In this document: in pieces, positions 1 through 64,000 of the stretch
Position numbering within the stretch: position 1 is the stretch's first letter
How the letters are laid out: each line of letters starts with the position of its first letter
Sequence record: MN013077.1
From: Klebsiella phage vB_KaeM_KaOmega
Length of the DNA: 64,000 nt
Direction: 5' to 3' (one strand)
The notes under the pieces: model-generated
Seen by the model: the letters and a program-made list of their open reading frames with translations, nothing else
Told to the model about the DNA's origin: nothing
Databases searched by the model: none
Program-made: the position numbers and the translations under genes

Positions 1-633
1 GCTGCACAGAATACCAACTACACTTGGGCCACTGTAGGGACCCCGGGCGTTGTTTACGAGAGGGCCAAAGCCGTAAACGGTCAGATTCGAGATCCTAACA
101 GCGCAGGTGCTCTCCAGGTTGCCGCCATTGTTGCACAAACTGCCGACGGCAAATGGTGGGGTAGTGGTTCTCTCTCTATGCTGGGGGCGAGTAGTTCTGA
201 TTCTGCCGGACCTTCCCTGCAACCTTTGGATAGTATCCCGGTCGGTTGTGAATTGTACGTTTCTCAGATGGTCAGTCAGTACATCCCGGGAATTAACTGG
301 CGTAGGGGTTTGCAGTCATTTATTGTAGACAAGCAGGCTGGAATTTACAAGTCGGCAGGTACTCAAGGAGGGGCGTACTCTCTGTTTAGGAATCTGGCGA
401 CCTCTTCCAGTTCTACTGTTTATACCGATGTTGACCAAGCGATCCTTGATGACGGCGGTATTGATTACGTCGTGGAGGGGTTTGGTGACCAATTCACTGC
501 CTTGGTTACAAACGGCGGTCACATCTTCTGGTGTGGTCGTGGGTACACAGGAACTCAGTGGCCTGTTCCATTCCGTGTTGCAAGTGCATACAATGGTCGT
601 CTGGACGATGAAAAACTCCTTCCTCCAGAGTAA
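1..633 (+). CDS. C-terminal part of a plus-strand protein, possibly tail fibre or receptor-binding-like (partial, continues upstream of window)
   Basis: Frame 1 is open from base 1 to TAA at 631-633. Gly/Ser/Thr-rich C-terminal sequence. Followed directly by an intrinsic terminator. Confidence 0.3.
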   Translation, partial: AAQNTNYTWATVGTPGVVYERAKAVNGQIRDPNSAGALQVAAIVAQTADGKWWGSGSLSMLGASSSDSAGPSLQPLDSIPVGCELYVSQMVSQYIPGINWRRGLQSFIVDKQAGIYKSAGTQGGAYSLFRNLATSSSSTVYTDVDQAILDDGGIDYVVEGFGDQFTALVTNGGHIFWCGRGYTGTQWPVPFRVASAYNGRLDDEKLLPPE

Positions 634-635
634 TA

Positions 636-668
636 AAAAAGGCACCCAATCGGGTGCCTTTTCTTTTA
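636..668. terminator. bidirectional rho-independent terminator between convergent genes
   Basis: GGCACCC-aatc-GGGTGCC hairpin with an A-run on the 5' side and TTTTCTTTT on the 3' side. Confidence 0.6.
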
Positions 669-675
669 TCACAAC

Positions 676-1902
676 TTAAAACGGAATATCGTCATCGAAA
701 TCAACGTCCGGAGGAGTCATGTCAATGTGACCATTGTTGACCGCCGGAGCCTGCTGAGTTTCAACTTTAGGTTGCGGATCAGGTGCAGTCTGAGACTGAG
801 CCGTCTGAACCGTGTTACCACCAGAAGGTTGTTCGCCCTTGACGTATGCGGATACGCCGGGAACAACTTCACTCATCAGCCCACGAGCATAAGCCAGCAG
901 CTTACCAGTGATCTCTTCCGGATTGTCATTCTCGCCAACCTGAATATCACGAGTGGCGTTCAGAACCGCATGGCCTACCATCGCACCCAGATCGTAATCA
1001 GACATACCTTTGTTAGCCGGGTCATTCGCAGCATCCAGTTTCAGATGCTTGGTGACATCATGAACAACCTTGGCTACCTCCACAACCGGAGGGATAGTCA
1101 GACCGCTACGGCGCAGGTTCAGGGCACCGTTCAGTGCATGGCCCGTTTCCATACCGGAGTTGTCCTTCTTGAAACCACCTTTGGAACCGCCCGCCCCTGA
1201 ACCAGCAGAACCTTTTGGACCGTAGGCTTTGAAACCGGACAGCGTACCGTCTTCAGCACGTTGACCCGCCAGGCGACCGCCGATCTGAACCTGAGCAATC
1301 TGCTCTTTGTTCAGAGCAACAGAGACTTCATTACCGTTCTCATCCTTCACCACAGCGCCTGTATCGCTCAGAGAGAGGATTTCTCCGTAAACCTTAGTGG
1401 TTTTGCCACCTGAAGCGTTGGACGGCGCAGAGGACGTCTGAGAGCCACCTGCGTTGCCTGCCGGGGCAGCATCACGGGCACCGGATTTGTCGGTAATGAC
1501 GATCTTGGATTTCTTGCCTTCCGGTGCAGATCGTTCGTTTCCGTCAGCGTCGGTCCACTTGCGGATCTGAACAGGAACACGAATAGCCATACCCGGCTTC
1601 AGATCAATCCACACTTCGCCTTCTTTCACCTGATACTTGTTTTCGTACTTCGGATTCTTAACCTCGTGGGTGCCGAAGCTGATCCACACTTGGTCTTCCC
1701 CGTTCTTAACGAGCAGAGACGCCTTGTGTGTTGCCACGATAGTCTTACCCTTGTTAGGACCCTTGTTGATAGGGGTAATTTTCGGGCTACCGTCCTCGTT
1801 GATGCGCTTAATGTTGATACGCTCGATAGTACCAACCGCCAGGCTTACCGTAGAGTTGTCAATTGGGTTAACTACTTCGGTAATTACTTTAACATCAGAC
1901 AT
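676..1902 (-). CDS. putative ssDNA-binding protein with an E. coli SSB-like C-terminal tail (DVDFDDDIPF)
   Basis: 408-aa ORF with AAGGAG RBS 6 nt upstream. C-terminus DDDIPF is identical to the SSB-Ct protein-interaction tip. Gly-rich linkers as in SSBs. Sits in the replication module. Confidence 0.5.
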   Translation of the reverse strand: MSDVKVITEVVNPIDNSTVSLAVGTIERINIKRINEDGSPKITPINKGPNKGKTIVATHKASLLVKNGEDQVWISFGTHEVKNPKYENKYQVKEGEVWIDLKPGMAIRVPVQIRKWTDADGNERSAPEGKKSKIVITDKSGARDAAPAGNAGGSQTSSAPSNASGGKTTKVYGEILSLSDTGAVVKDENGNEVSVALNKEQIAQVQIGGRLAGQRAEDGTLSGFKAYGPKGSAGSGAGGSKGGFKKDNSGMETGHALNGALNLRRSGLTIPPVVEVAKVVHDVTKHLKLDAANDPANKGMSDYDLGAMVGHAVLNATRDIQVGENDNPEEITGKLLAYARGLMSEVVPGVSAYVKGEQPSGGNTVQTAQSQTAPDPQPKVETQQAPAVNNGHIDMTPPDVDFDDDIPF

Positions 1903-1987
1903 TCACTTCTCCTTCGAGGATAAACAAGGCCCCAGTATTGAGGCCAGAACAACAGGTTACCACATTTACTCAGAATTGCAAGGTGCC

Positions 1988-2173
1988 TTACCAGACACCG
2001 AACCAAACACCAACGCCGTGGACAACACCGACCGGGGCGAAGATAGCGCCAGCAATCAGGAACAGCCAAGATGCAGTTTTGATACACACCACAACGTGGG
2101 TGAACCATGCAACGATGGATGCGATTACCAGTGCCAGCCAACCCAGACCTAAACCTGCCAGTAACTTGTTCAT
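1988..2173 (-). CDS. small membrane protein
   Basis: 61 aa with two hydrophobic helices. AAGGAGAGGA RBS. Confidence 0.4.
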   Translation of the reverse strand: MNKLLAGLGLGWLALVIASIVAWFTHVVVCIKTASWLFLIAGAIFAPVGVVHGVGVWFGVW

Positions 2174-2185
2174 TTCCTCTCCTTT

Positions 2186-2563
2186 TTACAAATAAACGCG
2201 CTGCACCTCTTTGTCTGCTTGATCAAACATCAAGTTTGCAGCATTGACGTCCTTAATCATCTCCTCCGTCATCTGATCCGGGCGGAAGGCCCGCAGTGAA
2301 CGTTTGAAGAGGACCTTCGGATCTTCAGTTACATCTCCCGACACATCGAACATCTTGATGATCATCTTCACCGGAACCTCACGAGAAATCTGCCCGCCGA
2401 CGTTGATGGCGTATGTCGCCCCTACTTCAACTTGACGATGGTCCAGTTCGTACATCAGGTTCAGGTTAACGTATTTGTATTCGTCGCAGCGAGTAATGTT
2501 CTTCTGTGCCTGAACACAAACCCAACCCGGCTCAACAAAAGTGTTATCGAAAATGCTCATCAT
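2186..2563 (-). CDS. hypothetical protein
   Basis: 125-aa ORF that tiles within the leftward operon. Confidence 0.5.
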   Translation of the reverse strand: MMSIFDNTFVEPGWVCVQAQKNITRCDEYKYVNLNLMYELDHRQVEVGATYAINVGGQISREVPVKMIIKMFDVSGDVTEDPKVLFKRSLRAFRPDQMTEEMIKDVNAANLMFDQADKEVQRVYL

Positions 2564-2615
2564 GTCTTCCTCATCGTTTAATGTTGTGACCAGTATACCT
2601 CTGTTTTCTCAGAAG

Positions 2616-3269
2616 TCAACTCACTTTTGAAATAATCAGCTTTTGCACGTAGCCCTGCAACAGGGCGTAAGTTATACCGCCCACATAACTACCGCCAACA
2701 GAGAGTCTCTCCCCGGCACCGAACCAGTTCGGCACGGAAAAGGTCTGCACCTCTCCGCTCACTATATTCCTCACCTTGACCTGGCGAGAATCTGGGTAAG
2801 TTTCTATCCGCAGATTGAAAACCTGACCTTGGTTACCATTGATCGAGCAACGAACATAATTTCCGCTGTTGTCTGTTGGGAACAATTGGTGCCCTCCAAC
2901 CCCGACCATTCCGTAATGCGCCAGTCCGGCGACGATCCTTGTGACGTAATCGCCAGAACACCACACCATCTGGGTTGCAGAAGGACTAAGGCTTTGGAAA
3001 ACAACCTCAATCACCATAGGGTCTGTGGACAGATCCACTGGAGACTGAGTTTGGAAATATCCTTGGCCTTGGGCAGGTATGAACTGCATGACCCTTCCAA
3101 TCCCTGCAACATCGACTATCCTTGGGCCTGCGCCGACCAAAGAGAAGGTGTGGTTTTCAGACCAATCCTTCAAAGTGGTCTCCCCAAGAGCTTGCCGTGT
3201 GGCATCGACATAGAGAATGGCATCCTCTTTGCGGGAAGACCTCCCTATAATCATTATCTCGTTCATCAA
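2616..3269 (-). CDS. hypothetical protein
   Basis: 217-aa ORF. Its start overlaps the stop of the upstream gene. Confidence 0.5.
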   Translation of the reverse strand: MMNEIMIIGRSSRKEDAILYVDATRQALGETTLKDWSENHTFSLVGAGPRIVDVAGIGRVMQFIPAQGQGYFQTQSPVDLSTDPMVIEVVFQSLSPSATQMVWCSGDYVTRIVAGLAHYGMVGVGGHQLFPTDNSGNYVRCSINGNQGQVFNLRIETYPDSRQVKVRNIVSGEVQTFSVPNWFGAGERLSVGGSYVGGITYALLQGYVQKLIISKVS

Positions 3270-3628
3270 TTTCTCCGAGGTTTTAAAACGCCAGATTTTG
3301 AAAGAGGGATCTCATCGGCATCTTTGCCTTTCTCTCCATCTTTCCCGTCCTTTCCTGTCTTACCCTCTGGACCTGCGGGACCAGCCGGACCCGGCACGTA
3401 TACATACTGCGGTTCAGTCAATGCAGAGACAAACAGTAGTATTGCCCAGGCAACGCCATTGACCCACAATGCAGGCCACATCGAAAAGAATACTGATAGG
3501 GCCAAGATCAATACCGCATTGCGGTGATCTCTTCGTCGAGCGATCAAGTATGGTGTCATCCAGAACAACACGAACAGCCATGCAGAACCTGTGAACAAAG
3601 ACCACATCAGATCAACAAATCCTGTCAT
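3266..3628 (-). CDS. membrane protein with collagen-like tripeptide repeats
   Basis: 120 aa with two to three TM helices. Ends in GPAGPAGPEGKTGKDGKDGEKGKD. Confidence 0.5.
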   Translation of the reverse strand: MTGFVDLMWSLFTGSAWLFVLFWMTPYLIARRRDHRNAVLILALSVFFSMWPALWVNGVAWAILLFVSALTEPQYVYVPGPAGPAGPEGKTGKDGKDGEKGKDADEIPLSKSGVLKPRRN

Positions 3629-3921
3629 TTCAGGCCCTCCTGAATCTTAATGCGGAGTATCTCGGCGTCAACGGTGTATGTGTTCTTTACCACGGCGTCA
3701 GAATCCCGGTATCGACACATAACGCCCTTAGCCTCCCCGTTCCGAGGAATAACCCAACTCATGTCGTAATTAGGTTGGCTCCTGCATACCTTGTGCAACT
3801 CAACAACCTCTGTGGGAAAGAGGGACTTCTTCATGCTGTAATGGTCAGGCTTTCCGTCATCGAACAGGTCACAACCGCTAACCAAAAGCGCTACCAGTAG
3901 AATTAATTTCTTCACATCCAC
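3625..3921 (-). CDS. putative lipoprotein
   Basis: Signal peptide with LVSGC lipobox. GTG start preceded by a G-rich RBS. Confidence 0.45.
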   Translation of the reverse strand: MDVKKLILLVALLVSGCDLFDDGKPDHYSMKKSLFPTEVVELHKVCRSQPNYDMSWVIPRNGEAKGVMCRYRDSDAVVKNTYTVDAEILRIKIQEGLK

Positions 3922-4064
3922 CCCGCAAATTTAGAAATTTCTGTGGAGATCATGATCCCCAAGATATACGTCATAGAGAAGGCGACAGTCCAGTACATAA
4001 ATCGGGTTCCCGCCATCGCTACCATAATGAACAATATAACAAAAGTTTCAGGCGCTATCAACAT
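3912..4064 (-). CDS. small hydrophobic protein (50 aa)
   Basis: ATG at 4064 overlaps the upstream stop. Not in the ORF track (<60 aa). Fits the operon-wide overlap pattern. Confidence 0.25.
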   Translation of the reverse strand: MLIAPETFVILFIMVAMAGTRFMYWTVAFSMTYILGIMISTEISKFAGWM

Positions 4065-4480
4065 TTTGTTGCCCCCCTGCGGCGCTTGTCCTCTTCCTCA
4101 TCAACCTCATCCTCTGCCCGGGCCATGATTTGATAAATCGTCTCGGGATTGTCGAGGAACTCGGTATACTTCTTGATCCTGACTGCCAGCTTGCCGCGAA
4201 CCTTACGCTCATGCATCTGTTGATTCTGCATGAATCCCTTCTGGTACAGGAGGAAGTAGTAGACCTGTTTTGCCCTGTTACGATCACAACCGAGTGCGAT
4301 GGCGAAGTCATTGAAGCAGTCACTATCGTGTTTGACCATAAAAATGTCCCAGAACACCTCACGAGCCTTCGCAAGCTCTTCCGGGGTAACTCGGGGCCAC
4401 TCAGGACTACCGTACTTAACACCTTTTGACATCCCGGTGCGAGGCGGCGCTTTAGGGTAAACTTTTCTTGTATTGCTCAT
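4058..4480 (-). CDS. hypothetical protein with acidic C-terminus
   Basis: ATG at 4480 with GAGGAG RBS 8 nt upstream. The track start at 4495 is an alternative TTG. Confidence 0.5.
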   Translation of the reverse strand: MSNTRKVYPKAPPRTGMSKGVKYGSPEWPRVTPEELAKAREVFWDIFMVKHDSDCFNDFAIALGCDRNRAKQVYYFLLYQKGFMQNQQMHERKVRGKLAVRIKKYTEFLDNPETIYQIMARAEDEVDEEEDKRRRGATKC

Positions 4481-4543
4481 TTCATCACTCCTCAAGGTAA
4501 AACGTTATTCCACTGGATGGGGGCCGAAGCCCCCGGATATTAC

Positions 4544-5227
4544 TTAGTCGCAGGACGAGTAGCTTGACCCGCTGTCATATGAACTGGAGTCATATGAACT
4601 GCTGGAAGAACCATAACTCGAACTGCTGTAGCTGTCGTCAGAGGACGAATAGCTCGAACTGTACGTCGATGTCGCAGCAGAACTGCGGCACTCTTCAACC
4701 GGGGCAGTCTGCGCTGCCGGAGTGTCGTCGTTCAGGATCGTCGCGGCGGCATAGCCGTACAGTGCTGCGTTAACAGGATCGATACCGTGAGAAGTCACAT
4801 GACCACCAGTGCTGTGCGGAGTATCGTCCAAGCGACGGGCCGGGGTGCCGGACACTTTCGCCTGTTTGATGAACTGACGCTTCGCTTTCGGCGGCAGGGT
4901 CTTGCCCTTCGCATAAGCTGGCAGTTCCACACCTTTAAGCTGCTCGTTCAGAGGCTTAGGTGGGGTCTTCTCCACCGGGGTCTCACGAACGGTACTACGG
5001 GTTTCTACTGTCACCACACGTTTGGTTTGTTCTGCCAGATCCACAGCGACCACAACTTGATTATCATTCAGTTGCTCATCCACATGAACAGTTTCCGGTT
5101 TGGTGAAGCGGACTTGGTTAACGGTCTGAGTCTGTGACTGTTTGGCGATGTACTCGTCAACCTTCACATCATCGATCTTCGCCGGGGCGAACAGGGCTTT
5201 AACCCACGCTACAAACTTCTTGATCAT
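4544..5227 (-). CDS. hypothetical protein with Ser/Tyr-rich low-complexity C-terminal tail
   Basis: 227 aa. C-terminus is SSYSSSDDSYSSSSYGSSSSSYDSSSYDSGSSYSS. Confidence 0.5.
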   Translation of the reverse strand: MIKKFVAWVKALFAPAKIDDVKVDEYIAKQSQTQTVNQVRFTKPETVHVDEQLNDNQVVVAVDLAEQTKRVVTVETRSTVRETPVEKTPPKPLNEQLKGVELPAYAKGKTLPPKAKRQFIKQAKVSGTPARRLDDTPHSTGGHVTSHGIDPVNAALYGYAAATILNDDTPAAQTAPVEECRSSAATSTYSSSYSSSDDSYSSSSYGSSSSSYDSSSYDSGSSYSSCD

Positions 5228-5439
5228 ACTTTCTCTCCTTCTTCGTTGAGAACAGTCAGCAAATTGGTGCCCAGTAGGCCAGCGGAGATCAGGTCATCAA
5301 TACCCGCCTGCCCGGTAAGTCCGTCCTCAAAACAGTCCGCCAGATTCTCGTTCTCCAGCATCCAGTTGTTGGCGGCTTTTTCGGAGGTGAACAGCAAGCC
5401 TTCATGACCGATGTCCCACTCACAGAAAATCTCAAACAT
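5224..5439 (-). CDS. hypothetical protein
   Basis: 71-aa ORF coupled to its neighbours. Confidence 0.4.
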   Translation of the reverse strand: MFEIFCEWDIGHEGLLFTSEKAANNWMLENENLADCFEDGLTGQAGIDDLISAGLLGTNLLTVLNEEGEKV

Positions 5440-5768
5440 TATCCTCTCCTCTTATCGTAAACTTCCCTCGCCCATTTCACAGCCGCTTCGATAACGTCTC
5501 CGTGACATGGTTGGGGATGACAAAAGCATACCAGATCTCTACCTTCTAAAGCAAGAAGATCTTCAATGGTAATTTTCCCGGACCTGATCTGTCCCCACAA
5601 CCAAACGCGGTAGCGTTCAATTGTGGCCCCTCTCGGCTCTTCTTTCGACAGCTTAAAGGGGTTGGCGAACTTAGACTGCTTTAGCCCGAAGTGGGGCATG
5701 GCGCGACCTATGTACACAGCATTATCCGGGATTACTTTACTCAGGTGGTAAAAGTTAAGTACCGCCAT
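5439..5768 (-). CDS. conserved phage protein (DUF4326-like, CFCHPxPCHGD motif)
   Basis: 109 aa. Motif recalled from the DUF4326 family; function unknown. Confidence 0.4.
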   Translation of the reverse strand: MAVLNFYHLSKVIPDNAVYIGRAMPHFGLKQSKFANPFKLSKEEPRGATIERYRVWLWGQIRSGKITIEDLLALEGRDLVCFCHPQPCHGDVIEAAVKWAREVYDKRRG

Positions 5769-6058
5769 TATCGGTCGGCCTTTAACTTCTTGTCAACCTC
5801 CGCCACCATACGGTTCAGTTCAGCCATTTCTTCGTCCAGCCTCTTGTTGATAGGTTTCCCAAACAACCAGAATTTATCCTTCGCAAAGTCCACCTTGTCG
5901 GCTGTCCACTGACACAGGTCTTCCAGCTTCCCCGCCAAGAAACTGCCAAAGGCAGCAAGCAGGCTGAACGGAATCAGTACCGCACGATGTGGGTTTAGTA
6001 CGATCAGTACGGTGAGAAGAACAATTACTTTACCAAACTTGGTCAGTACCTTCAACAT
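5768..6058 (-). CDS. membrane protein
   Basis: 96 aa with hydrophobic N-terminal segments. Confidence 0.4.
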   Translation of the reverse strand: MLKVLTKFGKVIVLLTVLIVLNPHRAVLIPFSLLAAFGSFLAGKLEDLCQWTADKVDFAKDKFWLFGKPINKRLDEEMAELNRMVAEVDKKLKADR

Positions 6059-6460
6059 TTAATTCCCCTCCAAACGAACATGTGGGTCAGCAAGATCATC
6101 CGACCCGTAATCCCAGAGGTCCATCCCAAAGTGACGGACACCATCCTCTGGCTCGTAGCCCGGTCGGGTGCATGGAGACACCCAAATACCTTCGACATTT
6201 GCTTCGATAAGCCCCTCGACACCAATACGGCTGTATGTCAGGTAAGGGACCAACACCGGGTCTTTTTCGCCGCAACCGCAGTCACAGACCCATACTTTTC
6301 CTTCACCAACATAGGGTAATTTCTCTGCCGGGATGAAGTTTAGCTGCGCCAGAGGGAATCTTTGGATCATCGCCGCCTGGTAGTCCGGGCCTACCAGCCC
6401 GGATACGAAAGCATTGACTTCTTCAGATTGCTTCTCAACGAGTTCGCTGTTATTTAGCAT
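6059..6460 (-). CDS. hypothetical protein
   Basis: 133-aa ORF with a CDCGCGE Cys cluster. Confidence 0.45.
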   Translation of the reverse strand: MLNNSELVEKQSEEVNAFVSGLVGPDYQAAMIQRFPLAQLNFIPAEKLPYVGEGKVWVCDCGCGEKDPVLVPYLTYSRIGVEGLIEANVEGIWVSPCTRPGYEPEDGVRHFGMDLWDYGSDDLADPHVRLEGN

Positions 6461-6797
6461 CCAAAAGCTCCTGCTTGGTTTTTGTGGTTTCGTTCACTTT
6501 CACGTAAACATCCTTAGCGATCGGCTTGTAACAACGATCGTCGGAGAAGATGTATCCGGCCTGTTTGGCTTCGTACTTCTCGCACGTTGCATAGTGGCGC
6601 TTATAGTCGCTGTAGTCCATACGGATGATTAGCGGAGACAAGAGGAACCCCCAAAAAATAACCCCAACCCCCACACCTGCCAGTTTATATTTCCATGACT
6701 CACCGAGGCCCTGTACAAATCCAAAAAGTGCGCCTGCAATCACGAACACCAGGATAAATTCAGCGTTTTGAATCAAAAACTCAAAGAAACCGATCAT
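6450..6797 (-). CDS. membrane protein
   Basis: 115 aa with two or three TM helices. Confidence 0.45.
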   Translation of the reverse strand: MIGFFEFLIQNAEFILVFVIAGALFGFVQGLGESWKYKLAGVGVGVIFWGFLLSPLIIRMDYSDYKRHYATCEKYEAKQAGYIFSDDRCYKPIAKDVYVKVNETTKTKQELLDAK

Positions 6798-6806
6798 CTA
6801 CTTCTC

Positions 6807-6992
6807 CTATTTTAAATTTTTCTGAAGGTTGTCAACTTGATTTTCAAGTTCCTTGGCAAGGGTCAGTGCCTTGTTGTGGTACTTGTCTTTGAACGCCTGC
6901 TTGGTCGTCCATTTCAGCCCGGGGGCTGTGATAATCGCCATCATCAGCGAAATACCAAATAACTTAACGGCTTTTGAGAATAAACCCTTCAT
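6807..6992 (-). CDS. small protein
   Basis: 61-aa ORF. Confidence 0.35.
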   Translation of the reverse strand: MKGLFSKAVKLFGISLMMAIITAPGLKWTTKQAFKDKYHNKALTLAKELENQVDNLQKNLK

Positions 6993-7000
6993 GATCCTCC

Positions 7001-7222
7001 TTAAAAATCAAACTGTTTAGTTAACTTTTTCATCGTGCCTTGATATGACGGGTGCAGTTTGTAATTGCACCCCTTCTCAACACACCAATCCGAAGCCGGG
7101 TTACGAAGAGCCACCAAACCACACCAGGCGCAGACTTGCTTGCCTGCGTGTTTGTCCAGATAGAAGTGGTGACGCTCATAATGGTACTCTTCTTTCTGGC
7201 TCTTGTCTACCTTTTTCACCAT
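7001..7222 (-). CDS. Cys-rich small protein (possible zinc ribbon)
   Basis: 73 aa with CxxC...C..C pattern. Confidence 0.4.
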   Translation of the reverse strand: MVKKVDKSQKEEYHYERHHFYLDKHAGKQVCAWCGLVALRNPASDWCVEKGCNYKLHPSYQGTMKKLTKQFDF

Positions 7223-7890
7223 CCGAATTTCTCCGTGGGGAGATAAACTTGCTGCTGGTTACGCAGCACCAAACGCAGATCCTTTTGTGGCTCAAGGTAG
7301 TCAGTCTCGGTCACACGGATAAGGTAGCGCCAGCCGGGCGCACGGGCCTGCTGTGCGGTGTGAAGTTCCCACCAGTCCCATTCCACCACCTGACCATCGG
7401 GGGCGTTGTAGGTGTCGAGGAGGCCCTTATTATCCATCTCGCAAACCTGACTGGAGATTCCAGCGTACAGGTTCGGGAGGTTCTCTGTGACCAAGTTGAT
7501 ATTGCGTGAGGCAATGAACTTCGTCGGACAGTCTCCGCCAACTACCAGCAGATGGTATCGTGGAGAGTCCGCTCCGATCTGCATGTGGATGTGCGGAGCA
7601 CCCGACGCTGGAGACAGAGTTTTACCACCACGAGGAACACCGTCGGTGTGCCAGCCCGGGATCGCCGGGATCATTCCAGGCATCAGCATGTGGGTCTTAA
7701 CATCAACCACAATATGCTTTTTATCGCCACGGAGATTCATCGCTTGCAGGGCGGCTCGGGTAACATCCCCTCCGAATCGGAAAGCATCATCGAAGGATGC
7801 GTTCCACAGGCCCTGTGTGTTCTTGATGTCGTCCTGAGACGGCTTCTCGATCTTATTGCCAAACTGTACTTCGCCACGGTTAAATTTCAT
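7216..7890 (-). CDS. possible 2OG-Fe(II) oxygenase superfamily protein
   Basis: 224 aa. Contains WHTDG (HxD) plus downstream His residues. Motif-level evidence only. Confidence 0.3.
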   Translation of the reverse strand: MKFNRGEVQFGNKIEKPSQDDIKNTQGLWNASFDDAFRFGGDVTRAALQAMNLRGDKKHIVVDVKTHMLMPGMIPAIPGWHTDGVPRGGKTLSPASGAPHIHMQIGADSPRYHLLVVGGDCPTKFIASRNINLVTENLPNLYAGISSQVCEMDNKGLLDTYNAPDGQVVEWDWWELHTAQQARAPGWRYLIRVTETDYLEPQKDLRLVLRNQQQVYLPTEKFGW

Positions 7891-7899
7891 TTCGTCACC

Positions 7900-8145
7900 T
7901 CATTGATATTGGGCTTTCCAGGTAATTCGTCCGGTCTTGCACACAAACTTATCTTCCACCACCAATCCGCTGAACGCTCCGTCCGGGGCATTGACAACAG
8001 AGTTGACCATTCTCTGCTCCCCGGTCTTTACGCAACCGTCTTGGTAGTCCTGATACTCTTGCATTCCGTAACTGACAAGAGAGATTATAATCAAACAGCC
8101 GATTAAAGTAAACCACAATTTGAACCAAATGCTGCTGTTTTTCAT
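7900..8145 (-). CDS. membrane-anchored small protein
   Basis: 81 aa with an N-terminal TM helix. Confidence 0.4.
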   Translation of the reverse strand: MKNSSIWFKLWFTLIGCLIIISLVSYGMQEYQDYQDGCVKTGEQRMVNSVVNAPDGAFSGLVVEDKFVCKTGRITWKAQYQ

Positions 8146-8375
8146 GATAATACCCCTGCATAAATGTCGATAGCTTCCTCTTTCGAGATGTGTCCGTTTA
8201 CCGTGTGTACTTCCTGTTTCAGGCAGTATTTACACACCCTCGACACCTGAGTTTCATGGCTCTGTGGGACCACATATGTCGGGGTGTCGTGATGCCGGGT
8301 GATCTGAAGGGCCTCTGTTACTCTCCAGTTGTGCATGACACATTCGTCTTTCTTTTTTGTCGTGAACCAACCCAT
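8142..8375 (-). CDS. Cys/His-rich small protein
   Basis: Start re-picked at ATG 8375, 1 nt after the upstream stop, with a G-rich RBS. Confidence 0.4.
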   Translation of the reverse strand: MGWFTTKKKDECVMHNWRVTEALQITRHHDTPTYVVPQSHETQVSRVCKYCLKQEVHTVNGHISKEEAIDIYAGVLS

Positions 8376-8376
8376 C

Positions 8377-8595
8377 TTACACCCCCGGTGGTAAGGTAAC
8401 GCCGCCAACGCTGCGGCAACGTGACAGGTATGCGGTGTTGGCCCGAGTAGCCTGATCCCTAAGCTCGTCGTTCTCTTTGGCTTGGTATTCAATGAACTTT
8501 AGCATTTCCCACAACTTGTCAATAAGTACATCCTTCTTCAAGGATTTCCAGTGTTTACGGAAGGCGACCTCGTCTTCACTCATCAGTCTTTTCAT
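8377..8595 (-). CDS. hypothetical protein
   Basis: Start re-picked at ATG 8595 so that it tiles with the upstream gene. Confidence 0.4.
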   Translation of the reverse strand: MKRLMSEDEVAFRKHWKSLKKDVLIDKLWEMLKFIEYQAKENDELRDQATRANTAYLSRCRSVGGVTLPPGV

Positions 8596-8963
8596 TACAG
8601 TTTCCTCATTTTCTTGATGTTTTTTGGGGACACGTAAGAGATATTGTTGAAAATCTTCATCTCTTCTGTGGTTACGCATACATTATCTGTTTCTGCACAG
8701 AACGTACTGCCGAGCCAAACGTACATGCAGCGATCATCGCCGATGCCGAAGCATGGCTTATCCCGGAGGTCACCGAAGATAAAGTTTTCATCCTTGCCCA
8801 TCGGTTTTCCGTCGATAAAGATAATATACCCATCGTCCTTGAGTTGCTGAATCTCAAAGGCCCGGTCAAAACCCTTCATGAAGCGACGGTATGAAGACTT
8901 ATTCATGAAATCACTTTCGTGAATGATTGCAGAACTTACCTGTGTGATTTTGGTGTTGTTCAT
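8595..8963 (-). CDS. hypothetical protein
   Basis: 122-aa ORF. Confidence 0.45.
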   Translation of the reverse strand: MNNTKITQVSSAIIHESDFMNKSSYRRFMKGFDRAFEIQQLKDDGYIIFIDGKPMGKDENFIFGDLRDKPCFGIGDDRCMYVWLGSTFCAETDNVCVTTEEMKIFNNISYVSPKNIKKMRKL

Positions 8964-9029
8964 GTCTTTTCCTCTTTGTTGTCGATGAGAGGATTATGCG
9001 GGAAATCAGGAGGGAAGTCAACAATTTTG

Positions 9030-9062
9030 TGCAAATAAAAAGGCCACCCGAAGGTGGCCTTA
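9030..9062 (-). terminator. rho-independent terminator (bidirectional hairpin)
   Basis: GGCCACC-cgaa-GGTGGCC, followed by TTTTTATTTG on the minus strand. Confidence 0.55.
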
Positions 9063-9065
9063 ATC

Positions 9066-9467
9066 TTATTCAGCGTCCAGCGCCGCCAGTTCCGCACGAA
9101 GCTCTTCTGGGGTCTTGGATTGAACTTCACGCTGCTCGGCTTCCGCCAGGGCGTTGATCAGTTTCTGACGCTGCGCTGCTTTGGTCTGTGCCGCCACGCG
9201 TTCTGCCGCTTCGGTCTCTTTCACGCCGATCACGTGCTTAACGATCTCCAGCTTCAGTTCCAAGTCTTTACGCACAGCGTTCTTGTTCTGCGACAGGAAA
9301 GACTCTTCCTTCTCTGCATTGATCTGACGGTTGATACCCTTCGCCACTTCGTCCAGCGCCGTCAGTGACAGGTCGAACAGGTCTTCAGTCGCCAGCGACG
9401 CGAAGCGCGGGGAAGCGAAACGGATTTTTGCACGTGCTGCGATTTCAAAGATGTTGGTAGTAGACAT
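9066..9467 (-). CDS. hypothetical coiled-coil protein
   Basis: 133 aa, Ala/Glu/Lys-rich. Confidence 0.5.
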   Translation of the reverse strand: MSTTNIFEIAARAKIRFASPRFASLATEDLFDLSLTALDEVAKGINRQINAEKEESFLSQNKNAVRKDLELKLEIVKHVIGVKETEAAERVAAQTKAAQRQKLINALAEAEQREVQSKTPEELRAELAALDAE

Positions 9468-9528
9468 TGTATTTCTCCTCAGTAATTAAGTTCGGGTTCA
9501 TTATGGGGCCTTTCGGCCCCGTTGTCAA

Positions 9529-11532
9529 TCAGAAAATCACTTTCAGTGTGCGGGTGAATGCACCAGTCACTTTCACCGTCAGTTCGTTACGCTGGGTGTC
9601 GGAGAAGCCCAGGCCTGACAGTTGGTCGTCAGAAGCCGGAACCTTCATCTTACCTGCCAGATGCTCGAACACTTTACGGTGCTCGTTCAGTTCGTTACGC
9701 AGATACTCGTTGTAGAAACCGCGAGTAGTGCCTGGCTGCTTCGCACCTTCCAGCATGAAGAAGTAGTGCTTGTTACCGACTGCCTGACCGTCCCAGTGGT
9801 TAGGTGAGTTCATCACCACGGAAACCTTCTGGAACTGCTCGGTAGCCATGCCCCAAACGTCTTTAGACTGCTTGCTGTGTGGCAGAGATTCGATGACCTC
9901 TACGCCGCCCTTACGGGTATAACGGAAGGTGATCACGTCCACATTGCTGCCGCGAGCCATCGCCTGTGGGCGGTTGAACTCCAGCGTCGTATTGCCATGC
10001 TCCAGTTGCAGAGTAAAGCCAATACGGTCACGAGAGCGGACATTGTACTGATTCACCCACACCTTGTAAATACCTTCTTGGATCTGGTCTTCACGTTCGA
10101 AGATGATGTTCTCAACCGGGTTAAGATCGTCATGTTTGTCCATGCCGTTCATATCCAGATCCAAGTACGCACCAGACCCACGGCGGTTCCCGTAGTACAG
10201 ATGGTCACCACGAGGTGTACGCATGTGCAGGTCGAGGTCATCGCCGTTGCTCCACGCAAGGGAGACACGCAGGGCACCCTCAACTTTACCACCTGCCGCT
10301 TTAACACGCTCTTTGATGGAGTCCGTCACCTCACCGTTGTAAGACCAAGAGAAGTTGTTGTCCCACTTCAGCATGTTTGGTGCATCCGGATATACCGGGG
10401 CCACCAGAGAAACCAGATTACCAGTGTGGCGGTTTTCAACCAGCGCTTCGATGCTTGTCGCCGTCGGCAGAACTTCACGGATGAATTTCTCGATGGAGAT
10501 CTCTTCCACATTTGCCGGGCCTTTCACTGGCTTCTTCGCGCCTTTCAGCAGGTCACCGAACACGTCTGTGGCCTTCTGGGTGCTGCGGTCAGCGAACAGA
10601 ACGTTGTTCACGGTCAGGTCTTCCAGCACAGCGTAGCGGCGTGGCAGAGAGTCCATTAGACCCAGTTCCTGAACCTTCTCTTGTGCCTTTTTGATCATCG
10701 CTTCGGTAACCAGTGCCGTAGGACGCTTGTAGTTTGCCGGGGCCATAACCTTTTCCCAACGCTTAACCGCAGATTCGATATCCATGCCACCGGACAGATC
10801 TTCCAGCAGGGTGCCGATCGCAGTATTACGGAACTTACCTCGCTCGCCCAGCTTCAGGCCGTTTGTCCACACGAACGCTTCTTTACCTGCGGCATCCAGA
10901 GCGTCATATTTGTTCTTCAGGTCGAGGAACAGGTTGACGCTGGCGATCTGCTCGTTACCACGGTACAGGGAACCCTGTGCGTTCAGTTCAATGATCGTTT
11001 CTGCTGCGTCGGCAGTCAGTTCAATCAGGCTGCGCTCCAGAACCTGCACGTTGCTACGAGAGCGGCTCAGGGCAGTTGCGATGTCAGCGTTTGGTTTCAC
11101 AAAGTTCTGCGGCAGAACGGCGTGGAAGTGGTTATACGTCACGACCTGATCGTTTTCCAGAACGTTGCTCTGCGCCGTGCCCACTTTAGTGGTGAAGTGC
11201 AGGAACTCGTCAGCGATCGGTGCTGCATGGATCAGTTTGGACAGTGCGTCAACAACGGTCTGGTAGTAACCCGGCACTTTGATGTCCCAGATGGATACAC
11301 GCTTTCCATCAACGAAGGTCACGACACGACCCACATCACGGATGAACTGTTTGCAGCAGTTGCAGTCGTACTCACGGCGCTCACGGAACACGAGGTTGGT
11401 GCCCGCCGGGAATGAATCCAGATAGTGGTTCCACACCGCATCTTTATCAGCGGCAACTTCAAACAGGCCAGTCTTAGCCATTTTGGTCAGTTGTTTCTGG
11501 ATAGCCAGCACGAAGTTATGATAGTTGTTCAT
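9529..11532 (-). CDS. large hypothetical protein (667 aa), function unknown
   Basis: Long ORF with GAGGAG RBS. No motif I can assign; no ligase KxDG or P-loop recognised. Confidence 0.6.
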   Translation of the reverse strand: MNNYHNFVLAIQKQLTKMAKTGLFEVAADKDAVWNHYLDSFPAGTNLVFRERREYDCNCCKQFIRDVGRVVTFVDGKRVSIWDIKVPGYYQTVVDALSKLIHAAPIADEFLHFTTKVGTAQSNVLENDQVVTYNHFHAVLPQNFVKPNADIATALSRSRSNVQVLERSLIELTADAAETIIELNAQGSLYRGNEQIASVNLFLDLKNKYDALDAAGKEAFVWTNGLKLGERGKFRNTAIGTLLEDLSGGMDIESAVKRWEKVMAPANYKRPTALVTEAMIKKAQEKVQELGLMDSLPRRYAVLEDLTVNNVLFADRSTQKATDVFGDLLKGAKKPVKGPANVEEISIEKFIREVLPTATSIEALVENRHTGNLVSLVAPVYPDAPNMLKWDNNFSWSYNGEVTDSIKERVKAAGGKVEGALRVSLAWSNGDDLDLHMRTPRGDHLYYGNRRGSGAYLDLDMNGMDKHDDLNPVENIIFEREDQIQEGIYKVWVNQYNVRSRDRIGFTLQLEHGNTTLEFNRPQAMARGSNVDVITFRYTRKGGVEVIESLPHSKQSKDVWGMATEQFQKVSVVMNSPNHWDGQAVGNKHYFFMLEGAKQPGTTRGFYNEYLRNELNEHRKVFEHLAGKMKVPASDDQLSGLGFSDTQRNELTVKVTGAFTRTLKVIF

Positions 11533-11563
11533 TTAAATCTCCTCAGTGAATTAATCGGGTTGC

Positions 11564-11848
11564 TTACTTAACTGTTACGAAGTCTACACCAGCTTGCTCA
11601 AGGATGTCAATACGTAATTGACGTTCTTTTTTACGGTAGTCGTTTTTCAGAGACTCCCGCTGTCTGTTAAGGGTATTGTACTGATCATCCGGGAAAATAC
11701 GGATTACCGACTCGGCGGAGAAAATGCCAAGTCCTTCAGCCCGGACCCCTCCATTATTGAGCAGTTTGCCCTTGGCGACAACATAGTATGGGAATACATC
11801 ATACTTCACAATTGCCGTCACTGACGGCAGCAGGTCATCAGGATTCAT
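11564..11848 (-). CDS. hypothetical protein
   Basis: Start re-picked at ATG 11848 (GGAGGG RBS), overlapping the upstream stop. Confidence 0.4.
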   Translation of the reverse strand: MNPDDLLPSVTAIVKYDVFPYYVVAKGKLLNNGGVRAEGLGIFSAESVIRIFPDDQYNTLNRQRESLKNDYRKKERQLRIDILEQAGVDFVTVK

Positions 11849-12029
11849 CAGACTTGCCCTCCACTTTTCCAACATACACCATATCCAGCTTACTGCTGAA
11901 TGTTTCGAGGCCGAGTTCATAAACCCCGTTCTCAACCAGACCAACACCCGGGATTTCGTGGTCAATAACTTTTCCGGTGATGGTCCCGTCAGGGTGAATA
12001 GTCACTTGGGCCAGTGCTTTAAATGACAT
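11838..12029 (-). CDS. hypothetical protein
   Basis: 63-aa ORF. Confidence 0.4.
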   Translation of the reverse strand: MSFKALAQVTIHPDGTITGKVIDHEIPGVGLVENGVYELGLETFSSKLDMVYVGKVEGKSDES

Positions 12030-12186
12030 AATCCGTCTCCTTTATCTTTGTCAGATCTTTTATCAGTTGTGCCAGAGAATAGTTCTTTGCCACCCAGGTG
12101 TTGTCTTTGCCAACTCGTTCCGGGTCACCAAGATATTGCACTATTTCTTCCAGCGTGTCAAACGATTTATTCGGACGAATTTTCAT
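12019..12186 (-). CDS. small basic protein
   Basis: Start re-picked at ATG 12186 with GGAGTGG RBS. Confidence 0.3.
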   Translation of the reverse strand: MKIRPNKSFDTLEEIVQYLGDPERVGKDNTWVAKNYSLAQLIKDLTKIKETDYVI

Positions 12187-12469
12187 TTTTCCACTCCTGA
12201 AACTCCTCCCACTCCGCAAACCAACGGTTGTACTTGGCGAAAGCCTTGTCCGCACGGTCTTTGACGGTAAACTTACCCGGGATGTGGTAAATGTCACCAG
12301 CCATCACCAGTGCCGGGTCGATGCTTCCCGGCCCGACGATCCAGATTTTCCAGTTCGGGGTGAATGGATCGTTGTCGTACTCCAGCCGCATTCCCGCCGG
12401 GGCGTAGTTTTTCTTGGCAAACTTCTCTTTTGCTGCATCAAGCTGGTCGAAGAAATCTTCTTTGTTCAT
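12167..12469 (-). CDS. hypothetical protein
   Basis: 100-aa ORF. Confidence 0.45.
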   Translation of the reverse strand: MNKEDFFDQLDAAKEKFAKKNYAPAGMRLEYDNDPFTPNWKIWIVGPGSIDPALVMAGDIYHIPGKFTVKDRADKAFAKYNRWFAEWEEFQEWKNENSSE

Positions 12470-12691
12470 TTATTCCTCCACTGGGACAGTTAACCCCGCC
12501 ATGTAGTGCCGGGCAACTTGGAGTCCCAGCCTCTCCTGCGGGGTGGACTCATTGAATCCCTCTCCCATCATTTGTCTTAATTGATACTGAGTGACGGCAG
12601 ACTTGATTGTCTCCTCGTAACACTCAATTTCAACCGTGAACTTTACGATTTTCTTGGTCATGGTGACCTCCTTCGTTTCGATAAGGGGCAT
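12470..12691 (-). CDS. hypothetical protein
   Basis: 73-aa ORF. Confidence 0.4.
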   Translation of the reverse strand: MPLIETKEVTMTKKIVKFTVEIECYEETIKSAVTQYQLRQMMGEGFNESTPQERLGLQVARHYMAGLTVPVEE

Positions 12692-12732
12692 ATTACCAGA
12701 ATGAATCTGGACGTCAATACTTTTCTTCAGAT

Positions 12733-12760
12733 AATAAAAAACCGCCCCGAAGGGCGGTTC
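12733..12760 (-). terminator. intrinsic terminator or attenuator downstream of the DNA polymerase gene
   Basis: AACCGCCC-cgaa-GGGCGGTT followed by a T-run on the minus strand. Confidence 0.5.
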
Positions 12761-12763
12761 TGA

Positions 12764-15400
12764 TCAGTGACAATCTCCCCAACTTGTTCCCGTCAGGTAT
12801 TCGCCTGTGATGTGGACTGGAGACTTCATCATCTTCGCAGCCTGTTCAACACATTTCACGACCATTTGTCCCACCGGGCAATGGATGATCGTATAAACAC
12901 CGTTCTCGTCTGGATCACACTTGAACTTACCTTCTTTCACACAGTGACCATCCAGAACCAGACCTTTCGCCAGGCACTGTTCAACAAAGGCTTTTGCCGT
13001 CGCCTCGTCGTTGAACTTCCATTCCTTTTTGAACTTGTGCGGCACCTCAAGCTGGTATTCATCGTGGTAGTAGATGATACGGCGGACGCCTTCATCATAC
13101 CAACCTCGTTTAACCAACTGCCAGTGCAACAGGATACCAACCAAGTCGAACAGGGCGGCACCGCCGTTCTGCTGGTATGCGTTCAGCAGGGAGTGTTTGG
13201 ATCGGGTGTAGATCTTACGACCATCAAGACCGTAGATAAACCGTTTCCCAGTCAACTCCCAGAACTTCTCAAGGGCTTCTTTACGACCTTTCAAGCCGAT
13301 GTTGCTATCCCAGAATGCGTCGATTACCGCCTGTGCTTTGTCGAGGGAAATACCCAACATAGAGGCGATCTTCGCCGCTTGGGCACCGTACATGATGCCA
13401 TATGTTACACCCTTACCTTCACCACGGGAAACCTTCTTGCCTGCTGCTTTGGTATACGCTTCAGCGTTTCGGCTGTGGGCATCCCCGGATTCCATGATGC
13501 GGAGATAAGCGCCCCCGTCGAACTCATAAGCACCCCATGCCGCGATCATACCTTCGAGGTTTGACCCGTCGATACCCACCTGATACTTCCCTTCCGACGC
13601 CTTGAACAGCGCTCGCATTTCCTTGCCCAGCAGAACCTTCTCGTCTGGTTTCGGAACGTTAGCCACGATCGTGTGCTTACGGCGTCCGGTGTTGGTAATA
13701 CCGGAATAACGCGCCGGGAGCTTCCCGTCAATACGCAGTCGTGGGTGGTTCAACCATCCCGTATCAACCTTGTCTTCCTTGAGCGGGTCAAGTACAGAAC
13801 GGCGGTTTCGCAGGGAGAGCCATTTCACGATCTGCTTCGCCATATGACCATCAACCTTCTCAAGGTTAGGGCACAGGCCGCTCATATCCTTCAACTGAGG
13901 AGATGTGGGCAGACCACGGGCTTTACGGCGGAGGAGTTTATACATCTTCTCCTTGTCCTGCCACGCCTTCAGAGTGATCCCGAGGTACTCCAAGATCAAA
14001 TCCCGGTACTCAACTTGGTCCAACTGCTCGATGTACTCACGCACAAGGCCGTCAACCTCGTTGTCAGGGCGCTGTTTCTTAAACTGGTCCTTGGTAACAT
14101 CTTTACTGCGCCACAGTGTAGGCTTCCACCCTGCATCGCGGATCAGGAACTTCTTCACGTCGTCCTGGTTACCGATTCGCATCGGGATCATGATGTCCGG
14201 CATAGTCTGATTCTTCAGGTCCAACATTGCTCGTGCCATGTCCTCTGGTGAGAGAGGGATCAGGGTCGTTTGCTTGTTGTTCTGGTCCCGGATAAACTGT
14301 GGCATCGCTGCCTCATCCTCGACACCATGCTCATTGCAATACTTGATTGCTGCCGCTGTCAGGCTACCATCGGCCTTGAACGACTTCGCCGGAGGCCCTT
14401 TGAAATCGAGGGCCTCCCAGTTGACGTTGTATCCCAACTTCTCAAGCCACTTCCACCCGGTCCCGGACAGGGAGCCGTCACCCTTGAAAGGTTTTGATGG
14501 GAACGTGGGCTGTGCCGACTTCGCCATCTCTTTCTTCGGGAGGTGTGGTTCAACGTCCCCCTCAATGTCACGCATCATTGTGTCGATACGATCACGGAGT
14601 TTCAGAGCCGCCTCTTCGTCGAATGTTACGCCTTGGATCTCCTGCTCGATCATCAGGTAGTCTGTGAGCATACCACGGCGCAGGCCATTCTTCCAGTTGA
14701 TCAGCTTGTACTTCTTGGCGTCCTTATCTTTATCTTCATCCTTGTACATGAAGCGTTTGTCATCCACCAACTTGCCGTCGCAGGCGATCTCCTCCATGAG
14801 GGCCGTCCACACCATTTCGTTGATGATAACGTCTTCGATGATACGATCGCAATACTTCCACAGCGGCAGGCCTCGCCAGTCTTCGATTGCCACTTTTTGG
14901 TTGGCAACACGCATACCCCAGGCTTCCAAGCCGTGGGGGCCGACAGGTTTCATCTTCCCGGTTACCGGGTTCTTTACCATCTCAGGACAGCCACGGGGTA
15001 GTGGTCGGTCCGGGTAAAGAGTTCGAGACATTGATAAAGTATCGAACAGGTTGACCTGTTTGCCGTTCAGGGTGCCCATGCACTTGGGATCACCGAACAT
15101 ATCATACTGCGTCCCCAGCATCTTTTTGAACAGACGTAGGTCGTAGCCGAACAGGTTGTGGATCGCAATTGAGCGAGGCTCAGTCTTGAACCAATCGTTC
15201 AACTCCTCAAAGGTGCGGATCTTGAAGTTCTTCCCTTTCGACTCGATGAACTTGATGGCCTGATCGTACCCTTCCCGGTTGGGATCGAGGAAGATATTCC
15301 AGTTATCGACCTTATACTCCTTGAACAGGATCACGTGAAGCTGGTCCACCTCATCGAGCAGACCGTTCGCTTCCGCATCCCCTACAAACAACCCTTTCAT
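12764..15400 (-). CDS. family A DNA polymerase (T7 gene 5 / Pol I-like) with 3'-5' exonuclease domain
   Basis: Pol A motif B RGEGKGVTYGIMYG and motif C YHDEYQLEV. N-terminal exonuclease-like region. ATG at 15400 with AAGGAGAGAG RBS (track start 15427 is GTG). Confidence 0.9.
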   Translation of the reverse strand: MKGLFVGDAEANGLLDEVDQLHVILFKEYKVDNWNIFLDPNREGYDQAIKFIESKGKNFKIRTFEELNDWFKTEPRSIAIHNLFGYDLRLFKKMLGTQYDMFGDPKCMGTLNGKQVNLFDTLSMSRTLYPDRPLPRGCPEMVKNPVTGKMKPVGPHGLEAWGMRVANQKVAIEDWRGLPLWKYCDRIIEDVIINEMVWTALMEEIACDGKLVDDKRFMYKDEDKDKDAKKYKLINWKNGLRRGMLTDYLMIEQEIQGVTFDEEAALKLRDRIDTMMRDIEGDVEPHLPKKEMAKSAQPTFPSKPFKGDGSLSGTGWKWLEKLGYNVNWEALDFKGPPAKSFKADGSLTAAAIKYCNEHGVEDEAAMPQFIRDQNNKQTTLIPLSPEDMARAMLDLKNQTMPDIMIPMRIGNQDDVKKFLIRDAGWKPTLWRSKDVTKDQFKKQRPDNEVDGLVREYIEQLDQVEYRDLILEYLGITLKAWQDKEKMYKLLRRKARGLPTSPQLKDMSGLCPNLEKVDGHMAKQIVKWLSLRNRRSVLDPLKEDKVDTGWLNHPRLRIDGKLPARYSGITNTGRRKHTIVANVPKPDEKVLLGKEMRALFKASEGKYQVGIDGSNLEGMIAAWGAYEFDGGAYLRIMESGDAHSRNAEAYTKAAGKKVSRGEGKGVTYGIMYGAQAAKIASMLGISLDKAQAVIDAFWDSNIGLKGRKEALEKFWELTGKRFIYGLDGRKIYTRSKHSLLNAYQQNGGAALFDLVGILLHWQLVKRGWYDEGVRRIIYYHDEYQLEVPHKFKKEWKFNDEATAKAFVEQCLAKGLVLDGHCVKEGKFKCDPDENGVYTIIHCPVGQMVVKCVEQAAKMMKSPVHITGEYLTGTSWGDCH

Positions 15401-15487
15401 ACTCTCTCCTTTTTGGCATACCTCCACTCAGGATATCCCAATGCCTCGTAAATATCAACCTATCAATTCCCCCTTGGGAGAAGATCC

Positions 15488-16210
15488 TTAAATTTCTTCG
15501 AACACAGGCCACCAGATACCATTGGTGGATGTCAATGCCGCCGAGTTGCTCGCAAACTGACTGTAGTTAAATGCGTAGGTTGAGTTATCAGGGTAGGTAT
15601 TGTCATACCTGGCTCGGCTAAATGCGTACTGGTTAAGACTTCCCTTTACCAATCCCCAACTTCGTGAGTTAGCAGCGGTAAACTTAGATTTGACCACCTT
15701 CTCTTCATCAGGGACACCCAAGTCCTTGAAGTGTACTTTGGTTTTTGATCCGGCATCCAGTACCCAGAGGTTCAATACAAAATAATCAAACTCAGGAACA
15801 GGCTCAAAGTCCGGGTAATCCATATTGGTGGAGGAGGGATACGTATCCCCTGGTACACCCTCCATCAAACGGACCCGGTAGGTTTTGCCGTTAGCCGCAG
15901 TAAAGGTACGTGTTTGTGGTACAGCGGTCAATCCTTGGGGAATCTGCCCCGGGCCATCAACCCCAAACACCGCGCCTTTGTTGTAAACCCCATTGTAAGT
16001 CCCTCGACCCAAAGGTTGGGAGGGTACAACGATCTCCTTCCCCTTCTTTTTGTAGACGAAGTATTTATACGTCGCCGCCTTTCCTACGTTAAATTCAGGA
16101 GCAAGCTCTGCCTGGAGTGCAGTAAATGTTGCGAAGTCTTCCTCCGGCATTGTCCTTACGTACTCGACGCCCCCGGCTTTTTGGGGAGTTACCATCAACA
16201 TCTCTTGCAT
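15488..16210 (-). CDS. hypothetical protein
   Basis: 240-aa ORF. Confidence 0.5.
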   Translation of the reverse strand: MQEMLMVTPQKAGGVEYVRTMPEEDFATFTALQAELAPEFNVGKAATYKYFVYKKKGKEIVVPSQPLGRGTYNGVYNKGAVFGVDGPGQIPQGLTAVPQTRTFTAANGKTYRVRLMEGVPGDTYPSSTNMDYPDFEPVPEFDYFVLNLWVLDAGSKTKVHFKDLGVPDEEKVVKSKFTAANSRSWGLVKGSLNQYAFSRARYDNTYPDNSTYAFNYSQFASNSAALTSTNGIWWPVFEEI

Positions 16211-16389
16211 CAGTCCTCCAACTTAACCATGCATGAACCGCTTTTCCATTTGCTTACGGTGTCAAGTACCTCCACCTTGGCTTTGTTTCCCTTGATCTGG
16301 CGAATGATTCCGCCCTGAAGCTCATTGTAGCCCCAATAGATCGCCACCTTGTCGCCCTCTTTAAGAGGGGTCCCGCGATAATCAGTCAT
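16211..16389 (-). CDS. small protein (59 aa)
   Basis: Found by hand; TGATG overlap with the downstream gene. Confidence 0.3.
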
Positions 16390-16473
16390 TGTGATTCCTT
16401 ATGTCCAGAATGTACATGACAACACAGAGGAGGCCGACGGCCCCCAAGAACGCCAATCCGACCCAATCTGGCA

Positions 16474-16941
16474 TTAGCTCACCCCGACAGGCTCAATGAA
16501 GTAGTTCTGCCCCTTCTTAACCTGCATGAAGGTCCCCTCTACCCACGTCCCAGAACCTTGAATACGGGTTTCAGAGATGTCATACTTGGTGTTTGGATCA
16601 CGCTTTCGGTGAAGCAGTTGGAGAATCAACTCCAAGCTGTTGAAGGAGATTTTGTATTCGAACCCTTCTTTGTCTTCAAACACGGCTACCGCAGAACTTC
16701 TCCCTTTCTCGGTGTGAGAAAACTGTAGAGACATCTTACGAGTCTCGTGCTCGATCTCTTCGACACGTCTGTTTTCCCCGCCGGGGCGGAATAGGTGATC
16801 AAAATCGCAAAGTGGGAACCGGTCCGCATAAGCAGCCTCTGATTTTGCTGTAAAAGCAAAGCCTTCCCATCCTGTGAACCACTTACCGCCTGACCCGGCT
16901 TCAGCCAGGGCAGGGTATGAACGCTTTTTCAGCTTGCTCAT
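16474..16941 (-). CDS. hypothetical protein
   Basis: 155-aa ORF. Confidence 0.5.
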   Translation of the reverse strand: MSKLKKRSYPALAEAGSGGKWFTGWEGFAFTAKSEAAYADRFPLCDFDHLFRPGGENRRVEEIEHETRKMSLQFSHTEKGRSSAVAVFEDKEGFEYKISFNSLELILQLLHRKRDPNTKYDISETRIQGSGTWVEGTFMQVKKGQNYFIEPVGVS

Positions 16942-17141
16942 TGAGGAACCTCCCGGTAATCGAGCAGTGGGTATCGTTTAGGGTAAATCTCCATCCGGGC
17001 GCACACATTGCAATAGTGCGGATACTTCGGAGGGGAGGTTAAGAAAGCCTCCCCGTTGTTCATCATTTCCCCGGTGCAACCGTTAAACCCGCAATCCATG
17101 TGGACTCTTACTTGAACTACAGGAACAACACGTTCAGTCAT
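16938..17141 (-). CDS. Cys-rich zinc-ribbon-like small protein
   Basis: Start re-picked at ATG 17141. CGFNGC...CNVC. Confidence 0.4.
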   Translation of the reverse strand: MTERVVPVVQVRVHMDCGFNGCTGEMMNNGEAFLTSPPKYPHYCNVCARMEIYPKRYPLLDYREVPQ

Positions 17142-17508
17142 CTGTCCACTCCTTGTCGTACCCGGCACCTTCACGGGTAATGGCAATATGCGGCGCATCG
17201 CAGCCGTCATACCAGTTATCGACAAACATTTTCTCGGACCCTTCTACGATGAACAGACCCGCTTGTCGTAATTCCTCTTGCAGATTGCCAAACATATTGT
17301 CGTTCTGGTCGAAGATCACCAAGCCTGCATCATATGACGGGCCGTCTTCATGACGGTAAACGACCATATCACCACCGTAAGTGATCTTCAGCTTGGAATC
17401 GATCTCGTCAAGCCTGTCGGAAACCTCTTGCCAAGAATCCGTGTGTAGATTGCCCAGTGGTGGGTCCAACAGTGCAATAACCCCTACAGTTACACGTTGT
17501 TCGCTCAT
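17134..17508 (-). CDS. hypothetical acidic protein
   Basis: 124-aa ORF. Confidence 0.45.
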   Translation of the reverse strand: MSEQRVTVGVIALLDPPLGNLHTDSWQEVSDRLDEIDSKLKITYGGDMVVYRHEDGPSYDAGLVIFDQNDNMFGNLQEELRQAGLFIVEGSEKMFVDNWYDGCDAPHIAITREGAGYDKEWTDD

Positions 17509-17531
17509 GAATACTCCTCTCTTTCGCCTAA

Positions 17532-18179
17532 TTAATCAAGAACAAATGGTGCCGTCGGAACCGAGAAATTGCCGTCGTAACGGGCCACCTTTGAAATTCG
17601 GAACTGGTCCAGTGCCCCGAACATGGTCTGCTCGCCGAAACCGATCCTTGAGAAACGGTCAAAGGTACTCCAACCTCCAGAAGCAAAAGGTGTGCCAATA
17701 GAAACACCATTTATGTACAGCTTGGTTGTTCCTGATTTGCTTACAATGGCGACATGTGCCCAGTTGGAAAGGGGCCAAAGGTTACTGCTGAAACTCAAAT
17801 ACCTCAACTGGTCTTGGAGGTAAACGATGTTTTGGTATACCTTCAGACAACTCTGCGTCCCTGTCCCAAAATACATCCACCAAGACGAGGCTACGGACGT
17901 ATTTCTCGACCAAAATTCGATCGTGAAGTCATCGGTGGGTTTGAACACCAGATCGTTTTTAACAGTACCGTCCATTTCAAAATAGCTGGTACTGGTTGTA
18001 CAATCAAAGTATTTGTTGTTGAATTTTCCGTAAGACCCGGCGGCAACTGTGGCGGTCCTCGTAAATGGCCTGCTTGGATTAGCAACATCAATACCGCCCT
18101 TGTCTGCTTGCAGGAGAAGGAGAGTTTTATCTCCCTTCACGCCGCCGCTTGCACCAGCCGCCAAAAGAATTTCCTGCAC
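17532..18179 (-). CDS. concanavalin A-like lectin/LamG-fold protein
   Basis: 215 aa. Beta-rich with aromatic and Gly/Thr pattern typical of jelly-roll lectin domains. Weak inference. Confidence 0.4.
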   Translation of the reverse strand: MQEILLAAGASGGVKGDKTLLLLQADKGGIDVANPSRPFTRTATVAAGSYGKFNNKYFDCTTSTSYFEMDGTVKNDLVFKPTDDFTIEFWSRNTSVASSWWMYFGTGTQSCLKVYQNIVYLQDQLRYLSFSSNLWPLSNWAHVAIVSKSGTTKLYINGVSIGTPFASGGWSTFDRFSRIGFGEQTMFGALDQFRISKVARYDGNFSVPTAPFVLD

Positions 18180-18190
18180 TTTTTTACTCC

Positions 18191-18862
18191 TTAATGATTG
18201 AAGTGGTAAACAGCCCTGGCAAACCCCTCCGGGGTCAGCGATCGTAGCTGTTTGGTCCTCTCCGACTTACCGCCTAAAAACTTCCAGCCCCAGAAGCAGC
18301 CTATATGAGGCACAGGCTTCTTATCAGGCATCACAAAGCCATTCCCTACCCAGAGGCAAGTTTTCTTTGTGTAGGCGTTCCTGTACGGCATTTTTGGGTG
18401 ATACGAGCCTTCAATCTGACTCAGGTATCCGCCATACTCGTAAGGGTCGAAGTAATGGTCCGGCTTACGCCAGAGCGTACTCATTTTCCCAACCGGATTT
18501 TCAACCATCCACGGGCAGTCGAAAACGTTGGCAACACGCTCTACCATTTTAGCATTATCTATCGACTCCATCAACTCTGATTTCGTCCGGGTGTGTTTAG
18601 CCCCGGCGACTGACAGGTTGGTGCAGCTTGGGAATGCAAACATAATGTCCGGCTTAGGGATTCCTGCACCCAACGCAAAGGCCAAGAAATCTTCATCGAT
18701 CCAGCAATTCACATACTGGATGTTAGGATGCTCCCGGCGCAGTTCATACTGCCCGTGATCGGCGGTGTCTGCATTGAAGCAGAACACCTTCCAACCATTG
18801 ATGGCGTACTCATACCCCATGAAGCCTGAGCCATCGAAGAGACTCCAGACGACTTTAGACAT
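18191..18862 (-). CDS. short DNA (cytosine-5)-methyltransferase-like protein
   Basis: Start at ATG 18862 with GGTGAGG RBS. Motif I LFDGSGF, PSC (PC-motif position), ENV motif MVENPVG, and C-terminal LTPEGFARA resembling C5-MTase motif X. Confidence 0.55.
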   Translation of the reverse strand: MSKVVWSLFDGSGFMGYEYAINGWKVFCFNADTADHGQYELRREHPNIQYVNCWIDEDFLAFALGAGIPKPDIMFAFPSCTNLSVAGAKHTRTKSELMESIDNAKMVERVANVFDCPWMVENPVGKMSTLWRKPDHYFDPYEYGGYLSQIEGSYHPKMPYRNAYTKKTCLWVGNGFVMPDKKPVPHIGCFWGWKFLGGKSERTKQLRSLTPEGFARAVYHFNH

Positions 18863-19109
18863 TACCAACCTCACCGTGGATTGTGCAAGGCACATACACA
18901 CTTCGATCCAAGTCATCACGAAGAAGGACCTTGCCCTGACCAAACAGAATGTCATCCTCTTCTGCGGAGATCATGTTCGTCCCGTGTTCGATATAAAAAC
19001 GAAGCTGCCGGATCAGGTAGATGGAATCCATGCCTGAACTGTCCAGCAGATCTTCTTCGTCGTAATCCGCCATGATTCGCTCTTTGTCCAAACGTACCCA
19101 ATATTTCAT
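18855..19109 (-). CDS. hypothetical acidic protein
   Basis: 84-aa ORF. Confidence 0.4.
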   Translation of the reverse strand: MKYWVRLDKERIMADYDEEDLLDSSGMDSIYLIRQLRFYIEHGTNMISAEEDDILFGQGKVLLRDDLDRSVYVPCTIHGEVGNV

Positions 19110-19339
19110 AAGTTTTCTCCTTCAATGTTTACCAGCCTGTCGTTCTGAGAAATGGCGTAGCTTGAGCATCTGGTGTTCCAGGCTTCCAGCGCCGACATCG
19201 GTTTGTAATCGCCCTCGATCTCTGCGAAGCACTCCAAGCACTGAACACGGTCATTCATCCTGACCTCCCTGTTACCCTTGTGCCAAATGGCCTTCGAAGC
19301 ACAGAACGGGCAGGCTTTCAGTGTCATCTTCTTAGCCAT
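19106..19339 (-). CDS. Lar-family restriction-alleviation-like zinc-ribbon protein
   Basis: 77 aa with N-terminal CPFC motif and a second C..C pair, as in the Lar family of Rac prophage. Recalled family signature only. Confidence 0.4.
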   Translation of the reverse strand: MAKKMTLKACPFCASKAIWHKGNREVRMNDRVQCLECFAEIEGDYKPMSALEAWNTRCSSYAISQNDRLVNIEGENL

Positions 19340-19514
19340 GCAGGCGCTCCAAGATGATCCCCGCCTCTTTGGCCTCTTTCACCGGGACATACCCGCCGTA
19401 CCAATCAAGGATAAACTCTTTACCGCCACGGACGAATACTTGGTATCGACCGTTTACCGTCAGGGCCGGGACTTTACGAGTGGTGCTTACCACCCTTACT
19501 GTACCACCCATCAT
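19332..19514 (-). CDS. small protein
   Basis: 60-aa ORF. Confidence 0.35.
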   Translation of the reverse strand: MMGGTVRVVSTTRKVPALTVNGRYQVFVRGGKEFILDWYGGYVPVKEAKEAGIILERLHG

Positions 19515-19666
19515 AGCACACCCCGCGACACCAATCCACCGAAAGTCATCATGACGGCGATGAAGTTGACAGTGAATACTATCCGGCTCCAGATTCCATC
19601 CCCGAATACTTGGGGCCAGTACACTGCAATCAGCATAAAGGCACCATTGGTGACGAGGGCAAGCAT
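19512..19666 (-). CDS. small membrane protein (51 aa)
   Basis: Found by hand. ATG at 19666; stop overlaps the downstream start. Confidence 0.25.
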
Positions 19667-19679
19667 ATCAAAATGATCT

Positions 19680-20036
19680 TTACTCACGGTTAACTCCTTC
19701 CACAGAAATGACTACCAACACCCTCAAAGCACACAAAAGTAGTGCCAGTCCAAAAGTGGATACTACGGCAACAACCAACACAGGCAGCATGTATAAACAC
19801 CCTGTCATTATTGCCCCTGCCAGTGCCGCAATTACAAGCTCAGGGCCTTCGAGTTCAAAAGCTGCATCGCCATACTTTTTGTAGTCATTTCTCAGCATAA
19901 GGAACAGGAAAATAAACGACCAAACCACAATACTGGTCACAACCCAATTGGCGTTGCAAACTGGCTCGATAAATTCCATCCACTTATCAAAGATGACACC
20001 AAAAGCGTGGGTAATCCATTCAAACATAGCAATCAT
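19680..20036 (-). CDS. membrane protein (4 TM)
   Basis: 118-aa hydrophobic ORF. Confidence 0.45.
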   Translation of the reverse strand: MIAMFEWITHAFGVIFDKWMEFIEPVCNANWVVTSIVVWSFIFLFLMLRNDYKKYGDAAFELEGPELVIAALAGAIMTGCLYMLPVLVVAVVSTFGLALLLCALRVLVVISVEGVNRE

Positions 20037-20323
20037 GATCCGTATCTCACCTCATATAAAAACGTATCCAAGTCGGTCTTATCGTCCCAACCTTTAATTG
20101 ACAGCGGCATCAGGCAATTGGGATCAACCACCAACATATCCCCGGCCCGGTCAATGCTCTCCCACCACCCGAACTTATCTTTCTCGACAAGGAACACCAC
20201 CTTGCCTAAGAACTCCGGCTGACCGCCGTGAATAAGGGCGTAGCCACCTGAGAAGAGTTCCCCTTCCGGGGGTAGGCACTTGTCCTTCCGTTTCAAATCA
20301 CTCATTCTCATCCACCTCTGCAA
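20033..20323 (-). CDS. hypothetical protein
   Basis: 96-aa ORF. Confidence 0.4.
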   Translation of the reverse strand: MQRWMRMSDLKRKDKCLPPEGELFSGGYALIHGGQPEFLGKVVFLVEKDKFGWWESIDRAGDMLVVDPNCLMPLSIKGWDDKTDLDTFLYEVRYGS

Positions 20324-20492
20324 AAGTACCGAAGATCGAGTGCTTCGCCCCTACGAACGTCACGTCGCCGGGGAAACGCTCCACGTTCCAAGCCTTGCCA
20401 TTCGGGGCCGTGCCGAGGATTTTGTATTTCTTGCCCGAGGTAAATACTTCCTCAAACCCCTTGTTCACCCGGCAGCACATCAGCATTTTCAT
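20298..20492 (-). CDS. small protein
   Basis: 64-aa ORF. Confidence 0.35.
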   Translation of the reverse strand: MKMLMCCRVNKGFEEVFTSGKKYKILGTAPNGKAWNVERFPGDVTFVGAKHSIFGTFAEVDENE

Positions 20493-20695
20493 TTCTTTGC
20501 CTTCCTCTTTGATTGTGGTTCACATACTCGCGCCCGATAAGCGTTGTACTCAACATAGCGCCAAGTCTTCTTTAAGTGCTCTACCAGTTCCTTCAGGTTC
20601 TCTTCATCCCTAGCCCAGCCGCAGACATAGTAGCAGTCGCCGACTGACATTCGACACTTAACACTGTAATGGGTTTCAAAGCCCTTGTCAAGCAT
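20489..20695 (-). CDS. Cys-containing small basic protein
   Basis: 68-aa ORF. Confidence 0.4.
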   Translation of the reverse strand: MLDKGFETHYSVKCRMSVGDCYYVCGWARDEENLKELVEHLKKTWRYVEYNAYRARVCEPQSKRKAKK

Positions 20696-20870
20696 GATAT
20701 CTCCCCACTATCTCATCCCCAAGTCGGGCTGTCTGCTTAATTTCTTCGAGAATGTAAGAGGCGTGTTCCTTACTGATCGCCATAATGCTGAAGGAGAACT
20801 TCCGGCCCTCGACATCGTTCCACTCGATGGAGTATTCTTTCCACTCCCGACCATCCACGATAACACTCAT
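20688..20870 (-). CDS. small protein
   Basis: 60-aa ORF. Confidence 0.35.
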   Translation of the reverse strand: MSVIVDGREWKEYSIEWNDVEGRKFSFSIMAISKEHASYILEEIKQTARLGDEIVGRYHA

Positions 20871-21007
20871 TTGAGCATCTCCCCGATCATCAGCCCTGTT
20901 ATCATGATCTCTAATGCCCCGAGCATCATCACAATGATCCAGATAACCTCGTCAACAGGTCGCCGTCCGAAGCAATGCGCTATCAATGTTGCCAAGAAAG
21001 TGATCAT
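20868..21007 (-). CDS. small membrane protein (46 aa)
   Basis: Found by hand; ATGA overlaps on both sides. Confidence 0.25.
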
Positions 21008-21300
21008 AATCCCAGTTCCTCCGCAGAATAGATGTCGTTGCCCTCATAACCTTGGAACATGACCATTACCTTTTCACAGCGTCCCCTTTTGGACATAAGT
21101 CGGGGCTTCGGTGCGTTCACCAAGTAGACATCTTTGTTTACCGGGAAGAATTTTGGTTGCCCTTGGCCCGGGGTTGAGAACAAGACCTTACTGTTCTTTG
21201 GGATCTTTTTAACGACCTCGACTGACTGACCAACCATCGACTCAATACCCTCGCGTTCCGCAACAATGTCACGAACTACAGGGACCATTAATTTTACCAT
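21004..21300 (-). CDS. hypothetical protein
   Basis: 98-aa ORF. Confidence 0.4.
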   Translation of the reverse strand: MVKLMVPVVRDIVAEREGIESMVGQSVEVVKKIPKNSKVLFSTPGQGQPKFFPVNKDVYLVNAPKPRLMSKRGRCEKVMVMFQGYEGNDIYSAEELGL

Positions 21301-21355
21301 GATATCCTCCTCTTGATTAATACTTGAAGTCTACAGAAGTTATTGTGGGGTGTCA

Positions 21356-21388
21356 AACGAAAAAAGGCCCCCGAAGGGACCTTTTTAT
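21356..21388 (-). terminator. intrinsic terminator
   Basis: GGUCCC-uucg-GGGGCC stem with a G-U pair, then UUUUUUCGUUUG on the minus strand. Also T-rich on the plus strand. Confidence 0.5.
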
Positions 21389-21903
21389 TATTCTGCGGCG
21401 GCAGCTTGCTCTACTTCCGGCTCCGGGGTGAATACTCGGAACGATGTTTCTGTCTCAATAGAGAACTTGTCTTTGTGACGGCGCAAGAATGCGTACACAG
21501 GTTGGGCCGTGGTGTTGGCATAGGTAAGCATGTCCGCTGGCTGGAACTCCAACGCCGACCTGCCTGACTCCTGCACACGCTGGACCACATTCCTGACTTG
21601 AACGGTGATCACCTCGGCGATGAAATTACGCAGTTCTGTGGATGCAGTTCTGGTCCTGACGAACTCAGCCAAGTGTGGATACAGATACTGCGGGATCGTC
21701 CGGTCCAAAGGGAAGAACTTAGAGTCGTCGGTAACGGACTTAGAATAAGTCACTTCGACGGAATTTCCCAGTCCAGAAAGTAGTGCATTTTGGAAGCTCG
21801 TGGTTACCAACCCTGTAATATCCAAAACCTCGCTGTCCTTCATCGGGGGGATGTCGAAATCGTTACGTTGACCACCACGTTGACGTTCAATAATCATAAA
21901 CAC
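21388..21903 (-). CDS. hypothetical protein
   Basis: 171-aa ORF immediately downstream of the primase-helicase gene. Confidence 0.5.
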   Translation of the reverse strand: MFMIIERQRGGQRNDFDIPPMKDSEVLDITGLVTTSFQNALLSGLGNSVEVTYSKSVTDDSKFFPLDRTIPQYLYPHLAEFVRTRTASTELRNFIAEVITVQVRNVVQRVQESGRSALEFQPADMLTYANTTAQPVYAFLRRHKDKFSIETETSFRVFTPEPEVEQAAAAE

Positions 21904-21933
21904 CTCAAGTTAAATGGGGCCGAAGCCCCGTTA

Positions 21934-24006
21934 TCAGAACGGACACTCATCATCCATGTCATCTTCAGGCATGTCCGGAACATCCGGGATGTCTGGTATT
22001 GCAGAAGTTACTGGCTGAATAGGCTCGGGAGTTTCCTCCTTTACCTCTTCAACTGGTTCGTCCAGGTTCAGATTTTGCTGCTCAACCTGCTGTTCCTTGG
22101 CCTCTTCCTGTGCTGCCAAGAACTGCTCGTCCGCAGGAGGGATGTCATCATCCGTCAGGTCAGATCCGGTCTTATCTTGGTTCTCCGGGGACAGCGGTTG
22201 TGCTGCACTTCCCTTCGGCTCCTGATAAGAGTCGTTACTCGGATCATGTTCCGGGTGAACAGCATACCACTCACGAAGGGTCTCGTATGGACTGTCCAAG
22301 AACCCCTCTGGCGGCTCCAGATAATCACCTGTGTCGATGTCGTAGAACACCGGGAACTTACCCGCACGACCGTGCTTACGGTCATCCAACAGCACAAACC
22401 AAGAGGTGTTGCGCTGCTTCATTGGAAGCTCTGGGTCCTTATTACGCTCAATACCCACCATGTAGTAGGTGTTACGCATCATCGCACGGGAACCAGCAAA
22501 CTGTGCCGACTGAACCTGACCACCGAACTCGTGAGGCTTACCAGTCTCCGGCTTGTTCAGGTGACAGAAGCAACAATACCAGAAGCCCAGTTCCTTCGCA
22601 AGTTTGGAGATTTCATCAGAGAAACGCTCCAACTCTACGTTCGCTTCAGATGCAGACATACCCTGCACCAGACGAGTGATCGGGTCAATGAAGATGTCCT
22701 CACAACCCTCTACGATAACCGCATGGCGGATAGCACCCTTAACCTCGTCCCATACTGCACGACCGTAGTTATTATAGTAGATGATGTTGTCACCTACCTT
22801 GTCGGTCGCCTCAATCAGTTCTTCCTGTTTGAAGTAACCACGCTGACCCTCGAAGACTTCCTCACCCCAGATGTCCCGGTAAGTTCCGTCCTCTTGCGGG
22901 ATCATCACCTTCTCTGCGTTCACGAAATCCTTGTGGTACAGCTTACCAGCGACCTTCTTACACGTGATCTCGTTCTCTTCCTCGAACTTGAACACTGCGG
23001 CCTTACGGCCCTCTGTACCGATGATGTGTTCCACAAGCTGGTTAAGCCACTCGGACTTACCCATCTTAACCCCGGCACCGACGAACATACCTTCCCCGAG
23101 ACGACGGCCCAACGTCAGGCGCGTCATTGTAGGCCAAGGCCATTTCTTCCCGAGTTTAGGGATCTCGTGTGCCTTCTCACGGAACTGAGAGTAGGTCGCA
23201 AAGCCGTCCGGCACGTACTCTTTCGGCTTCATCGCTGCCCAGAAAAGCTGCTGCGCCAAGCCCTTATTGTACATGTCACAAGGGTCCATGTCTTCAGGGA
23301 TATCGACGACTTTCATCTGCGGGATGACAGAATACACTGCCGCCACGGCATCTTTGCCCTTCATGATACCCTTGGCTTTCTCAGTTTCGTTCGCCCGGTC
23401 GGCGTCGAAAGCCACAATGATCTCTTCGAACTTACTCAGGAGCTTATAGTTGTTCTTCTGAGACAGGTTCTGTACTGCGTTGGATGTGCCGTTGGAGATT
23501 GACACAACCGTGAAGTTAGGCTTACGGGCATTGCCGTCCTTCGATTTGTAGTTCTCGCGGAGAACCTGCCACAGAACCGCTGCGTCGTATTCACCTTCTG
23601 TGATGAAGATCATACGTTTGGACGATTTGTTGGCACCCTCCAGACCAAACAGATCACAGGCTACCGATTGGAAGCCGATGGTGCTGAAATGGCCCTTCTG
23701 CTGCTTAGGGATGGTCAGATCGCGCTTCTTAAAGCCGACGATCTTTCCTTCCAAAGTGTATGGAAAATAATGCGCTTCCGGCGTCATACCGTCCTTAGCA
23801 GACAGTTTTGTGCGAATACCGAAGCGTTCAGCCGTCTTCTCATCAATCCCGCGCTCTGGGATCGCCTTGAAGGGATACGTCTTTACATCTTCAACTGTCT
23901 CTTCAACTCGCTGCACACCGCCTCCAAAACCTCGGGTGGTTGACGCCTTCGGGTTGGTGTACCCCGTCTTATATCCACCGAACAACCCTTCACCAAATGT
24001 GCTCAC
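21934..24006 (-). CDS. T7 gp4-like bifunctional DNA primase/helicase (Toprim plus DnaB-like)
   Basis: Toprim motifs ITEGEYDAAV and AFDADRAGE. Walker A GAGVKMGKSEW and helicase motifs. No N-terminal zinc finger. GTG start at 24006 with GGGAGG RBS. Confidence 0.9.
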   Translation of the reverse strand: MSTFGEGLFGGYKTGYTNPKASTTRGFGGGVQRVEETVEDVKTYPFKAIPERGIDEKTAERFGIRTKLSAKDGMTPEAHYFPYTLEGKIVGFKKRDLTIPKQQKGHFSTIGFQSVACDLFGLEGANKSSKRMIFITEGEYDAAVLWQVLRENYKSKDGNARKPNFTVVSISNGTSNAVQNLSQKNNYKLLSKFEEIIVAFDADRANETEKAKGIMKGKDAVAAVYSVIPQMKVVDIPEDMDPCDMYNKGLAQQLFWAAMKPKEYVPDGFATYSQFREKAHEIPKLGKKWPWPTMTRLTLGRRLGEGMFVGAGVKMGKSEWLNQLVEHIIGTEGRKAAVFKFEEENEITCKKVAGKLYHKDFVNAEKVMIPQEDGTYRDIWGEEVFEGQRGYFKQEELIEATDKVGDNIIYYNNYGRAVWDEVKGAIRHAVIVEGCEDIFIDPITRLVQGMSASEANVELERFSDEISKLAKELGFWYCCFCHLNKPETGKPHEFGGQVQSAQFAGSRAMMRNTYYMVGIERNKDPELPMKQRNTSWFVLLDDRKHGRAGKFPVFYDIDTGDYLEPPEGFLDSPYETLREWYAVHPEHDPSNDSYQEPKGSAAQPLSPENQDKTGSDLTDDDIPPADEQFLAAQEEAKEQQVEQQNLNLDEPVEEVKEETPEPIQPVTSAIPDIPDVPDMPEDDMDDECPF

Positions 24007-24182
24007 TTCTTACCTCCCTTTTTCGGAGATTCAACCATTGTGGCAACATAAATCGTACTGCCATTAGGGTTAGTTCCAACAGAAACAGACCCTTGCAAGG
24101 TGTAGCCGTAATCCCTGATCCATTTTCGGATCTGGCGTTCTAACTCCACCGGGTGAGTATACACCAACAGTTTAACTTCCAT
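24006..24182 (-). CDS. small protein (58 aa)
   Basis: Found by hand. ATG at 24182; stop overlaps the GTG of the primase gene. Confidence 0.3.
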
Positions 24183-24457
24183 TAAAAACCCCCGTCTTCT
24201 TCCAAAAACGCACGTGACATTTCGGCATCACGAATTTGAGCCGAGATCTCAGCATAAATCACTTGACGGGGAATGTCAATGTCCAGCACATCACCTTCGA
24301 AGTAGACGGCGACCGAAATGATGTCAAGGTAATCCTCAGCATCCCAGTCGCTTGCGGCATTAGGAATGCCCTTATACAGCATCACTTCGGCTTCGACTAC
24401 AACTTCCTGACCGAAATCCTTGTGAAAATATGGGAACTCTACAGTTGTGCTACGCAT
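24182..24457 (-). CDS. hypothetical acidic protein
   Basis: 91-aa ORF. Confidence 0.45.
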   Translation of the reverse strand: MRSTTVEFPYFHKDFGQEVVVEAEVMLYKGIPNAASDWDAEDYLDIISVAVYFEGDVLDIDIPRQVIYAEISAQIRDAEMSRAFLEEDGGF

Positions 24458-24492
24458 GATAACTCCTTATTGATGATTTCTTAACTGATCTG

Positions 24493-24684
24493 TTACTTCT
24501 TACCGGAAATTTGGTCTTCTCTGACCTGTGTCTTGACTCCATCCGGCATTTCGACCAGATAAGCATTGCAGGTCAAGTATTCCTGTTGAAGCAGGACCTT
24601 ACCTTCCCCACGATAATCCCAGCGCTGATTGCCCTGGTCAAAGAGAACAACGTCGTTGATCTCATAAGCAAAAACAGATTTCAT
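24493..24684 (-). CDS. small protein
   Basis: 63-aa ORF. Confidence 0.35.
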   Translation of the reverse strand: MKSVFAYEINDVVLFDQGNQRWDYRGEGKVLLQQEYLTCNAYLVEMPDGVKTQVREDQISGKK

Positions 24685-24902
24685 CGGAACTCCACCGCAG
24701 ATACCTTTTCGAAGCCATCCTCTGCGAGATGCTTCTCAAACAGCTTCAGTAAACGTTCAGGGGTGGTGCAGGCGCTGCCCGGGTAAATGAGCCACATATA
24801 ACCCTCAGCACAGTTCAGGTTGATGGCGTAGCCCAGCCCTGCGGCCCGATCAAAATCCCCTTCGCCCTTCTTTACCAAACAACGAACATCATTCATTGTC
24901 AA
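24681..24902 (-). CDS. hypothetical protein
   Basis: 73-aa ORF. Confidence 0.4.
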   Translation of the reverse strand: MTMNDVRCLVKKGEGDFDRAAGLGYAINLNCAEGYMWLIYPGSACTTPERLLKLFEKHLAEDGFEKVSAVEFR

Positions 24903-25254
24903 TCACCCTCTTGATAACAACAGTCCCTTTCGGAACAGGGACATACCCCTCGCTCTGGAAATAATCTGAGCCAAATACCCACATAAATTCATGAACATCT
25001 ACGTGAGTAACTTGGTCACCCTCTACAACAAACACGTGTGCGGGGGCTTGATCAACACACGGCCCGATGTATCGGTCAATCACTTTGTTGAACGGCCCGA
25101 GGATTTCAAACTCCAGCAGAGGGAACCGTGAATCATATTCTGCCTTTACCTCGAAGAAGTCGTGAGGACTACTGTCCCACATGCTTGCATACTCAGCAAG
25201 AATCTGCTTGAGTTCCTCGGTAGAATATCCTTTCAGTTGGCGGATCTTCTTCAT
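24889..25254 (-). CDS. hypothetical protein
   Basis: Start re-picked at ATG 25254 to tile with the upstream gene. Confidence 0.4.
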   Translation of the reverse strand: MKKIRQLKGYSTEELKQILAEYASMWDSSPHDFFEVKAEYDSRFPLLEFEILGPFNKVIDRYIGPCVDQAPAHVFVVEGDQVTHVDVHEFMWVFGSDYFQSEGYVPVPKGTVVIKRVIDNE

Positions 25255-25520
25255 GTTGGCCTCGTGTGTGCGTGTTCCGGAACCAGATATTTGGAGATTA
25301 CTCTCCCCAGTTGGGTCCGGCACTGCTGGGTGGCACCATAGGTCTTCACTGTCTCCATGATGTCAGCCAACAATTTGTTGTACAAATCTGGACGGATTCG
25401 AGGAGTTTCACGCTCACACTGTAAAAGCTCATCAATCGCGCTCTCAGCGATTTCTGCCATTTGCTGGGCGTTTCCACGACATGCCTCGTCAAAACGCTCC
25501 CAGTGGCGATCTGCGGTCAT
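25251..25520 (-). CDS. hypothetical protein
   Basis: Start re-picked at ATG 25520. Confidence 0.4.
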   Translation of the reverse strand: MTADRHWERFDEACRGNAQQMAEIAESAIDELLQCERETPRIRPDLYNKLLADIMETVKTYGATQQCRTQLGRVISKYLVPEHAHTRPT

Positions 25521-25524
25521 TCTG

Positions 25525-25692
25525 ATCCTATTCTGCTGCTCGCTTCCCACGGATCTCGATCTCCAGCTTAATATTGATCAACATCTGTTCCAGATCTGCT
25601 TTTTGCTTCTCCACACGGCGAAGGTCATCCCGGCCCAGATCACGCAGTGCCAGCAGGTGGCTCATGGACAATTTGCTCAGGTCTTGGGTCAT
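25525..25692 (-). CDS. small coiled-coil protein (55 aa)
   Basis: Found by hand. ATG at 25692 in ATGA overlap with the upstream stop. Coordinates approximate. Confidence 0.25.
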
Positions 25693-25874
25693 GCTGTCAC
25701 CTCCAGCAGGTCTTCTTTAAAAAGTCCATCGCACAGGCTGTCTTCTTTGTTGAACCACTGACAGCCGTAATTGATTGGGCCAAAGATCCAACTGTTATCG
25801 TACACCTCGCATACGACCATCTTTGGCCCGCCCAGCTTGCATACGACTACATCGCCAACTTTAAATTTAGGCAT
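25689..25874 (-). CDS. small protein
   Basis: 61-aa ORF. Confidence 0.35.
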   Translation of the reverse strand: MPKFKVGDVVVCKLGGPKMVVCEVYDNSWIFGPINYGCQWFNKEDSLCDGLFKEDLLEVTA

Positions 25875-26184
25875 CGAGTGTCCCCATCAGTTGATCTCGG
25901 GAATATACCCGACCTTCCTTCTTATCTTGTTCAGATAAACCCACCAGTTCCTTCAGGGCCGCAGCCTCGCGCTTTGACACGTCAATAGCGAAACAACCCT
26001 CGCCCCGGCGAAGCTCGTCGGAATCGGAACGGTACATGGACCCGGTTTTACCGGAGAAGAAAACGGATTTCTCCGTCATCTTCGTAATCACCGCCATTTC
26101 GAATGGCTTGGCCCCGGCGTTACCCCGGGAAAAGGCGATGTGGTCACCCACACGCGCCTCGATTCCGAAACAATCTTTGATCAA
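25867..26184 (-). CDS. hypothetical protein
   Basis: 105-aa ORF. Confidence 0.45.
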   Translation of the reverse strand: MIKDCFGIEARVGDHIAFSRGNAGAKPFEMAVITKMTEKSVFFSGKTGSMYRSDSDELRRGEGCFAIDVSKREAAALKELVGLSEQDKKEGRVYSRDQLMGTLDA

Positions 26185-27542
26185 ACTTCACCTCCAAAAA
26201 TCTCAGGGAACGTTTCATGATAGAACTTACGGACACCTTGGTCAACAATGATGTCCTTCACACGCAGGCGCTTCATCAGGCGAAGACCTTCGGTGCTCGT
26301 TGCTCGGGACAGCATAACATAGGCTTGACCCGGCGTGAAGGTGCCAAAGCCTAAATCAATGTTCACTTTGCCCAGCGTCAGGCCCTGTGCTTTGTGTCCG
26401 GTGATAGCATACCCCAGTTTGAATGGGAACTGCAAGTATTTCCCGATCTCTTTGTCAACCAGTACGGTTTGCTTCTCCATCACCTTGACAGTCTGCTTGG
26501 TGCCGTCTTCCAGTTCGATCTCTTTTTCAACCTGAACCATCTTTTCTTCCGGGACCTGTGTCACGTTGGTCCACTCGTACTTGCCGATATGGATCGGCTT
26601 GCCGTCAATGTCCACGATGACGAAGGTCTTGGCGATTTTCTTAATGATCCCCACCGTACCGTTAACGTAATCTGGCTCCTTTTTCTTCTGGTCATTGTCG
26701 TTAACAACAATCATGACCTTCAGACCTTCTTTCAGGTTCAGAACTTCGTTGACCGGGCGCTCCGGGAACTCACCTGAGATCTTGGCTTCGAAAACATGAG
26801 GCTCTGCCTTGATCTTCTCGAACTCACGCTGGTTGATTTGCTCTGCCAGTTTGTTGGTGGTTGTCAGAGTGACAGCGCCTGGCAACGCCGGGCCGAAGCA
26901 CTTCTCGTTGAAGTAATCAACTGCCGCACCAACATTATTACCCACACGAATGTTGTTCAGGTGTTCAGCAAACACCGGATCGGTCTGTCGGTGGACCTTC
27001 GGCAGATACGCATTGGTGAAATTCAGTTCGTTCCAGATGTCGCAGCCGAACGGGATTTCATTCCCGTGCAGTTCACGGAACATTGCCGTCTCTTCACGCT
27101 TCAGTACAGGCTTGATCTGGAAGCCGTCGCCAAACATGATGACTTGAAGACCACCAAAAGGCTTATTTACCTTACGATGATAGCGCAGTTTCATGTCGAT
27201 CTCACGCAGCTTGTCACTGCGGGTCATAGAGATCTCGTCAAAGACGATAGCATCTAACGCATCTGACGCCATCAGCATCGCAGGCTTCTTAGACTTCGCT
27301 TTGTAGTCTTCCTTGGTTGTAACACCAAAGGTAAGGCCAAATGCCTTGTGGGTGGTAATGCCGTTAATATTCAGCGCCGCAATCCCGGTTGGTGCAACAA
27401 ACAGGAAGCTGTCGGCAAAGAACTCACGCAGAGTGGCGATCATCAAACTCTTGCCCGAACCGCCCGGGCCTGTGATGAACACGTTTTCACCCGCCATGAT
27501 GGCTCGCATTGCTTCTTCGTTACCAATTACTGTCTTACCCAT
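26181..27542 (-). CDS. Dda/RecD-like SF1B DNA helicase
   Basis: Walker A GPGGSGKS and Walker B VFDEISM. SF1 motifs throughout the 453 aa. Confidence 0.85.
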   Translation of the reverse strand: MGKTVIGNEEAMRAIMAGENVFITGPGGSGKSLMIATLREFFADSFLFVAPTGIAALNINGITTHKAFGLTFGVTTKEDYKAKSKKPAMLMASDALDAIVFDEISMTRSDKLREIDMKLRYHRKVNKPFGGLQVIMFGDGFQIKPVLKREETAMFRELHGNEIPFGCDIWNELNFTNAYLPKVHRQTDPVFAEHLNNIRVGNNVGAAVDYFNEKCFGPALPGAVTLTTTNKLAEQINQREFEKIKAEPHVFEAKISGEFPERPVNEVLNLKEGLKVMIVVNDNDQKKKEPDYVNGTVGIIKKIAKTFVIVDIDGKPIHIGKYEWTNVTQVPEEKMVQVEKEIELEDGTKQTVKVMEKQTVLVDKEIGKYLQFPFKLGYAITGHKAQGLTLGKVNIDLGFGTFTPGQAYVMLSRATSTEGLRLMKRLRVKDIIVDQGVRKFYHETFPEIFGGEV

Positions 27543-27727
27543 TACGCCTCTGCCTCAAATTTTGTGGTACTGATGATTTTGGCCTCAGCGATTTCAATGT
27601 CGGTGTGGCCTTTCTTCGCCAAACGGCTTGCTTTCAGCGTTGCCGCCTGCGGATCGTCAACCTTGGCGCGAACGCTCTGACCATAACCTGCATCAGATGA
27701 TACCAGATAAACAGACTTCTCTTCCAT
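27542..27727 (-). CDS. small protein
   Basis: 61-aa ORF; TAATG overlap with the helicase start. Confidence 0.35.
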   Translation of the reverse strand: MEEKSVYLVSSDAGYGQSVRAKVDDPQAATLKASRLAKKGHTDIEIAEAKIISTTKFEAEA

Positions 27728-27735
27728 AAAACCCC

Positions 27736-27924
27736 TTAATCATGAGTGATGAATGCCAAAATAACCAAAGACAGGAACATCATAGCCGCACCCCAAGCCA
27801 TTAGCCAAGGCACTTGGCTCCCAAACTGCGCCACCACTTCAGGAAAGAAATAATTAGCTCCCCAGCGGGCAGGGAACATCCAAACAGCCAAGAGCGTAAT
27901 GAACCAAATAAACAGATTTCTCAT
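27736..27924 (-). CDS. small membrane protein
   Basis: 62 aa with two TM helices. Confidence 0.35.
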   Translation of the reverse strand: MRNLFIWFITLLAVWMFPARWGANYFFPEVVAQFGSQVPWLMAWGAAMMFLSLVILAFITHD

Positions 27925-28454
27925 GTCGCCTTTTCCTCTTTTGGTTTATAAAACACATGATAGCCGATAGTGGCTGTCTTCGTAAAGAACTTTCTCCAAT
28001 AAGGCTTTACCTTCTTCGTATGGAAGTGGGTTGCGCCATGTGTTGGGTCGAGCTTGTTATACAATACATCATTGTTCCGGATCTTGTAAAGGAATTTCGC
28101 AATATCCTGTGCAACCATCCAAGACTCTTTATCACGGACGGCGTACCCGCTACGGATCATCGTCCAAGAGAATTGAGAGGATTGATACACGACCTTCCTC
28201 ACTGACTCCGGGTAACCGTCATGTTTCAACCTGTTCAGAGTAACAAATCCAACCGCCATCTGTCCACTGATATTTTCCCCACGTGACTCGAAATAAATGT
28301 TGCAGGCCAAAGCATTGACCGACGAGTCATTCTTTTTGCACACATGAACAACCGGGGCGAGCTTTTTCTTCGGTGTATTCTCTTTAGCTAAGGCGGATGC
28401 CGGGGCTAAAGAAAGTACGCTGGCTGCAATGAGGGCAGCGGTGCTCTTTCTCAT
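27921..28454 (-). CDS. secreted cell-wall hydrolase (SleB/Hydrolase_2-like)
   Basis: ATG at 28454 with AGGAG RBS. Signal peptide MRKSTAALIAASVLSLAPASALA. Motif ALACNIYFESRGE...GQMAVGFVTLNR matches the SleB family. Confidence 0.55.
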   Translation of the reverse strand: MRKSTAALIAASVLSLAPASALAKENTPKKKLAPVVHVCKKNDSSVNALACNIYFESRGENISGQMAVGFVTLNRLKHDGYPESVRKVVYQSSQFSWTMIRSGYAVRDKESWMVAQDIAKFLYKIRNNDVLYNKLDPTHGATHFHTKKVKPYWRKFFTKTATIGYHVFYKPKEEKAT

Positions 28455-28503
28455 ACAAACTCCTAAATAAGAAAGGCCCAGTTTATCACTGAGCCTTTGG
28501 AAG

Positions 28504-28905
28504 TCAAGCCTTTTTGGAGGCTTGAGCGAGGACGCCCTTCTTAACATCTTCCCAAAGGGAATTGAGGAAAGGGTCGTTCTTGATCACATCCGGATACCAA
28601 GGCCCGTAGATACGGTATACGGAATCCACAGTGATCGCATACAACTGCCCGCCATTAACTGCGAGGCCAGTTACGTAGCCCGTTCGGACTTGGGTGCCAT
28701 CTTTGCCAGTCTTCCGGCGCTTCGCCTCATTGAACTCGATATAGCCCGTCAATGTAACGATCTTCTCGGGGACTTGCAGGTCGGGCAGCTTTTCATGATT
28801 GATTAGCTGATTACCGGACTTGCTGCCCTCCAGGCAAAGATTACCCCCGTACTTCTTGCCGTACTTCCTGGCAAACTCAGCCATTTTAGTCGTGGACAAT
28901 TTCAC
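28504..28905 (-). CDS. hypothetical protein
   Basis: 133-aa ORF; start uncertain. Confidence 0.4.
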   Translation of the reverse strand: MKLSTTKMAEFARKYGKKYGGNLCLEGSKSGNQLINHEKLPDLQVPEKIVTLTGYIEFNEAKRRKTGKDGTQVRTGYVTGLAVNGGQLYAITVDSVYRIYGPWYPDVIKNDPFLNSLWEDVKKGVLAQASKKA

Positions 28906-29407
28906 TCTCCTTCAGAACATAGATGGTCACATCGAAGTCTCGCAGGCGACCCTCGATCATCCGGGAGATGATACCCCAATCACCCCCGGCAAGTCCAGCC
29001 CCGATTTTAGGCAGACCGATCTTCAGATCGTGGGTTGGCATGTCAAGAATACGACACTTGGCATGAAGAGACACCGCCATCGCTGACAGCGCCGAACGCA
29101 GTGCCCAGTAATCGAGGTCCATCTTACCCTCTTTGCGACCCGTGAAGGTGTACTGGCTGTACAGGTTGTACACCAGCAGACCATTCTCGGAGAACGCGCA
29201 GGATAATGTCCCCAACTTTGCCTTATCTCCCCGTACTGTCATCTGGTCCGCCGTCCATGCCTCTGGGAACGCCTCGGCTATCTTCGGGGCAATACCAGAC
29301 TTCATTGTATTCATGCAGTTGCAGCCGTGGGCGATGACATTCACCTCCCCGGCCTTTGCAGCCGTGATCAGGTTGCCTACCTTGTACCGTATTTTACCAC
29401 ATGGCAT
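28886..29407 (-). CDS. possible macro-domain-like (ADP-ribose binding/processing) protein
   Basis: Start re-picked at ATG 29407. Segment VNVIAHGCNCMNTMKSGIAPKIAEAF resembles the macro-domain glycine-rich ligand loop. Motif-level evidence only. Confidence 0.3.
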   Translation of the reverse strand: MPCGKIRYKVGNLITAAKAGEVNVIAHGCNCMNTMKSGIAPKIAEAFPEAWTADQMTVRGDKAKLGTLSCAFSENGLLVYNLYSQYTFTGRKEGKMDLDYWALRSALSAMAVSLHAKCRILDMPTHDLKIGLPKIGAGLAGGDWGIISRMIEGRLRDFDVTIYVLKESEIVHD

Positions 29408-29408
29408 C

Positions 29409-29621
29409 TTAAAGTTCACCTCGCTTCGCTCTCTGGCAGATCTGGAGAACATCGTAGCACGACTGCTTCACAATCCAAGGCTCCCCACGATACAGGGTGA
29501 TGAGGGTCCCTTTACGATCTGTCCCCTCGATCTGTGTCACTTGTGGGTGAAACTCCCGGATATTTGCAACATCGAGGCAGATCGATTCCTCAGAAGCCAG
29601 TTGATTGAGATATACAAACAT
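29409..29621 (-). CDS. hypothetical protein
   Basis: 70-aa ORF. Confidence 0.35.
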   Translation of the reverse strand: MFVYLNQLASEESICLDVANIREFHPQVTQIEGTDRKGTLITLYRGEPWIVKQSCYDVLQICQRAKRGEL

Positions 29622-29629
29622 GAACCCTC

Positions 29630-29896
29630 CTACAGGTATTGGCTTTCAAGCCACTGCGCCGCCTCGTCAGGTGACTTACAGTCTCGCTTTTCGTTGATGG
29701 TAAACCAGCCGTCGATGCAATTACACGCCCAGTCTTCCTCGTCCTCTTCCTCCGCACGTTCTTGAACCTCAACATGCCAAGTGCCGTCCCAGTTCTGGTC
29801 GATAATTACCTGAACCTCATTGTGGAGTTCTTTTTCCACACGGTCAGCAACCTCATTGAACTGGTCCATAATATCAATTTCATTTTCCACTTTCAA
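29630..29896 (-). CDS. acidic small protein
   Basis: 88 aa with an EEEDEED run. Confidence 0.4.
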   Translation of the reverse strand: MKVENEIDIMDQFNEVADRVEKELHNEVQVIIDQNWDGTWHVEVQERAEEEDEEDWACNCIDGWFTINEKRDCKSPDEAAQWLESQYL

Positions 29897-30257
29897 TCTC
29901 CTTCAGTTTGAGAGACAGAGCCTCAACCTCACGCTTGAGGTCTTCAGCCTTCAACACTGTTCGGGACCACTCTTGGGCTTTATCCATGAGTTGCCTACCA
30001 ATAGCGATCGCCTCTGTAGCGCACACAATTTCGCCTTTACTATAGCGAACCTTGACAGTCCTGTTGTATGGCACAGCACACCAACCCACCGCACCAAGGT
30101 TAGTGTAGTGGCTGAACTTGTACGGCCCCCACACTTTACCCGTCTTTTGGTTGAAGACCCAAAAGTCATCACCCCATTTCAGTTGTGGGTTCCAACTTTT
30201 ATCGATCTCATCCTGATATCGGTAGTCACTCGGTTTGTATTCCGGTCGTCTGCTCAT
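29880..30257 (-). CDS. hypothetical Trp-rich protein
   Basis: 125-aa ORF. Confidence 0.45.
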   Translation of the reverse strand: MSRRPEYKPSDYRYQDEIDKSWNPQLKWGDDFWVFNQKTGKVWGPYKFSHYTNLGAVGWCAVPYNRTVKVRYSKGEIVCATEAIAIGRQLMDKAQEWSRTVLKAEDLKREVEALSLKLKEIESGK

Positions 30258-30700
30258 TCTTCAGACCCCATCATGTTGAGTTTACGGCCCGCCCGCATCT
30301 CTAAAAATGCTTTCAGGTCCCCAAACTTCCCTGTCGCCACCGCTCCCGCTGGCGCTCGGTTGTAGTCCCAGGCTTCCTTCGCCTCCTCGATATCACCAAC
30401 ACGGGCTTCGATCTGCTTTCTCAGAGAATACGCAGAATAGCCAGAACGGATGACTCTGGGCGGAACATAGCGAATAATACCTGCATCAATTGCACGTTGG
30501 GACATTGCGACCTTGTTCCTGTGCATCTTGATACATTTCACTACGTACTCCTCGAACTCTTTCTTGAACGCCGGATGGATCAGTGCCTCCGGGGCATAGA
30601 AATGCACCACACGATATTGACCATCCTCACCTTTGAGGTACTGAATCTCTGGACGACCAAATTGCACTGTCACATCAAAATCTTCAATCGTAAATTTCAT
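30254..30700 (-). CDS. hypothetical protein
   Basis: 148-aa ORF. Confidence 0.5.
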   Translation of the reverse strand: MKFTIEDFDVTVQFGRPEIQYLKGEDGQYRVVHFYAPEALIHPAFKKEFEEYVVKCIKMHRNKVAMSQRAIDAGIIRYVPPRVIRSGYSAYSLRKQIEARVGDIEEAKEAWDYNRAPAGAVATGKFGDLKAFLEMRAGRKLNMMGSEE

Positions 30701-30743
30701 CTAAAAAGCCCTCTCTGTTTCCAATGAGGGCAGATTACATGAC

Positions 30744-30938
30744 TTACTCTTCGGTGTCAACCTTTTCGACGAACACAATGTCGCCATACTTCAGCTTACG
30801 ACGAGAGTCATCGTCATTTTCAACACGGTTCACGTTGAAAGAACCTTTGGCATTAGAGCGTCGCCAGCCGGACGCGCCGCCAAACTGAGTGCATAAAGCA
30901 CGAAAGTCTTCGCTGGACACTTCGATCTTGTGCATCAC
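30744..30938 (-). CDS. small protein
   Basis: 64-aa ORF. Confidence 0.35.
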   Translation of the reverse strand: MMHKIEVSSEDFRALCTQFGGASGWRRSNAKGSFNVNRVENDDDSRRKLKYGDIVFVEKVDTEE

Positions 30939-31282
30939 AGGCTCCCCGGCAGTACCAGTTTAGGACCTTCGCCTTTCTTCGACTCACGGATACGTTCACG
31001 GACATAAACCTCAATGTCGGTAGGACGCCACAGTTCAACCGCAACAACCTGGAATCGACCAATGTGGGCACCGGGCTGCTTGTCCATGTGACTCGCCATC
31101 AGCTTCGCACTGTCTTCATCGGCAAACACTGCCTTCACGGTGATCGCATGACCGTCATCCGTTTGACCGAGGCTCATGGAGGGCACGTTGTGCCCGGCGG
31201 CAGTATCATCAATCGCAAACATGAGGGTAGTCCCGCCAACGGTATTAGTCAGTTCCATCAATTTTCTCCACAGTTGTGTCAA
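30935..31282 (-). CDS. hypothetical protein
   Basis: 115-aa ORF. Confidence 0.45.
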   Translation of the reverse strand: MTQLWRKLMELTNTVGGTTLMFAIDDTAAGHNVPSMSLGQTDDGHAITVKAVFADEDSAKLMASHMDKQPGAHIGRFQVVAVELWRPTDIEVYVRERIRESKKGEGPKLVLPGSL

Positions 31283-31511
31283 GAGAGGCCATAAAACAAC
31301 GGCCCTCGTCTCCGCCGAACGGGATCATTACGACCGCGCCGACGATAATTGCATCATCACTCGCCAGAATATCCTGGCCCATGATGGGTTTGCCGTTAAG
31401 GTCGAAATCAGTCACGTACTTAAACGTGTCTCCTACCTTAATATCTCGTGCCAAAACTTGCATCAGGTCACCCCACGCACACTTCGTACCAGCCACATTT
31501 TGTGCATTCAC
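31245..31511 (-). CDS. hypothetical protein (start uncertain, possibly ATG 31463)
   Basis: 88-aa ORF that overlaps its neighbour unless the shorter start is used. Confidence 0.35.
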   Translation of the reverse strand: MNAQNVAGTKCAWGDLMQVLARDIKVGDTFKYVTDFDLNGKPIMGQDILASDDAIIVGAVVMIPFGGDEGRCFMASLDTTVEKIDGTD

Positions 31512-31587
31512 GAACGAAAGCGTGGACGCTACCTGTGGTTACGAACTTGTGTTGACAATTTTGTTGCTTCACAGACTTTACTGTCAT
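31468..31587 (-). CDS. tiny Cys-rich protein (39 aa, C..H...C..C)
   Basis: Short form of track ORF 31468..31659. Tiles exactly: ATGA overlap at 31584-31587. Confidence 0.25.
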   Translation of the reverse strand: MTVKSVKQQNCQHKFVTTGSVHAFVRECTKCGWYEVCVG

Positions 31588-31928
31588 ACAACACCCCTTG
31601 GTTTTACCAGTTCCAGATCCGACTGCGGGATGAAATAGAACCCGCTGCGATAGAACCACTCGTACCCGTCGCTGCCTTCCTGCACCTCGGCATCGCTCAC
31701 ATAAAACGACTTCCCGTTGAACTTATCGCGTACAAAGTCTCCACGGGTGAACGCCGGGATACCACACTTACGGACGTGATAAAGCTCATGACGAACTCCC
31801 TCAAACGCCCCACGGAGATCCATAACCTCACGAAGTTCGAACTCCACATCCTCTTCGTCGTTACCTATCCCGTGGATCTTGGCATCAATCCGGGTCAGCA
31901 GGTCCTCTACTGTATCCCAATCTGTCAT
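31584..31928 (-). CDS. hypothetical protein
   Basis: 114-aa ORF. Confidence 0.45.
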   Translation of the reverse strand: MTDWDTVEDLLTRIDAKIHGIGNDEEDVEFELREVMDLRGAFEGVRHELYHVRKCGIPAFTRGDFVRDKFNGKSFYVSDAEVQEGSDGYEWFYRSGFYFIPQSDLELVKPRGVV

Positions 31929-32656
31929 CCTTTGTCCTCCAGCGCCAGTGGCTTCATGCCAAGAGCCTTCATCCCAGTACGCTGGATCAGGCTGTTCAAG
32001 GATGCCTCTATCTCCGCATTGGCACGGGCCATGACCGTCTCTGAGTGCTCAGTGAAGGTCTGTAAAGCATAGGCTGTCACTTCTGGCAGCTTGGCATGGA
32101 TGGTCTGGAACTTCTCCATCGCCGCCTGCAACTCACCCTTGTTGGCCTTTCCCTTGGCAATCAGCGCCGACAGGGCTTCAAGACCCTCTGCGTGGCGTTT
32201 CATCATGATCTTGAGAGATGCCTCAATCTCACGGTTAGCCTGCTCGGTACTGGTGTTCTGTCCATCAATAAGTGGAAGATTACCCTGTCCATGTGGGGTA
32301 ATGTAACGCAAAGTGCATGGTACACCATTACCACTGTGGGATGCAACCAGGCCAGCCCATTGGTATGCCGTCAGTTCCAGTTCCAGCACACGGCCTCCAC
32401 GGCTCTGCGGCTGGCTGCGGTAGTTAGGGATACCGTAGGCCGTCTCTTCATACGCCAGGTCGATACGGAGCGCTATGCGCTCGTTATGGATGATGTCTGA
32501 ACCAAACATCTCGGTATTGCCACCTGACGGGTGGGTCAGTGTGATTCGACCATACGCCGGGTGCTCTTGAATAATACGATCACAACCCGAACCTGTCATT
32601 TCTGAACGGATCGTTGGTCGCTCCTTCGGATAAGGTTTGCTTTGTTCTTTACTCAT
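31925..32656 (-). CDS. hypothetical protein
   Basis: 243-aa ORF. Confidence 0.5.
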   Translation of the reverse strand: MSKEQSKPYPKERPTIRSEMTGSGCDRIIQEHPAYGRITLTHPSGGNTEMFGSDIIHNERIALRIDLAYEETAYGIPNYRSQPQSRGGRVLELELTAYQWAGLVASHSGNGVPCTLRYITPHGQGNLPLIDGQNTSTEQANREIEASLKIMMKRHAEGLEALSALIAKGKANKGELQAAMEKFQTIHAKLPEVTAYALQTFTEHSETVMARANAEIEASLNSLIQRTGMKALGMKPLALEDKG

Positions 32657-32877
32657 TTCACCACCTTCACCACGTACCCCGAAGTTTTCTTTGTCTTGCG
32701 AACAGAACCACCATCGGTGATGTACTCAATGCTCGCCATATTCAAAGCCTTCGAGAAGCCGATAATCTTGCCACGAGACATCCCGTGACGGTTATACTCA
32801 GTAAACACCACTTCATCACCGATTGCAAGTGGGTTTCCGACAAAATCATTCATTTCCATTCGCTCGCTGCTCCTCAA
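32653..32877 (-). CDS. small protein
   Basis: 74-aa ORF. Confidence 0.4.
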   Translation of the reverse strand: MRSSERMEMNDFVGNPLAIGDEVVFTEYNRHGMSRGKIIGFSKALNMASIEYITDGGSVRKTKKTSGYVVKVVK

Positions 32878-33082
32878 AAAACAGTTCGTCTGCCATGTCG
32901 TTTAAGACTTGGGCCAGTTCCCGGGCCTTCTCACGGGTGAGGAACATATACTCCTCTCCAAGACAACATGGACCACCTGTCCGGCGGACAGACAATACAA
33001 TCTGGCGATACCCGCGAGGCTCGACCACCGCTGTGGTGGAAGAGTATTTGTCTTCACGTTCACCATCAATAAACTTTTTCAT
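32846..33082 (-). CDS. hypothetical protein
   Basis: 78-aa ORF. Confidence 0.4.
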   Translation of the reverse strand: MKKFIDGEREDKYSSTTAVVEPRGYRQIVLSVRRTGGPCCLGEEYMFLTREKARELAQVLNDMADELFFEEQRANGNE

Positions 33083-34062
33083 TTCTTCCCCTTACGCTTA
33101 AATTTGTTGTGGCCTTTACCACGGCGCAGTTTGCCCTGCTCCCAGTCACGTGCTGGCTTGTCCAGCTTGGCAATGGCAGCGAAGTCTTTGAAGTTCCATG
33201 TGTCGAAAGAGTCAAGACAAACTGTCTCTTCGCTGTAGTGTTCAGCCAAGAGCTTTGCCATCTTTCCAAAGCCCAACCCTCCACCACCAATAATAGCGAC
33301 TTTCCGGAGCTTGCTTTCGTACATCTCGATTGCCTTTTCCACAGAGATCTCGTCAAGCTGCGACATGTCCAAGTCTTTCTTCTTTCCGCCGTACATTAAG
33401 GTGTACAATGCAGTCTTCAATGCGGGTTTGGTGCCAAAGTAGATCTCCACCTTATATTCTTTTGCCAAGGCTGTCAACTGTGACATCAAGTCTGTACAGG
33501 CACGGGCCACAATGTTGGCATCCGGGATGGCCTCGATGAACATCGGTGGCGCGGGCCAACCCAGAGATTTTTCAGTCTCTCGGTTACGTTCCAAGGTAGC
33601 CTTCAGGCGAGATAACTCCCCCTCGTCATCCACCAGGTCCGTGACCTTGAAGATCATCGGGTGCTTACGGATCTTCAGTGCCGGGTCCTCGCCAGAGATA
33701 TTCAGATCTGGACGGTGAACATCGGCTTTGCAGAGTGTCTCCAAGCGAGACCAATCAATATCGCTTTCCATACGGATGAAGACATCGCCATCTTTTGGCG
33801 GCACATATGTCTTGTTGAGGCGCGGCAGGTGGTCCATATCCAGAATTACTCGGCGGACATCGCTTGGTGAGTCGCTCCCAAAATCACAGGCCCAACCGAC
33901 AATTTCCTTCACCTTATCCATATCAAATTCCAAGTCCAACTCACGCTGCTTACGGATATTCTCCAAGTGTTGCTTGAAGAAAGGGTCCTCGACAAAGACA
34001 CCTTCATCCATGTTTGCACGGGCTTCTTCGAAAGTCTGACCTTGGGATTTGAAATTGTTCAT
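33079..34062 (-). CDS. hypothetical protein with C-terminal glycine-rich nucleotide-binding-like loop
   Basis: 327 aa. Contains VAIIGGGGLGFGKM (Rossmann or P-loop-like). Function unknown. Confidence 0.5.
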   Translation of the reverse strand: MNNFKSQGQTFEEARANMDEGVFVEDPFFKQHLENIRKQRELDLEFDMDKVKEIVGWACDFGSDSPSDVRRVILDMDHLPRLNKTYVPPKDGDVFIRMESDIDWSRLETLCKADVHRPDLNISGEDPALKIRKHPMIFKVTDLVDDEGELSRLKATLERNRETEKSLGWPAPPMFIEAIPDANIVARACTDLMSQLTALAKEYKVEIYFGTKPALKTALYTLMYGGKKKDLDMSQLDEISVEKAIEMYESKLRKVAIIGGGGLGFGKMAKLLAEHYSEETVCLDSFDTWNFKDFAAIAKLDKPARDWEQGKLRRGKGHNKFKRKGKK

Positions 34063-34119
34063 GTTTACTTCCTCATTTGTGTTGGTATGGGGCCATATTA
34101 CAGGCCCCGATCTCTACTG

Positions 34120-34383
34120 TCAACTGAATTTTAATACTTCAGTGAAAAACTGGAAGAGAACCTGTGGAAGGATGATGATGACGAACAGGCGCACAGGCAT
34201 CCAGACCGCAGTGTGCCAAGTGAACAACCCACGGGTAGCCGGGCTGAACAGATAGCGAATACGACGGGCGGTCGCAAACACTTCGTTAACCCAACCATAG
34301 ATGATCCAGAACACACCAAAGAACAGCACAAAAATCAGAGCTTCCGGTGGGGTTACGGTGAAGAAATTAATTAGCGCTTGCAT
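34120..34383 (-). CDS. membrane protein
   Basis: 87 aa with two or three TM helices. Confidence 0.4.
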   Translation of the reverse strand: MQALINFFTVTPPEALIFVLFFGVFWIIYGWVNEVFATARRIRYLFSPATRGLFTWHTAVWMPVRLFVIIILPQVLFQFFTEVLKFS

Positions 34384-34648
34384 AAGTCTCCCTTAAATCA
34401 GATTCACATTGATAGAAATTATATGTCGGAACATAGTACACCCAAGAGTGCAATAAATCCGACCAGAACATCCCTTGCACTACAAACTCATGACCCTCTG
34501 TTGAAGAGTCCCCGCCACAGATAGCCACTGGCGTACCGCAACGGTATTTCGGCATCCCGAAATTCTTTATCGCCCAACGGTCATGCTGGCACAAATCTTT
34601 ACCGAAGTAAAGCCCCAATGTGTCCAGTTCGACTTCATTAGTACCCAT
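34367..34648 (-). CDS. Cys-containing hypothetical protein
   Basis: Start re-picked at ATG 34648. Confidence 0.4.
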   Translation of the reverse strand: MGTNEVELDTLGLYFGKDLCQHDRWAIKNFGMPKYRCGTPVAICGGDSSTEGHEFVVQGMFWSDLLHSWVYYVPTYNFYQCESDLRETYASAN

Positions 34649-34907
34649 AGTCTTTACCCTCGTCGATTGTGGTAACGGTATCCCGGTGTTTACCATGAGG
34701 GTATTCTGTTGTTACTTGGGCATTAGGACAATAGACAACCTTCAAGTTGCTAACCCCAGAACCCTTGACCTTGAAGATCTCACAGTCCATCTCCTTCAGT
34801 TTTTGAGGGAGGATGTACTCTTCAGTCATATTCTGCGGCGTGTTGTCACAGCCTGCCAAGGCAAACCCCATCAATGCCGCCATTAATATTAGCCGTGTAC
34901 GCTTCAT
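34638..34907 (-). CDS. lipoprotein
   Basis: Signal peptide with LAGC lipobox. Confidence 0.45.
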   Translation of the reverse strand: MKRTRLILMAALMGFALAGCDNTPQNMTEEYILPQKLKEMDCEIFKVKGSGVSNLKVVYCPNAQVTTEYPHGKHRDTVTTIDEGKDYGY

Positions 34908-35092
34908 TCTTTCTCCTTCTTAACGGTATATCCACGACCTTGTAAGAACAGGACGCAGTATTTTTCAAGAACATGAGAGAATATTCCCATGTCATGTAAC
35001 TCATTTTTGTCAATAACAAAGCCCACGAGGCGTTTGTCATCCTCATTCATTTTTGGTGTGTTGCACAACCGCAGATTAAGACTATCCATCAT
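34904..35092 (-). CDS. small protein
   Basis: 62-aa ORF. Confidence 0.35.
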   Translation of the reverse strand: MMDSLNLRLCNTPKMNEDDKRLVGFVIDKNELHDMGIFSHVLEKYCVLFLQGRGYTVKKEKE

Positions 35093-35388
35093 ACCTCCGA
35101 GTATGAATAAAAGGCCCTTATAATCACGATCTCCAGTTTAAGGCCGGGATTATCTCTTGTCAACGAATTTTTCTTTCTCTGTGCATTCTCCAAATCACAA
35201 AAGACTTGAAATTTTTTATTAATATCGGGAAGGGTATCGCACCCTTTTATTTTTACAGCATAGTAAACGTCACCGCCCTTCAGTTGCTGCCCCAGCTTAT
35301 GCTGGAACCAAGCGTTAAAGTGGTCGGGTGTTGTGTCAATTGGTTCCGGGAACAGCCTCAGCCACCAACCTTTTAGCATCTTTTTCAT
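35089..35388 (-). CDS. hypothetical protein
   Basis: Start re-picked at ATG 35388 (ATGA overlap). Confidence 0.4.
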   Translation of the reverse strand: MKKMLKGWWLRLFPEPIDTTPDHFNAWFQHKLGQQLKGGDVYYAVKIKGCDTLPDINKKFQVFCDLENAQRKKNSLTRDNPGLKLEIVIIRAFYSYSEV

Positions 35389-35615
35389 CCGTGGCACTCC
35401 ACGCGATAGTGCCATTCTTCAGACCAATGGCGTGTCTCATCGGAAGAGTACACATACAAAACCGAATTTTTGCTCGTCGAAAAGAATTTCTGGATCGATT
35501 TTTCATTTACCGGGGTCCCATCTTCAAGAAAGAAACCATCCAGAAGAATTGCCAAGCCTTTTCTGGTCTTGGATACAGAAACGTTGTAACCTTCATCAAC
35601 GGTGGTGTAGATCAT
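35385..35615 (-). CDS. hypothetical protein
   Basis: 76-aa ORF. Confidence 0.4.
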   Translation of the reverse strand: MIYTTVDEGYNVSVSKTRKGLAILLDGFFLEDGTPVNEKSIQKFFSTSKNSVLYVYSSDETRHWSEEWHYRVECHG

Positions 35616-36142
35616 TAGTCGTCATCCTCATTTTTGTATCGGCTACCCTTGACATTAAAACCAACATCAGCCAAGGCATGAGCAGGCAGTCTGCCATCAT
35701 CTGTCCAAAAACTCAAGGACTTTTTCTTCTCTTCCAATTCCTTATCCATCAGGGCCAATAAGACTGCCGGATTAGTCTTCGGCATAGCCTGCTGGCATTT
35801 GGAAAGCGCGGCATTGAACTGGCGGGTAATGATATCGATCTGGTCCACCATGTCAAGTTCATCCATCGCTTCTTTACACACACAGCAGTGACCAATGTTT
35901 TTGTATTCATCCTGCCCGGTGCGGTGGCTGTACTGCTTCTTCTGGATAGGGAGCGCCCGGCGACCACAGTAAGCACACGCCCGCATTCGATCACCCTTGC
36001 CGAGGGTGGCTGTTGGGCGGAGACCTTCTTTGGTGCTGTCCCAACCTTTATGGTTTCCATTACGCCCGTACATCCAAGAGAAGAACTTTTGTGCTCTCTC
36101 ATCGACATGATCTTCGCCTGCGTGTTCTGTGTGTTCAAACAT
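35615..36142 (-). CDS. Cys/His-rich protein (zinc-finger or HNH-like?)
   Basis: 175 aa. CAYCGRR...HCCVCKE cluster. Second gene of the leftward operon. Confidence 0.45.
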   Translation of the reverse strand: MFEHTEHAGEDHVDERAQKFFSWMYGRNGNHKGWDSTKEGLRPTATLGKGDRMRACAYCGRRALPIQKKQYSHRTGQDEYKNIGHCCVCKEAMDELDMVDQIDIITRQFNAALSKCQQAMPKTNPAVLLALMDKELEEKKKSLSFWTDDGRLPAHALADVGFNVKGSRYKNEDDD

Positions 36143-36341
36143 TCCCCTCTCCTTTCATAAATTGAGCGAATGCCAACAAGTCCGCCGGAGACATGTGCTT
36201 TACATACGCCCCGTACTCACCATACAAGTTCTCCAAGACTTCCGGGCATTTGCCGGGGTGGAAGCCGAGGTTCTGGAGATTCTCGATAGTGGTGGCGATC
36301 AGCAGTAATTTTTTGAAGTCTTCTTCTTTCATTCTTAACAT
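36135..36341 (-). CDS. first gene of the leftward operon, hypothetical
   Basis: 68 aa. GAGGAA RBS. Promoter lies directly upstream. Confidence 0.45.
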   Translation of the reverse strand: MLRMKEEDFKKLLLIATTIENLQNLGFHPGKCPEVLENLYGEYGAYVKHMSPADLLAFAQFMKGEGNV

Positions 36342-36372
36342 TTATCGTTCCTCGTCTGTGTTTGATGAGAGT

Positions 36373-36401
36373 AATATACAGGGTCTCGATCGAGAAATCA
36401 A
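36373..36401 (-). promoter_or_regulatory. sigma70-like promoter for the leftward operon (TTGATT-17-TATATT)
   Basis: Minus-strand -35 TTGATT (plus-strand 36396-36401) and -10 TATATT (36373-36378) with a 17-nt spacer. The spacer contains the palindrome TCTCGATCGAGA. Confidence 0.5.
36384..36395. promoter_or_regulatory. perfect 12-bp palindrome TCTCGATCGAGA (candidate operator)
   Basis: Self-complementary. Lies inside the promoter spacer in the divergent control region. Degenerate copies at 47.7-47.9 kb. Confidence 0.5.
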
Positions 36402-36404
36402 TAC

Positions 36405-36433
36405 TTGAATCGTATTTTTGTTCATGCTACCTT
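36405..36433 (+). promoter_or_regulatory. candidate rightward promoter (TTGAAT-17-TACCTT)
   Basis: Weak -10. Positioned about 30 nt upstream of the HD-hydrolase gene. Confidence 0.3.
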
Positions 36434-36464
36434 ATTGTTCACTAAACATGAACAGGAGAGCACC

Positions 36465-37028
36465 ATGAACAAAGTCTTATCCCCGGCAGAGCAGCTTGCC
36501 ATGATGATCAAGCTGGCAGCAACCCACCATATGAAGCAATTCGATAAGGGTGGTCGCCCTTACGTCCTGCACGTCCTGAAGGTGATGCATTACCTTAAAG
36601 ACAAGGATGATGACGAACTCAACTGTATCGCGGTTGGTCACGATCTGATTGAAGACACCCCGGTTCAACAGTGCGATCTGGAACGCTTAGGTATCTCAGA
36701 TCGTGTTATCGACGGGATCACTCGATTGACCAAAATTCCGTTCCAGTCACATGATGAATACCTGAAGGACATTCTGAAGAGCCATGACGCCTGCCGTGTT
36801 AAACTCGCAGACCTGCGCCACAACACAGATATCCGCCGTCTGAAAGGTTTGCGTCAAAAAGACTTGCAGAGAATCCAAAAGTACCATAAAATGCACATGC
36901 AGATTAAGGACATGATTGCATGGTACGAAGACAACCATTTGAGCATGTTCTCTTTCCCGGGTGATTACTTTGATGCCCGCAACGAGCAGGTAAAATCAAT
37001 CATGGAGAAAGAATACGATGCGAATTAA
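36465..37028 (+). CDS. HD-domain (p)ppGpp hydrolase-like protein (SpoT/Mesh1-type)
   Basis: ATG at 36465 with AGGAGAG RBS. HD motifs HHMKQFDKGGRPYVLHVLKV, VGHDLIEDT and KLADLRHN match the RelA/SpoT hydrolase domain. Confidence 0.7.
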   Translation: MNKVLSPAEQLAMMIKLAATHHMKQFDKGGRPYVLHVLKVMHYLKDKDDDELNCIAVGHDLIEDTPVQQCDLERLGISDRVIDGITRLTKIPFQSHDEYLKDILKSHDACRVKLADLRHNTDIRRLKGLRQKDLQRIQKYHKMHMQIKDMIAWYEDNHLSMFSFPGDYFDARNEQVKSIMEKEYDAN

Positions 37029-37178
37029 AGTTTTAGATGCCCCGCTGGGGCATAAGTTTGACCCGGACACTCACTATCGGGTGTTCCGTCCGACAGAACC
37101 AGGCAAGGCTTTCGTTGTTGATGATGACTGCGAGGCTTGCTTCTTGAACGATATGGAATGGGAGGAGGTGACAAGTGA
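37017..37178 (+). CDS. small protein (53 aa)
   Basis: Found by hand. ATG overlaps the end of the HD gene. Contains DCEAC. Confidence 0.25.
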
Positions 37179-37378
37179 AAGTTGAAATCATTGAGCGCGG
37201 TACGGATGTATTGTTAGCCAGTCGTGATACTTGCATGGGTGGGTTTGTTTGTCCACGTAAGAATGAGCTGATCTACGCAGGCGGTGGTACGTATGTTGTC
37301 CGAGAAGTAAAGTTCTTTTATTATGACGCCATTGGCGGCAATGATGACTTCGTAGAAGTCTTGGTGGATGCAGAATGA
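37175..37378 (+). CDS. hypothetical protein
   Basis: GTG start with GGAGGAGG RBS. Confidence 0.4.
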   Translation: MKVEIIERGTDVLLASRDTCMGGFVCPRKNELIYAGGGTYVVREVKFFYYDAIGGNDDFVEVLVDAE

Positions 37379-37905
37379 AAAAGACCCTGAGCATTGAACC
37401 AGTTGTTTCTACGTACCTCGGTCGCCCCTATGGTATGGGTGACGATTCTGTACTTGACGATGGTGACTGGCTGGATCTGGAAGATGACAAGCAGTATACG
37501 ATCACACGCCTTGGGTGCCGGATCAACGGCAAAGAGCCGGAGGAAGTGTACTGTCTCTATTACTTCCTTCACGCCATGAAGCCGGGTTGGAAGGGTGATT
37601 ACCAAAAAGGTTGGACGTGGGATTCTTTCTTCACCTGTTCCTGTGGACACGGCGGCTGTGCCGGGTATCACGAGAACGTTCGTATCCACCGTAAGAAGGC
37701 CACAGTCCGGGTGATGGGTAAGGTGTCAGACGGATACAAAGACGGGGTTGTGGGGACCGGACAGGACGTTGTATACTTCGACAAGAAGCAATGGGACGGT
37801 GTACGGGAATATTATCTCGACCTGTTCCGCAATAACCCGGAAGGTATCTTCCAAGATAACGAAATGTTCTTCACCGGGCGATTTGGCCTGGCAACATGGG
37901 GTTGA
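37375..37905 (+). CDS. hypothetical protein
   Basis: 176 aa. CSCGHGGCAGYHE Cys/His cluster. Confidence 0.5.
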   Translation: MKKTLSIEPVVSTYLGRPYGMGDDSVLDDGDWLDLEDDKQYTITRLGCRINGKEPEEVYCLYYFLHAMKPGWKGDYQKGWTWDSFFTCSCGHGGCAGYHENVRIHRKKATVRVMGKVSDGYKDGVVGTGQDVVYFDKKQWDGVREYYLDLFRNNPEGIFQDNEMFFTGRFGLATWG

Positions 37906-37907
37906 GA

Positions 37908-38522
37908 ATGAAGCGTACCAAAGTAATGAACAAAGCGCGATTCCGCAAATCCTTTTTGGGCTTTGCTGTCGCGGCTGTTGTAACCTTCACCCTGTCCGGC
38001 TGTGAGCAGGCTGACGAAACGGTGAAGCTGTACATGAACTCTGAGCAGTGTGCCAAAGAAAGTGGCAATACTCTCGAACAGTGCCAAACTGCGGAGAAAG
38101 AAGCCCAAAAGGTTGCCGCAGAAACGGCACCGAAGTTTGGGACGTATGCGGAGTGCTACGAAGAGTTTGGCAGTATGTGTCAGCACAACACAGCGGCTGC
38201 TGCCAGCACGGGCGGAGAATCGCCGTGGATGCCTCTGATGATGGGTTACATGCTGGGCAATATGATGGGGTCAAGTAACTCTTATCACGCAGCCCCGATG
38301 TACCAGAGCCGTTCTGGTAAGTGGGTTGACAACAAGGCCCGATCTTACGACATCAAACCTGGAAAGTCGTTCAAGGTTACGAAGTCTGCGATCAAACCAA
38401 AGGTTGAGGCTCCGCGATCCACTTGGTCAGGTTCCAAATCCGGCTTTTCTTCGTCCAAGACAACCACCCGTGGCGGGTTCGGTTCCTCTGTGGGGCGTAG
38501 CAGCAGTTCTTTTGGTGGATAA
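37908..38522 (+). CDS. lipoprotein
   Basis: Signal peptide with LSGC lipobox. Ser/Gly-rich C-terminus. Confidence 0.5.
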   Translation: MKRTKVMNKARFRKSFLGFAVAAVVTFTLSGCEQADETVKLYMNSEQCAKESGNTLEQCQTAEKEAQKVAAETAPKFGTYAECYEEFGSMCQHNTAAAASTGGESPWMPLMMGYMLGNMMGSSNSYHAAPMYQSRSGKWVDNKARSYDIKPGKSFKVTKSAIKPKVEAPRSTWSGSKSGFSSSKTTTRGGFGSSVGRSSSSFGG

Positions 38523-38587
38523 AAGTATTGACTTATCAGATGGCCCATATATAATGGGCCTCATTGACAACAAAGAGGAGAAATTCA

Positions 38588-39826
38588 ATGCAGCAGACTT
38601 ACAAACGTACTGACCAGACCATGTTTAAGAAACGAATCAGTATCCGACAGATGGAAGATCTGATCCGCCTTGGTGCCCGTATCGGTAAAACCACCTTCTT
38701 CTTCGGTGGAGCAGGTCTCGGTAAGTCCCAAAAAGTGTTGCAGGTAGCCAACAACATGTTCCCCCACCGCATCGGGGACAACCTGTGTGACGTTCGTCTG
38801 TCTGACAAAGAACCGCAGGATATCGCAGGCATCCCGGTTCCGGTGACCTATTTCGACCAAGTTCAGGGTAAAGAAGTAACCCGTACCGTGTACGCATGTC
38901 CGAGTTTCTGGCCCACCGACCCAAACTGGGAAGGTATTGTATTCTTGGATGAACTGCCGAACGCAATGCTGGGCACTCAGCACTCTGCGTATCAGGTTAT
39001 TCTCGACCACGTTGCAGGTGACCACCGCTTCCCAAAAGGTTGTGTGTTCGTTGGGGCAGGTAACCGTGATACCGACAACGCTGGCACTACCGAAATGCCG
39101 GGTCCGCTGGTTAACCGTATGATCATGGCGGAAGTTGAATACAACCTGGATGTGTGGATCGAGGACTTTGCAGTCCCATTCAAACTGCACCCGCACGTAA
39201 TCGGCTTCCTGAAGCAGTTCCCGGAACATTTCTACACTGGTGACGTAGAGAAGCGCTCTACTCCTGTGTTTGCATCACCTCGTCAGTGGAAAACTGTATC
39301 TGACATCCTGTACGATTACGAGGTGCAGAAGGACGAATACATCACCGAGATCGCGATCGCAGGTTCTGTCGGAGAGGGTCTGGAAACTGCTGTTCTGGCA
39401 TACCATTTACGTGCCGCCGAACTTCCAAAGGTAGAAGACATCTTCTCTGGAAAGACTAAGAAACACGAACTGTCTCGTGAGAAGAATGACCTGGTTTACG
39501 TACTGGCGCAGACCTGCTTACGTCAACTGGAAAAAGAAGTGATGGACAACAGCATGAATGATGACGAGTTTATCGAACGTGCGAGCAACTTCCTGAACTT
39601 CATGTTTAATAACTACTACAAGGCGAATAAAGATACACTCATCGCACTGATGATCGGTATCTTCCGTGCATCTAATACGGAGCAACAGGCTGTCTTGAGC
39701 CTGAACCCGAAACGTACCAAGATGATCCCGGCGCTACGTAAGAACTGCGAAGCTGTTATGACGATCGTGATGGAATACCAGACCCGTTACGGTAAAATCA
39801 TGGAAGATTTCAACGTTAAGGCTTGA
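38588..39826 (+). CDS. MoxR-like AAA+ ATPase (AAA_5 type)
   Basis: ATG at 38588 with AGAGGAG RBS. Walker A GGAGLGKS, Walker B VFLDELPNA, sensor VGAGN. Confidence 0.75.
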   Translation: MQQTYKRTDQTMFKKRISIRQMEDLIRLGARIGKTTFFFGGAGLGKSQKVLQVANNMFPHRIGDNLCDVRLSDKEPQDIAGIPVPVTYFDQVQGKEVTRTVYACPSFWPTDPNWEGIVFLDELPNAMLGTQHSAYQVILDHVAGDHRFPKGCVFVGAGNRDTDNAGTTEMPGPLVNRMIMAEVEYNLDVWIEDFAVPFKLHPHVIGFLKQFPEHFYTGDVEKRSTPVFASPRQWKTVSDILYDYEVQKDEYITEIAIAGSVGEGLETAVLAYHLRAAELPKVEDIFSGKTKKHELSREKNDLVYVLAQTCLRQLEKEVMDNSMNDDEFIERASNFLNFMFNNYYKANKDTLIALMIGIFRASNTEQQAVLSLNPKRTKMIPALRKNCEAVMTIVMEYQTRYGKIMEDFNVKA

Positions 39827-39892
39827 CATCACAATGTGAACTGATAAAATTGGGTCATCTTTCGAGATGGCCCTTTTTCTTTTGGAGGAAAT

Positions 39893-41449
39893 ATGTTCGA
39901 TAATATCATGAGTGCCGAGGAGCTTGAGCTTGCCAACGCAAATACAGAAGAGGCAGAGAAACTCCTTGAGGCTGCAAGTCTTCAACTGATGCGCTACAAG
40001 CCCTTCTACGGGGTAATGTTGGCATCAATGCCGATCACCCGTGCCACGGAGACCATCAACACGATGGCTACCAACGGGCGTGACTTGTTTTATTCCCCAG
40101 AGTTCGTTGCGGGGATGTGTGACAAGCGTAAGGCGCTGGTAAAACAGCGTATTGACCAGCAGGTCAAGGACAAGAAAAAGAACGCAGAGATGAAGTTAAT
40201 GATCGATGTGTTTTATCGTCGCAAGACTGCCCGTGAGGTGGCCTTGGTTCTGGAGCACGAATGCGATCACGTGGTTTCTGAGCACATGTACCGTGGGAAA
40301 GGATACAACTTCGCGCTGTTCAACATCGCAGCCGACCATCGTATCAACACGAACGCTGTTCTGAACCACACAACGAATAATGAAATGGGTACAGCCTGGT
40401 TCCCTCTGGGTGCCAAAACGGTGTTCGACCCAGACAAAGAGTTTGGCTTCATGAAGTGGGCATACTGTGATTTCCAGTACGCAGATATGTATGCCGAGCA
40501 GATCTATGAACTTCTCGTTAAGCAGACTCCTCCCCCTCCACCGAGCGGTGGTGGCAGCGGTGCATCGGGTAGCGGGGAAGAGGGCAAAGGTGATTCCGGT
40601 GATCAGGGGAATGGCCCGATGGGTACTGATCAACACCCAAATGCAGACGGGACCTTCAGCGAACAAGATGGGGAGGACGACCTGTCCAAAGCAATGGGTA
40701 CTGATCCGGGGGCGATGAAGCCACTCACTCAGGAACAGAAGAATTATAACGATACGGTAATGCGCCGGGCAATCGAAAACGCTGTTCAGGCAGCAGGCAA
40801 GGGAGCGCCAGCAGATGCTCGTAAGTTTGTGGAAGAAGCCGGAAAACCGAAGGTTAACTACCTGCGACTGTTACGTCGGACAATTGAGCGATTGTTCAAA
40901 GACAACGTTTCATACCGTCGTTTAAACCGCCGTAGTTACTCCCTGACGCGATCTTTGCGTCAAGCAGGGTATCTTACTTCCCGGCAGACGATCGGCCTTC
41001 CTTCGTACACTAAGGCCAAGACAATCCGTGCCCACGTGTTCTTCGACGTGTCTGGATCGTTCACCGATGATCTTTTGGGGCCAACTAAACGTGAGATCAA
41101 GGGATTGTGCAATCAATATGAGGACTTTGAGGTCACAATGGCGGCTTGGTCCACAAAGGTTGGTAACATTTGCACGTACACGAAGAAGAACCTGAAGGAG
41201 ATTGATAACTATAAGATCCAAACGACTTACGGGACGGACGTGAAGTGCGTGTTCGAATGTCTTGATGAGCTTGACAAAGAGCCGGACCAGATTGTAATCT
41301 ATACAGATGGTTACTTCTCTGATGTATCTCAGACCAAAAACTGGGCGGAGAAGTATGGCAAGAAGACTCTGTGGATCATTTTGGGCCGTCATGGGCCTGA
41401 ATGGACTCCACCGTTTGGAACTGCAATTGACTTTGACAAATACCTGTAA
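39893..41449 (+). CDS. VWA-domain protein with N-terminal HExxH metallopeptidase-like domain (DUF2201-like)
   Basis: HECDH motif (HExxH). C-terminal MIDAS motif FFDVSGS. Classic partner of MoxR ATPases. Confidence 0.7.
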   Translation: MFDNIMSAEELELANANTEEAEKLLEAASLQLMRYKPFYGVMLASMPITRATETINTMATNGRDLFYSPEFVAGMCDKRKALVKQRIDQQVKDKKKNAEMKLMIDVFYRRKTAREVALVLEHECDHVVSEHMYRGKGYNFALFNIAADHRINTNAVLNHTTNNEMGTAWFPLGAKTVFDPDKEFGFMKWAYCDFQYADMYAEQIYELLVKQTPPPPPSGGGSGASGSGEEGKGDSGDQGNGPMGTDQHPNADGTFSEQDGEDDLSKAMGTDPGAMKPLTQEQKNYNDTVMRRAIENAVQAAGKGAPADARKFVEEAGKPKVNYLRLLRRTIERLFKDNVSYRRLNRRSYSLTRSLRQAGYLTSRQTIGLPSYTKAKTIRAHVFFDVSGSFTDDLLGPTKREIKGLCNQYEDFEVTMAAWSTKVGNICTYTKKNLKEIDNYKIQTTYGTDVKCVFECLDELDKEPDQIVIYTDGYFSDVSQTKNWAEKYGKKTLWIILGRHGPEWTPPFGTAIDFDKYL

Positions 41450-41457
41450 GGAGAATT

Positions 41458-41835
41458 ATGTCACAGTACGGTTATCAATTGGAGTGTGGTCGCCGGGGGG
41501 CGACCCTCTCTGTCTTCCGCTTGGATGCATCCGGCGGCGTGGAGTACACCTGGAGAGCGATTTTCAACAGCCGGGGTATGGAAGTGGTAAGGTCTACAGG
41601 GGAGGGTATTGAAACTCAACTGGCGCACTTTGAGACATTCCTGTACCCAGACTGTGTTGAAGAGGATGAACTGGCATTCGTGGATCTTCTTTCGATGTCT
41701 CCTGTGGAGGAGGACCATGATTTTATCCGGTTGTGTTCCTTCTTGGTTGCCAAGTGGGCAGCGGGCCACAATGAAGAAATGTTGCACGATGTAATTCGTC
41801 CCACACTCAAAAAGTGGTCGGAAGTGACAACATGA
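41458..41835 (+). CDS. hypothetical protein
   Basis: 125-aa ORF with RBS AAGGAG. Confidence 0.5.
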   Translation: MSQYGYQLECGRRGATLSVFRLDASGGVEYTWRAIFNSRGMEVVRSTGEGIETQLAHFETFLYPDCVEEDELAFVDLLSMSPVEEDHDFIRLCSFLVAKWAAGHNEEMLHDVIRPTLKKWSEVTT

Positions 41836-42075
41836 CCATGTAGCCCTACGGGACACACGAAGTAATAATAGATCTAACACCTTCGCTACGCTCACCCATC
41901 CGGGCCTACGGGGTGTTGATCTGATCTTATAATAAAACTTCCCCACTCACATTCGTTCGGGGTCAGTTTTATTAAATTTCTTCGAAATTGTCATTGACAA
42001 CAACATTCCCTTCATGTATCTTTGTGTTCAAGGGAGATGACTCCCACACAACAAATAACATGAAGGAGAGACAAT

Positions 42076-42318
42076 ATGAGAGTACGTCAGCATCGTGGTT
42101 CACTGGTGGAAAGCCTGAAGACAGTTAAGCAGATCCCTGCCACCAAAGAAGCGTTGGCAGATCACATCAACATGGTGATGGATTTCCCTGTTAAGTTTGG
42201 ACCTGGCTCCATCAGCCTGATCCATCAGGGTATGGATGATCGAATCGGTTGGGATACTTATCTCATCACGGTTTCAGGTTTGGGTGTGTTTGGTTATTGT
42301 GATGAGGAGGTCAAATGA
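42076..42318 (+). CDS. hypothetical protein
   Basis: 80 aa. AAGGAGAGA RBS. Confidence 0.45.
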   Translation: MRVRQHRGSLVESLKTVKQIPATKEALADHINMVMDFPVKFGPGSISLIHQGMDDRIGWDTYLITVSGLGVFGYCDEEVK

Positions 42319-42407
42319 ACGTCCTGTTCGCAGGTATTGTATTGATCCTCGTTGTGGATTTCTTCTATTCAAAATATCGAAGGAATCCATATGGAACTTG
42401 GGGATAA
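42315..42407 (+). CDS. tiny membrane peptide (30 aa)
   Basis: GAGGAGG RBS; ATGA overlap with the upstream gene. Confidence 0.3.
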   Translation: MNVLFAGIVLILVVDFFYSKYRRNPYGTWG

Positions 42408-42513
42408 GATCTCAATAGGTCTTGTGCTCCTTGGTGGATCTATGCTACTGTTTGGACTGATCGGAAAGATCATTATGTTCTTCATAACACTCTGTGGAGG
42501 TTTCAGTGGGTAA
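42391..42513 (+). CDS. tiny membrane peptide (40 aa)
   Basis: Hydrophobic sequence; AAGGA RBS. Confidence 0.3.
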   Translation: MELGDKISIGLVLLGGSMLLFGLIGKIIMFFITLCGGFSG

Positions 42514-42627
42514 TATTAAATGGTGGGCACTAATGCCTGCGGCAAATGAGGACGAAGGTGGCGACGGGAAACGTGCGGCTGCACAGCAGTATTTTTGGTG
42601 GCCTTCTAACGTACAACCGGGGGCGTA

Positions 42628-42978
42628 ATGGAAAACATCGTATTTTATTCCCTTTGGGCACTGGCTTCAGTTGTCGGGGTATGGCGTATGATCAACCTGA
42701 TGTCCATGTCCGGTCGCGTGGGTAACGACGATCGTGTGATGGTCCTCTTCATCCTCACGCCAGCCAGTCTCCTGATGACTCCGGTCATACTGGTTGTGGA
42801 ACTTCTGTTCTGGGTAGGGAAGAAGATTGACAACTTCCGGGAATCTCCCCGCTACGTGACTTGGAAGATCCAACGTCAGATTCGTAAACGTCGCCGGGGG
42901 CCTCTGGTTCGTGTTGTTGAGCATCTGTACAATAAGCGTAAGGAGAAGGCACGTGAAAAAGGCGTATCTGAAGTATAA
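42628..42978 (+). CDS. membrane protein with basic C-terminus
   Basis: 116 aa with three TM helices. Confidence 0.45.
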   Translation: MENIVFYSLWALASVVGVWRMINLMSMSGRVGNDDRVMVLFILTPASLLMTPVILVVELLFWVGKKIDNFRESPRYVTWKIQRQIRKRRRGPLVRVVEHLYNKRKEKAREKGVSEV

Positions 42979-43111
42979 ATGGCGCTTCTGGGAGCATACT
43001 TTGGTTTTTACTGGGTGGCTCTTCGGATACGGTCATGATGTGTACTACGGTGTGAAGGATAGCCGCAACAAGGCATACTTCGCCTATACTTTCCACAAGG
43101 GGCGAGCATGA
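42953..43111 (+). CDS. small protein (GTG start)
   Basis: AAGGAG RBS. Short form of track ORF 42911..43111. Confidence 0.25.
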   Translation: MKKAYLKYKWRFWEHTLVFTGWLFGYGHDVYYGVKDSRNKAYFAYTFHKGRA

Positions 43112-43350
43112 ACCTCGGGAAAAACCAAATCGGGGTATTGAAGTGTCTCGGAGATGGGCGTTACGGGTATATCGCTTTTCCTTGGGGCTGCGGGTGGGTG
43201 TGGAACACCCGACAAGGGACGATCAAGATCCTTGAAACTCTGGTCAAAAAGGGCCTGGTTGATAAGGGTACATATACAACCGAAGAGGGTAAGTCTTACC
43301 CTCAATATACCATCTCTCACGCCGGGGAAGTGTACCTCCTCGGAAGATAA
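43108..43350 (+). CDS. hypothetical protein
   Basis: 80-aa ORF. Confidence 0.45.
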   Translation: MNLGKNQIGVLKCLGDGRYGYIAFPWGCGWVWNTRQGTIKILETLVKKGLVDKGTYTTEEGKSYPQYTISHAGEVYLLGR

Positions 43351-43380
43351 CAGCACAATCCTATTGATAAAGGAACAGAT

Positions 43381-43578
43381 AATGGCTAAACTAACTAAAC
43401 CCCAGCAAAAATTCCTGCTGGCTGCGCTCGGCGGTGACCACAATCGTGACCTGAAGGGAAAGGTCCAAGATAACTTGGCTTCCCAAGGACTGATCCGTTA
43501 TCTTCCGCCGTTTGGCTGGGTTCTCACCGCAGAGGGCGGGGAAATTGCCCGTGAACTGGAGGCCCGTCGTGCAGATTA
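43381..43578 (+). CDS. small protein
   Basis: ATG at 43381 with AAAGGAA RBS. Confidence 0.4.
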
Positions 43579-44108
43579 AGCGTTCCACAATCGAGAAGAT
43601 CCGTATCGAAGACATTCAGGATTCACATCGCCTTGACCCAGTTGAGGTTATTGTGGAGAATTTTGAACCGGGTGCTGGCAAGATTACTATCTCTTGCTAC
43701 GGTCAGGTCTGGACAGGCTTTTGGGGAAGCATGGGCGGCACAGTGGAGGAGTTCTTCCAACGTGTCTCCAATGACTATCTGATCGATAAGATGTCTGACT
43801 ACCGGGCAACAGAGCCGGACCCGGATAAAGACCCAGAGTATCTGAAGTCTTTGATCCTGAAACACCGACGTTCCCGAGACATCACCAAAGACCAGGCGAA
43901 GCAGGCGTGGTACTACGTTGATAGCTACGGGCCGGATCGTAACTCTCTTTGTTACGGCTACGTTCCGGAGGAGTTGCAGGTTATCGAGGGTATGTGTGAA
44001 CCTTGGTACTTTGACTGGCCTCAAATCCCAAGCACTAACTACGCATACCTGGGGCGTATTCTTGATCTCGTTCGTGAAGTTATAAAACCCGGAGGAAACA
44101 ATGAATAA
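43569..44108 (+). CDS. hypothetical protein
   Basis: GTG start at 43569 with TGGAGG RBS; overlaps the upstream stop. Confidence 0.45.
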   Translation: MQIKRSTIEKIRIEDIQDSHRLDPVEVIVENFEPGAGKITISCYGQVWTGFWGSMGGTVEEFFQRVSNDYLIDKMSDYRATEPDPDKDPEYLKSLILKHRRSRDITKDQAKQAWYYVDSYGPDRNSLCYGYVPEELQVIEGMCEPWYFDWPQIPSTNYAYLGRILDLVREVIKPGGNNE

Positions 44109-44310
44109 GGTACGCTGTACGTATGTCGAAGAGGATATGGAATGCCACTTCACCGTCGGTAAAGAATATACCTGTAAGGTTGACGAGTCGGCAGCAGATC
44201 CTGACTCAATGATTGTCATTGGCGAGGATAAGGAGACGTGGTACGCCGAACGCTTAGATGACAATAACGTATCTCTGTTGGGCATTTTCGTAAAATTTGA
44301 GTTTATTTAA
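44101..44310 (+). CDS. small protein
   Basis: 69 aa; GGAGGAAA RBS. Confidence 0.4.
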   Translation: MNKVRCTYVEEDMECHFTVGKEYTCKVDESAADPDSMIVIGEDKETWYAERLDDNNVSLLGIFVKFEFI

Positions 44311-44313
44311 TGA

Positions 44314-44348
44314 AAAGGGGTTGACTTCGGTCAGCCCCTTTTGTTATT
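44314..44348 (+). terminator. rho-independent terminator
   Basis: AGGGGTTGAC-ttcg-GTCAGCCCCT followed by TTTTGTTATT. Confidence 0.7.
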
Positions 44349-44388
44349 CTTACTTCATCGAAACGAAACAGACAAAAGGAACGACAAA

Positions 44389-44613
44389 ATGAGCATGAAG
44401 AAAAAAGCAAATGACCTGGCGCGTATCGCCAAACAGAAAGGCCACATCGAGGCAGTACGTCGCCTGCAACTGGCTCTTGAACTGGAAATGCGTGACGCTG
44501 GCATCAAAGGTGTTGACGCTGAACTGGCAAAGCTGAACGCGACAATCGGGTTCTACGAGGACTCAATCGGTGGTCAGTACGACAATGCCCTATTCGAACT
44601 GGAGGATATGTAA
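44389..44613 (+). CDS. hypothetical protein
   Basis: ATG at 44389 with AAAGGAA RBS. Confidence 0.45.
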   Translation: MSMKKKANDLARIAKQKGHIEAVRRLQLALELEMRDAGIKGVDAELAKLNATIGFYEDSIGGQYDNALFELEDM

Positions 44614-44801
44614 TGGCTAAGATTGTCCTGTCAGAAGGTGCAAGCTGGGTAGTTGAGCGCCTGCCCAATTCTGTGTACGATAAGGTTAAAAAAGAGATCG
44701 AGGACTTTCTCGAACTGAAGATGTTACAGGTTGGATATGACCAAGGCATTCGTATGTCATTCAACGAAGAAAAACCTGCACGTTTGGAGCGTAAACCATG
44801 A
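44613..44801 (+). CDS. small protein
   Basis: TAATG overlap with the upstream gene. Confidence 0.4.
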   Translation: MAKIVLSEGASWVVERLPNSVYDKVKKEIEDFLELKMLQVGYDQGIRMSFNEEKPARLERKP

Positions 44802-45160
44802 ACATTAAGACAATCGTCCCGCAGTACATGGTTCGTCAAGGTCTGGGTGACTGTGAGTGCCACATTAACGACTCCTGTGACTGTATGCCGGAGTTGATTC
44901 TGACCAAGAACGGCCTGTCCGGGTTTGGTGTTGGGTACTGGACCTACACCGATGAAACCTGCCCGAAGTCGATTGACTCGTGGGGCAAGGCGTACTGGTG
45001 CGAGTTCCTCGGACTGCCGGGCTTCTGGGCAATGGGTGAAGATGACGCAGCAGAAACTTTGCTCAAACAGCTTGACCTGATGGGTCAGTGTGCTACAATC
45101 AATTTCAGAAACACGAAGGCGGCATCCGCCGCTATCAATGAACTGGAGAAAAATAAATGA
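44798..45160 (+). CDS. hypothetical Cys-rich protein
   Basis: 120-aa ORF. Confidence 0.5.
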   Translation: MNIKTIVPQYMVRQGLGDCECHINDSCDCMPELILTKNGLSGFGVGYWTYTDETCPKSIDSWGKAYWCEFLGLPGFWAMGEDDAAETLLKQLDLMGQCATINFRNTKAASAAINELEKNK

Positions 45161-45501
45161 ACCACATCTTCGATAACATCAAGAACTTAGAGGCCCTGGC
45201 AGATCTTTGCCAGAAAGATATTCGCCAATACCAAGCTATGCGTACTGGCGGTGCCGAGCGATGGGAGATGGATGCATTCATTCCCCAAATGGATGACAAC
45301 AACTACGCATTCACCGAAGCCGTGCGTAAGCTGAACCTGGACAACCAAGACGAGATGATTAAATTCATCAAGGCCATCAAGGCGCTCGGCGCGGTTGAGA
45401 CACTGGAGCGTATGCAGGAGAGCGAGGAGTTTTCCACATTCGTAAACATCCGCCTTGAAGGCTGGGTAAACCGTATCACTTCGGAGGTTACTGATGACTA
45501 A
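45157..45501 (+). CDS. hypothetical protein
   Basis: 114-aa ORF. Confidence 0.5.
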   Translation: MNHIFDNIKNLEALADLCQKDIRQYQAMRTGGAERWEMDAFIPQMDDNNYAFTEAVRKLNLDNQDEMIKFIKAIKALGAVETLERMQESEEFSTFVNIRLEGWVNRITSEVTDD

Positions 45502-45721
45502 GTTGATCCCGCAGAAAGAAGCTGCTAAACTTATCAACCGGGCCTATGAGTTGACCAAGGCACACCCTCAGTTACGTGTGGGCCAGAACCTCTGGAACTA
45601 CGTCAACGAGGACTACCCGGACGTGGCAGCACTGTTTCATGGTGGGGAGCATGATTTCTTCTACCAACCGAATGCGGCAGTATCCGTGGAAACATTCCTT
45701 ATCTATTATGTGGAGAAATAA
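45494..45721 (+). CDS. hypothetical protein
   Basis: 75-aa ORF. Confidence 0.45.
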   Translation: MTKLIPQKEAAKLINRAYELTKAHPQLRVGQNLWNYVNEDYPDVAALFHGGEHDFFYQPNAAVSVETFLIYYVEK

Positions 45722-45723
45722 TA

Positions 45724-45995
45724 TGAAAGACCTGAAAATCACACGCACCATCAGCACCGGGGTTATGTTCTTCGTCCCTCATGATGAAGACCGTTATGAC
45801 GAAATTGAAACCACGATCCTGAATGAGTTCATCGACCTCGATTGTGGATCTGTCGCGCTCCATGCTGACGATGCCGAGTTCTGCCAGTATTACCTGACTG
45901 CCGACATCGAGGATGAAGAAGAGTTCCACAAAGTGTGCCAGTGGCTTCTGAAGCGCATGGAAGAACTGGGGACCACACTGGATTTCGTATCATGA
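45724..45995 (+). CDS. acidic protein
   Basis: ATG at 45724 with GGAG RBS. Confidence 0.4.
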
Positions 45996-46219
45996 CAAAG
46001 TACGTTTTCTTGTCCAACATCATGTACAACAGCATGGCTATCCGCCGGGTTCGTTGGTGGCATAAGCTGTTCGGTCATGCAGGGGAAGTTGTCCTTGATT
46101 ACGTATATGTAAATCAGGTTGACAATGAGGACGGGTTCCGCAAGGCGGTTATCTACTTCCGTAATCGGGGCCTGGAGGCCCAGGTTATGGGTATGAAAAT
46201 GCACAAGGGTATCGTATGA
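45992..46219 (+). CDS. hypothetical protein
   Basis: ATGA overlap with the upstream gene. Confidence 0.4.
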   Translation: MTKYVFLSNIMYNSMAIRRVRWWHKLFGHAGEVVLDYVYVNQVDNEDGFRKAVIYFRNRGLEAQVMGMKMHKGIV

Positions 46220-46488
46220 TCTGCTACGACAAATATGGTAAGATGACACCCGAGTTTCAGGCTTACCAACAAGAGGCTTGGGACAAGCTGCGGGCCATTG
46301 CCGGACAACTGACGAAGCAAGCTATTGCCAGTGGCGTTTGTCCCAATGCGATGCGGGATACAATGACCAAGGCCATCGAGTGCGGGTGTGTTGTTGCCAG
46401 TGCGGAGGTCTTCGTTGAAGATAACAAGAAGGATGTGCCCAAGAAAGGCTCTCCTGACTGGCACATGGGGTTCGTGAACGGACTTTGA
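46216..46488 (+). CDS. hypothetical protein
   Basis: 90-aa ORF. Confidence 0.45.
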   Translation: MICYDKYGKMTPEFQAYQQEAWDKLRAIAGQLTKQAIASGVCPNAMRDTMTKAIECGCVVASAEVFVEDNKKDVPKKGSPDWHMGFVNGL

Positions 46489-46546
46489 TAAATCATACCG
46501 GGAGAGGCTTGCGCCTCTCCTGATGCGTTACAGGAGCAAATAGAGC

Positions 46547-47407
46547 ATGTCCTCATTTGATGCGGTTTTCTTACACGGTGTTGCTGACTATTCCAAGGGC
46601 ACCAGCCCAACACCCGAGATCCCGGACTGGAAAAATTTACAGCGCCGCCTAGCCGATGTGGAAAAGACTGCCAAGACTGAATGGCAGAACAACGATGCAA
46701 TAGCGTCAGACATTAGCGACATTGCCAGTGACTTTGATTTCGACTCTTCCCTTGAGGATTTCGTAATCAGGGCAAATGATAAGATAGACCATCTGCACCA
46801 AGGTATCCGCGATGCCAGCTATGATCTCAATACCAACTGGGACCCAGATGGGATGACACGTGATCAGATGGTGACTTTTGTCGAGAACCTTAAAGATCAC
46901 CTCCAAGAATACCTTCCAAACTCCCAGAAAATGAGGGAGGTTGCTATCGGTTGGTACGGCTACGAGGTGGCCCGATTTGTTCAGGAGTATCATCCACTGG
47001 GCCAAGCATGGCTCTGCTACACACATGACGACACATATATGGGTGATTTGCACGACTCCAAGCTGGGTGACCTTGCTATCAAGGCTTGTGCCAATGGAAT
47101 CCTGAGATTCACAACCCAATGGGTTCCTGGTTACCTGCACTTTACCAGTGACAATAGGATTGTCATGGGTGACAGGGAAGGTCAGGGCGGTCTCGTGATG
47201 AAGGTGGATGAGTTCAGGACATACTTCGAAGACTGGAGGCGACCAACAGAAGAGGAGATTGGCCTGTTTGATGTTCTCCACCCGGGGGCAAACTGGTCGG
47301 TATTCCGATACCTGCGTGACTACGAAGGGAAGAACTATATATCGAACAAAAAGATCATTACCACCATCCCAACAAACAGTTTGATTTCTGTGAGCACAGC
47401 CCTGTGA
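46547..47407 (+). CDS. hypothetical protein (last gene of the rightward operon)
   Basis: 286-aa ORF. Confidence 0.5.
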   Translation: MSSFDAVFLHGVADYSKGTSPTPEIPDWKNLQRRLADVEKTAKTEWQNNDAIASDISDIASDFDFDSSLEDFVIRANDKIDHLHQGIRDASYDLNTNWDPDGMTRDQMVTFVENLKDHLQEYLPNSQKMREVAIGWYGYEVARFVQEYHPLGQAWLCYTHDDTYMGDLHDSKLGDLAIKACANGILRFTTQWVPGYLHFTSDNRIVMGDREGQGGLVMKVDEFRTYFEDWRRPTEEEIGLFDVLHPGANWSVFRYLRDYEGKNYISNKKIITTIPTNSLISVSTAL

Positions 47408-47409
47408 TA

Positions 47410-48350
47410 TTTGTGAGCCAAGGACGGCTCAGATTTCAGATCGGTTTTCGATTTGATATTTGTACCTGATATTTGTGTAGATATTTGAAATCAGATTTCA
47501 ACTCGAAATTCAATTTGAGATTTTATTTGGTATGGCCCGGCGGGCCGGAACCCAGATCTGATTTCTTTTTCAGATTTACTGACCAATGTACCAAACTGAC
47601 TGACCTTTGGTCAATACCTATTGCATCATAAATGTTACATTAAGGGGCTTATGACTCGTTAATGACACATAAACGTTACATAGTGAGAGTTATCCTCTGT
47701 CAGAAAATTTGAGGGTCTCGATCGACTTTTCATTTTGCCGATCGTATTTTCTGTACAGCCCGGCTGTCCGGGGTCTCGATAGAAAAATCGGGGTCTCGAT
47801 CGGTTTTTCGATTTCCAGATCGTATTCTCGATACAGGTACAGGTCTCACGCCGGGGTCTCGATCGAAAGTTCAAAACCCAAAACGTATTCTCAAAATCTA
47901 TACAGAGGTGAAAATCGAAATGCAAATCGTTATCATTATCACGTCGCCCGGGTCGGAATGAGAATCGTTCTCATTTGCAAATGTAACTGATAATCATTCG
48001 CATTTAGGTTGTTGAATGAGAATCATTCTCATCTCCAGAATAGCGGGCAGGTCCGGTGATTGTCTCCGGGTCAATTCTCCCCGCTATGTGTATAATATAA
48101 CCCAGGCCCGGCCCGGTGGCAAGCGTCTTTACAGTTCTTTACAAAACTATTTTAGGCGAACTACCGGCGATCCACCTTCCGACCTGGCCCCGGTGCCCGG
48201 TACGTTAGCCCCGCCTTTTCGCCGTGGGGTGGCGTCTCCTCTCCTGTATGTGTACATTATGCACCAGGCCAGCCGGGCCGTCAATACCAAAATCAAAATA
48301 AATTTTTCTTGACCCACCAGGCCAGCCGGGCCACAATGCAGGCACACCAA
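47410..48350. repeat. non-coding repeat/regulatory region
   Basis: AT-rich iterons: GATATTTG x3 and CAGATTTC x4 (47440-47570). Four GGGTCTCGATCG(A) units each followed by CGTATTYTC..TACAG (47712-47900). Two AATGAGAA-N3-TTCTCATT palindromes (47957-47975, 48015-48032). CCAGGCCMGCCGGGCC x3. Confidence 0.6.
48308..48336 (+). promoter_or_regulatory. sigma70 promoter (TTGACC-17-CACAAT)
   Basis: First promoter of the early array; GC-rich spacer. Confidence 0.5.
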
Positions 48351-48367
48351 CAAAAGGAGATCGACCC

Positions 48368-48700
48368 ATGCAACAGACGAAATATTTTATTGAAGGAACA
48401 GCCGCCGCCCACGCCGGGCAGATCCGCGCCTGCCGCTACAATAAAGAAGAGAACCGCCGGGAATGGTTCGCCGGGTTCGATAGTGTGGATCGTGGCTATG
48501 CCGTGTTTAAGATCCTCCCTGGTCCCGGCGCTGTTAAGCTGGCTGACCTGGACCCCGTTTATATTGGTGGCGTTAAACAATGCCAAGATCGCGCCGTTAC
48601 CCTGCAACAGGCAGACCGCGCCGGGCGCTATGTCATTTATGATATGGCAACGGGCAAGCCGTACCAGGAAAGCACAAAATTAAATTACAAAAATATTTAA
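48368..48700 (+). CDS. early small protein
   Basis: 110 aa; AAAAGGAG RBS. Confidence 0.5.
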   Translation: MQQTKYFIEGTAAAHAGQIRACRYNKEENRREWFAGFDSVDRGYAVFKILPGPGAVKLADLDPVYIGGVKQCQDRAVTLQQADRAGRYVIYDMATGKPYQESTKLNYKNI

Positions 48701-48708
48701 AATAATGC

Positions 48709-48737
48709 TTGACGGGGCCGACGATAGGCCCCATAAT
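48709..48737 (+). promoter_or_regulatory. strong sigma70 promoter with spacer hairpin (TTGACG-GGGCC-N7-GGCCC-CATAAT)
   Basis: Consensus -35 and -10 with a 17-nt spacer and AT-rich UP element. Confidence 0.7.
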
Positions 48738-48789
48738 TAACCACATAGCGACGCACACCGCGCCGCACTAACAAAGAGAGACCGTCATC

Positions 48790-49227
48790 ATGTTACATTC
48801 AATCAATAAAGAGCAAAAACTGTACGTCCTGAAGTGTGGCAACGGCTTTACCTGCTATGGGTTCGAAGTGCTGGACACAAACGCCCGCAAGGTTAAACAG
48901 TGGTTAGAATCTGAAGGTGCAACAGTCGAGGATCTCCCATATCGCAAGGGCACAAAGAAGCATTATAAAGCCTGTCAAGATATGATCGCCGCTGGTTGTG
49001 CTTATCATGCCAGAACGGGCAAACGCTGCCTTGCTGGACTCACCAAACAATTAAAGGGCCTGGAGGGTCGCCGGGTAGAGGTTGTCACCATGTACGGCGA
49101 AAAACGCCGCTTTATTGTGGGCCGTTCTACTGGCTGGATGCCTGCCCACTTAGAGATCGCCCGCGTCAACAGTAGCGGCGGCATGAGTGCAGAGCAGGAA
49201 TATAAATCTGTAACTATCGTAAAATAA
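48790..49227 (+). CDS. early protein (145 aa)
   Basis: Conserved leader CATAGCGACGCACACCGCGCCGCAC..GAGAGACCGT. Confidence 0.5.
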   Translation: MLHSINKEQKLYVLKCGNGFTCYGFEVLDTNARKVKQWLESEGATVEDLPYRKGTKKHYKACQDMIAAGCAYHARTGKRCLAGLTKQLKGLEGRRVEVVTMYGEKRRFIVGRSTGWMPAHLEIARVNSSGGMSAEQEYKSVTIVK

Positions 49228-49230
49228 ACG

Positions 49231-49259
49231 TTGACACCGGGGCCACCTAGCCCCATAAT
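49231..49259 (+). promoter_or_regulatory. sigma70 promoter with GGGGCC/GGCCCC spacer hairpin
   Basis: TTGACA-17-CATAAT. Confidence 0.7.
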
Positions 49260-49309
49260 ACAAACAAGCCCGGCAAATGGTGCCCGGCAAAATCAGAGAG
49301 TAAAAGAAA

Positions 49310-49531
49310 ATGGCTAAAGTAACCTATAAAAAATCACGTGGCGTTTCCTCTGTTAACCTGGCGGCGGTTGTAACCCTGCCCGCATACCGTACCCGTGACG
49401 AGGCGCGCGCCGTTGCCAGTAAGATCCGCGCCGCTGGCGTGACCCCGACAACGCCAACCAAAACGGCGGACGGCTGGCGAGTTACCGCAAAGCATAACGG
49501 CGGCACACTTTCCCGCAACACTCACCGCTAA
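49310..49531 (+). CDS. early small basic protein
   Basis: 73-aa ORF. Confidence 0.45.
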   Translation: MAKVTYKKSRGVSSVNLAAVVTLPAYRTRDEARAVASKIRAAGVTPTTPTKTADGWRVTAKHNGGTLSRNTHR

Positions 49532-49540
49532 CCAATTGCA

Positions 49541-49562
49541 GGCCCCCGGCGGGGGCCTTTCG
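49541..49562 (+). terminator. hairpin with weak T-tract (possible terminator or processing site)
   Basis: GGCCCCCG-GCGGGGGCC followed by TTTCGTGT. Confidence 0.35.
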
Positions 49563-49577
49563 TGTGGAGTCAGTAAC

Positions 49578-49922
49578 ATGACCAAACAGATCTACCATGT
49601 ACCGATCACGCCGCTTTTCCGTTGTCATATCTTTTATGACTGTAATGATCTTGCGGGGCAATGGATCGGCGATACCGATCAACAATATGATTTCCCGGAA
49701 TGGGACGAACTAAACCGCCGTGTAAGCAACGCCGCACACAATGCCGATCCTGATAGCCTGGCGGACGTGGAACACTTCCCCGGCGGGGCCGCTTGTTTTC
49801 CTTATATTGAGATCACCGCGCCAACGTGGGCGCTATGTAAAGCGATGGGCGACGCCGTGATCCGTTGCATCCTGGACAATGGCGGGATCGTCGAACCAAA
49901 AGACAACGGAATAAATATTTAA
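49578..49922 (+). CDS. early protein
   Basis: ATG at 49578. Confidence 0.4.
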   Translation: MTKQIYHVPITPLFRCHIFYDCNDLAGQWIGDTDQQYDFPEWDELNRRVSNAAHNADPDSLADVEHFPGGAACFPYIEITAPTWALCKAMGDAVIRCILDNGGIVEPKDNGINI

Positions 49923-49941
49923 ATTATTTTCGTTTTAGGGG

Positions 49942-49970
49942 TTGACGCCCGGCGGCGTTACCCTCATAAT
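49942..49970 (+). promoter_or_regulatory. sigma70 promoter (TTGACG-17-CATAAT)
   Basis: Consensus hexamers. Confidence 0.6.
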
Positions 49971-50022
49971 GTATCACATAGGGCGACGGAATAACCCGCC
50001 GCCAAAACCAAAAGGTAACAGT

Positions 50023-50262
50023 ATGCAAACCGTAATGATTAGCCACCCGGATCACGCTTCAGACTTCTACGCCCCGATTTACGCGCCGCTTGAATGGCAA
50101 CGCGCCGGACTGCAAAAAACCGCCACGGGCTACGGCACAAAGATCCCGACGTCCTACATGTTGGACTATCAAGGCAAGCGCCGCCGGATCTACGTTGACC
50201 AGTACAGCAACAGCGGCCACACTTACATAATGATCAAAGGCGAAAAAATTACGGTCTGCTAA
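50023..50262 (+). CDS. early small protein
   Basis: ATG at 50023; leader CACATAGGGCGACGG... Confidence 0.45.
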   Translation: MQTVMISHPDHASDFYAPIYAPLEWQRAGLQKTATGYGTKIPTSYMLDYQGKRRRIYVDQYSNSGHTYIMIKGEKITVC

Positions 50263-50271
50263 AAATAATTG

Positions 50272-50301
50272 TTGACCAGGGGCCGGGTTAGGCCCCATAA
50301 T
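50272..50301 (+). promoter_or_regulatory. sigma70 promoter with spacer hairpin
   Basis: TTGACC-18-CATAAT. Spacer GGGGCC-gggtta-GGCCCC. Confidence 0.7.
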
Positions 50302-50333
50302 ACCAGACATACCAAACAAACGAGGCTTTAAAA

Positions 50334-50564
50334 ATGAATCTGACTACTATCGGCGCTAACCAAACTATGATCACCCTGGCAAATGGCGCACAGGTTTTCT
50401 TTTCCTACAATACCCCGGTTGCGGCATACCTGCCCGGCGAGGGCTACTTGGTGACCGCCACAAAGCACAGCGCCACCACCTCAAAGCATGTTAACGCTTG
50501 GGCTGGCAAAGGTTGCGAGACCCGCCCACAGGAATTTTTTGATAATCTGATTAAATCCGCTTGA
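50334..50564 (+). CDS. early small protein
   Basis: 76-aa ORF. Confidence 0.45.
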   Translation: MNLTTIGANQTMITLANGAQVFFSYNTPVAAYLPGEGYLVTATKHSATTSKHVNAWAGKGCETRPQEFFDNLIKSA

Positions 50565-50590
50565 CGTTGGTTTATGCTGGGGTATATAAT
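50561..50590 (+). promoter_or_regulatory. sigma70 promoter (TTGACG-18-TATAAT)
   Basis: Consensus hexamers, no hairpin. Confidence 0.6.
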
Positions 50591-50642
50591 CCCCGGCATA
50601 GGCAAGCGAAAGCAAACAACCAAACCGAAAGGATAGTAAACG

Positions 50643-51023
50643 ATGAACATTATCAACACTGTAAACGCTAACGAAATCAAAGAAATTTCCGTAACTGGTA
50701 AACGTTGGTTCCAACGTAGCGCCGGGAACACTTACCACAGTGTAAGCCTGGCGGCGCTGGTATCCGTAGAAGTGGCGGACCGTTTAGGCGCTAACCAATA
50801 CGGAAACAAGTCCGGCGACGTGTGGATCGACCTGGCTTATGTTGGTTTCGCTTATGGGTATGAGCGCGGATTTGAACAAACCGCATTAAGTGCAATGATC
50901 GAGGCGGTGAAGGATTCCCCGGCGGCGTGGCGTAAAATGGTTTACGCTTGCCAGGCGGCGGCGGATCTGGGGGTTGTTTACACTGATAACGTTTACGACG
51001 TAAGCCGCAAAAAAGATTTATAA
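50643..51023 (+). CDS. early protein
   Basis: 126-aa ORF. Confidence 0.5.
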   Translation: MNIINTVNANEIKEISVTGKRWFQRSAGNTYHSVSLAALVSVEVADRLGANQYGNKSGDVWIDLAYVGFAYGYERGFEQTALSAMIEAVKDSPAAWRKMVYACQAAADLGVVYTDNVYDVSRKKDL

Positions 51024-51029
51024 TTGTGG

Positions 51030-51059
51030 TTGACACGGGGCCGGGTTAGGCCCCATAAT
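51030..51059 (+). promoter_or_regulatory. sigma70 promoter with spacer hairpin
   Basis: TTGACA-18-CATAAT. Confidence 0.7.
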
Positions 51060-51091
51060 ACCCGCACACCAACAGAAAAGAGATTCACACC

Positions 51092-51301
51092 ATGATCAAC
51101 GAACAGCAAGTAAACGACGTTAAACATGAGGCTTACCAGGTGGCGATCCGTAGCGGTTCCCGCGCCGCCTTTAATCTGGTTGTTGAGTTGTACCCAGAGC
51201 AGGCGCAAAATATCTTGATGCAGGTATCCGTTTTACTGGAGGCGACAAAGCACACCAAATTAAGCGCCGGGATCGACCGCCTCGCAAATAGTTTAAAATA
51301 G
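51092..51301 (+). CDS. early small protein
   Basis: 69-aa ORF. Confidence 0.45.
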   Translation: MINEQQVNDVKHEAYQVAIRSGSRAAFNLVVELYPEQAQNILMQVSVLLEATKHTKLSAGIDRLANSLK

Positions 51302-51304
51302 TTG

Positions 51305-51333
51305 TTGACATCGGGGCCACCCGGCCCCATAAT
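51305..51333 (+). promoter_or_regulatory. sigma70 promoter with spacer hairpin
   Basis: TTGACA-17-CATAAT. Confidence 0.7.
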
Positions 51334-51383
51334 CTGATACATAGCGACGCACAACGCGCCGCACAAAATAGAGAGACCGTAAA

Positions 51384-51749
51384 ATGACTACTTCCACCAA
51401 AAACACCGCCGCTACTGCCGCCGTTCGCGCTTACGTTGTATCTGTTATCGACTTTGAAGGCACCGACGCCGAAAAGCTGAAATTTTTCTTTGATACCCTG
51501 CAATCTGAATACGGGCACGAGGTTAGCCGCTTGGGTCCACAACGCGCCATCACGGAATATCTTCGCGGCCTGCCGTCGTCAATCAATCATGCTTTTATGA
51601 ATCATGAGATCCTTGATCTTTTGTCTGAATGGGGTTACATTCATTTCCACACCACAGCAGCCCAGGAAGAATGGGAGTTAGATCAGTATTGGACACGTTT
51701 GGCGGGTTCTCTGATTATTCAGGCACGTAAGCACGGGGTGATTGAATGA
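51384..51749 (+). CDS. early protein
   Basis: 121-aa ORF. Confidence 0.5.
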   Translation: MTTSTKNTAATAAVRAYVVSVIDFEGTDAEKLKFFFDTLQSEYGHEVSRLGPQRAITEYLRGLPSSINHAFMNHEILDLLSEWGYIHFHTTAAQEEWELDQYWTRLAGSLIIQARKHGVIE

Positions 51750-52060
51750 TTACAGTTCTAACCTTGATCGGGTTAGCGGCGGCGGCGCTGTACTGCGTCG
51801 CCACTTACAAGGCGTCAGTTTGGCGGAAGGGTCAAAAAATGTACGGCTATTTTGAATATGAGTACAAAGGGGAGAAGGGATCAAGCCGGGACTATGGCGC
51901 GATGTTAGAGATCGATATGGTTGGCGCTATGAATTATCGCCAGGAGTTAGGCGCGGCGATCACTTATGAAGTTTATGATCCCTCAGAAGAGAAGATCGGG
52001 GAGATAATTGATCAACGTTACTATATGGAACAGCAACAAAACAAACGCCGGAGAAAATGA
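51746..52060 (+). CDS. early membrane-anchored protein
   Basis: 104 aa with an N-terminal TM helix. Confidence 0.45.
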   Translation: MITVLTLIGLAAAALYCVATYKASVWRKGQKMYGYFEYEYKGEKGSSRDYGAMLEIDMVGAMNYRQELGAAITYEVYDPSEEKIGEIIDQRYYMEQQQNKRRRK

Positions 52061-52062
52061 GA

Positions 52063-52197
52063 ATGATTCACACTAATATTAACCGCGATAAACAACCGCG
52101 CCGCGCCCGTCTCTCATATGCTGAAGCAGGCGAGCGCCTGCAACGTGAGAAGGCCAACAAACAACAGCGCCGTAAAACGCGCTATAACTGGGAGTAA
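52063..52197 (+). CDS. tiny basic protein (44 aa)
   Basis: Found by hand; GGAG RBS. Confidence 0.25.
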   Translation: MIHTNINRDKQPRRARLSYAEAGERLQREKANKQQRRKTRYNWE

Positions 52198-52243
52198 CCG
52201 CCCCCGGCATGGAAACACCAGGCCAAACCGTTTAAACCGCACA

Positions 52244-52270
52244 GGGGGCCGCTTAGGCCCCTTATTTTTG
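52244..52270 (+). terminator. rho-independent terminator
   Basis: GGGGCC-gctta-GGCCCC followed by TTATTTTT. Confidence 0.6.
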
Positions 52271-52286
52271 ATCTACGGGGTACACA

Positions 52287-52514
52287 ATGCAAAACCTTTA
52301 CAGCATGACCGAATTTATCCGATTGTTAGCAGGTCGCCCGATGGGGTTTACCTGCCTTTACCTGGTAACCGACGGCAAAGGCTATCGTATAACGTCCAAA
52401 TCATTAGCCGCCATTGCAGCGCGGGAAGGGGTGAAGATCTCCACCTCCCAGGCGCTGATTGTGGACCCGGCGACCGTGGCGACGATTGAGGCGATCCGGG
52501 TTACCGTAAAATAA
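52287..52514 (+). CDS. early small protein
   Basis: 75-aa ORF; no dedicated promoter seen. Confidence 0.4.
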   Translation: MQNLYSMTEFIRLLAGRPMGFTCLYLVTDGKGYRITSKSLAAIAAREGVKISTSQALIVDPATVATIEAIRVTVK

Positions 52515-52538
52515 TTTAAAATATTTTCATCCTGGGGC

Positions 52539-52567
52539 TTGACGTCCGGCCCCGGTTCCCCCATAAT
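52539..52567 (+). promoter_or_regulatory. sigma70 promoter (TTGACG-17-CATAAT)
   Basis: Spacer CCGGCCCCGG. Confidence 0.65.
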
Positions 52568-52617
52568 CTAACCCATAGCGACGCACACCGCGCCGCACAA
52601 ACAAAAGAGAGACCGTT

Positions 52618-53034
52618 ATGACTTCCCCAATTTTCCGTATCAAATCAGGCTTATCGGCTTACGCATTATCTTGCGGTTACTTCCAGCGTATCGAGTCAGA
52701 GATCACCGGGGAAGATATCCGGGTTGACCTTTGGCATGAGTCGGGCCACTTCCACGCCCGCGCCCACAATTTTACAACCTCCACTCGGATCGAATGGGTA
52801 ACAGAAAGTAACCTTGACGACGCCCGCACACAATGGGCCGCGCTTGTCAAACAAATTTTTGGCGACGTGATCCGCACCATTAAAAAGGATAAGCGCTACA
52901 CCGTAAACCGTGAGTTTGCCGGAGAGTCATCACCCGCTTATGTGACCCGCTTTTGTGGCGAATGGGTATCAAACAGCGATACCGCGCCCGGCGCATGGGT
53001 AAAAGCCGCCGAACACAACGCCGAAAGAATTTAA
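52618..53034 (+). CDS. early protein
   Basis: 138-aa ORF. Confidence 0.5.
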   Translation: MTSPIFRIKSGLSAYALSCGYFQRIESEITGEDIRVDLWHESGHFHARAHNFTTSTRIEWVTESNLDDARTQWAALVKQIFGDVIRTIKKDKRYTVNREFAGESSPAYVTRFCGEWVSNSDTAPGAWVKAAEHNAERI

Positions 53035-53043
53035 AAATAATTG

Positions 53044-53072
53044 TTGACGGGGCCGACGATAGGCCCCATAAT
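53044..53072 (+). promoter_or_regulatory. sigma70 promoter with spacer hairpin (identical to the one at 48709)
   Basis: TTGACGGGGCCGACGATAGGCCCCATAAT. Confidence 0.7.
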
Positions 53073-53103
53073 ACCCACAGATAAGCAAACCGGAGTTAGA
53101 CCA

Positions 53104-53256
53104 ATGAAACATTATCTTGTAAACATTCCTGGCGTGGCTGGCCCGCTTAAAGTTTTCGGCTATGATGAACAGGACGCAAGAAAGCGCCTACGTGATCGGG
53201 AAGGTTTCGGATCACGCCTCCCACGGGGCACAAAATTTTATTTGCAAAACGCTTGA
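53104..53256 (+). CDS. tiny protein (50 aa)
   Basis: ATG at 53104. Confidence 0.35.
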   Translation: MKHYLVNIPGVAGPLKVFGYDEQDARKRLRDREGFGSRLPRGTKFYLQNA

Positions 53257-53282
53257 CGTGTGGTTATGCCGTCCCTTACAAT
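53253..53282 (+). promoter_or_regulatory. sigma70 promoter (TTGACG-17/18-TACAAT)
   Basis: Leader ACAAACGA...AACGAGG. Confidence 0.55.
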
Positions 53283-53334
53283 GACGGCATAGACAAACGA
53301 AAGCAAACCAGACAACCAAACGAGGGTTACAATT

Positions 53335-53586
53335 ATGTTTGAAGTATTCGCCGGAATGTGTTTTTATGCTGCCGCCGCTTTAAAACAGTGTGATGATTAC
53401 ACCGTTGAAGCATACGATGATCAATTAACGTGTGAGATCGTCGCCAATGGCTACCGTCAGGACCCGCGCTGGATTAACCCGGCTTGCATACCGGGGCCGG
53501 AAGTGGAAGCAATGCCGGAGGGTGATCCGTGGCTTGAACCTGTACCGCCTGCCGATCATTTCAATGTTAACCCGGCACAAAAATAA
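53335..53586 (+). CDS. early small protein
   Basis: 83-aa ORF. Confidence 0.45.
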   Translation: MFEVFAGMCFYAAAALKQCDDYTVEAYDDQLTCEIVANGYRQDPRWINPACIPGPEVEAMPEGDPWLEPVPPADHFNVNPAQK

Positions 53587-53589
53587 TTG

Positions 53590-53617
53590 TTGACGTGTGG
53601 TTATAGGTCTGTATAAT
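53590..53617 (+). promoter_or_regulatory. sigma70 promoter (TTGACG-16-TATAAT)
   Basis: Consensus hexamers. Confidence 0.6.
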
Positions 53618-53660
53618 GCGGACCTATAGACAAACGAAACGCCACCAAACGAGGCACAAA

Positions 53661-54020
53661 ATGAAATCATACGCTGAAGCTATCGCCACCCGTCCCGATC
53701 TCCTGGTAAAGGGTGATCTATTCCTTACGCTGGAGACTTTCGATTTTTCCCGTGATATCAACGGCAATACGATCAACAAATATCGCGCCGCGCTTGTCTC
53801 AGGCGACGAACAAAGCGTTTTAAACTGGTACGCCGCCGCCAATGAGCTGGAGATCCTCAAATCACCTTATCGCCGTGAACAGTCCCATAATGACGGCGCA
53901 AGCGCCGCCCTTTATCGCTTGGGCTTGCTGGGGTACGAACTGGAATACATTACCACACAATACGGCCCCGGCAAGCGCCGCGCCTATCGAATTTTCTACC
54001 GTGTAAAGAATGCAAAATAA
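53661..54020 (+). CDS. early protein
   Basis: ATG at 53661. Confidence 0.45.
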   Translation: MKSYAEAIATRPDLLVKGDLFLTLETFDFSRDINGNTINKYRAALVSGDEQSVLNWYAAANELEILKSPYRREQSHNDGASAALYRLGLLGYELEYITTQYGPGKRRAYRIFYRVKNAK

Positions 54021-54023
54021 GTA

Positions 54024-54052
54024 TTGACCAGGGGCCGGAAAGGCCCCATAAT
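54024..54052 (+). promoter_or_regulatory. sigma70 promoter with spacer hairpin
   Basis: TTGACC-17-CATAAT. Spacer GGGGCC-ggaaa-GGCCCC. Confidence 0.7.
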
Positions 54053-54088
54053 ACCAGACATACCCAAACAGGCATAAGAGGCCACAAA

Positions 54089-54268
54089 ATGAAATCATCT
54101 TTACTTTTCGCCCTGGTTGACATCGTGATCGGCAACGGTTGCGGGCAACATACTTTCATAGCTAACCGCCCCTATCCGCTGAAGTCATTGCAGGCCGACG
54201 CCCGCCTAACCGCCGGGCAGATCCGCCGCTACTTTCGTGAACCACACCCGGCAAAAAGTGCAAAATAA
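54089..54268 (+). CDS. tiny protein (59 aa)
   Basis: AAGAGG RBS. Confidence 0.35.
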   Translation: MKSSLLFALVDIVIGNGCGQHTFIANRPYPLKSLQADARLTAGQIRRYFREPHPAKSAK

Positions 54269-54271
54269 TTG

Positions 54272-54301
54272 TTGACGCCGGGCACCGTCCCGGCTTACAA
54301 T
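54272..54301 (+). promoter_or_regulatory. sigma70 promoter (TTGACG-17-TACAAT)
   Basis: Spacer CCGGG-N7-CCCGG. Confidence 0.55.
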
Positions 54302-54330
54302 GACCTCACACAAACAAACGAGGCTATAAC

Positions 54331-54627
54331 ATGCAACAGGCTAACACTCTTTTCATTCTGGCAAACGTAGCGGATCACGTCGTGGCTTCATTGTCTAACG
54401 TGGCGGGCACCGTCCAGATCATTTGCCGCCATATGGATGACAAAGCGCCGAACCGCTTACAAATCAACGTAGACCGCGCCGGGAAAGAATTTGTGATCTC
54501 TTATGACGCTATCTACAACGGCAAGCGGATCACGCAAGCAAAAAGCCAGCCTATCCCCGGCGATTTTGTCCAGGACGTGATCGCCGATATCGTAAACGAC
54601 ACGATCCCAGCGGGGGCCGCTGTATGA
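54331..54627 (+). CDS. early protein
   Basis: 98-aa ORF. Confidence 0.45.
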   Translation: MQQANTLFILANVADHVVASLSNVAGTVQIICRHMDDKAPNRLQINVDRAGKEFVISYDAIYNGKRITQAKSQPIPGDFVQDVIADIVNDTIPAGAAV

Positions 54628-54779
54628 ATCCGCATAAACTTTTAATCACCAGCTACACCAGCAAGGCGGATCGCCGTGAAACTTTGGACCGCTTAACCCG
54701 CTATTATCAGGAGGCCGGGCACAATAAGACAACCGCCCGCGCCCTGGCTAAAAAACGTTTACGTTTTGGTAAAAATTAG
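54624..54779 (+). CDS. tiny basic protein (51 aa)
   Basis: ATGA overlap with the upstream gene. Confidence 0.3.
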   Translation: MNPHKLLITSYTSKADRRETLDRLTRYYQEAGHNKTTARALAKKRLRFGKN

Positions 54780-54780
54780 C

Positions 54781-54809
54781 TTGACGCCCGGCCCGAAAGG
54801 GCCGATAAT
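54781..54809 (+). promoter_or_regulatory. sigma70 promoter (TTGACG-17-GATAAT)
   Basis: Spacer GGCCC-gaaa-GGGCC. Confidence 0.6.
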
Positions 54810-54861
54810 CTCTCACATAGGGCGGGGAATGGTTCCCCGCATTATCTAAGAGGTTATGAAC

Positions 54862-55014
54862 ATGTTTACTTTGATGACTTGGGAACACGAATCAAGCGCC
54901 CCGATCCGCCGGACCTTTGAAAACTTATGCGCTGCTTATCGCCTGGCGCAAGGCGGTTACTATAAAGCCCAAATCATCGACGAAAACAATATTGTAATGT
55001 ACGAATTTAAATGA
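54862..55014 (+). CDS. tiny protein (50 aa)
   Basis: AAGAGG RBS. Leader hairpin GGGCGGGGAATGGTTCCCCGC. Confidence 0.35.
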   Translation: MFTLMTWEHESSAPIRRTFENLCAAYRLAQGGYYKAQIIDENNIVMYEFK

Positions 55015-55043
55015 TTGACATCCGGCCCGAAAGGGCCGATAAT
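55015..55043 (+). promoter_or_regulatory. sigma70 promoter (TTGACA-17-GATAAT)
   Basis: Near-identical to the promoter at 54781. Confidence 0.6.
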
Positions 55044-55076
55044 GACCCCCACACCAAACAAAAGAGAGACCGTAAA

Positions 55077-55283
55077 ATGATTACTATGATTCTGCAAAAG
55101 TCCCGCCTGATTGATGTTACCGTCACCCTGTCCGCTTGCGGTGAATCATCCCGCCGGGCCGATCATTACCAGGTTACCGCTGTAAGCGACAACGGCGCGA
55201 TCCTGCTGTCTGAGGCGACCCCCGCGCTACATGAGGCATTTTTGACTTATTCGAAGTGGAAAGGGCCGGAAGAAATAAAATAA
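55077..55283 (+). CDS. early small protein
   Basis: ATG at 55077 with GAGAGACCGT leader. Confidence 0.45.
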   Translation: MITMILQKSRLIDVTVTLSACGESSRRADHYQVTAVSDNGAILLSEATPALHEAFLTYSKWKGPEEIK

Positions 55284-55290
55284 AAAGTAG

Positions 55291-55319
55291 TTGACGGCGG
55301 GGCCGATAGGCCCCATAAT
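55291..55319 (+). promoter_or_regulatory. sigma70 promoter with spacer hairpin
   Basis: TTGACG-17-CATAAT. Confidence 0.7.
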
Positions 55320-55353
55320 ACCACCACACCAAACGAATAAAGAGAATCACAAA

Positions 55354-55608
55354 ATGTTAAAATTCATCAAATCACTTTTCACCCGTACCGCCCCGGCTTG
55401 CAAGTTGCCACCCCTGGAGGCGAAAGGTGTGATCGCTCGCAAAGTCTCAGAATTGTTTATCATTTCATTGGTTCACAATGGCGGCGACTGTTACGAAATC
55501 ATCGAAATGGGCCGCTACACTAAAACAGGATCAAGCCGTGTCCGCTACGGTGAACACCGCGCCCGGAATCATTTTGATTCTGTATGCTGTATGGTCGGTG
55601 CAAAATAA
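55354..55608 (+). CDS. early small protein
   Basis: ATG at 55354. Confidence 0.45.
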   Translation: MLKFIKSLFTRTAPACKLPPLEAKGVIARKVSELFIISLVHNGGDCYEIIEMGRYTKTGSSRVRYGEHRARNHFDSVCCMVGAK

Positions 55609-55611
55609 ACC

Positions 55612-55640
55612 TTGACGGGGCCAACGTTAGGCCCCATAAT
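55612..55640 (+). promoter_or_regulatory. sigma70 promoter with spacer hairpin
   Basis: TTGACG-GGGCC-N7-GGCCC-CATAAT. Confidence 0.7.
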
Positions 55641-55690
55641 GTATCACACAGGGCGACACAACGCCGCCCACAAACAAAAGGCAGACCGTT

Positions 55691-56053
55691 ATGATCTTCA
55701 ATATCACCGAACTGAAAAAGAAAATGTCAGAGATGCTCTTCAATATTAGTGAATACGGGCACCCGTCCTACACTATCTTTGAGGCTGTTTTGTCAAAGTG
55801 CCAAAAGTTCGAATTAGTGATCGAGGTTGTACCGGGTCGCCTCCTGAAGTTGGGATCTGGCAAGTGGGGTTATAAACTTGATGCCTACGTCCAACAGTTA
55901 GCCGCCGGGGCCGATCCTATGGCAGATGATTATTGCGATGATGCCGACACTATCGCAAGCGTGGACGGTGAATATTGCCGGACAAAGGCGGCGCTTTTTG
56001 AAGCGATCAGCGAAGTTATCAACGAAGCAAAAGAAAACGTAATAACACGATAA
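55691..56053 (+). CDS. early protein
   Basis: 120-aa ORF. Confidence 0.5.
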   Translation: MIFNITELKKKMSEMLFNISEYGHPSYTIFEAVLSKCQKFELVIEVVPGRLLKLGSGKWGYKLDAYVQQLAAGADPMADDYCDDADTIASVDGEYCRTKAALFEAISEVINEAKENVITR

Positions 56054-56067
56054 GCTAAAAAGAATTG

Positions 56068-56097
56068 TTGACGCCGGGAAGCGTTACGGGTTATACT
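56068..56097 (+). promoter_or_regulatory. sigma70 promoter (TTGACG-17/18-TATACT)
   Basis: Spacer CCGGG..CGGG. Confidence 0.5.
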
Positions 56098-56145
56098 CTT
56101 TTCATCGGGTCACAACAGACCACAACAAACAAAGAGAGAAACAAA

Positions 56146-56223
56146 ATGAGCGTAATCTTCCTAGTATCTGTTTTCGTAGCTATTGCATCTTCTACCGCAA
56201 TTTGTATCAAACTGGGATACTAA
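56146..56223 (+). CDS. tiny hydrophobic peptide (25 aa, MSVIFLVSVFVAIASSTAICIKLGY)
   Basis: AAAGAGAGA RBS. Directly downstream of the promoter. Confidence 0.3.
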   Translation: MSVIFLVSVFVAIASSTAICIKLGY

Positions 56224-56227
56224 TTAA

Positions 56228-56620
56228 ATGACTACTTTCAACGTTTTACACTTAAACGCTTTTATCGCGGGTTACATTGAGGCAATGTTTTTTGCAGAGT
56301 CCGCCACCGATAGCGACGGCGAAGAGATCGAAAGTTTAGCCGGGTATGAGTTAAGCGCTGAAGCCCTGGACGCTGCCCGCATGGATTGTGCCCGCTTTAT
56401 GGACGTTGCGCCTCTGTTACTCAAAGGGGCAATGCTGGCAGGGGTTGACTATGACCACACCCAGGCGGGCCGGGATCTATGGTTTAGCCGTCAAGGGCAC
56501 GGCGTAGGATTCTGGGATCGCGGACTTGGGGCGATCGGTGATAAACTCCACGACGTGGCGAAGACTTTCGGATCAAAAAATCTGTTTATCAATGATGCCG
56601 GATTTATTGAGGTAGAATAA
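56228..56620 (+). CDS. early protein
   Basis: 130-aa ORF. Confidence 0.45.
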   Translation: MTTFNVLHLNAFIAGYIEAMFFAESATDSDGEEIESLAGYELSAEALDAARMDCARFMDVAPLLLKGAMLAGVDYDHTQAGRDLWFSRQGHGVGFWDRGLGAIGDKLHDVAKTFGSKNLFINDAGFIEVE

Positions 56621-57081
56621 TGAACCTTACAGATCTGAAGTATTACGACGAATTGACCCCAGCGGCGCAAGCTGAAGCCCGGCGCAACGTTGCCGCTAGT
56701 GTGCAGACTCACCACGGGCGGGAAATCGGAAAGGCGTTTTTTAAATTCCAGCGGGACCCAAACAAGGCGATCAATGACCCGCTGCACATCCGCCGGATCA
56801 TCAATGGCGGCGAAGCGTGGCGCAAGATCCGCCAGGAGGGCGACGCCTATCTAATCCGCTTTATCCGGTCCAATAAAGTGATCTTTACTGATTGCGGGGC
56901 GTATGTAGCGTATGTGGACGCCTTCACAATGTTTATTGATGGGTTGGAATACATACCCACAGCCGAACAGCAAAAGACTCTTAGAACGCCTTACATCGAC
57001 GTTAACGGGCGGGGGCCTGCGTTTCATGATTGGCTATACCGTATGCACCACAAAATAAAGTTTTTCATGATCCGGGGTTGA
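56620..57081 (+). CDS. early protein
   Basis: 153-aa ORF. Confidence 0.5.
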   Translation: MNLTDLKYYDELTPAAQAEARRNVAASVQTHHGREIGKAFFKFQRDPNKAINDPLHIRRIINGGEAWRKIRQEGDAYLIRFIRSNKVIFTDCGAYVAYVDAFTMFIDGLEYIPTAEQQKTLRTPYIDVNGRGPAFHDWLYRMHHKIKFFMIRG

Positions 57082-57106
57082 CACCCGGCGGAATAGGGCC
57101 GATAAT
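57078..57106 (+). promoter_or_regulatory. sigma70 promoter (TTGACA-17-GATAAT)
   Basis: Leader hairpin GGGCGGGGAATGGTCCCCGG, as at 54820. Confidence 0.6.
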
Positions 57107-57159
57107 GTCTCTCATAGGGCGGGGAATGGTCCCCGGCCCAATGAACTGGAGTCAGTACA

Positions 57160-57411
57160 ATGGAAATCAAACACGTAATTTCTGCAAACGTCGCCGTTTT
57201 AGGTTCTGTAAGTGAAACCCGTGTGAGTCTGGCGAAATGGTGCGCCGCTCAAACTTTCGGGAGTTACGGCGAAAAGGTAACAGAGGTTAAGCGCTTGCTT
57301 TCCTTTGGCAACGTGGGCCGCAAGTTGTTAACAGAGGATATCGCCCGCCGGGTTGAGATCCATTATTCACTTGCTCAAATCATCGTAAAAGAGATCGAAA
57401 GCGCAATTTAA
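57160..57411 (+). CDS. early small protein
   Basis: 83-aa ORF. Confidence 0.45.
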   Translation: MEIKHVISANVAVLGSVSETRVSLAKWCAAQTFGSYGEKVTEVKRLLSFGNVGRKLLTEDIARRVEIHYSLAQIIVKEIESAI

Positions 57412-57449
57412 CCCGGCCCGGCCCCGAAAGGGGCCAAAAGGAAAATAAA

Positions 57450-57629
57450 ATGACTTATTTCAGAAACTTAGAAAACGGGCATTATTACACCATATCCGCC
57501 GGGCGGGTTCGTTGGTGGCTGGATCATTCTGCCGTGTGGGTCCGTAGTGAACATCTAAAGCCGTGTGACCTTGCCCACTATCCGTATATTGGAACCACCA
57601 CCGGACCAGGGGCCGAAAATGGGCGCTAA
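57450..57629 (+). CDS. tiny protein (59 aa)
   Basis: Preceded by a GGCCCC-gaaa-GGGGCC hairpin with no promoter hexamers. Confidence 0.3.
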   Translation: MTYFRNLENGHYYTISAGRVRWWLDHSAVWVRSEHLKPCDLAHYPYIGTTTGPGAENGR

Positions 57630-57843
57630 TACCCGCAACCGCTACGGCATAACGCGCCGTTTCGGGGTCTGCTATATGCTGGCAGATGATCCACAATACA
57701 GGGCATTGCTGGAGGCTTACCAGGTCACCAAACTGGACGCCCAAAAGGGCCGGGCCGAACATGCCGCCCACGTAGCGAACATCAAAGCGTTACACGAATT
57801 TTTAGCCGTCGCTGAAAAGCGCCACGACATCCGCCACCGTTGA
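57619..57843 (+). CDS. small basic protein
   Basis: ATG at 57619 overlaps the upstream stop. Confidence 0.35.
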   Translation: MGANTRNRYGITRRFGVCYMLADDPQYRALLEAYQVTKLDAQKGRAEHAAHVANIKALHEFLAVAEKRHDIRHR

Positions 57844-57854
57844 GAGTGCAAACC

Positions 57855-58049
57855 ATGATCACAGAATCCGAGATCCGCCAAACGTTAGCCGCCTTGCGTT
57901 ACCTCCACGCCTTGCGCCGGGCAAGTGATCCGACTTATGCCGGGTCATGCCTGGCTAACGATGCCGAAAACGGGATCGCCACACTGAAAGAATTAAACGA
58001 CCGCATGAGCGACAGCGACCGATCCGACTTCATAGGGGGCGAAATATGA
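57855..58049 (+). CDS. small protein
   Basis: ATG at 57855. Confidence 0.4.
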   Translation: MITESEIRQTLAALRYLHALRRASDPTYAGSCLANDAENGIATLKELNDRMSDSDRSDFIGGEI

Positions 58050-58246
58050 TCGACTTATCCGGCGTGAAGCCTGGCGATCTGGTCTGGGCCTTTGACTATC
58101 CGACCGATCCACCGTATGACGTTTGCAACGCTTGCAAACTGGAGTATTTGAACACCGGGAAAAATGAGTACCAGTTACGCCGCCCGGATAACGGCGTGAT
58201 CGTTTACTTTCGCTACATCGCACCAATTGAAGGGGCCAAACCATGA
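58046..58246 (+). CDS. small protein
   Basis: 66-aa ORF. Confidence 0.4.
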   Translation: MIDLSGVKPGDLVWAFDYPTDPPYDVCNACKLEYLNTGKNEYQLRRPDNGVIVYFRYIAPIEGAKP

Positions 58247-58557
58247 TCGCCATTACGCCAACCGTTTTAGATTGGTATCGCCAACAGATCGCGCCGCCGC
58301 TGGCTATCTTCAAACAGGCAGAAAGCAAACAGCGCCGGATCTCCATTCATGAGATCATCACCCTTAACGCCGGGGCGGTCCCGTTCAATCCTGGGGCGGG
58401 TCGCAACATGGGCAACACGTTAGCGCTTTTGAGTTTACGCCGGAAACGGTCCGCCCTTACCTTGGATTCACTCCGCATGATGGGAGATCCGCACCGGGTA
58501 ACAGGTCGCCGGATCGCCAGGGCCTGGGAACGGGCAAACGGTCGAAAGGTTGTATAA
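58243..58557 (+). CDS. hypothetical basic protein
   Basis: 104-aa ORF. Confidence 0.45.
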   Translation: MIAITPTVLDWYRQQIAPPLAIFKQAESKQRRISIHEIITLNAGAVPFNPGAGRNMGNTLALLSLRRKRSALTLDSLRMMGDPHRVTGRRIARAWERANGRKVV

Positions 58558-58975
58558 AATAACAGTGTTTACAGGGGTTGAATTGTTCGCCCCTTTTTGT
58601 TATCCTTTTTTCATGCGATGGCACCTGATGCAGGGGGAGACAAACACCGGACCTGCCCGCTATTCAGGAAGGCGGACCGGACCTGGGTCTCTCCGGATAG
58701 ATGAGAATGGTTATCATTCCCAATCAAATCAAATACATACTTTCAAACCGTTGTCAAATTTATTTCGTACTCCTGTATAAATGTACATGGTTCTAAAACG
58801 TCCTGAATCGCGTTTTAAGCCGTTTTCCCCTTACCCGGTATCCTACATCATAAAAATATAGATCTCTCGAAATCGGACTTTCGCACTTTTTGCCCTTGCA
58901 AACGTAAAAATTTTATGTTAGACCTGAAGGGCTGAAAGCCGGGTTTACGTTGACAAAACTTTACAATTCTCCCTA

Positions 58976-59003
58976 TTGCATCGATCCGCCATTGTGCTAT
59001 TAT
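58976..59003 (+). promoter_or_regulatory. candidate sigma70 promoter (TTGCAT-16-TATTAT)
   Basis: Upstream of gene 59057; leader is of the GGGCGGC family. Confidence 0.4.
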
Positions 59004-59056
59004 TTATCACGTAGGGCGGCAATGACGCGACGGCCCGCAGAGAGGAGACAGTAAAA

Positions 59057-59428
59057 ATGAACCTGACCAACTTCAACCGCTACTACATCCGCGACGAACA
59101 GGCAAACGCTTTTGGGTACGATCGTTCGTTCGAAATGCAACAGCACGTAGGCGGCGCAAAGTTACACGTTGAAACTGTTACCTTTGAAAACTATTTTATG
59201 GCGACCTTTGACAATGGTTTACAGATCTCCATTGAGTACAAAGGCGGCGTGATGACTCTCGCCACTGAGGATAAATTCCGCAAAAAAGATCTTTTGAATC
59301 ATCCAGGTTTTGCCAGCAACAAAGAATTATTGATTAAAATTTATATCCGCTGGGTAGTGGGCCGCATCGCAACAGAAGAGCAGATCGCCGCCCTGGTGGA
59401 TCTGGCTCTGAATCTGGATTTAAATTAA
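59057..59428 (+). CDS. early protein
   Basis: 123 aa; GAGAGGAG RBS. Confidence 0.5.
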   Translation: MNLTNFNRYYIRDEQANAFGYDRSFEMQQHVGGAKLHVETVTFENYFMATFDNGLQISIEYKGGVMTLATEDKFRKKDLLNHPGFASNKELLIKIYIRWVVGRIATEEQIAALVDLALNLDLN

Positions 59429-59431
59429 TAG

Positions 59432-59460
59432 TTGACAAGGGGCCGGAAAGGCCCCATAAT
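59432..59460 (+). promoter_or_regulatory. sigma70 promoter with spacer hairpin
   Basis: TTGACA-17-CATAAT; identical core to the promoter at 54024. Confidence 0.7.
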
Positions 59461-59505
59461 ACCCACTCAAGCAACAAACCACTAAGAACACTGGAGACCG
59501 TAAAA

Positions 59506-59820
59506 ATGACCAAATCTAAATTTTTCGAAATGCTGGATCGCTACCTGTCAAGCCATAACGAGTGGGCCAAACTTGGCAACGGTTACGACTCATACAAGGC
59601 CGAACAGTTAAAACCTTATGTTTTCCATGAGGACCCGGCGAACCTGGAGAAATGGAAAGCTAAAGATCCGTCCTATCCTTGGACCGCTCACGCTTCAGGT
59701 TTTACCCTGGCTGATTGTTGGCATGTTGAGGTAATGCAACATAAAACCGCTGAAGCGGCAGAAAAGCAAAACAAAATTTTCACCCGCTGGATCGCAGACT
59801 ATCAAAAGGCCCGCGCTTAA
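59506..59820 (+). CDS. early protein
   Basis: 104-aa ORF. Confidence 0.5.
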   Translation: MTKSKFFEMLDRYLSSHNEWAKLGNGYDSYKAEQLKPYVFHEDPANLEKWKAKDPSYPWTAHASGFTLADCWHVEVMQHKTAEAAEKQNKIFTRWIADYQKARA

Positions 59821-60065
59821 TGTCCCGGCTTTTTAAAATCAATCTTCCATTGTGGGCCGCTTTAGCGGTCCTCATTGCCTTTTTTGGCGATACGGTCAAC
59901 AATTGGATTTTGTCCGCTGTACTTGGACCGGATCAACTGGTCACAACATTTTTAAACGCTTTCGGCGCTACACTGGCAACGGCCCGCCTTGCCTATCGTG
60001 GCAAATCAATAAACCGTTATGATCTGGCGCTATCACTGCCCGCCCTGGTTACCTGCCTAAACTGA
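59820..60065 (+). CDS. membrane protein
   Basis: 81 aa with two TM helices. Confidence 0.45.
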   Translation: MSRLFKINLPLWAALAVLIAFFGDTVNNWILSAVLGPDQLVTTFLNAFGATLATARLAYRGKSINRYDLALSLPALVTCLN

Positions 60066-60067
60066 AG

Positions 60068-60093
60068 AGGCCCGCCACCCCGGCGGGCTTTTT
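60068..60093 (+). terminator. rho-independent terminator
   Basis: GCCCGCC-acccc-GGCGGGC followed by TTTTTGTT. Confidence 0.75.
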
Positions 60094-60122
60094 GTTGCAT
60101 CCAGATCCGTGACCTGTTATAA
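60094..60122 (+). promoter_or_regulatory. sigma70 promoter (TTGCAT-17-TATAAT)
   Basis: Near-perfect consensus. Confidence 0.65.
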
Positions 60123-60169
60123 TACTTACTCACCCGGCAACCGGGCCAAACAACTGGAGACCGTAAAAC

Positions 60170-60370
60170 ATGACAACCGCCAACCGCCTGATCGATGTTC
60201 TGAATGATGCAAAGGCAAACCGTTTAGCCGTGGCAATCAAAGAAGAGGCAAACGGGCTGATCCTGGCAAGTGTTACCGATGGCTGTTACACTGAATCATT
60301 CCATGCTGATACACTGGAGTATCTCGCCCACAGATTAGAAATGATCGTTGACGATTGGCGGCTATTGTGA
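60170..60370 (+). CDS. last small protein of the rightward array
   Basis: 66-aa ORF. Confidence 0.45.
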   Translation: MTTANRLIDVLNDAKANRLAVAIKEEANGLILASVTDGCYTESFHADTLEYLAHRLEMIVDDWRLL

Positions 60371-60385
60371 TCCGACCAAACCAAA

Positions 60386-60414
60386 CAGGCCCGGCATAGT
60401 CCGGGCTTTTTAGT
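60386..60414 (+). terminator. rho-independent terminator
   Basis: GGCCCGG-cata-GTCCGGGC followed by TTTTTAGTG. Confidence 0.65.
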
Positions 60415-60666
60415 GCCTGCAATCCGGCCCGGTATTGGTCCGACTCCCCCAGCCTATAAGCCCTTATCATTTAACATTGTGGAAATCAACATCTAATTTT
60501 ATTCATAAAAACATGCATAATTGAATACAGGAGGCGCTAACCCACTAGCCAGGGTTGAGAGTAGCGGGCCGCATAGGGCCTTACAGCGCGTTTTAGCCCC
60601 TATTGACTTCTATCTGCAAACGTGTATCAGGCCACAACTGACTAAATCACCTTTTCTTTACATAAC

Positions 60667-60697
60667 TTGACACTATTTATTCATTTATCTGCATAAT
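60667..60697 (+). promoter_or_regulatory. candidate promoter (TTGACA-17-TGCATAAT) in the non-coding region
   Basis: No downstream ORF. Points toward the inverted-repeat-flanked element. Confidence 0.3.
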
Positions 60698-60762
60698 GCG
60701 AGAATGATTATCATTTACAATCAATAACTTAACTTTTTATTGACTTCTGACAAAACACGGTT

Positions 60763-60911
60763 TTACGTTCCCACGGATCAAGGGAGGGCGCGCCGGAGGC
60801 GCGACCAATAGAAAACAGGTAACGAACCCTCCCCCGTTGCTAGCTCGCAACGGTTTAGGCTTACGTTCCCACGGTCAAGGGATGACCGCTATCACCTGTT
60901 TTCTATTGGTC
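60763..60911. other. structured element: two 23-nt direct repeats plus an 18-bp perfect inverted repeat (GACCAATAGAAAACAGGT / ACCTGTTTTCTATTGGTC) enclosing about 73 nt with internal palindromes
   Basis: Direct repeats at 60763-60785 and 60861-60883. Inverted-repeat arms at 60803-60820 and 60894-60911. Internal GGGAGGG..CCCTCCC and CGTTGC..GCAACG pairings. Confidence 0.5.
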
Positions 60912-61149
60912 ATTTGTGATTGAAAATCACGTAAAGTCAAGTTTTATTTTACAAATGAGAGTTATTCTTATCTGCATAAAGATTGGTTTTATCTGCATAA
61001 ATACGTAAACAGGCGGACCCGGTACGGGCCGGAGGGCCTGAGAGGAGAGGGCCTTTATTGCTCACAAAACAGCCGAAAGCGTAGCTTTTGCCTGGCAAAA
61101 TTCACTCTTCGTGTCAAGCGAAAAATAATTTTTTTTCTTTTTTCGTAAA

Positions 61150-61295
61150 CGATAATGATTCTCATCCGAGAACCATTCTCAAAGGGCGAATGCGAGTCAT
61201 TCTCATTGGCATTCCACAACGTGAGTGAGACTCATTCTCATCTAGGCCACGGCTGGCGGGCCTCTCCACGTGTTGGGAATGATTATCATTATCCC
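61150..61295. repeat. cluster of TTCTCAT(T) half-sites and an AATGATTATCATT palindrome
   Basis: Four TTCTCAT half-sites between 61159 and 61241. Palindrome at 61278-61290. The same AATGATTATCATT also at 60705-60717. Confidence 0.5.
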
Positions 61296-61897
61296 GAGTG
61301 CGTATAAGGTGTATTATGTTAAATGGGGAAATGTTGGGGGAGGCACACCACAGCCCGGCTGTCAATAAGAGAAGTGTAAAGATGGGCAAGATGGTAGACA
61401 TTTTGTGACTTTGATCGCGTAAAGTTAGGGGCTACCGATCGGGATTCAAGATTGGGAGGGAGAGGCTAAGTAATTGATTATTAAGGATATTTGGGAAAAA
61501 TAACAGGTGCCCCTCCCCACCCCTGTTCGCCATGCCTGGCAGCTATATCCATACGCTGAGATATTTTTCTGGTTTCTGGGCAAGAAGGGCCACCCCTGAT
61601 CGCGTTCTAAAAATTTTGGCGGGAGGGTATTTTGACATAAAAAGAGGGTACACCCAACGGGAGCGCCTCTTCAGGCGTCCCTTGATATTTGGGCAATGTG
61701 GGAATACAGACGGGTACGTCTCTGTGGGAACAGGTATACCCGGCGGGAGAGGGCCTCCCGGACGGGGTATGGCGCTCGCAGAGTTATCAACAGGACAGAA
61801 CACACGTTCGCCTCTTCAGGCAGTGGGTTAGACTCAAGTGGGACTCTTTAGGCCCTGTCAGGTCTACCAGTGTGGGAAACAAAATCCCGGAGGGAAG

Positions 61898-61924
61898 ATA
61901 CAAAAAAGGCCCGCAAAGGGCCTA
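61898..61924 (-). terminator. rho-independent terminator for the leftward gene
   Basis: GGCCC-gcaaa-GGGCC followed by a T-run on the minus strand. Confidence 0.6.
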
Positions 61925-61930
61925 TGTGGA

Positions 61931-62260
61931 TCACCGGATAGGGAAGTGGGCTTCCTTCAGGTTGCAATTGACGTGTCTGCGGATAGCCATCCACCCGATG
62001 TGACCAAATCCGTTCAGTTCTTCCTCGAACTGCTTCAGCTTCGCCCGGAGGACTGGGTACTCAACCCCAACCTGACCGGAAGATGTTCTGGTCATACATA
62101 TAGTGTGGCACAGATCCATTAGGGCCTCGGACCTGCGCTTATTGTTCCGGGTAACCTGACGAATGGCGTTGGCCTTCCTCAGTTCTTTGATATCTTTGTT
62201 CCAACGGTGGGCAATGGCAGGTCTACAAGGGCAGGTTTGACTCTTCAGGTGTGGTTTCAT
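61931..62260 (-). CDS. Cys/His-rich protein, possible HNH-like nuclease or zinc finger
   Basis: 109 aa. CPCRPAIAHRW ... LCHTIC. AAGAGGA RBS; own promoter. Confidence 0.4.
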   Translation of the reverse strand: MKPHLKSQTCPCRPAIAHRWNKDIKELRKANAIRQVTRNNKRRSEALMDLCHTICMTRTSSGQVGVEYPVLRAKLKQFEEELNGFGHIGWMAIRRHVNCNLKEAHFPIR

Positions 62261-62296
62261 AGGTGTTCCTCTTTGGCATGTTTGGAATATGTGGGA

Positions 62297-62325
62297 AGTA
62301 TACTGGTGTTTTGGGAAGGAGTCAA
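62297..62325 (-). promoter_or_regulatory. sigma70 promoter on the minus strand (TTGACT-17-TATACT) with adjacent GGGCC-gaaa-GGCCC hairpin
   Basis: Minus-strand -35 is plus 62320-62325; -10 is plus 62297-62302. Confidence 0.55.
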
Positions 62326-62341
62326 GGGCCTTTCGGCCCTT

Positions 62342-62632
62342 TTATACGATTTCGAAGGATTTGCGAAACAGGTTCATGTGGTCATTGAGGAAGACCCATG
62401 TGGCACTGTCTCCCTGCTCATAATCGTCGTTGTACACAACCACGATATCATATGGTGGGAATTTGTCAGCATATGTGGTGGTCCGGAACCTGTAGGCCTG
62501 CCCAACCTGGAATCCATGCCCGTTGTGCTCAAGGCACCGGGCAACCCCGAACTCCGGAACAGGGAAGTATAACTGCGTCCATGTGGGTCGTGGCGGGCGC
62601 GTAGGGACGTTCCAACGATATGCCTTAGACAT
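62342..62632 (-). CDS. hypothetical protein
   Basis: 96-aa ORF. Confidence 0.45.
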   Translation of the reverse strand: MSKAYRWNVPTRPPRPTWTQLYFPVPEFGVARCLEHNGHGFQVGQAYRFRTTTYADKFPPYDIVVVYNDDYEQGDSATWVFLNDHMNLFRKSFEIV

Positions 62633-62837
62633 TCACTTTCTCCAGCCAAAAGCCGCTCAGATCGGGCCGCAGGGGGTTAATCGGACCATCATCACGGATG
62701 ATGTATTCCGGATTTCCATCGTTGTCGTAGAGCATACGTGCGCCCTCGTCAACGTAGATGTACCGAAGCTCTTTCTGGGTATACCCATACTGCGGGTACT
62801 GTTCCACAACCTTGACTTCCCGTGATGCATTAGTCAT
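62625..62837 (-). CDS. small protein
   Basis: 70-aa ORF. Confidence 0.4.
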   Translation of the reverse strand: MTNASREVKVVEQYPQYGYTQKELRYIYVDEGARMLYDNDGNPEYIIRDDGPINPLRPDLSGFWLEKVNV

Positions 62838-62846
62838 GCTACCTCC

Positions 62847-63062
62847 TCAGTAAATGGTCTTTGCCGCTTCCATTCCGGCGTCAGTGATCTTCCAGAATGT
62901 CCCCTGAATATCTTTACAATACCCCAGCTTTTCAAGGCCCCGCATAGTTCTTGTCGGGGGCTTATCATACACAACCGTCAAATATCCCGGTCCGTACTGA
63001 TGTGCAGTCCACAACCTCAGTAACCAATCTTTCTGTGATGGTGTCATGACGAAGCCTTCCAC
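62847..63062 (-). CDS. small protein
   Basis: 71-aa ORF. Confidence 0.4.
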   Translation of the reverse strand: MEGFVMTPSQKDWLLRLWTAHQYGPGYLTVVYDKPPTRTMRGLEKLGYCKDIQGTFWKITDAGMEAAKTIY

Positions 63063-63382
63063 CCGGCGTTCCAGCCGAAGTCATAGTCAGTGACGGGTTT
63101 TGCGTTCGGTCCTTTATATCCGCCCGGCGGGCAGTCGCCCTCGAAGTGCTTCAAAGCATCAACGTAGCCAACATACCAGTCTCGTGGCTTATCGTTTGTC
63201 GGATACCATGCCTCACGCAAGACGAATTGACGCCACAGTTCCTGGATAGTGGCTACGTGTTCACGGTGGTAATATCCCGAGTTGTAGAGGTTATGCTCTC
63301 CATTATACAGCGCGTCGAAGACGCGCTTCTCCAGCACTACCTCTTCGTCGCTGTCGGGGAGAATTGGCTCGATATTATCCAC
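63044..63382 (-). CDS. hypothetical protein
   Basis: 112-aa ORF. Confidence 0.45.
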   Translation of the reverse strand: MDNIEPILPDSDEEVVLEKRVFDALYNGEHNLYNSGYYHREHVATIQELWRQFVLREAWYPTNDKPRDWYVGYVDALKHFEGDCPPGGYKGPNAKPVTDYDFGWNAGWKASS

Positions 63383-63391
63383 AGAAACTCC

Positions 63392-63667
63392 TTAGTTATC
63401 AACAGGTTCGCCACTATGGCGGGTTGTTGGAATCAGCACCGCTTGTTGACCTACGCCTACCACAATTTGGAAACGTGGATCACGCCGTGGGTCTGGTTTC
63501 GCCAACATTTCCCGCAACTCGTCCGGGTTAGCTTCCCGGTACGTGTAGTTCAAGTCGGTTATGATGCAGAACGTTTCGGCAATCTCTCTTGCTATTTCCT
63601 TGTCCGGGCAAACTGCAAGCAGCTTTCCTGACGGGTCCAGTATGCTGTGTGCTGCGAGATCCATCAC
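63392..63667 (-). CDS. hypothetical protein
   Basis: 91-aa ORF. Confidence 0.45.
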   Translation of the reverse strand: MMDLAAHSILDPSGKLLAVCPDKEIAREIAETFCIITDLNYTYREANPDELREMLAKPDPRRDPRFQIVVGVGQQAVLIPTTRHSGEPVDN

Positions 63668-63849
63668 AAAACCTCCGGGGGTGTGTAGTCACACTCCAGC
63701 AGGGCCAGAAGCTGATTCAGCTTCAGGTGCCCGGTGATCACGTGCTTCTCTTCCGACAGGTCTTCTTTTGAAGTCAGGAAGACGACGGTAATCGGCAGCG
63801 AACGCTCACAAGACTGATAGAAGTGAGTCAGAACTTTGTCATTTCTCAT
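63664..63849 (-). CDS. small protein
   Basis: ATG at 63849. Confidence 0.35.
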   Translation of the reverse strand: MRNDKVLTHFYQSCERSLPITVVFLTSKEDLSEEKHVITGHLKLNQLLALLECDYTPPEVL

Positions 63850-64000
63850 CAGCAATCTCCCAGACGCCGCATGAAGCTGGCTACGTCATCTTCGTTCGCC
63901 GGGCGGATAATGACCACGAGATGACCACGATACTTCCGGGCCACGAACTCTGCCTGACCCCAGTTGTACGTCATGGCACGGATGTTCCCGTTGATGTCCT
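63850..64000 (-). CDS. C-terminal part of a leftward gene (partial, continues beyond window)
   Basis: Open minus-strand frame to the window end; stop overlaps the next start. Confidence 0.35.

Follow-up and report, generated by a model that had tools for sequence, protein, structure and literature searches.

Layout of the early block and its borders

The window analysed here, a 64,000-nucleotide stretch of the genome of Klebsiella phage vB_KaeM_KaOmega (MN013077.1), contains a rightward array in which more than 20 near-consensus sigma-70 promoters precede small ORFs, and whose early timing is suggested by the promoter type. These promoters share the form AAAATAAT-TTGAC-GC hairpin spacer-CATAAT. 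Clusters of palindromes that match the operator of the host iron regulator Fur lie at both borders of the array, referred to here as clusters A (left) and B (right). The features of the locus, from left to right, are as follows (bit scores refer to the host-derived matrix described below).

47712..47865, + strand: four copies of the direct repeat GGGGTCTCGATCG, left of cluster A (short-repeat family D12)
47919..48033, no strand: cluster A, Fur-box array by sequence, with sites at 47919-37, 47957-75, 47980-98/47986-48004 and 48015-33
48034..48067, no strand: 34-nt element adjoining Fur site 48015, left arm of an inverted repeat spaced 10.6 kb apart
48094..48122, - strand: PL1, leftward sigma-70 promoter, TTGCCA-17-TATATT, hexamers conserved in nine phages
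48100..48250, - strand: conserved non-coding block between PL2 and PL1, predicted leftward transcript
48256..48284, - strand: PL2, leftward sigma-70 promoter, TTGACG-17-CATAAT, with the architecture of the array promoters
48309..48337, + strand: PR, first rightward promoter, TTGACC-17-CACAAT, preceding the first early gene at 48368
48689..60353, + strand: predicted early-gene array, promoters and small ORFs (families D1-D13)
52056..52074, no strand: internal Fur-like site, weak (10.5 bits), where one gene stops and the next starts
58636..58724, no strand: internal module, a strong Fur site and the 34-nt element in inverted orientation, within a non-coding gap of 450 bp
60667..60721, + strand: promoter-like site, TTGACA (60667-72) and TGCATAAT (60690-97), with a Fur box over -10/+1
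60803..60911, no strand: perfect 18-bp inverted repeat (I8; 60803-20 and 60894-911), a structured non-coding element
60954..61000, no strand: Fur-like site 60954-72 (10.9 bits), then two copies of TTATCTGCATAA (60968, 60989)
61148..61296, no strand: main array of cluster B, sites 61148-66, 61189-207, 61224-42 and 61272-90, the last overlapped by 61278-96

The initial annotation had reported palindromes AATGAGAATCGTTCTCATT at 47957-47975 and AATGAGAATCATTCTCAT at 48015, and both were confirmed, although its list of sites proved incomplete: cluster A holds four to five and cluster B six (60697, 60954, 61148, 61189, 61224 and 61272). Sites in cluster A are spaced 38, 29 and 29 bp from centre to centre, score 20.5, 20.5, 12.5/15.6 and 16.1 bits, and lie in DNA of 61% AT content; the third position is occupied by a pair overlapping with a 6-nt shift, an arrangement that recurs throughout the locus (47980/47986, 58700/58706, 60697/60703 and 61272/61278). 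The palindromes had been placed just upstream of the first early promoter, but two conserved leftward promoters intervene before the first rightward one. PL2 is kept in all nine aligned phages with differing spacers (TTGACA-17-TATACT in Schickermooser, TTGACG-18-TATACT in phiTE), and PL1 retains its minus-strand -35 and -10 hexamers around a variable GC-rich spacer in nine phages. The block between them, which is probably read leftward from PL2, is near-invariant in four Certreviruses and recognisable in four more genera, with weak covariation and no Rfam match; the ORF at 48016-48312 is non-coding, since indels there are not multiples of three. The transcript predicted from PL1 would cross the 34-nt element and enter cluster A, and Fur site 48015 would fall at approximately +54 to +72. 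No other part of region A is as well conserved across the subfamily as this element; its two arms (repeat I1), 94% complementary, are both kept in F1M1E and CR3, while phiTE has the left arm only. One extra copy of the GGGGTCTCGATCG repeat occurs at 36380.

Within the array, no Fur-like site overlaps any of the main early promoters, of which there are more than 20. The internal module combines the inverted 34-nt copy (58636-58669) with a Fur site at 58700-58718 and an overlapping one at 58706 (16.8 and 12.7 bits; the homolog scores 22.1 bits in F1M1E and 16.8 in CR3), and the weak site at 52056, conserved in F1M1E, phiTE and CR3, may owe its sequence partly to coding constraints. The earlier description of palindromes bracketing the array thus holds for the clusters on both sides, but overlooks these internal sites, one strong (58700) and one weak (52056).

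At the right border, the promoter-like site at 60667, whose quality is uncertain because its spacer is 19 nt, shows no variation across four Certreviruses, and its Fur box (60697-60715, overlapping 60703-60721; 14.6 and 13.4 bits) almost none. Judged by its sequence, this layout is the classic arrangement of a Fur-repressed promoter. Only 60697-60721 overlaps promoter-like sequence; cluster A lies downstream of PL1 and PL2, and cluster B between terminator-like hairpins. Downstream of the 60667 promoter, the perfect inverted repeat encloses one of two ACGTTCCCACGG(A)TCAAGGGA repeats, and in phiTE it carries a compensatory change (CAGGT/ACCTG to GGGT/ACCC). The TTATCTGCATAA motif is present in three exact copies, the third at 60685. 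The main array of cluster B, with spacings of 41, 35 and 48 bp and scores of 16.3 (61148), 16.6 (61189), 7.7 (61224) and 12.8 bits (61272), sits between facing terminator-like hairpins where the rightward early array meets a leftward gene block. Three of the four TTCTCAT half-sites previously noted downstream of the array are exact (61159, 61200 and 61235) and the fourth reads TTCTCAA, while AATGATTATCATT does occur twice, as exact copies at 60703 and 61278 and nowhere else.

Match of the palindromes to Fur boxes

Approximately 12 sites of the type AATGAGAAT-N-ATTCTCATT occur at 47919-61296, compared with 0.15 expected by chance, and none is found in the other 50 kb of the window. A search with the 19-mer on both strands, allowing up to 3 mismatches, returned 19 matches representing 11 distinct sites, all within 47919-61293 (the chance expectation derives from shuffles). 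The 12 sites fit the 9-1-9 register of the Fur consensus used here, AATGATAATNATTATCATT, at 15-17 of 18 positions, and conform to the definition of a Fur box as the 19-bp inverted repeat GATAATGATAATCATTATC or the equivalent 7-1-7 form TGATAATNATTATCA.

This correspondence was examined in both directions. A matrix built from the phage sites alone and applied to 150 kb of E. coli K-12 recovered Fur operators or published predicted sites as 11 of its 13 best matches, namely fecI, fhuA, fecA, cirA, six in ent/fep and an oppA site that is also predicted by a published Fur model (PMC2189734). Conversely, an unsupervised matrix derived from eight host Fur-regulated promoter regions (consensus AATGATAATAATTATCATT) gave 15 matches of at least 9 bits in the window, 14 of them at the reported sites and none outside 47919-61296. 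Phage sites score 10.5-20.5 bits with this matrix and the host operators themselves 9.4-20.6 bits; two sites, 61224 (7.7 bits) and 52056 (10.5 bits), are marginal. In addition, at ten bacterial loci chosen for looking recognisable, the exact phage 19-mer sits 2-245 nt upstream of iron-homeostasis genes in diverse bacteria, including FTR1, FeoA, FeoB, a TonB-dependent receptor, Peripla_BP_2, an Fe-type SBP, an ABC gene and fur. G/T swaps between phages fall at an arm position at which Fur is tolerant. By sequence, then, the phage palindromes are Fur boxes, fitting the Fur operator no less closely than genuine host operators, and they very probably bind dimers of host Fe2+-Fur. Our literature search found no paper linking these phage palindromes to Fur.

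The dimeric DNA-binding regulator proposed in the initial annotation is consistent with these findings in that Fur is a dimer, but the regulator implied is the host's. A helix-turn-helix protein had been anticipated in the phage, yet none of 20 early-block ORFs contains a Pfam DNA-binding domain, and no Fur homolog was found among 50,697 records for these phage groups. The motif also recurs in unrelated phages with which this one has no protein in common. The binder is thus probably not encoded by the phage, and host Fur is the probable candidate. Partition sites had also been suggested; that role gains no support, as a parS-like reading is unnecessary given that the sites match Fur, and no ParB-type domain was detected among the 20 early ORFs scanned. 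The anatomy of the locus would allow the sites to serve as an insulator or boundary.

Conservation and related arrays in other phages

The genome-wide motif search proposed earlier bore out the confinement of the motif to the early block: in the complete 149.8-kb genome of the relative F1M1E, 17 sites score at least 10 bits and all but one of them lie at 80.4-93.2 kb, within a 12.8-kb early-gene block, and 14 sites reach at least 12 bits compared with 0.8 expected. Cluster A spacing is identical in F1M1E and CR3 (37/29/29 in phiTE), as is that of the cluster B main array, of which phiTE keeps three of four sites above threshold. At the position homologous to site 48015, strong sites (21-23 bits) are found in five further genera, Mydovirus, Seunavirus, Henunavirus, Vequintavirus and Phapecoctavirus.

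Enterobacterial Fur boxes (fhuA, fecI, fepA-fes, fepB-entC and cirA) share with the phage sites the same 19-bp inverted repeat, score range and G/T tolerance in the arms, and footprinted host Fur clusters display the same 6-nt-shifted overlapping sites (PMC2189734). However, where host operators consist of one or two overlapping sites over a promoter, the phage arrays comprise 4-6 separate sites, 29-48 bp apart, mostly off promoters and in long non-coding DNA of a virulent phage.

Similar palindrome arrays are present in the injection stop signal of T5 and in the unrelated jumbo phage RaK2. The T5 array spans 9552-9715 (best site 23.1 bits), and the T5-like Salmonella phage Kenya-K18 has one of the same kind. 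Repeat Region 3 of the T5 signal contains DRC repeats and the palindromes palE, palH, palG, palI and palJ (Wang 2005, Davison); in the searchable T5 literature these palindromes are not identified as Fur boxes. Like the arrays described here, Repeat Region 3 places AATGAGAAT-type palindromes beside a short direct-repeat family in conserved non-coding DNA, in a convergent zone at the far end of the first-expressed genes. The direct repeats nevertheless differ (GGGGTCTCGATCG in this phage, TGTCGGATTYGCACA in the T5 group), and the proteins of the two regions are unrelated: no ORF is shared between the first 12.5 kb of T5 or the K18 locus and either the window or the F1M1E genome (E<=1e-3), in which relatives of the A1/A2-type proteins for two-step transfer were likewise not found at that threshold. 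T5 further has DnaA boxes in pairs, a position in a terminal repeat, a major nick and proven two-step DNA transfer, of which none was found in this phage; TTWTNCACA is absent from cluster A and region B, and its sole copy in region A overlaps the PL1 -10. With arrays present in this phage, its relatives, T5 and RaK2, recruitment of the host's iron regulator may be a strategy of large virulent phages.

Possible roles of the arrays

The sites are confined to the early block, and their positions are fixed relative to conserved promoters and hairpins over large evolutionary distances. We consider it reasonably probable that arrays of sites for host Fur border, and partly interrupt, the early block, where they may act in cis as a roadblock or operator, with titration of Fur as a secondary effect. 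The early block would be read by host RNA polymerase, with the Fur sites in conserved non-coding DNA at its borders. In iron-replete cells Fur would occupy the arrays and, once bound, could stop or repress the non-coding boundary transcripts and also halt read-through that enters or leaves the block, so that the iron status of the host would determine how the borders behave. Copies made after replication could additionally soak up a sizeable share of cellular Fur. The specific assignment of a roadblock or insulator function is more tentative, possible rather than probable. A precedent is the DnaA-box roadblock at the asnC terminator, where RNA polymerase is halted by an abundant DNA-binding protein of the host bound downstream of a promoter; the mechanism suggested for Fur at the block borders would be analogous, although the protein differs.

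Several observations run counter to such a role. The promoter nearest to cluster A is 50-170 nt upstream of it, a distance at which roadblock repression is usually weak; intrinsic terminators could perform the boundary function without Fur; and the T5 array is linked to a pause in DNA transfer, with no known transcriptional effect.

Titration might alternatively be the principal function, with replicated genomes presenting hundreds of copies of some 14 strong sites in trans, so that host iron uptake and RyhB are derepressed and iron is supplied to a phage di-iron ribonucleotide reductase. Boxes present in many copies are known to titrate Fur, an effect on which the Fur titration assay relies (PMC2189734), most sites are clear of the main promoters, the density of 4-5 separate strong sites per 200 nt exceeds the maximum of 2 in any host locus examined, and the genes of a relative include those for a glutaredoxin and for both subunits (alpha and beta) of a class Ia RNR. 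We nonetheless find this account unlikely, as a sponge needs neither fixed positions and spacing beside conserved promoters and hairpins nor confinement to the early block, when non-coding gaps elsewhere, the divergent region at 36 kb among them, lack sites. Moreover, T5 has the same arrays yet is described as degrading host DNA within minutes, so that little host transcription would be left to derepress. An improbable reading, too, is that the arrays are a signal for DNA transactions, either a T5-like injection stop, with entry paused or held at a host-protein complex, or a transcription-primed replication origin in which tandem promoters PL2 and PL1 are followed by the AT-richer array and then iteron-like repeats. 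The arrays of T5 and the T5-like Salmonella phage do lie inside the annotated injection stop signal, with the DnaA boxes on one side, the DRD repeats and the major nick on the other, and the estimated shear point close by (Davison preprint), and region A offers a parallel in its Fur array, short direct-repeat family and two tandem promoters reading in, through the AT-rich cluster A and then the GGGGTCTCGATCG repeats. Yet DnaA boxes (TTWTNCACA) are not enriched in the window (7 versus 6 expected), circular permutation has been described for rV5 (PMC3606486), a single genome has arrays at three places, and T5 origins map near the centre of its genome (Davison preprint). Nor is there a sign of a terminal repeat or fixed entry end, since none of the Vequintavirinae matches listed has the region twice.

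Binding by an early protein of the phage itself, with the likeness to Fur boxes due to mimicry or coincidence, appears very unlikely. The T5 pre-early protein A2 is annotated as DNA-binding, and because most early ORFs are without known function, a DNA-binding protein among them could have escaped recognition; but neither direction of comparison tells the motif apart from host operators, its variation follows Fur tolerance, no Fur homolog was found in these phage groups, and the motif recurs in three phage lineages, of which the T5 type shares no detectable pre-early protein with this phage. It is scarcely credible that the palindromes work at the RNA level, forming hairpins that terminate or help to process the boundary transcripts: the sites are in probably transcribed regions and partly self-complementary, but just 5-8 of 9 arm positions pair, and since the match to the Fur consensus (15-17 of 18) exceeds this complementarity, selection has not acted on them as hairpins. 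Where phages differ, the consensus is preserved and the pairing is not, and the stems would be short, AU-rich and without a 3' U tract.

Host Fur operators carried on phage DNA have precedents among temperate phages, where the stx1 promoter carries a Fur box. The sitABCD operon on lambdoid prophages is a further example (PMC6969025). Those are single operators controlling a cargo gene useful to the lysogen, whereas the present arrays belong to the core early region of phages that are strictly virulent, and no iron-related gene follows them.

Palindromes at the borders of the early block and their match to Fur boxes

In sequence searches, the 15 kb around the palindromes matched Certrevirus phages, which are rV5-like myoviruses of the Vequintavirinae with genomes of ~150 kb; identity over this stretch was 90.6% for Enterobacter phage vB_ExiM_F1M1E (F1M1E) and lower for the Cronobacter phages PBES02, CR3 and CR8 and the Pectobacterium phages phiTE and CB7. 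On the plus strand, the interval from 48.7 to 60.35 kb carries more than 20 near-consensus sigma-70 promoters, each located 5' of small ORFs, in which TTGAC and CATAAT are separated by a palindromic GC-rich spacer and preceded by A/T-rich sequence, so that the term "early array" used in the initial annotation is a fair one, with early timing judged from promoter type only. Among 20 ORFs of this block scanned against Pfam, the sole match was a T4 Gp30.7 family member (59057-59428; PF06919, E=1.8e-43). Gene searches of the window recovered no tRNA or tmRNA genes, and no Rfam family reached its gathering score anywhere in it. The block is bordered by two long non-coding regions:

47408-48367: region A, long non-coding region at the left border of the early array
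60371 to ~61900: region B, long non-coding region at the right border of the early array

Genes to the right of region B in related phages lie on the minus strand, and region B is thus a convergence zone.

All palindromic sequences quoted in the initial annotation were found in place, with the exception that only three of the four downstream TTCTCAT copies are exact, the fourth reading TTCTCAA. Allowing up to three mismatches, the 19-mer AATGAGAATNNTTCTCATT occurs at 11 distinct sites in the window (0.15 expected), all of them within 47919-61293. The proposed bracketing of the early array holds for the flanking sites, which form a cluster in each border region (cluster A, 47919-48033; cluster B, 60697-61296, with its main array at 61148-61296), but the motif also occurs inside the array, with a strong match at 58700 and a weak match at 52056.

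The identity of these sites as boxes for the host ferric uptake regulator, Fur, was examined in both directions without circularity, by applying a phage-derived matrix to host DNA and a host-derived matrix to phage DNA. A symmetric matrix built from ten phage sites only was scanned against 150 kb of E. coli K-12 containing the classic Fur regulon loci, and 11 of its 13 top matches were Fur operators or the oppA site: the fecI, fhuA, fecA and cirA promoters, six positions across three ent/fep divergent promoter regions, and one position upstream of oppA, where a published information-theory model also predicts a strong Fur site (PMC2189734). Conversely, an unsupervised Gibbs search of eight host Fur-regulated intergenic regions converged on AATGATAATAATTATCATT, and the host matrix gave 15 matches of at least 9 bits in the window, 14 of which are the reported sites (the fifteenth, of 12 bits, lies at 50022), with none in 1-47900 or 61300-64000. 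Scores of the phage sites (10.5-20.5 bits) span the same range as those of the host operators themselves (9.4-20.6 bits). Furthermore, the exact palindrome AATGAGAATCATTCTCATT is present in more than 120 bacterial contigs, and in ten loci, which were picked as recognisable and hence serve as examples that give no rate, it lies 2-245 nt upstream of genes encoding an FTR1 iron permease, FeoA, FeoB, two TonB-dependent receptors, a Peripla_BP_2 protein, an iron-type solute-binding protein, an ABC ATPase and two Fur-family regulators. By sequence, then, the phage sites are operator-grade Fur boxes, all tests of the match to the Fur operator having given this result, and binding by host Fur is predicted with high confidence.

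Fur boxes are textbook operators; to our knowledge, those on phage DNA are known only as single sites controlling cargo genes of temperate phages. One example is sitABCD on lambdoid prophages (PMC6969025). We found no paper linking Fur boxes to T5-like or rV5-like phages, in a search that left subscription journals mostly uncovered, so that an older report is possible; as far as the searchable literature shows, virulent phages have not been described to carry dense Fur arrays in their core early region.

Conservation and anatomy of the border regions

The initial annotation, which had suggested that the operator-like palindromes serve a dimeric regulator or are partition/insulator-like sites, proposed a genome-wide motif search, and the outcome for the motif was positive. 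In the full F1M1E genome (149.8 kb, assembled from five fetched pieces), 16 of 17 sites scoring at least 10 bits with the Fur matrix fall within the interval homologous to the early block (80.4-93.2 kb), or 8.5% of the genome; the remaining site lies at 139.5 kb in an AT-rich divergent promoter region. At a threshold of 12 bits, 14 sites were observed, compared with 0.8 per genome expected from first-order Markov simulations. Spacing is likewise maintained: the four sites of cluster A are placed at 38/29/29 bp in F1M1E and CR3 and at 37/29/29 bp in phiTE, while the 41/35/48 bp spacing of cluster B is kept in CR3 and F1M1E, with three of the four sites above threshold in phiTE. Swaps between GAGAAT and GATAAT occur among phages at a position where Fur is tolerant. 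In general, regions A and B are better conserved than neighboring genes, with 48013-48250 and most of 60560-61330 nearly invariant, phiTE included. Region A matches 406 phage records, and a Fur site of 21-23 bits, adjoining a conserved 34-nt element, occupies the homologous spot, across two subfamilies, in another five genera (Mydovirus, Seunavirus, Henunavirus, Vequintavirus and Phapecoctavirus) infecting Klebsiella, Salmonella, Erwinia and E. coli.

Within region A, an alignment of nine phages revealed two promoter-like units that are conserved solely as minus-strand reads, with hexamers kept and GC-rich spacers varying between phages:

48284 to 48256, minus strand: PL2, leftward sigma-70 promoter, TTGACG-17-CATAAT
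48122 to 48094, minus strand: PL1, leftward sigma-70 promoter, TTGCCA-17-TATATT

The two promoters flank a non-coding block of ~150 nt (48100-48250), which is almost unchanged in four Certreviruses and can still be recognised in Mydovirus, Seunavirus, Henunavirus and Phapecoctavirus; the Fur site at 48015 would correspond to about +54 to +72 of PL1. Leftward transcripts would pass from this block through the hairpin-forming 34-nt element (48034-48067) into the Fur array. The minus strand of the block may encode an unannotated small RNA; it has no Rfam match, and a defined fold on the promoter-indicated strand was rejected, with compensatory change in only 1 of 30 predicted pairs and weak covariation. 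An ORF at 48016-48312, which starts inside the Fur site at 48015 and is annotated as a CDS in F1M1E, was also rejected, as the nine-phage alignment shows indels whose lengths are not divisible by three, so that the sequence is non-coding; annotations of relatives carry a spurious CDS over the block.

The 34-nt element recurs in inverted orientation at 58636-58669, 10.6 kb away, with 94% complementarity. Each arm adjoins a Fur site, the right one lying beside the internal site at 58700, and both arms are present in F1M1E and CR3, with the left arm only in phiTE. Together with sequence just after the PL1 start, the element could form a long hairpin (ATAGCGGG...CCCGCTAT). Left of cluster A there are four copies of GGGGTCTCGATCG (47712-47865), a further copy of which, at 36380, sits in the divergent strand-switch region at 36.4 kb, and a second repeat family of TCAGATTTCA type (47429-47577).

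The -10/+1 segment of an invariant promoter-like site in region B (TTGACA at 60667 ... TGCATAAT) is covered by a near-invariant Fur box, and the site is directed toward structured non-coding DNA. This element (60740-60915), a candidate small RNA downstream of the Fur-overlapped 60667 promoter, contains ACGTTCCCACGG(A)TCAAGGGA twice as a direct repeat, together with a perfect inverted repeat of 18 bp (60803-20 / 60894-911) that shows a compensatory change in phiTE, and is preceded by a promoter-like TTGACT-18-TACGTT at 60743. The main array (61148-61296) is flanked by terminator-like hairpins facing each other. Three exact copies of TTATCTGCATAA, conserved in relatives, also lie in region B (60685, 60968 and 60989), the last of which reads CATAAATA and resembles a T4-type late promoter core.

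Fur-box arrays in T5-like and other phages

Matches to the core of cluster A, which spans three sites, were also found in T5-like phages. The left terminal repeat carries an array of strong Fur boxes at its inner, non-coding end in T5 (NC_005859; 9552-9715, best site 23.1 bits) and Salmonella phage Kenya-K18 (at least seven sites with a period of ~35 bp, at locus positions 2995-3199 and 3538). Both arrays are located inside the annotated injection stop signal (iss), between DnaA boxes and the DRD repeats with the major nick, and close to the estimated shear point of first-step transfer. Elements of the T5 array have been listed as DRC repeats and palindromes palE to palJ, the function of which was considered impossible to guess, with A1 cleavage sites suggested as a possibility (Davison preprint); that comparative analysis, the most detailed to cover these palindromes, does not mention Fur, and in two 2026 papers the description of the region goes no further than repeats, palindromes and DnaA boxes.

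Like the T5 iss, the region studied here combines a Fur-type array with adjoining direct repeats where the first-expressed genes end. Unlike it, the region has neither the paired DnaA boxes of T5 nor A1/A2-type proteins, nor an established place in a terminal repeat, for which reasons we do not file it as a member of the T5 iss class. A view of the 12-kb early block as a long terminal repeat with arrays at its edges, as in T5 or SPO1, was not supported: rV5 is reported to be circularly permuted (PMC3606486), which counts against a terminal repeat, no Vequintavirinae record among the matches listed contains region A twice, and the end of the PBES02 record inside region B is not on its own evidence of such a repeat.

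Arrays extend to other phages. Of at least 120 viral contigs with one exact site, 29 of the 120 listed hold at least three strong sites within 400 nt, and only seven of these 29 are T5-like or rV5-like. Another of the 29 is the virulent jumbo Klebsiella phage RaK2 (NC_019526), in which a five-site array lies in a 1.5-kb non-coding gap that immediately precedes a series of small ORFs, including one with similarity to rV5 gp180:

2096-2215, 2382-2406, 2614-2638 and 3448-3472 (locus positions within record 223500-228500): RaK2 Fur array and single strong sites

The single strong sites occur 5' of small ORFs in and after the gap, which also contains many CAGTACTG palindromes and shares the short strings TCTTTACAAAA and TGGCGTCTCC with region A. 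In phage muut the array is annotated merely as "repeat_region". Periodic arrays were also seen in four uncultured viral contigs from IMG/VR (L163, L199, L164 and L140; GC 21% to 53%) unrelated to T5-like and rV5-like phages, with 13 strong sites in 6.4 kb of L163 and five double sites at 28-29 bp in L199.

Candidate binders and proposed roles of the arrays

The phage sites fit the Fur consensus at 15-17 of 18 positions, compared with only 5-8 of 9 self-complementary arm pairs, which argues for selection on a protein-binding consensus as opposed to hairpin potential; hairpin selection was thus rejected as an account of the palindromes, and a role as RNA hairpins is disfavored. As for the protein, a phage-encoded binder is possible but has little support. 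No Fur homolog was found in Vequintavirinae, Stephanstirmvirinae or T5-like entries among 50,697 phage records, and a phage-encoded Fur was rejected for these groups; the 20 early-block ORFs contain no Pfam DNA-binding domains, and ORFs from the first 12.5 kb of T5 and from the Kenya-K18 locus have no relative in the window or the whole F1M1E genome. Host Fur, which is highly conserved among enterobacterial hosts, would be the only nameable binder common to these lineages.

The Fur boxes are confined to the early block, conserved in place and held at a fixed relation to conserved promoters. In iron-replete cells, Fe2+-Fur would occupy the arrays and could act in cis as a roadblock or operator, stopping leftward non-coding transcripts at the left border, repressing the 60667 promoter and backing up the convergent terminators at the right border, such that the behavior of the early-block borders would depend on whether the host is iron-rich or iron-poor. 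This cis role is the likeliest of those considered, but we advance it only tentatively. A trans-acting sponge that titrates Fur is feasible and the number of sites would suffice, but it is hard to reconcile with their conserved placement and with the early destruction of host DNA by T5. A role in DNA transactions, as a T5-iss-like element or a transcription-primed origin, is possible; against it, DnaA boxes, present in T5, are not enriched in the window, and no indication of a terminal repeat was seen.

If dense, position-conserved arrays in the core early region do act through Fur, strictly virulent phages would read or exploit the iron sensor of their host, through a feature that several major virulent groups of enterobacterial phages have conserved. 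Known for more than 50 years, the T5 injection stop signal contains long unexplained palindromes, for which the Fur match names a testable candidate host factor. Furthermore, rV5-like and T5-like phages have wide use in therapy and biocontrol, and would be applied in host environments with limiting iron, so that an iron-dependent step in the early programme, if real, would carry practical weight. T5 itself enters via FhuA, which is Fur-repressed. In a broader scenario, which we regard as improbable, T5-like, rV5-like and RaK2-like phages each acquired Fur-operator arrays through which cell iron status gates an early step of infection, with Fur as the host factor of the T5 iss; the rV5-like arrays would then represent an equivalent checkpoint or boundary on the early programme. 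As a separate observation, the phage groups with the highest sensitivity to the DNA intercalator daunorubicin include both Demerecviridae (T5-like) and Vequintavirinae; the drug blocks infection by T5-like phages once first-step transfer has taken place (PMC13250531).

Follow-up and report, generated by a model that had tools for sequence, protein, structure and literature searches.

Why should small and unrelated early genes of a phage share near-identical 5′ leaders? The question arises in a 64,000-nucleotide stretch (the window) from Klebsiella phage vB_KaeM_KaOmega (MN013077.1), a Certrevirus (Vequintavirinae) myophage whose early-gene region is 86–97% identical to that of Certrevirus phages. 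A preliminary description had reported families of conserved leaders between 48738 and 57160 and read them as promoter-plus-leader modules copied as units. In this analysis, the repeated leaders prove to be the transcribed segments of small promoter cassettes that can be exchanged and that stand before orphan early genes. We lean towards regarding these cassettes as analogues of T4-type PeSL cassettes with an added 5′-terminal stabiliser hairpin.

An array of promoter cassettes

The array is real but longer than first outlined, with 23 cassettes on the + strand from 48309 to 60170 (Table 1), and every small gene or short operon within it has its own. The parts follow a set order: AT-rich stretch, sigma70-type promoter, leader, Shine-Dalgarno site and first few codons. 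The promoter itself reads as an AT-rich upstream stretch, TTGAC, 17–18 nt and CATAAT, and a promoter scan returned 21 strong + strand promoters and 36 promoter-like sites (14.6 expected). Most cassettes have a GGGGCC...GGCCCC stem-loop in the spacer; the GC stem-loop of the promoter usually lies there or across the -10, and such stem-loops, like the AT-rich upstream stretches, are general in the array. The genes behind the cassettes are small and mostly without a Pfam family: 19 of 20 array genes tested gave nothing above threshold, the sole match being the Gp30.7-like gene at 59057. As previously proposed, the downstream coding sequences are unrelated (best pairwise blastp E-value 0.16).

The promoters, though not the leaders, were already known in the literature on Certrevirus. 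Buttimer et al. (2020, PMC7344957) reported a sigma70-like early promoter motif, AAAA(N3-4)TGTTGAC(N17-19)TATAAT, and the same promoters stand in the same short hypothetical gene region in CB7, CR3, CR8 and CR9; however, only the promoter is described, and the words leader, hairpin and stem-loop are absent from that paper. A further likeness is to the PeSL cassettes of the T4-type phages RB49/phi1, PST and nt-1 (Arbiol et al., 2010, PMC2839356; Comeau et al., 2014, PMC4122927), which share the sigma70-like early promoter with its AT-rich upstream stretch, the GGGG...CCCC stem-loop between -35 and -10 or across the -10, the Shine-Dalgarno site and start codon at the 3′ end, an overall conserved length of ~100 bp, a concentration where orphan genes abound, and insertion, deletion and replacement breakpoints within the cassettes, including between -10 and ATG. 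Since the lineage here is Vequintavirinae/Stephanstirmvirinae and not T4-like, we treat the window cassettes as an analogue and not a homologue. They differ further in that about half have a second hairpin, set at a constant distance from the -10 within the transcribed leader, and that these second hairpins form conserved sequence families.

Table 1. Cassettes and leader hairpins in the early-gene array of the window.
Feature	Position	Strand	Details
Whole array	about 48309-60170	+	23 sigma70-type cassettes
Leader A cassette, 145-aa orphan gene	48709..48789	+	promoter 48709-48737, leader 48738-48789
Hairpin of the 48709 cassette	48748-48766	+	GCGACGCACACCGCGCCGC
Type E hairpin leader cassette, 73-aa gene	49231..49309	+	hairpin 49268-49288
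Leader B1 cassette, 79-aa gene	49942..50022	+	hairpin 49982-50003 (GGCGACGGAATAACCCGCCGCC)
Short unstructured leader cassette	50272..50333	+	ACAAACAAACGAGGCT, as in leader 54302
C1 cassette	50561..50642	+	inverted repeat enclosing -10 hexamer
Leader A cassette, 121-aa gene	51305..51383	+	hairpin 51344-51362
Leader A cassette, 138-aa gene	52539..52617	+	hairpin 52578-52596
C1 cassette (ATAGACAAACGAAAGC...)	53253..53334	+	stem-loop across -10 hexamer
C1 cassette, 119-aa gene	53590..53660	+	leader 53618, shares ATAGACAAACGAAAGC
Short unstructured leader cassette	54272..54330	+	partner of leader 50302
Leader B3 cassette, 52-aa gene	54781..54855	+	hairpin 54817-54845, core GCGGGGAATGGTTCCCCGC
Short leader cassette with ribosome-binding-site module GAGAGACCGTAAA-ATG	55015..55076	+	repeat family D15
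Leader B2 cassette, 120-aa gene	55612..55690	+	hairpin 55651-55669
Type F weak hairpin leader cassette, conserved 25-aa hydrophobic ORF	56068..56145	+	hairpin 56108-56121
B3-like leader cassette, 83-aa gene	57078..57159	+	hairpin 57113-57143
Leader B4 (CGTAGGGCGG...) cassette, Gp30.7-like gene	58978..59056	+	weak hairpin 59011-59038

Leader families

Family A was described as near-identical, and it is: the pattern CATAGCGACGCACA(C/A)CGCGCCGCAC is matched without any mismatch at 48744, 51340 and 52574 (0 expected from 100 shuffles), whole-leader local alignments score 64–79 against a shuffled-null maximum of 29, and a repeat finder independently yielded the same leaders as a 77-nt family (D6). 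Such identity reaches well past the ribosome binding site instead of being confined to it. Leader A is present in 24 Certrevirus records. Among the Certrevirus genomes compared, the 121-aa gene of the 51305 cassette is found in the window only; its homologues in phi92, ZCKP1 and phAPEC8 lie within arrays rich in such leaders, and those of ZCKP1 and phAPEC8 themselves have a hairpin leader.

Family B is real in another sense. Its copies at 49977, 54816, 55647, 57113 and 59010 share C(A/G)(T/C)AGGGCG followed by a GC hairpin, but the hairpin sequences differ between copies, so that near-identity does not hold; the positions first given were right to within a few bases, with the 59011 copy lying outside the range then stated. 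The motif count is marginal by itself (five found, 1.4 expected); each of the five copies lies on the + strand, with exactly 6 nt between it and the preceding -10 hexamer. The B2 hairpin has the 19-nt architecture of A with compensatory pair changes, the B3 type of the 54781 cassette is also found in phi92-like phages, and the B3-like hairpin at 57113 folds at -18.7 kcal/mol with its 5′-terminal bases paired. The B4 promoter reads TTGCAT, 16 nt, TATTAT, with an extended -10.

What had been taken for a third family consists of A/C-rich low-complexity leaders in two sub-families, similar within each group. The 16-nt ACAAACAAACGAGGCT is common to leaders 50302 and 54302 (score 33), and leaders 50591, 53283 and 53618 share ATAGACAAACGAAAGC (repeat families D11 and D14); the scores of 28–41 barely exceed the null 99.9th percentile of 25. 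The leader of the 50561 cassette, related to those at 53283 and 53618, is long, A/C-rich and without a hairpin. Apart from the window, the 119-aa gene of the 53590 cassette is present only in P7_Pc and, as far as its first bases go, in DU_PP_I. The type E cassette at 49231 is kept in 8 of 8 Certrevirus genomes compared, and the GAGAGACCGTAAA-ATG module of the 55015 cassette recurs in the A leaders and in the leaders at 59461 and 60124.

Exchange between cassettes and the age of the copies

The modules are indeed mobile between unrelated genes, but promoter and leader do not travel as a single unit. Orthologous genes of groups 3, 8 and 17/31 have leader A in some Certrevirus genomes and B in others; the 138-aa gene of the 52539 cassette has B-type leaders on its orthologues in CR3, phiTE and CB7, and the locus of the 55612 cassette, B2 here, has leader A in CR9. 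Conversely, three unrelated genes (groups 1, 24 and 25) share one syntenic position and the same leader A. A hybrid leader in CR8 combines an A hairpin with a B1 ribosome binding site. Promoter spacer and leader are shuffled separately: similarity in one shows no correlation with similarity in the other (Spearman 0.065, p = 0.30; permutation p = 0.24), each of the three A leaders comes with a spacer of its own, and the spacer of 48709 is found again at 53044 ahead of an unrelated leader. Where genes have been replaced, the break lies at the -35 box or the ATG, and inter-phage homology blocks stop at the TTGAC box or the ATG (breakpoints at 48785–48803/49219–49231, 51309/51743, 53583/54085, and 55606 or 55679–55689/56046–56058). 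Homologous recombination across such similar cassettes would account for leader swaps, hybrid leaders and the replacement of orphan genes between cassettes, as has been reported for the PeSL cassettes of T4-type phages. The region may be described as a hyperplastic array of early genes in a Certrevirus phage.

Recombination of this kind could also keep copies alike without selection, and the leader likeness might then be a neutral trace of recent intergenic duplication or gene conversion, the leader having no function. We consider this very improbable. Paralogous A leaders are no more alike within a genome (0.859) than between genomes (0.858), with orthologous leaders at 0.915, and therefore show no recent homogenisation; the copies are old and not recent, and the leader families are best read as old paralogous versions of the cassette's transcribed part. 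Leader similarity tracks locus, not genome. Among orthologues, identity is 0.93 for hairpin leaders, 0.85 for non-hairpin leaders and 0.825 at third codon positions, and thus hairpin leaders are less diverged than synonymous sites. The co-variation of the hairpin arms and the retention of the design in two subfamilies of otherwise diverged phages likewise disfavour a neutral trace.

The leader hairpin

The hairpins noticed in the leaders are real and conserved. They occur in 11 of the 23 cassettes and start 10–12 nt after the -10 hexamer; the other 12 have none, and presence is not explained by any gene feature. In 37 of 38 unique A/B leader variants, drawn from 11 genomes and three metagenomic contigs, the discriminator measures exactly 6 nt, and in the remaining one 5 nt. 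The hairpin starts at predicted transcript positions 1 to 6, given the usual spacing between -10 and start site. The predicted transcript of the 11 cassettes would thus begin with (C)AUAG and pass directly into the GC-rich hairpin. In RNA folding the remainder of the leader is unstructured, with the Shine-Dalgarno site and AUG unpaired, and T makes up 8.8% of leader bases compared with 22% in the region.

A and B2 hairpins share a 19-nt frame of seven pair positions and a 5-nt loop, and between them two pairs change from CG to GC on both sides. Paired cells in this frame reach 84%, compared with 68% after shuffling and no more than 56% when the partners are slid. Over 25 distinct hairpins from four genera, cognate arms fold at -11.8 and non-cognate arms at -7.7 kcal/mol, and 0 of 5000 permutations attained the cognate value. 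The arms co-vary, with few independent events behind the co-variation.

The folding suggests that the ribosome binding site is not the target of the hairpins. Because they occupy the very 5′ end, with the Shine-Dalgarno site and AUG left free, a role of these putative stabilisers in stability is more plausible than translational occlusion. RppH and the RNase E 5′-end sensor require single-stranded 5′ ends, hence the stabilisation of mRNA by 5′ structures (reviewed in PMC3997798). A 5′-terminal stem-loop in the mRNA would limit the access of both and prolong the life of a subset of early transcripts, and the U-poor, A/C-rich, unstructured linker 3′ of it, with its free ribosome binding site, would keep translation initiation efficient. 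The anatomy of the cassettes, its conservation, the arm co-variation and the breakpoints are observed directly; the start site, an action at the RNA level and a stabilising function are inferred as the most likely reading of this arrangement. Precedents are the 5′ UTRs of E. coli ompA and papA (Emory, Bouvet and Belasco, 1992, as summarised in PMC3997798), in which a stable hairpin similarly stands a few nt from the 5′ end (here a predicted one), ahead of an accessible ribosome binding site, with structure kept and sequence variable. The window cassettes, in which a stabiliser function is putative, have no sequence similarity to these. Moreover, at the usual spacing types A, B1 and B2 would keep 3–5 unpaired 5′ nt, on which RppH may still act, and the type A sequence is far more conserved than a purely structural element needs.

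Of 16 A copies, 11 have the same 19-nt core, a constraint beyond the need of a generic stabiliser. This could point to sequence-specific sites for a phage or host RNA-binding protein coordinating a subset of early mRNAs, e.g. by shut-off, processing or antitermination, as a regulon like the T4 RegA/RegB targets or lambda nut/boxB; we rate this as unlikely but worth weighing. It would agree with the equal likeness of paralogues between and within genomes, the C(A/G)UAG(G)GCGG start conserved across four genera, the single internal mismatch retained in the A, B1, B2 and phiTE variants, and the restriction of hairpins to about half of the cassettes, as a sub-regulon would predict. However, at least five different stem/loop sequences stand side by side in one genome (loops ACACC, AAUAAC, UGG, AUGG and others), so the protein would need to recognise structure, not sequence; the free exchange of A for B at orthologous genes suggests that the types are equivalent, and the Shine-Dalgarno site and AUG lie outside the element. 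Hairpins early in early phage transcripts are also known from lambda-type nut boxB and HK022 put, but the window leaders lack a boxA-like partner and a GNRA-like pentaloop, have one short hairpin in place of the two-stem put element of ~70 nt, and serve an array with a promoter for nearly every gene and few canonical terminators. Terminator-like sites are at chance level (18 found, 18.2 expected), which leaves an antiterminator with little to override. Rfam returned no match.

The palindromes might instead act on DNA or on read-through transcripts, as recombination hot spots or cruciforms, as operators, or as PeSL-type attenuators of transcription from the upstream cassette, which we hold to be rather improbable. 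PeSL stem-loops attenuate transcription and recombination has been mapped inside them (PMC2839356), the breakpoints in the window region fall within cassettes, and the promoter spacers are also filled with GC palindromes. Nor does strand asymmetry favour the sense RNA, since the antisense or DNA fold is at least as stable in 20 of 30 hairpins; the single internal mismatch of types A, B1 and B2 is A.C or C.A, a G.U wobble in the antisense, whose fold is ~4 kcal/mol more stable in these types. On the other hand, no U runs follow the leader hairpins, terminator-like sites are not enriched, and differing stems in one genome speak against a single operator protein. The fixed start relative to the -10 hexamer is a better fit for a function at the transcript end than for recombination, and phi92, ZCKP1 and phAPEC8 have the leader hairpin with AT-rich spacers free of palindromes; sense-strand G.U pairs occur only in the phi92/ZCKP1-type hairpins.

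The combination of -10 hexamer, 6 nt, C(A/G)TAG and GC hairpin is also present in FV3, phi92, ZCKP1 and phAPEC8, and one such leader has matches in 159 phage records, with as many as 10 places in a single record. The phAPEC8 record (JX561091) contains 20-mers annotated as 'Putative promoter determined with PHIRE', called promoters because they are repeated, with their stem-loop nature and their place downstream of a host-type promoter unmentioned. All six that lie in the stretch examined (e.g. GTAGGGCGGCAATGGTGCCG) are leader hairpins, and they stand directly after a sigma70-type -10 hexamer.

The promoter array and its leaders

Between 48309 and 60170, the plus strand carries 23 sigma70-type promoters, mostly composed of TTGAC, a spacer of 17-18 nt and CATAAT. 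The exact promoter pattern has 20 matches in the window against 0.8 expected, and a looser consensus scan of 47800-60600 returned 36 sites against 14.6 expected, with 21 strong sites (at least 10 of 12 consensus positions matched) on the plus strand. Each promoter belongs to a cassette that runs from an upstream stretch through the leader and Shine-Dalgarno sequence into the first codons of a gene. The 25 nt upstream of the promoter are 56-88% A+T in 22 of the 23 cassettes, and in most promoters a GGGGCC...GGCCCC stem-loop (-10 to -15 kcal/mol) occupies the spacer; in three cassettes of C1, a sub-family of the A/C-rich leaders, a stem-loop encloses the -10 hexamer (see table). Stem-loops in either position would be present just in read-through RNA or in DNA. 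Promoters of CB7, CR3, CR8 and CR9 have already been described (Buttimer et al., 2020; PMC7344957), in a text where the words leader, hairpin and stem-loop are absent and the spacer and -10 stem-loops are not mentioned.

The region 48000-58000 has nucleotide identities of 97% to Enterobacter phage SS-2025, 91% to vB_ExiM_F1M1E and 84-90% to Cronobacter phages PBES02, CR3, CR8 and CR9 and Pectobacterium phages phiTE and CB7. All relatives with a taxonomy line are Certrevirus (Vequintavirinae), and the genes under this match are annotated as hypothetical protein throughout. The proteins encoded downstream of the promoters have 25-153 aa. In a Pfam search of 20 early proteins, 19 had no family above threshold; the sole match above it was to a T4 Gp30.7-like protein (59057), with a SPOR match also seen below threshold. 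A tRNA and tmRNA scan found none, and a tandem-repeat search gave nothing relevant. The gene content of the array varies among close relatives (eight Certrevirus genomes clustered). One 25-aa hydrophobic ORF, MSVIFLVSVFVAIASSTAICIKLGY (56146-56223), has a promoter and leader to itself and is conserved in each of the eight Certrevirus genomes compared; it forms the first cistron, followed by genes for 130 and 153 aa.

Three families of near-identical leaders before unrelated genes had been proposed in the preliminary description, together with the caveat that similarity limited to the ribosome binding site would speak against them. Identity clearly extends past that site, and the caveat therefore falls. 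The leader similarity is real, firm for family A, looser for B and weak for C. In family A, the 25-mer CATAGCGACGCACA(C/A)CGCGCCGCAC is found only at 48744, 51340 and 52574 (0 expected), and local alignment of the entire leaders gives scores of 64-79 against a shuffled-null maximum of 29. The five B leaders have C(A/G)(T/C)AGGGCG in common and, downstream of it, a GC hairpin whose sequence varies; the B4 copy lies outside the range originally described. Shared sequence also exists in C, with alignment scores of 28-41 that narrowly exceed the null 99.9th percentile of 25, but these A/C-rich, low-complexity leaders are two groups rather than one family: those at 50302 and 54302 have 16 identical bases in common, and those at 50591, 53283 and 53618 have ATAGACAAACGAAAGC in common (repeat families D11 and D14). 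The downstream coding sequences are indeed unrelated, the lowest pairwise E-value being 0.16.

A third shared module is the ribosome binding site block, GAGAGACCGT(A/T)A(A)-ATGAC. In the form GAGACCGT(A/T)A(A)-ATGAC, it extends into the start of unrelated coding sequences, which begin with Met-Thr or Met-Ile. Its core GAGWYCGTWR occurs eight times in the window against 1.6 expected, and five of these precede early start codons. The block is carried by the three A leaders and by 55044, 59461 and 60124 (repeat families D12 and D15); complementarity of its ACCGT part to the 3′ end of 16S rRNA is not evident.

All leader lengths assume that transcripts start, with the usual spacing, on the 7th nt downstream of the -10 hexamer. 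Eleven of the 23 leaders, 42-47 nt long, open with a hairpin whose folding energy is -5.4 to -18.7 kcal/mol, and the other 12 (23-46 nt) are unstructured; none of the gene features examined explains the cassettes without a hairpin. Leaders contain 8.8% T compared with 22% in the region, and their non-hairpin part is 51% A. Imperfect hairpins acting as translational or stability regulators had been suggested earlier. The hairpins are present, conserved and co-varying, but translational occlusion by them was rejected since Shine-Dalgarno and AUG are free in the predicted folds: pairing of either was absent from the hairpin leaders except for a weak second helix at 48738, and no structure is predicted 3′ of the hairpin. 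A role as intrinsic terminator was likewise rejected, as the hairpin is followed by A/C-rich sequence with no U tract, and the leader hairpins are not among the sites listed by a pattern scan for terminator-like sites.

The strongest single regularity is the fixed spacing between the -10 hexamer and the hairpin. Of 38 unique A and B leader variants (11 Certrevirus genomes plus 3 metagenomic contigs), 37 have exactly 6 nt between the -10 hexamer and C(A/G)TAG and one has 5 nt, which places the hairpin start at transcript positions 1 to 6 given the assumed start site. On the same assumption, 0-5 nt are unpaired at the 5′ end of the hairpin leaders in the window, and 0-7 nt (mode 4) in other genera. 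Rfam 15 at gathering score gave no match in the whole window, and permissive filters over 47500-62400 returned Trp_leader at 60350 alone, at chance level (E = 0.45). CsrA-type GGA loops, boxB-like loops and a likeness between the AAUAAC loop of B1 and the operator loop of T4 gp43 were considered as resemblances, and none is general across the hairpin types.

Coordinates of stem-loops, hairpin leaders, shared modules and homology breaks (window positions unless another record is named)
Feature	Position	Remark
Spacer stem-loops (examples)	48714-48732; 50279-50297; 54789-54804	
Stem-loop enclosing -10, C1 cassette 50561	50573-50600	
Stem-loop enclosing -10, C1 cassette 53253	53265-53291	
Stem-loop enclosing -10, C1 cassette 53590	53604-53626	
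Hairpin of type A (three leaders)	48748-48766	A.C mismatch
Hairpin B1 (B, five leaders in all)	49982-50003	A.C mismatch
Hairpin B2	55651-55669	A.C mismatch
Hairpins B3	54817-54845; 57113-57143	
Hairpin B4	59011-59038	
Hairpin leader E	49268	
Hairpin leader F	56108	
Further hairpin leader	60133	
Ribosome binding site module	51373-51392; 52609-52626; 55066-55085; 59494-59514; 60157-60178	
Left block edge	48785-48803	ATG 48790; resumes 49219-49231 (TTGAC 49231)
Left block edge	51309	TTGAC starts 51305; resumes 51743
Left block edge	53583	TTGAC 53590; resumes 54085 (ATG 54089)
Left block edge	55606 or 55679-55689	TTGAC 55612, ATG 55691; resumes 56046-56058
PHIRE features, phAPEC8 (JX561091)	11713-11732; 12352-12371; 13241-13260; 14257-14276; 15111-15130; 15543-15562	
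24-nt palindromic motif	47918-48037; 58699-58722; 60953-60976; 61188-61246	

Hairpin conservation and cassette exchange

The leader hairpins are conserved, co-varying and precisely placed. Types A and B2 fit a common 19-nt frame of 7 pair positions and a 5-nt loop, ACA(C/A)C, and differ at two pairs that have changed on both sides from CG to GC. In an 11-sequence alignment of this frame, 84% of cells are paired compared with 68% after shuffling (the observed value was reached in 0 of 500 shuffles), few historical events lying behind these counts, and partners slid out of register pair in at most 56% of cells. Across 25 distinct hairpin leaders from Certrevirus, FV3, phi92, ZCKP1 and phAPEC8, cognate arms fold with a mean of -11.8 kcal/mol as opposed to -7.7 with non-cognate 3′ arms, and none of 5000 permutations reached the observed mean. 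At orthologous loci, identity is 0.93 for hairpin leaders and 0.85 for leaders without hairpins, compared with 0.94 at codon positions 1+2 and 0.825 at position 3. Similarity within type A is 0.915 for the same locus in different genomes, 0.859 between loci of one genome and 0.858 between different loci of different genomes; the corresponding values for type B are 0.943, 0.648 and 0.664. Leader similarity thus tracks locus and not genome, and the families are therefore old, maintained paralogues; recent duplication or concerted evolution as the cause of identity is rejected by the same pattern.

Copying of promoter and leader together as one unit, as had been supposed, was rejected, although the cassettes do exchange. 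Within the window, the similarity of cassettes in the promoter spacer does not correlate with their similarity in the leader (Spearman 0.065, p = 0.30): the three A leaders follow three different promoter spacers, and the spacer of 48709 is found again at 53044 before an unrelated leader. Spacers and leaders reassort, so what is exchanged is a smaller unit than promoter plus leader together. When the downstream proteins of eight Certrevirus genomes were clustered, the 138-145-aa gene at 52618 was found behind leader A in five genomes, and in CR3, phiTE and CB7 its leader is of B type. In most genomes B1 precedes the 79-aa gene at 50023, but CR8 has an A hairpin there, in a hybrid leader that continues with the B1 ribosome binding site. 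Locus 55691 carries B2 in the window, and its CR9 counterpart carries A; in other phages the position is taken by an unrelated gene, with leader B in three of them and leader A in CR3. Three unrelated genes (145, 147 and 75 aa) occupy the second position of the array, all with leader A. A comparison of the whole region places breaks of the homology blocks at cassettes, at the TTGAC box or the ATG, for at least four loci. These observations support a mosaic of cassettes of the PeSL kind and not of units copied whole. The 121-aa gene at 51384-51749, behind a leader A, takes the place of the 128-129-aa gene that all other Certrevirus genomes compared have there, and its homologues of about 35% identity are in phi92, ZCKP1 and phAPEC8, a distribution that points to exchange between phage subfamilies.

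PeSL, the promoter-early stem-loop cassettes of T4-type phages, comprise in RB49 and phi1 a sigma70-like promoter with AT-rich upstream sequence, a Shine-Dalgarno and ATG over about 100 conserved bp, with a GGGG...CCCC stem-loop that lies within the spacer or spans the -10. They are concentrated among orphan genes, and mapped crossovers fall between -10 and ATG (PMC2839356; PMC4122927). The window array resembles them in its sigma70-type promoters with AT-rich upstream sequence, its stem-loops between -35 and -10 or around -10, its concentration in a hyperplastic orphan-gene region and the coincidence of its cassettes with breakpoints between related phages. PeSL are further characterized by a stem-loop that attenuates or terminates upstream transcription and by mini-circles formed by inter-cassette recombination; canonical terminators were not enriched in a pattern scan of the array. 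The window differs in that it adds a transcribed hairpin at a fixed distance from the -10 and in that this phage is a Certrevirus (Vequintavirinae) and not T4-like, so the cassettes are a PeSL analogue, a resemblance of design. This extends the concept of mobile promoter cassettes reshuffling orphan genes beyond the T4-type phages, to a second large group of enterobacterial myophages whose members include several biocontrol and therapy agents.

Range across phages and proposed role of the hairpins

Leader A is present in 24 phage records, each of them a Certrevirus with 1-4 occurrences, and a B3 leader query matched phi92-like E. coli phages with 80% identity. A shared design, consisting of a sigma70 promoter, 6 nt, C(A/G)TAG and a GC hairpin such as GCGGGAAUAGUUCCCGC or GGGCGGCAAUGGUGCCGCUC, is found in phi92 (Justusliebigvirus), ZCKP1 and phAPEC8 (Phapecoctavirus) and FV3 (Vequintavirus), whose promoter spacers are AT-rich and without palindromes. 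One leader of this design matched 159 phage records, at up to 10 places each, and a gene that follows a hairpin leader in one phage can lack it in a phage of another genus. In IMG/VR, a 14-base pattern (-10 hexamer plus CATAGGGCG) gave mostly chance hits among the matches listed, and a 16-base A pattern gave 22 loci, of which those on Certrevirus-sized contigs alone are relevant; these scans contributed little. In the phAPEC8 stretch examined, six features annotated as "putative promoter determined with PHIRE" coincide with leader hairpins and sit directly 3′ of a host-type sigma70 -10 hexamer; the promoter annotation is probably a misreading, and these repeated PHIRE promoters can be reinterpreted as leader hairpins. 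A literature search found no published description of the C(A/G)TAG-hairpin leader element.

By analogy with known stabilizers, the most likely role of the hairpins would be protection of the mRNA 5′ end. A single-stranded 5′ end is required by both RppH and the RNase E 5′ sensor, and this is the accepted reason why 5′ stem-loops, among them those of ompA and papA, stabilize mRNA (PMC3997798). Because of this requirement, the 5′ hairpins would be expected to protect a subset of early mRNAs, and the U-poor open linker would favor ribosome loading. Strand asymmetry, examined as possible evidence for action in the sense RNA, does not establish it and is partly contrary. The hairpins of A, B1 and B2 have one internal mismatch, A.C or C.A (A.A in three copies), which becomes a G.U wobble on the antisense strand and makes the antisense fold about 4 kcal/mol more stable; with this asymmetry, the hairpins may instead act at the DNA level or in antisense. 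Sense-strand G.U pairs occur in phi92/ZCKP1-type hairpins only, and avoidance of U in the leaders may explain A.C in place of G.U.

Protection of the 5′ end as the preferred role can be set against the traits of known stabilizers. Their hairpin lies near the mRNA 5′ end, and the spacing in the window rests on a predicted start site; they depend on structure over sequence, and here the arms co-vary, yet the sequence within type A is nearly invariant; and hairpin removal shortens their half-life in an RppH/RNase E-dependent manner. A type A core identical in 11 of 16 copies goes beyond the need of a generic stabilizer, and the hairpins may alternatively be read by a specific binder. The C(A/G)UAG-hairpin leader might then be a distinct, undescribed cis-acting RNA family, read by a specific factor and marking a subset of early mRNAs in rV5-like, phi92-like and phAPEC8-like myophages, a proposal that we consider unlikely. 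Its putative reader could be a phage early protein or a host enzyme that the phage needs to direct, and the common fate of the marked mRNAs could be protection during host mRNA destruction, timed shut-off or processing, any of which would make the leader more than a generic 5′ stabilizer. If the hairpins were specifically recognized, they would define a new phage post-transcriptional regulon. The strong promoter, 5′ hairpin, U-poor linker and ribosome binding site also offer compact natural parts for testing early mRNA life and translation.

Flanks of the array

A 34-nt inverted repeat (48034-48067 and 58636-58669), 94% complementary and 10.6 kb apart, brackets most of the array. Its left copy lies on the minus strand behind a promoter-like site (48122-48094), from which a leftward transcript would start CATAGCGGGG...CCCGCTAT, a long-range stem; the two copies could be small RNAs or the leaders of divergently transcribed RNAs. 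A 24-nt palindromic motif (GAATGAGAATCATTCTCAT..., core GAGAATCATTCTC) is present in seven copies at both array ends and in the non-coding 60400-61500. Its core resembles that of the Fur box, GATAATCATTATC, and the motifs may be operators or iterons. To the left of the array, 47711-47905 contains three 54-nt direct repeats (GGGGTCTCGATCG...GTATTCTC...) that are about 70% alike and spaced 63-78 nt. The stretch 60400-62300 is long and without convincing genes, and the homologous part of phiTE is likewise non-coding; a correspondence of this stretch to the phiTE pseudo-ToxI escape locus is conceivable. Within it, TTACGTTCCCACGG(A)TCAAGGGA occurs twice (about 60766 and 60862), and GTGGGAA and CTCTTCAGG motifs recur.
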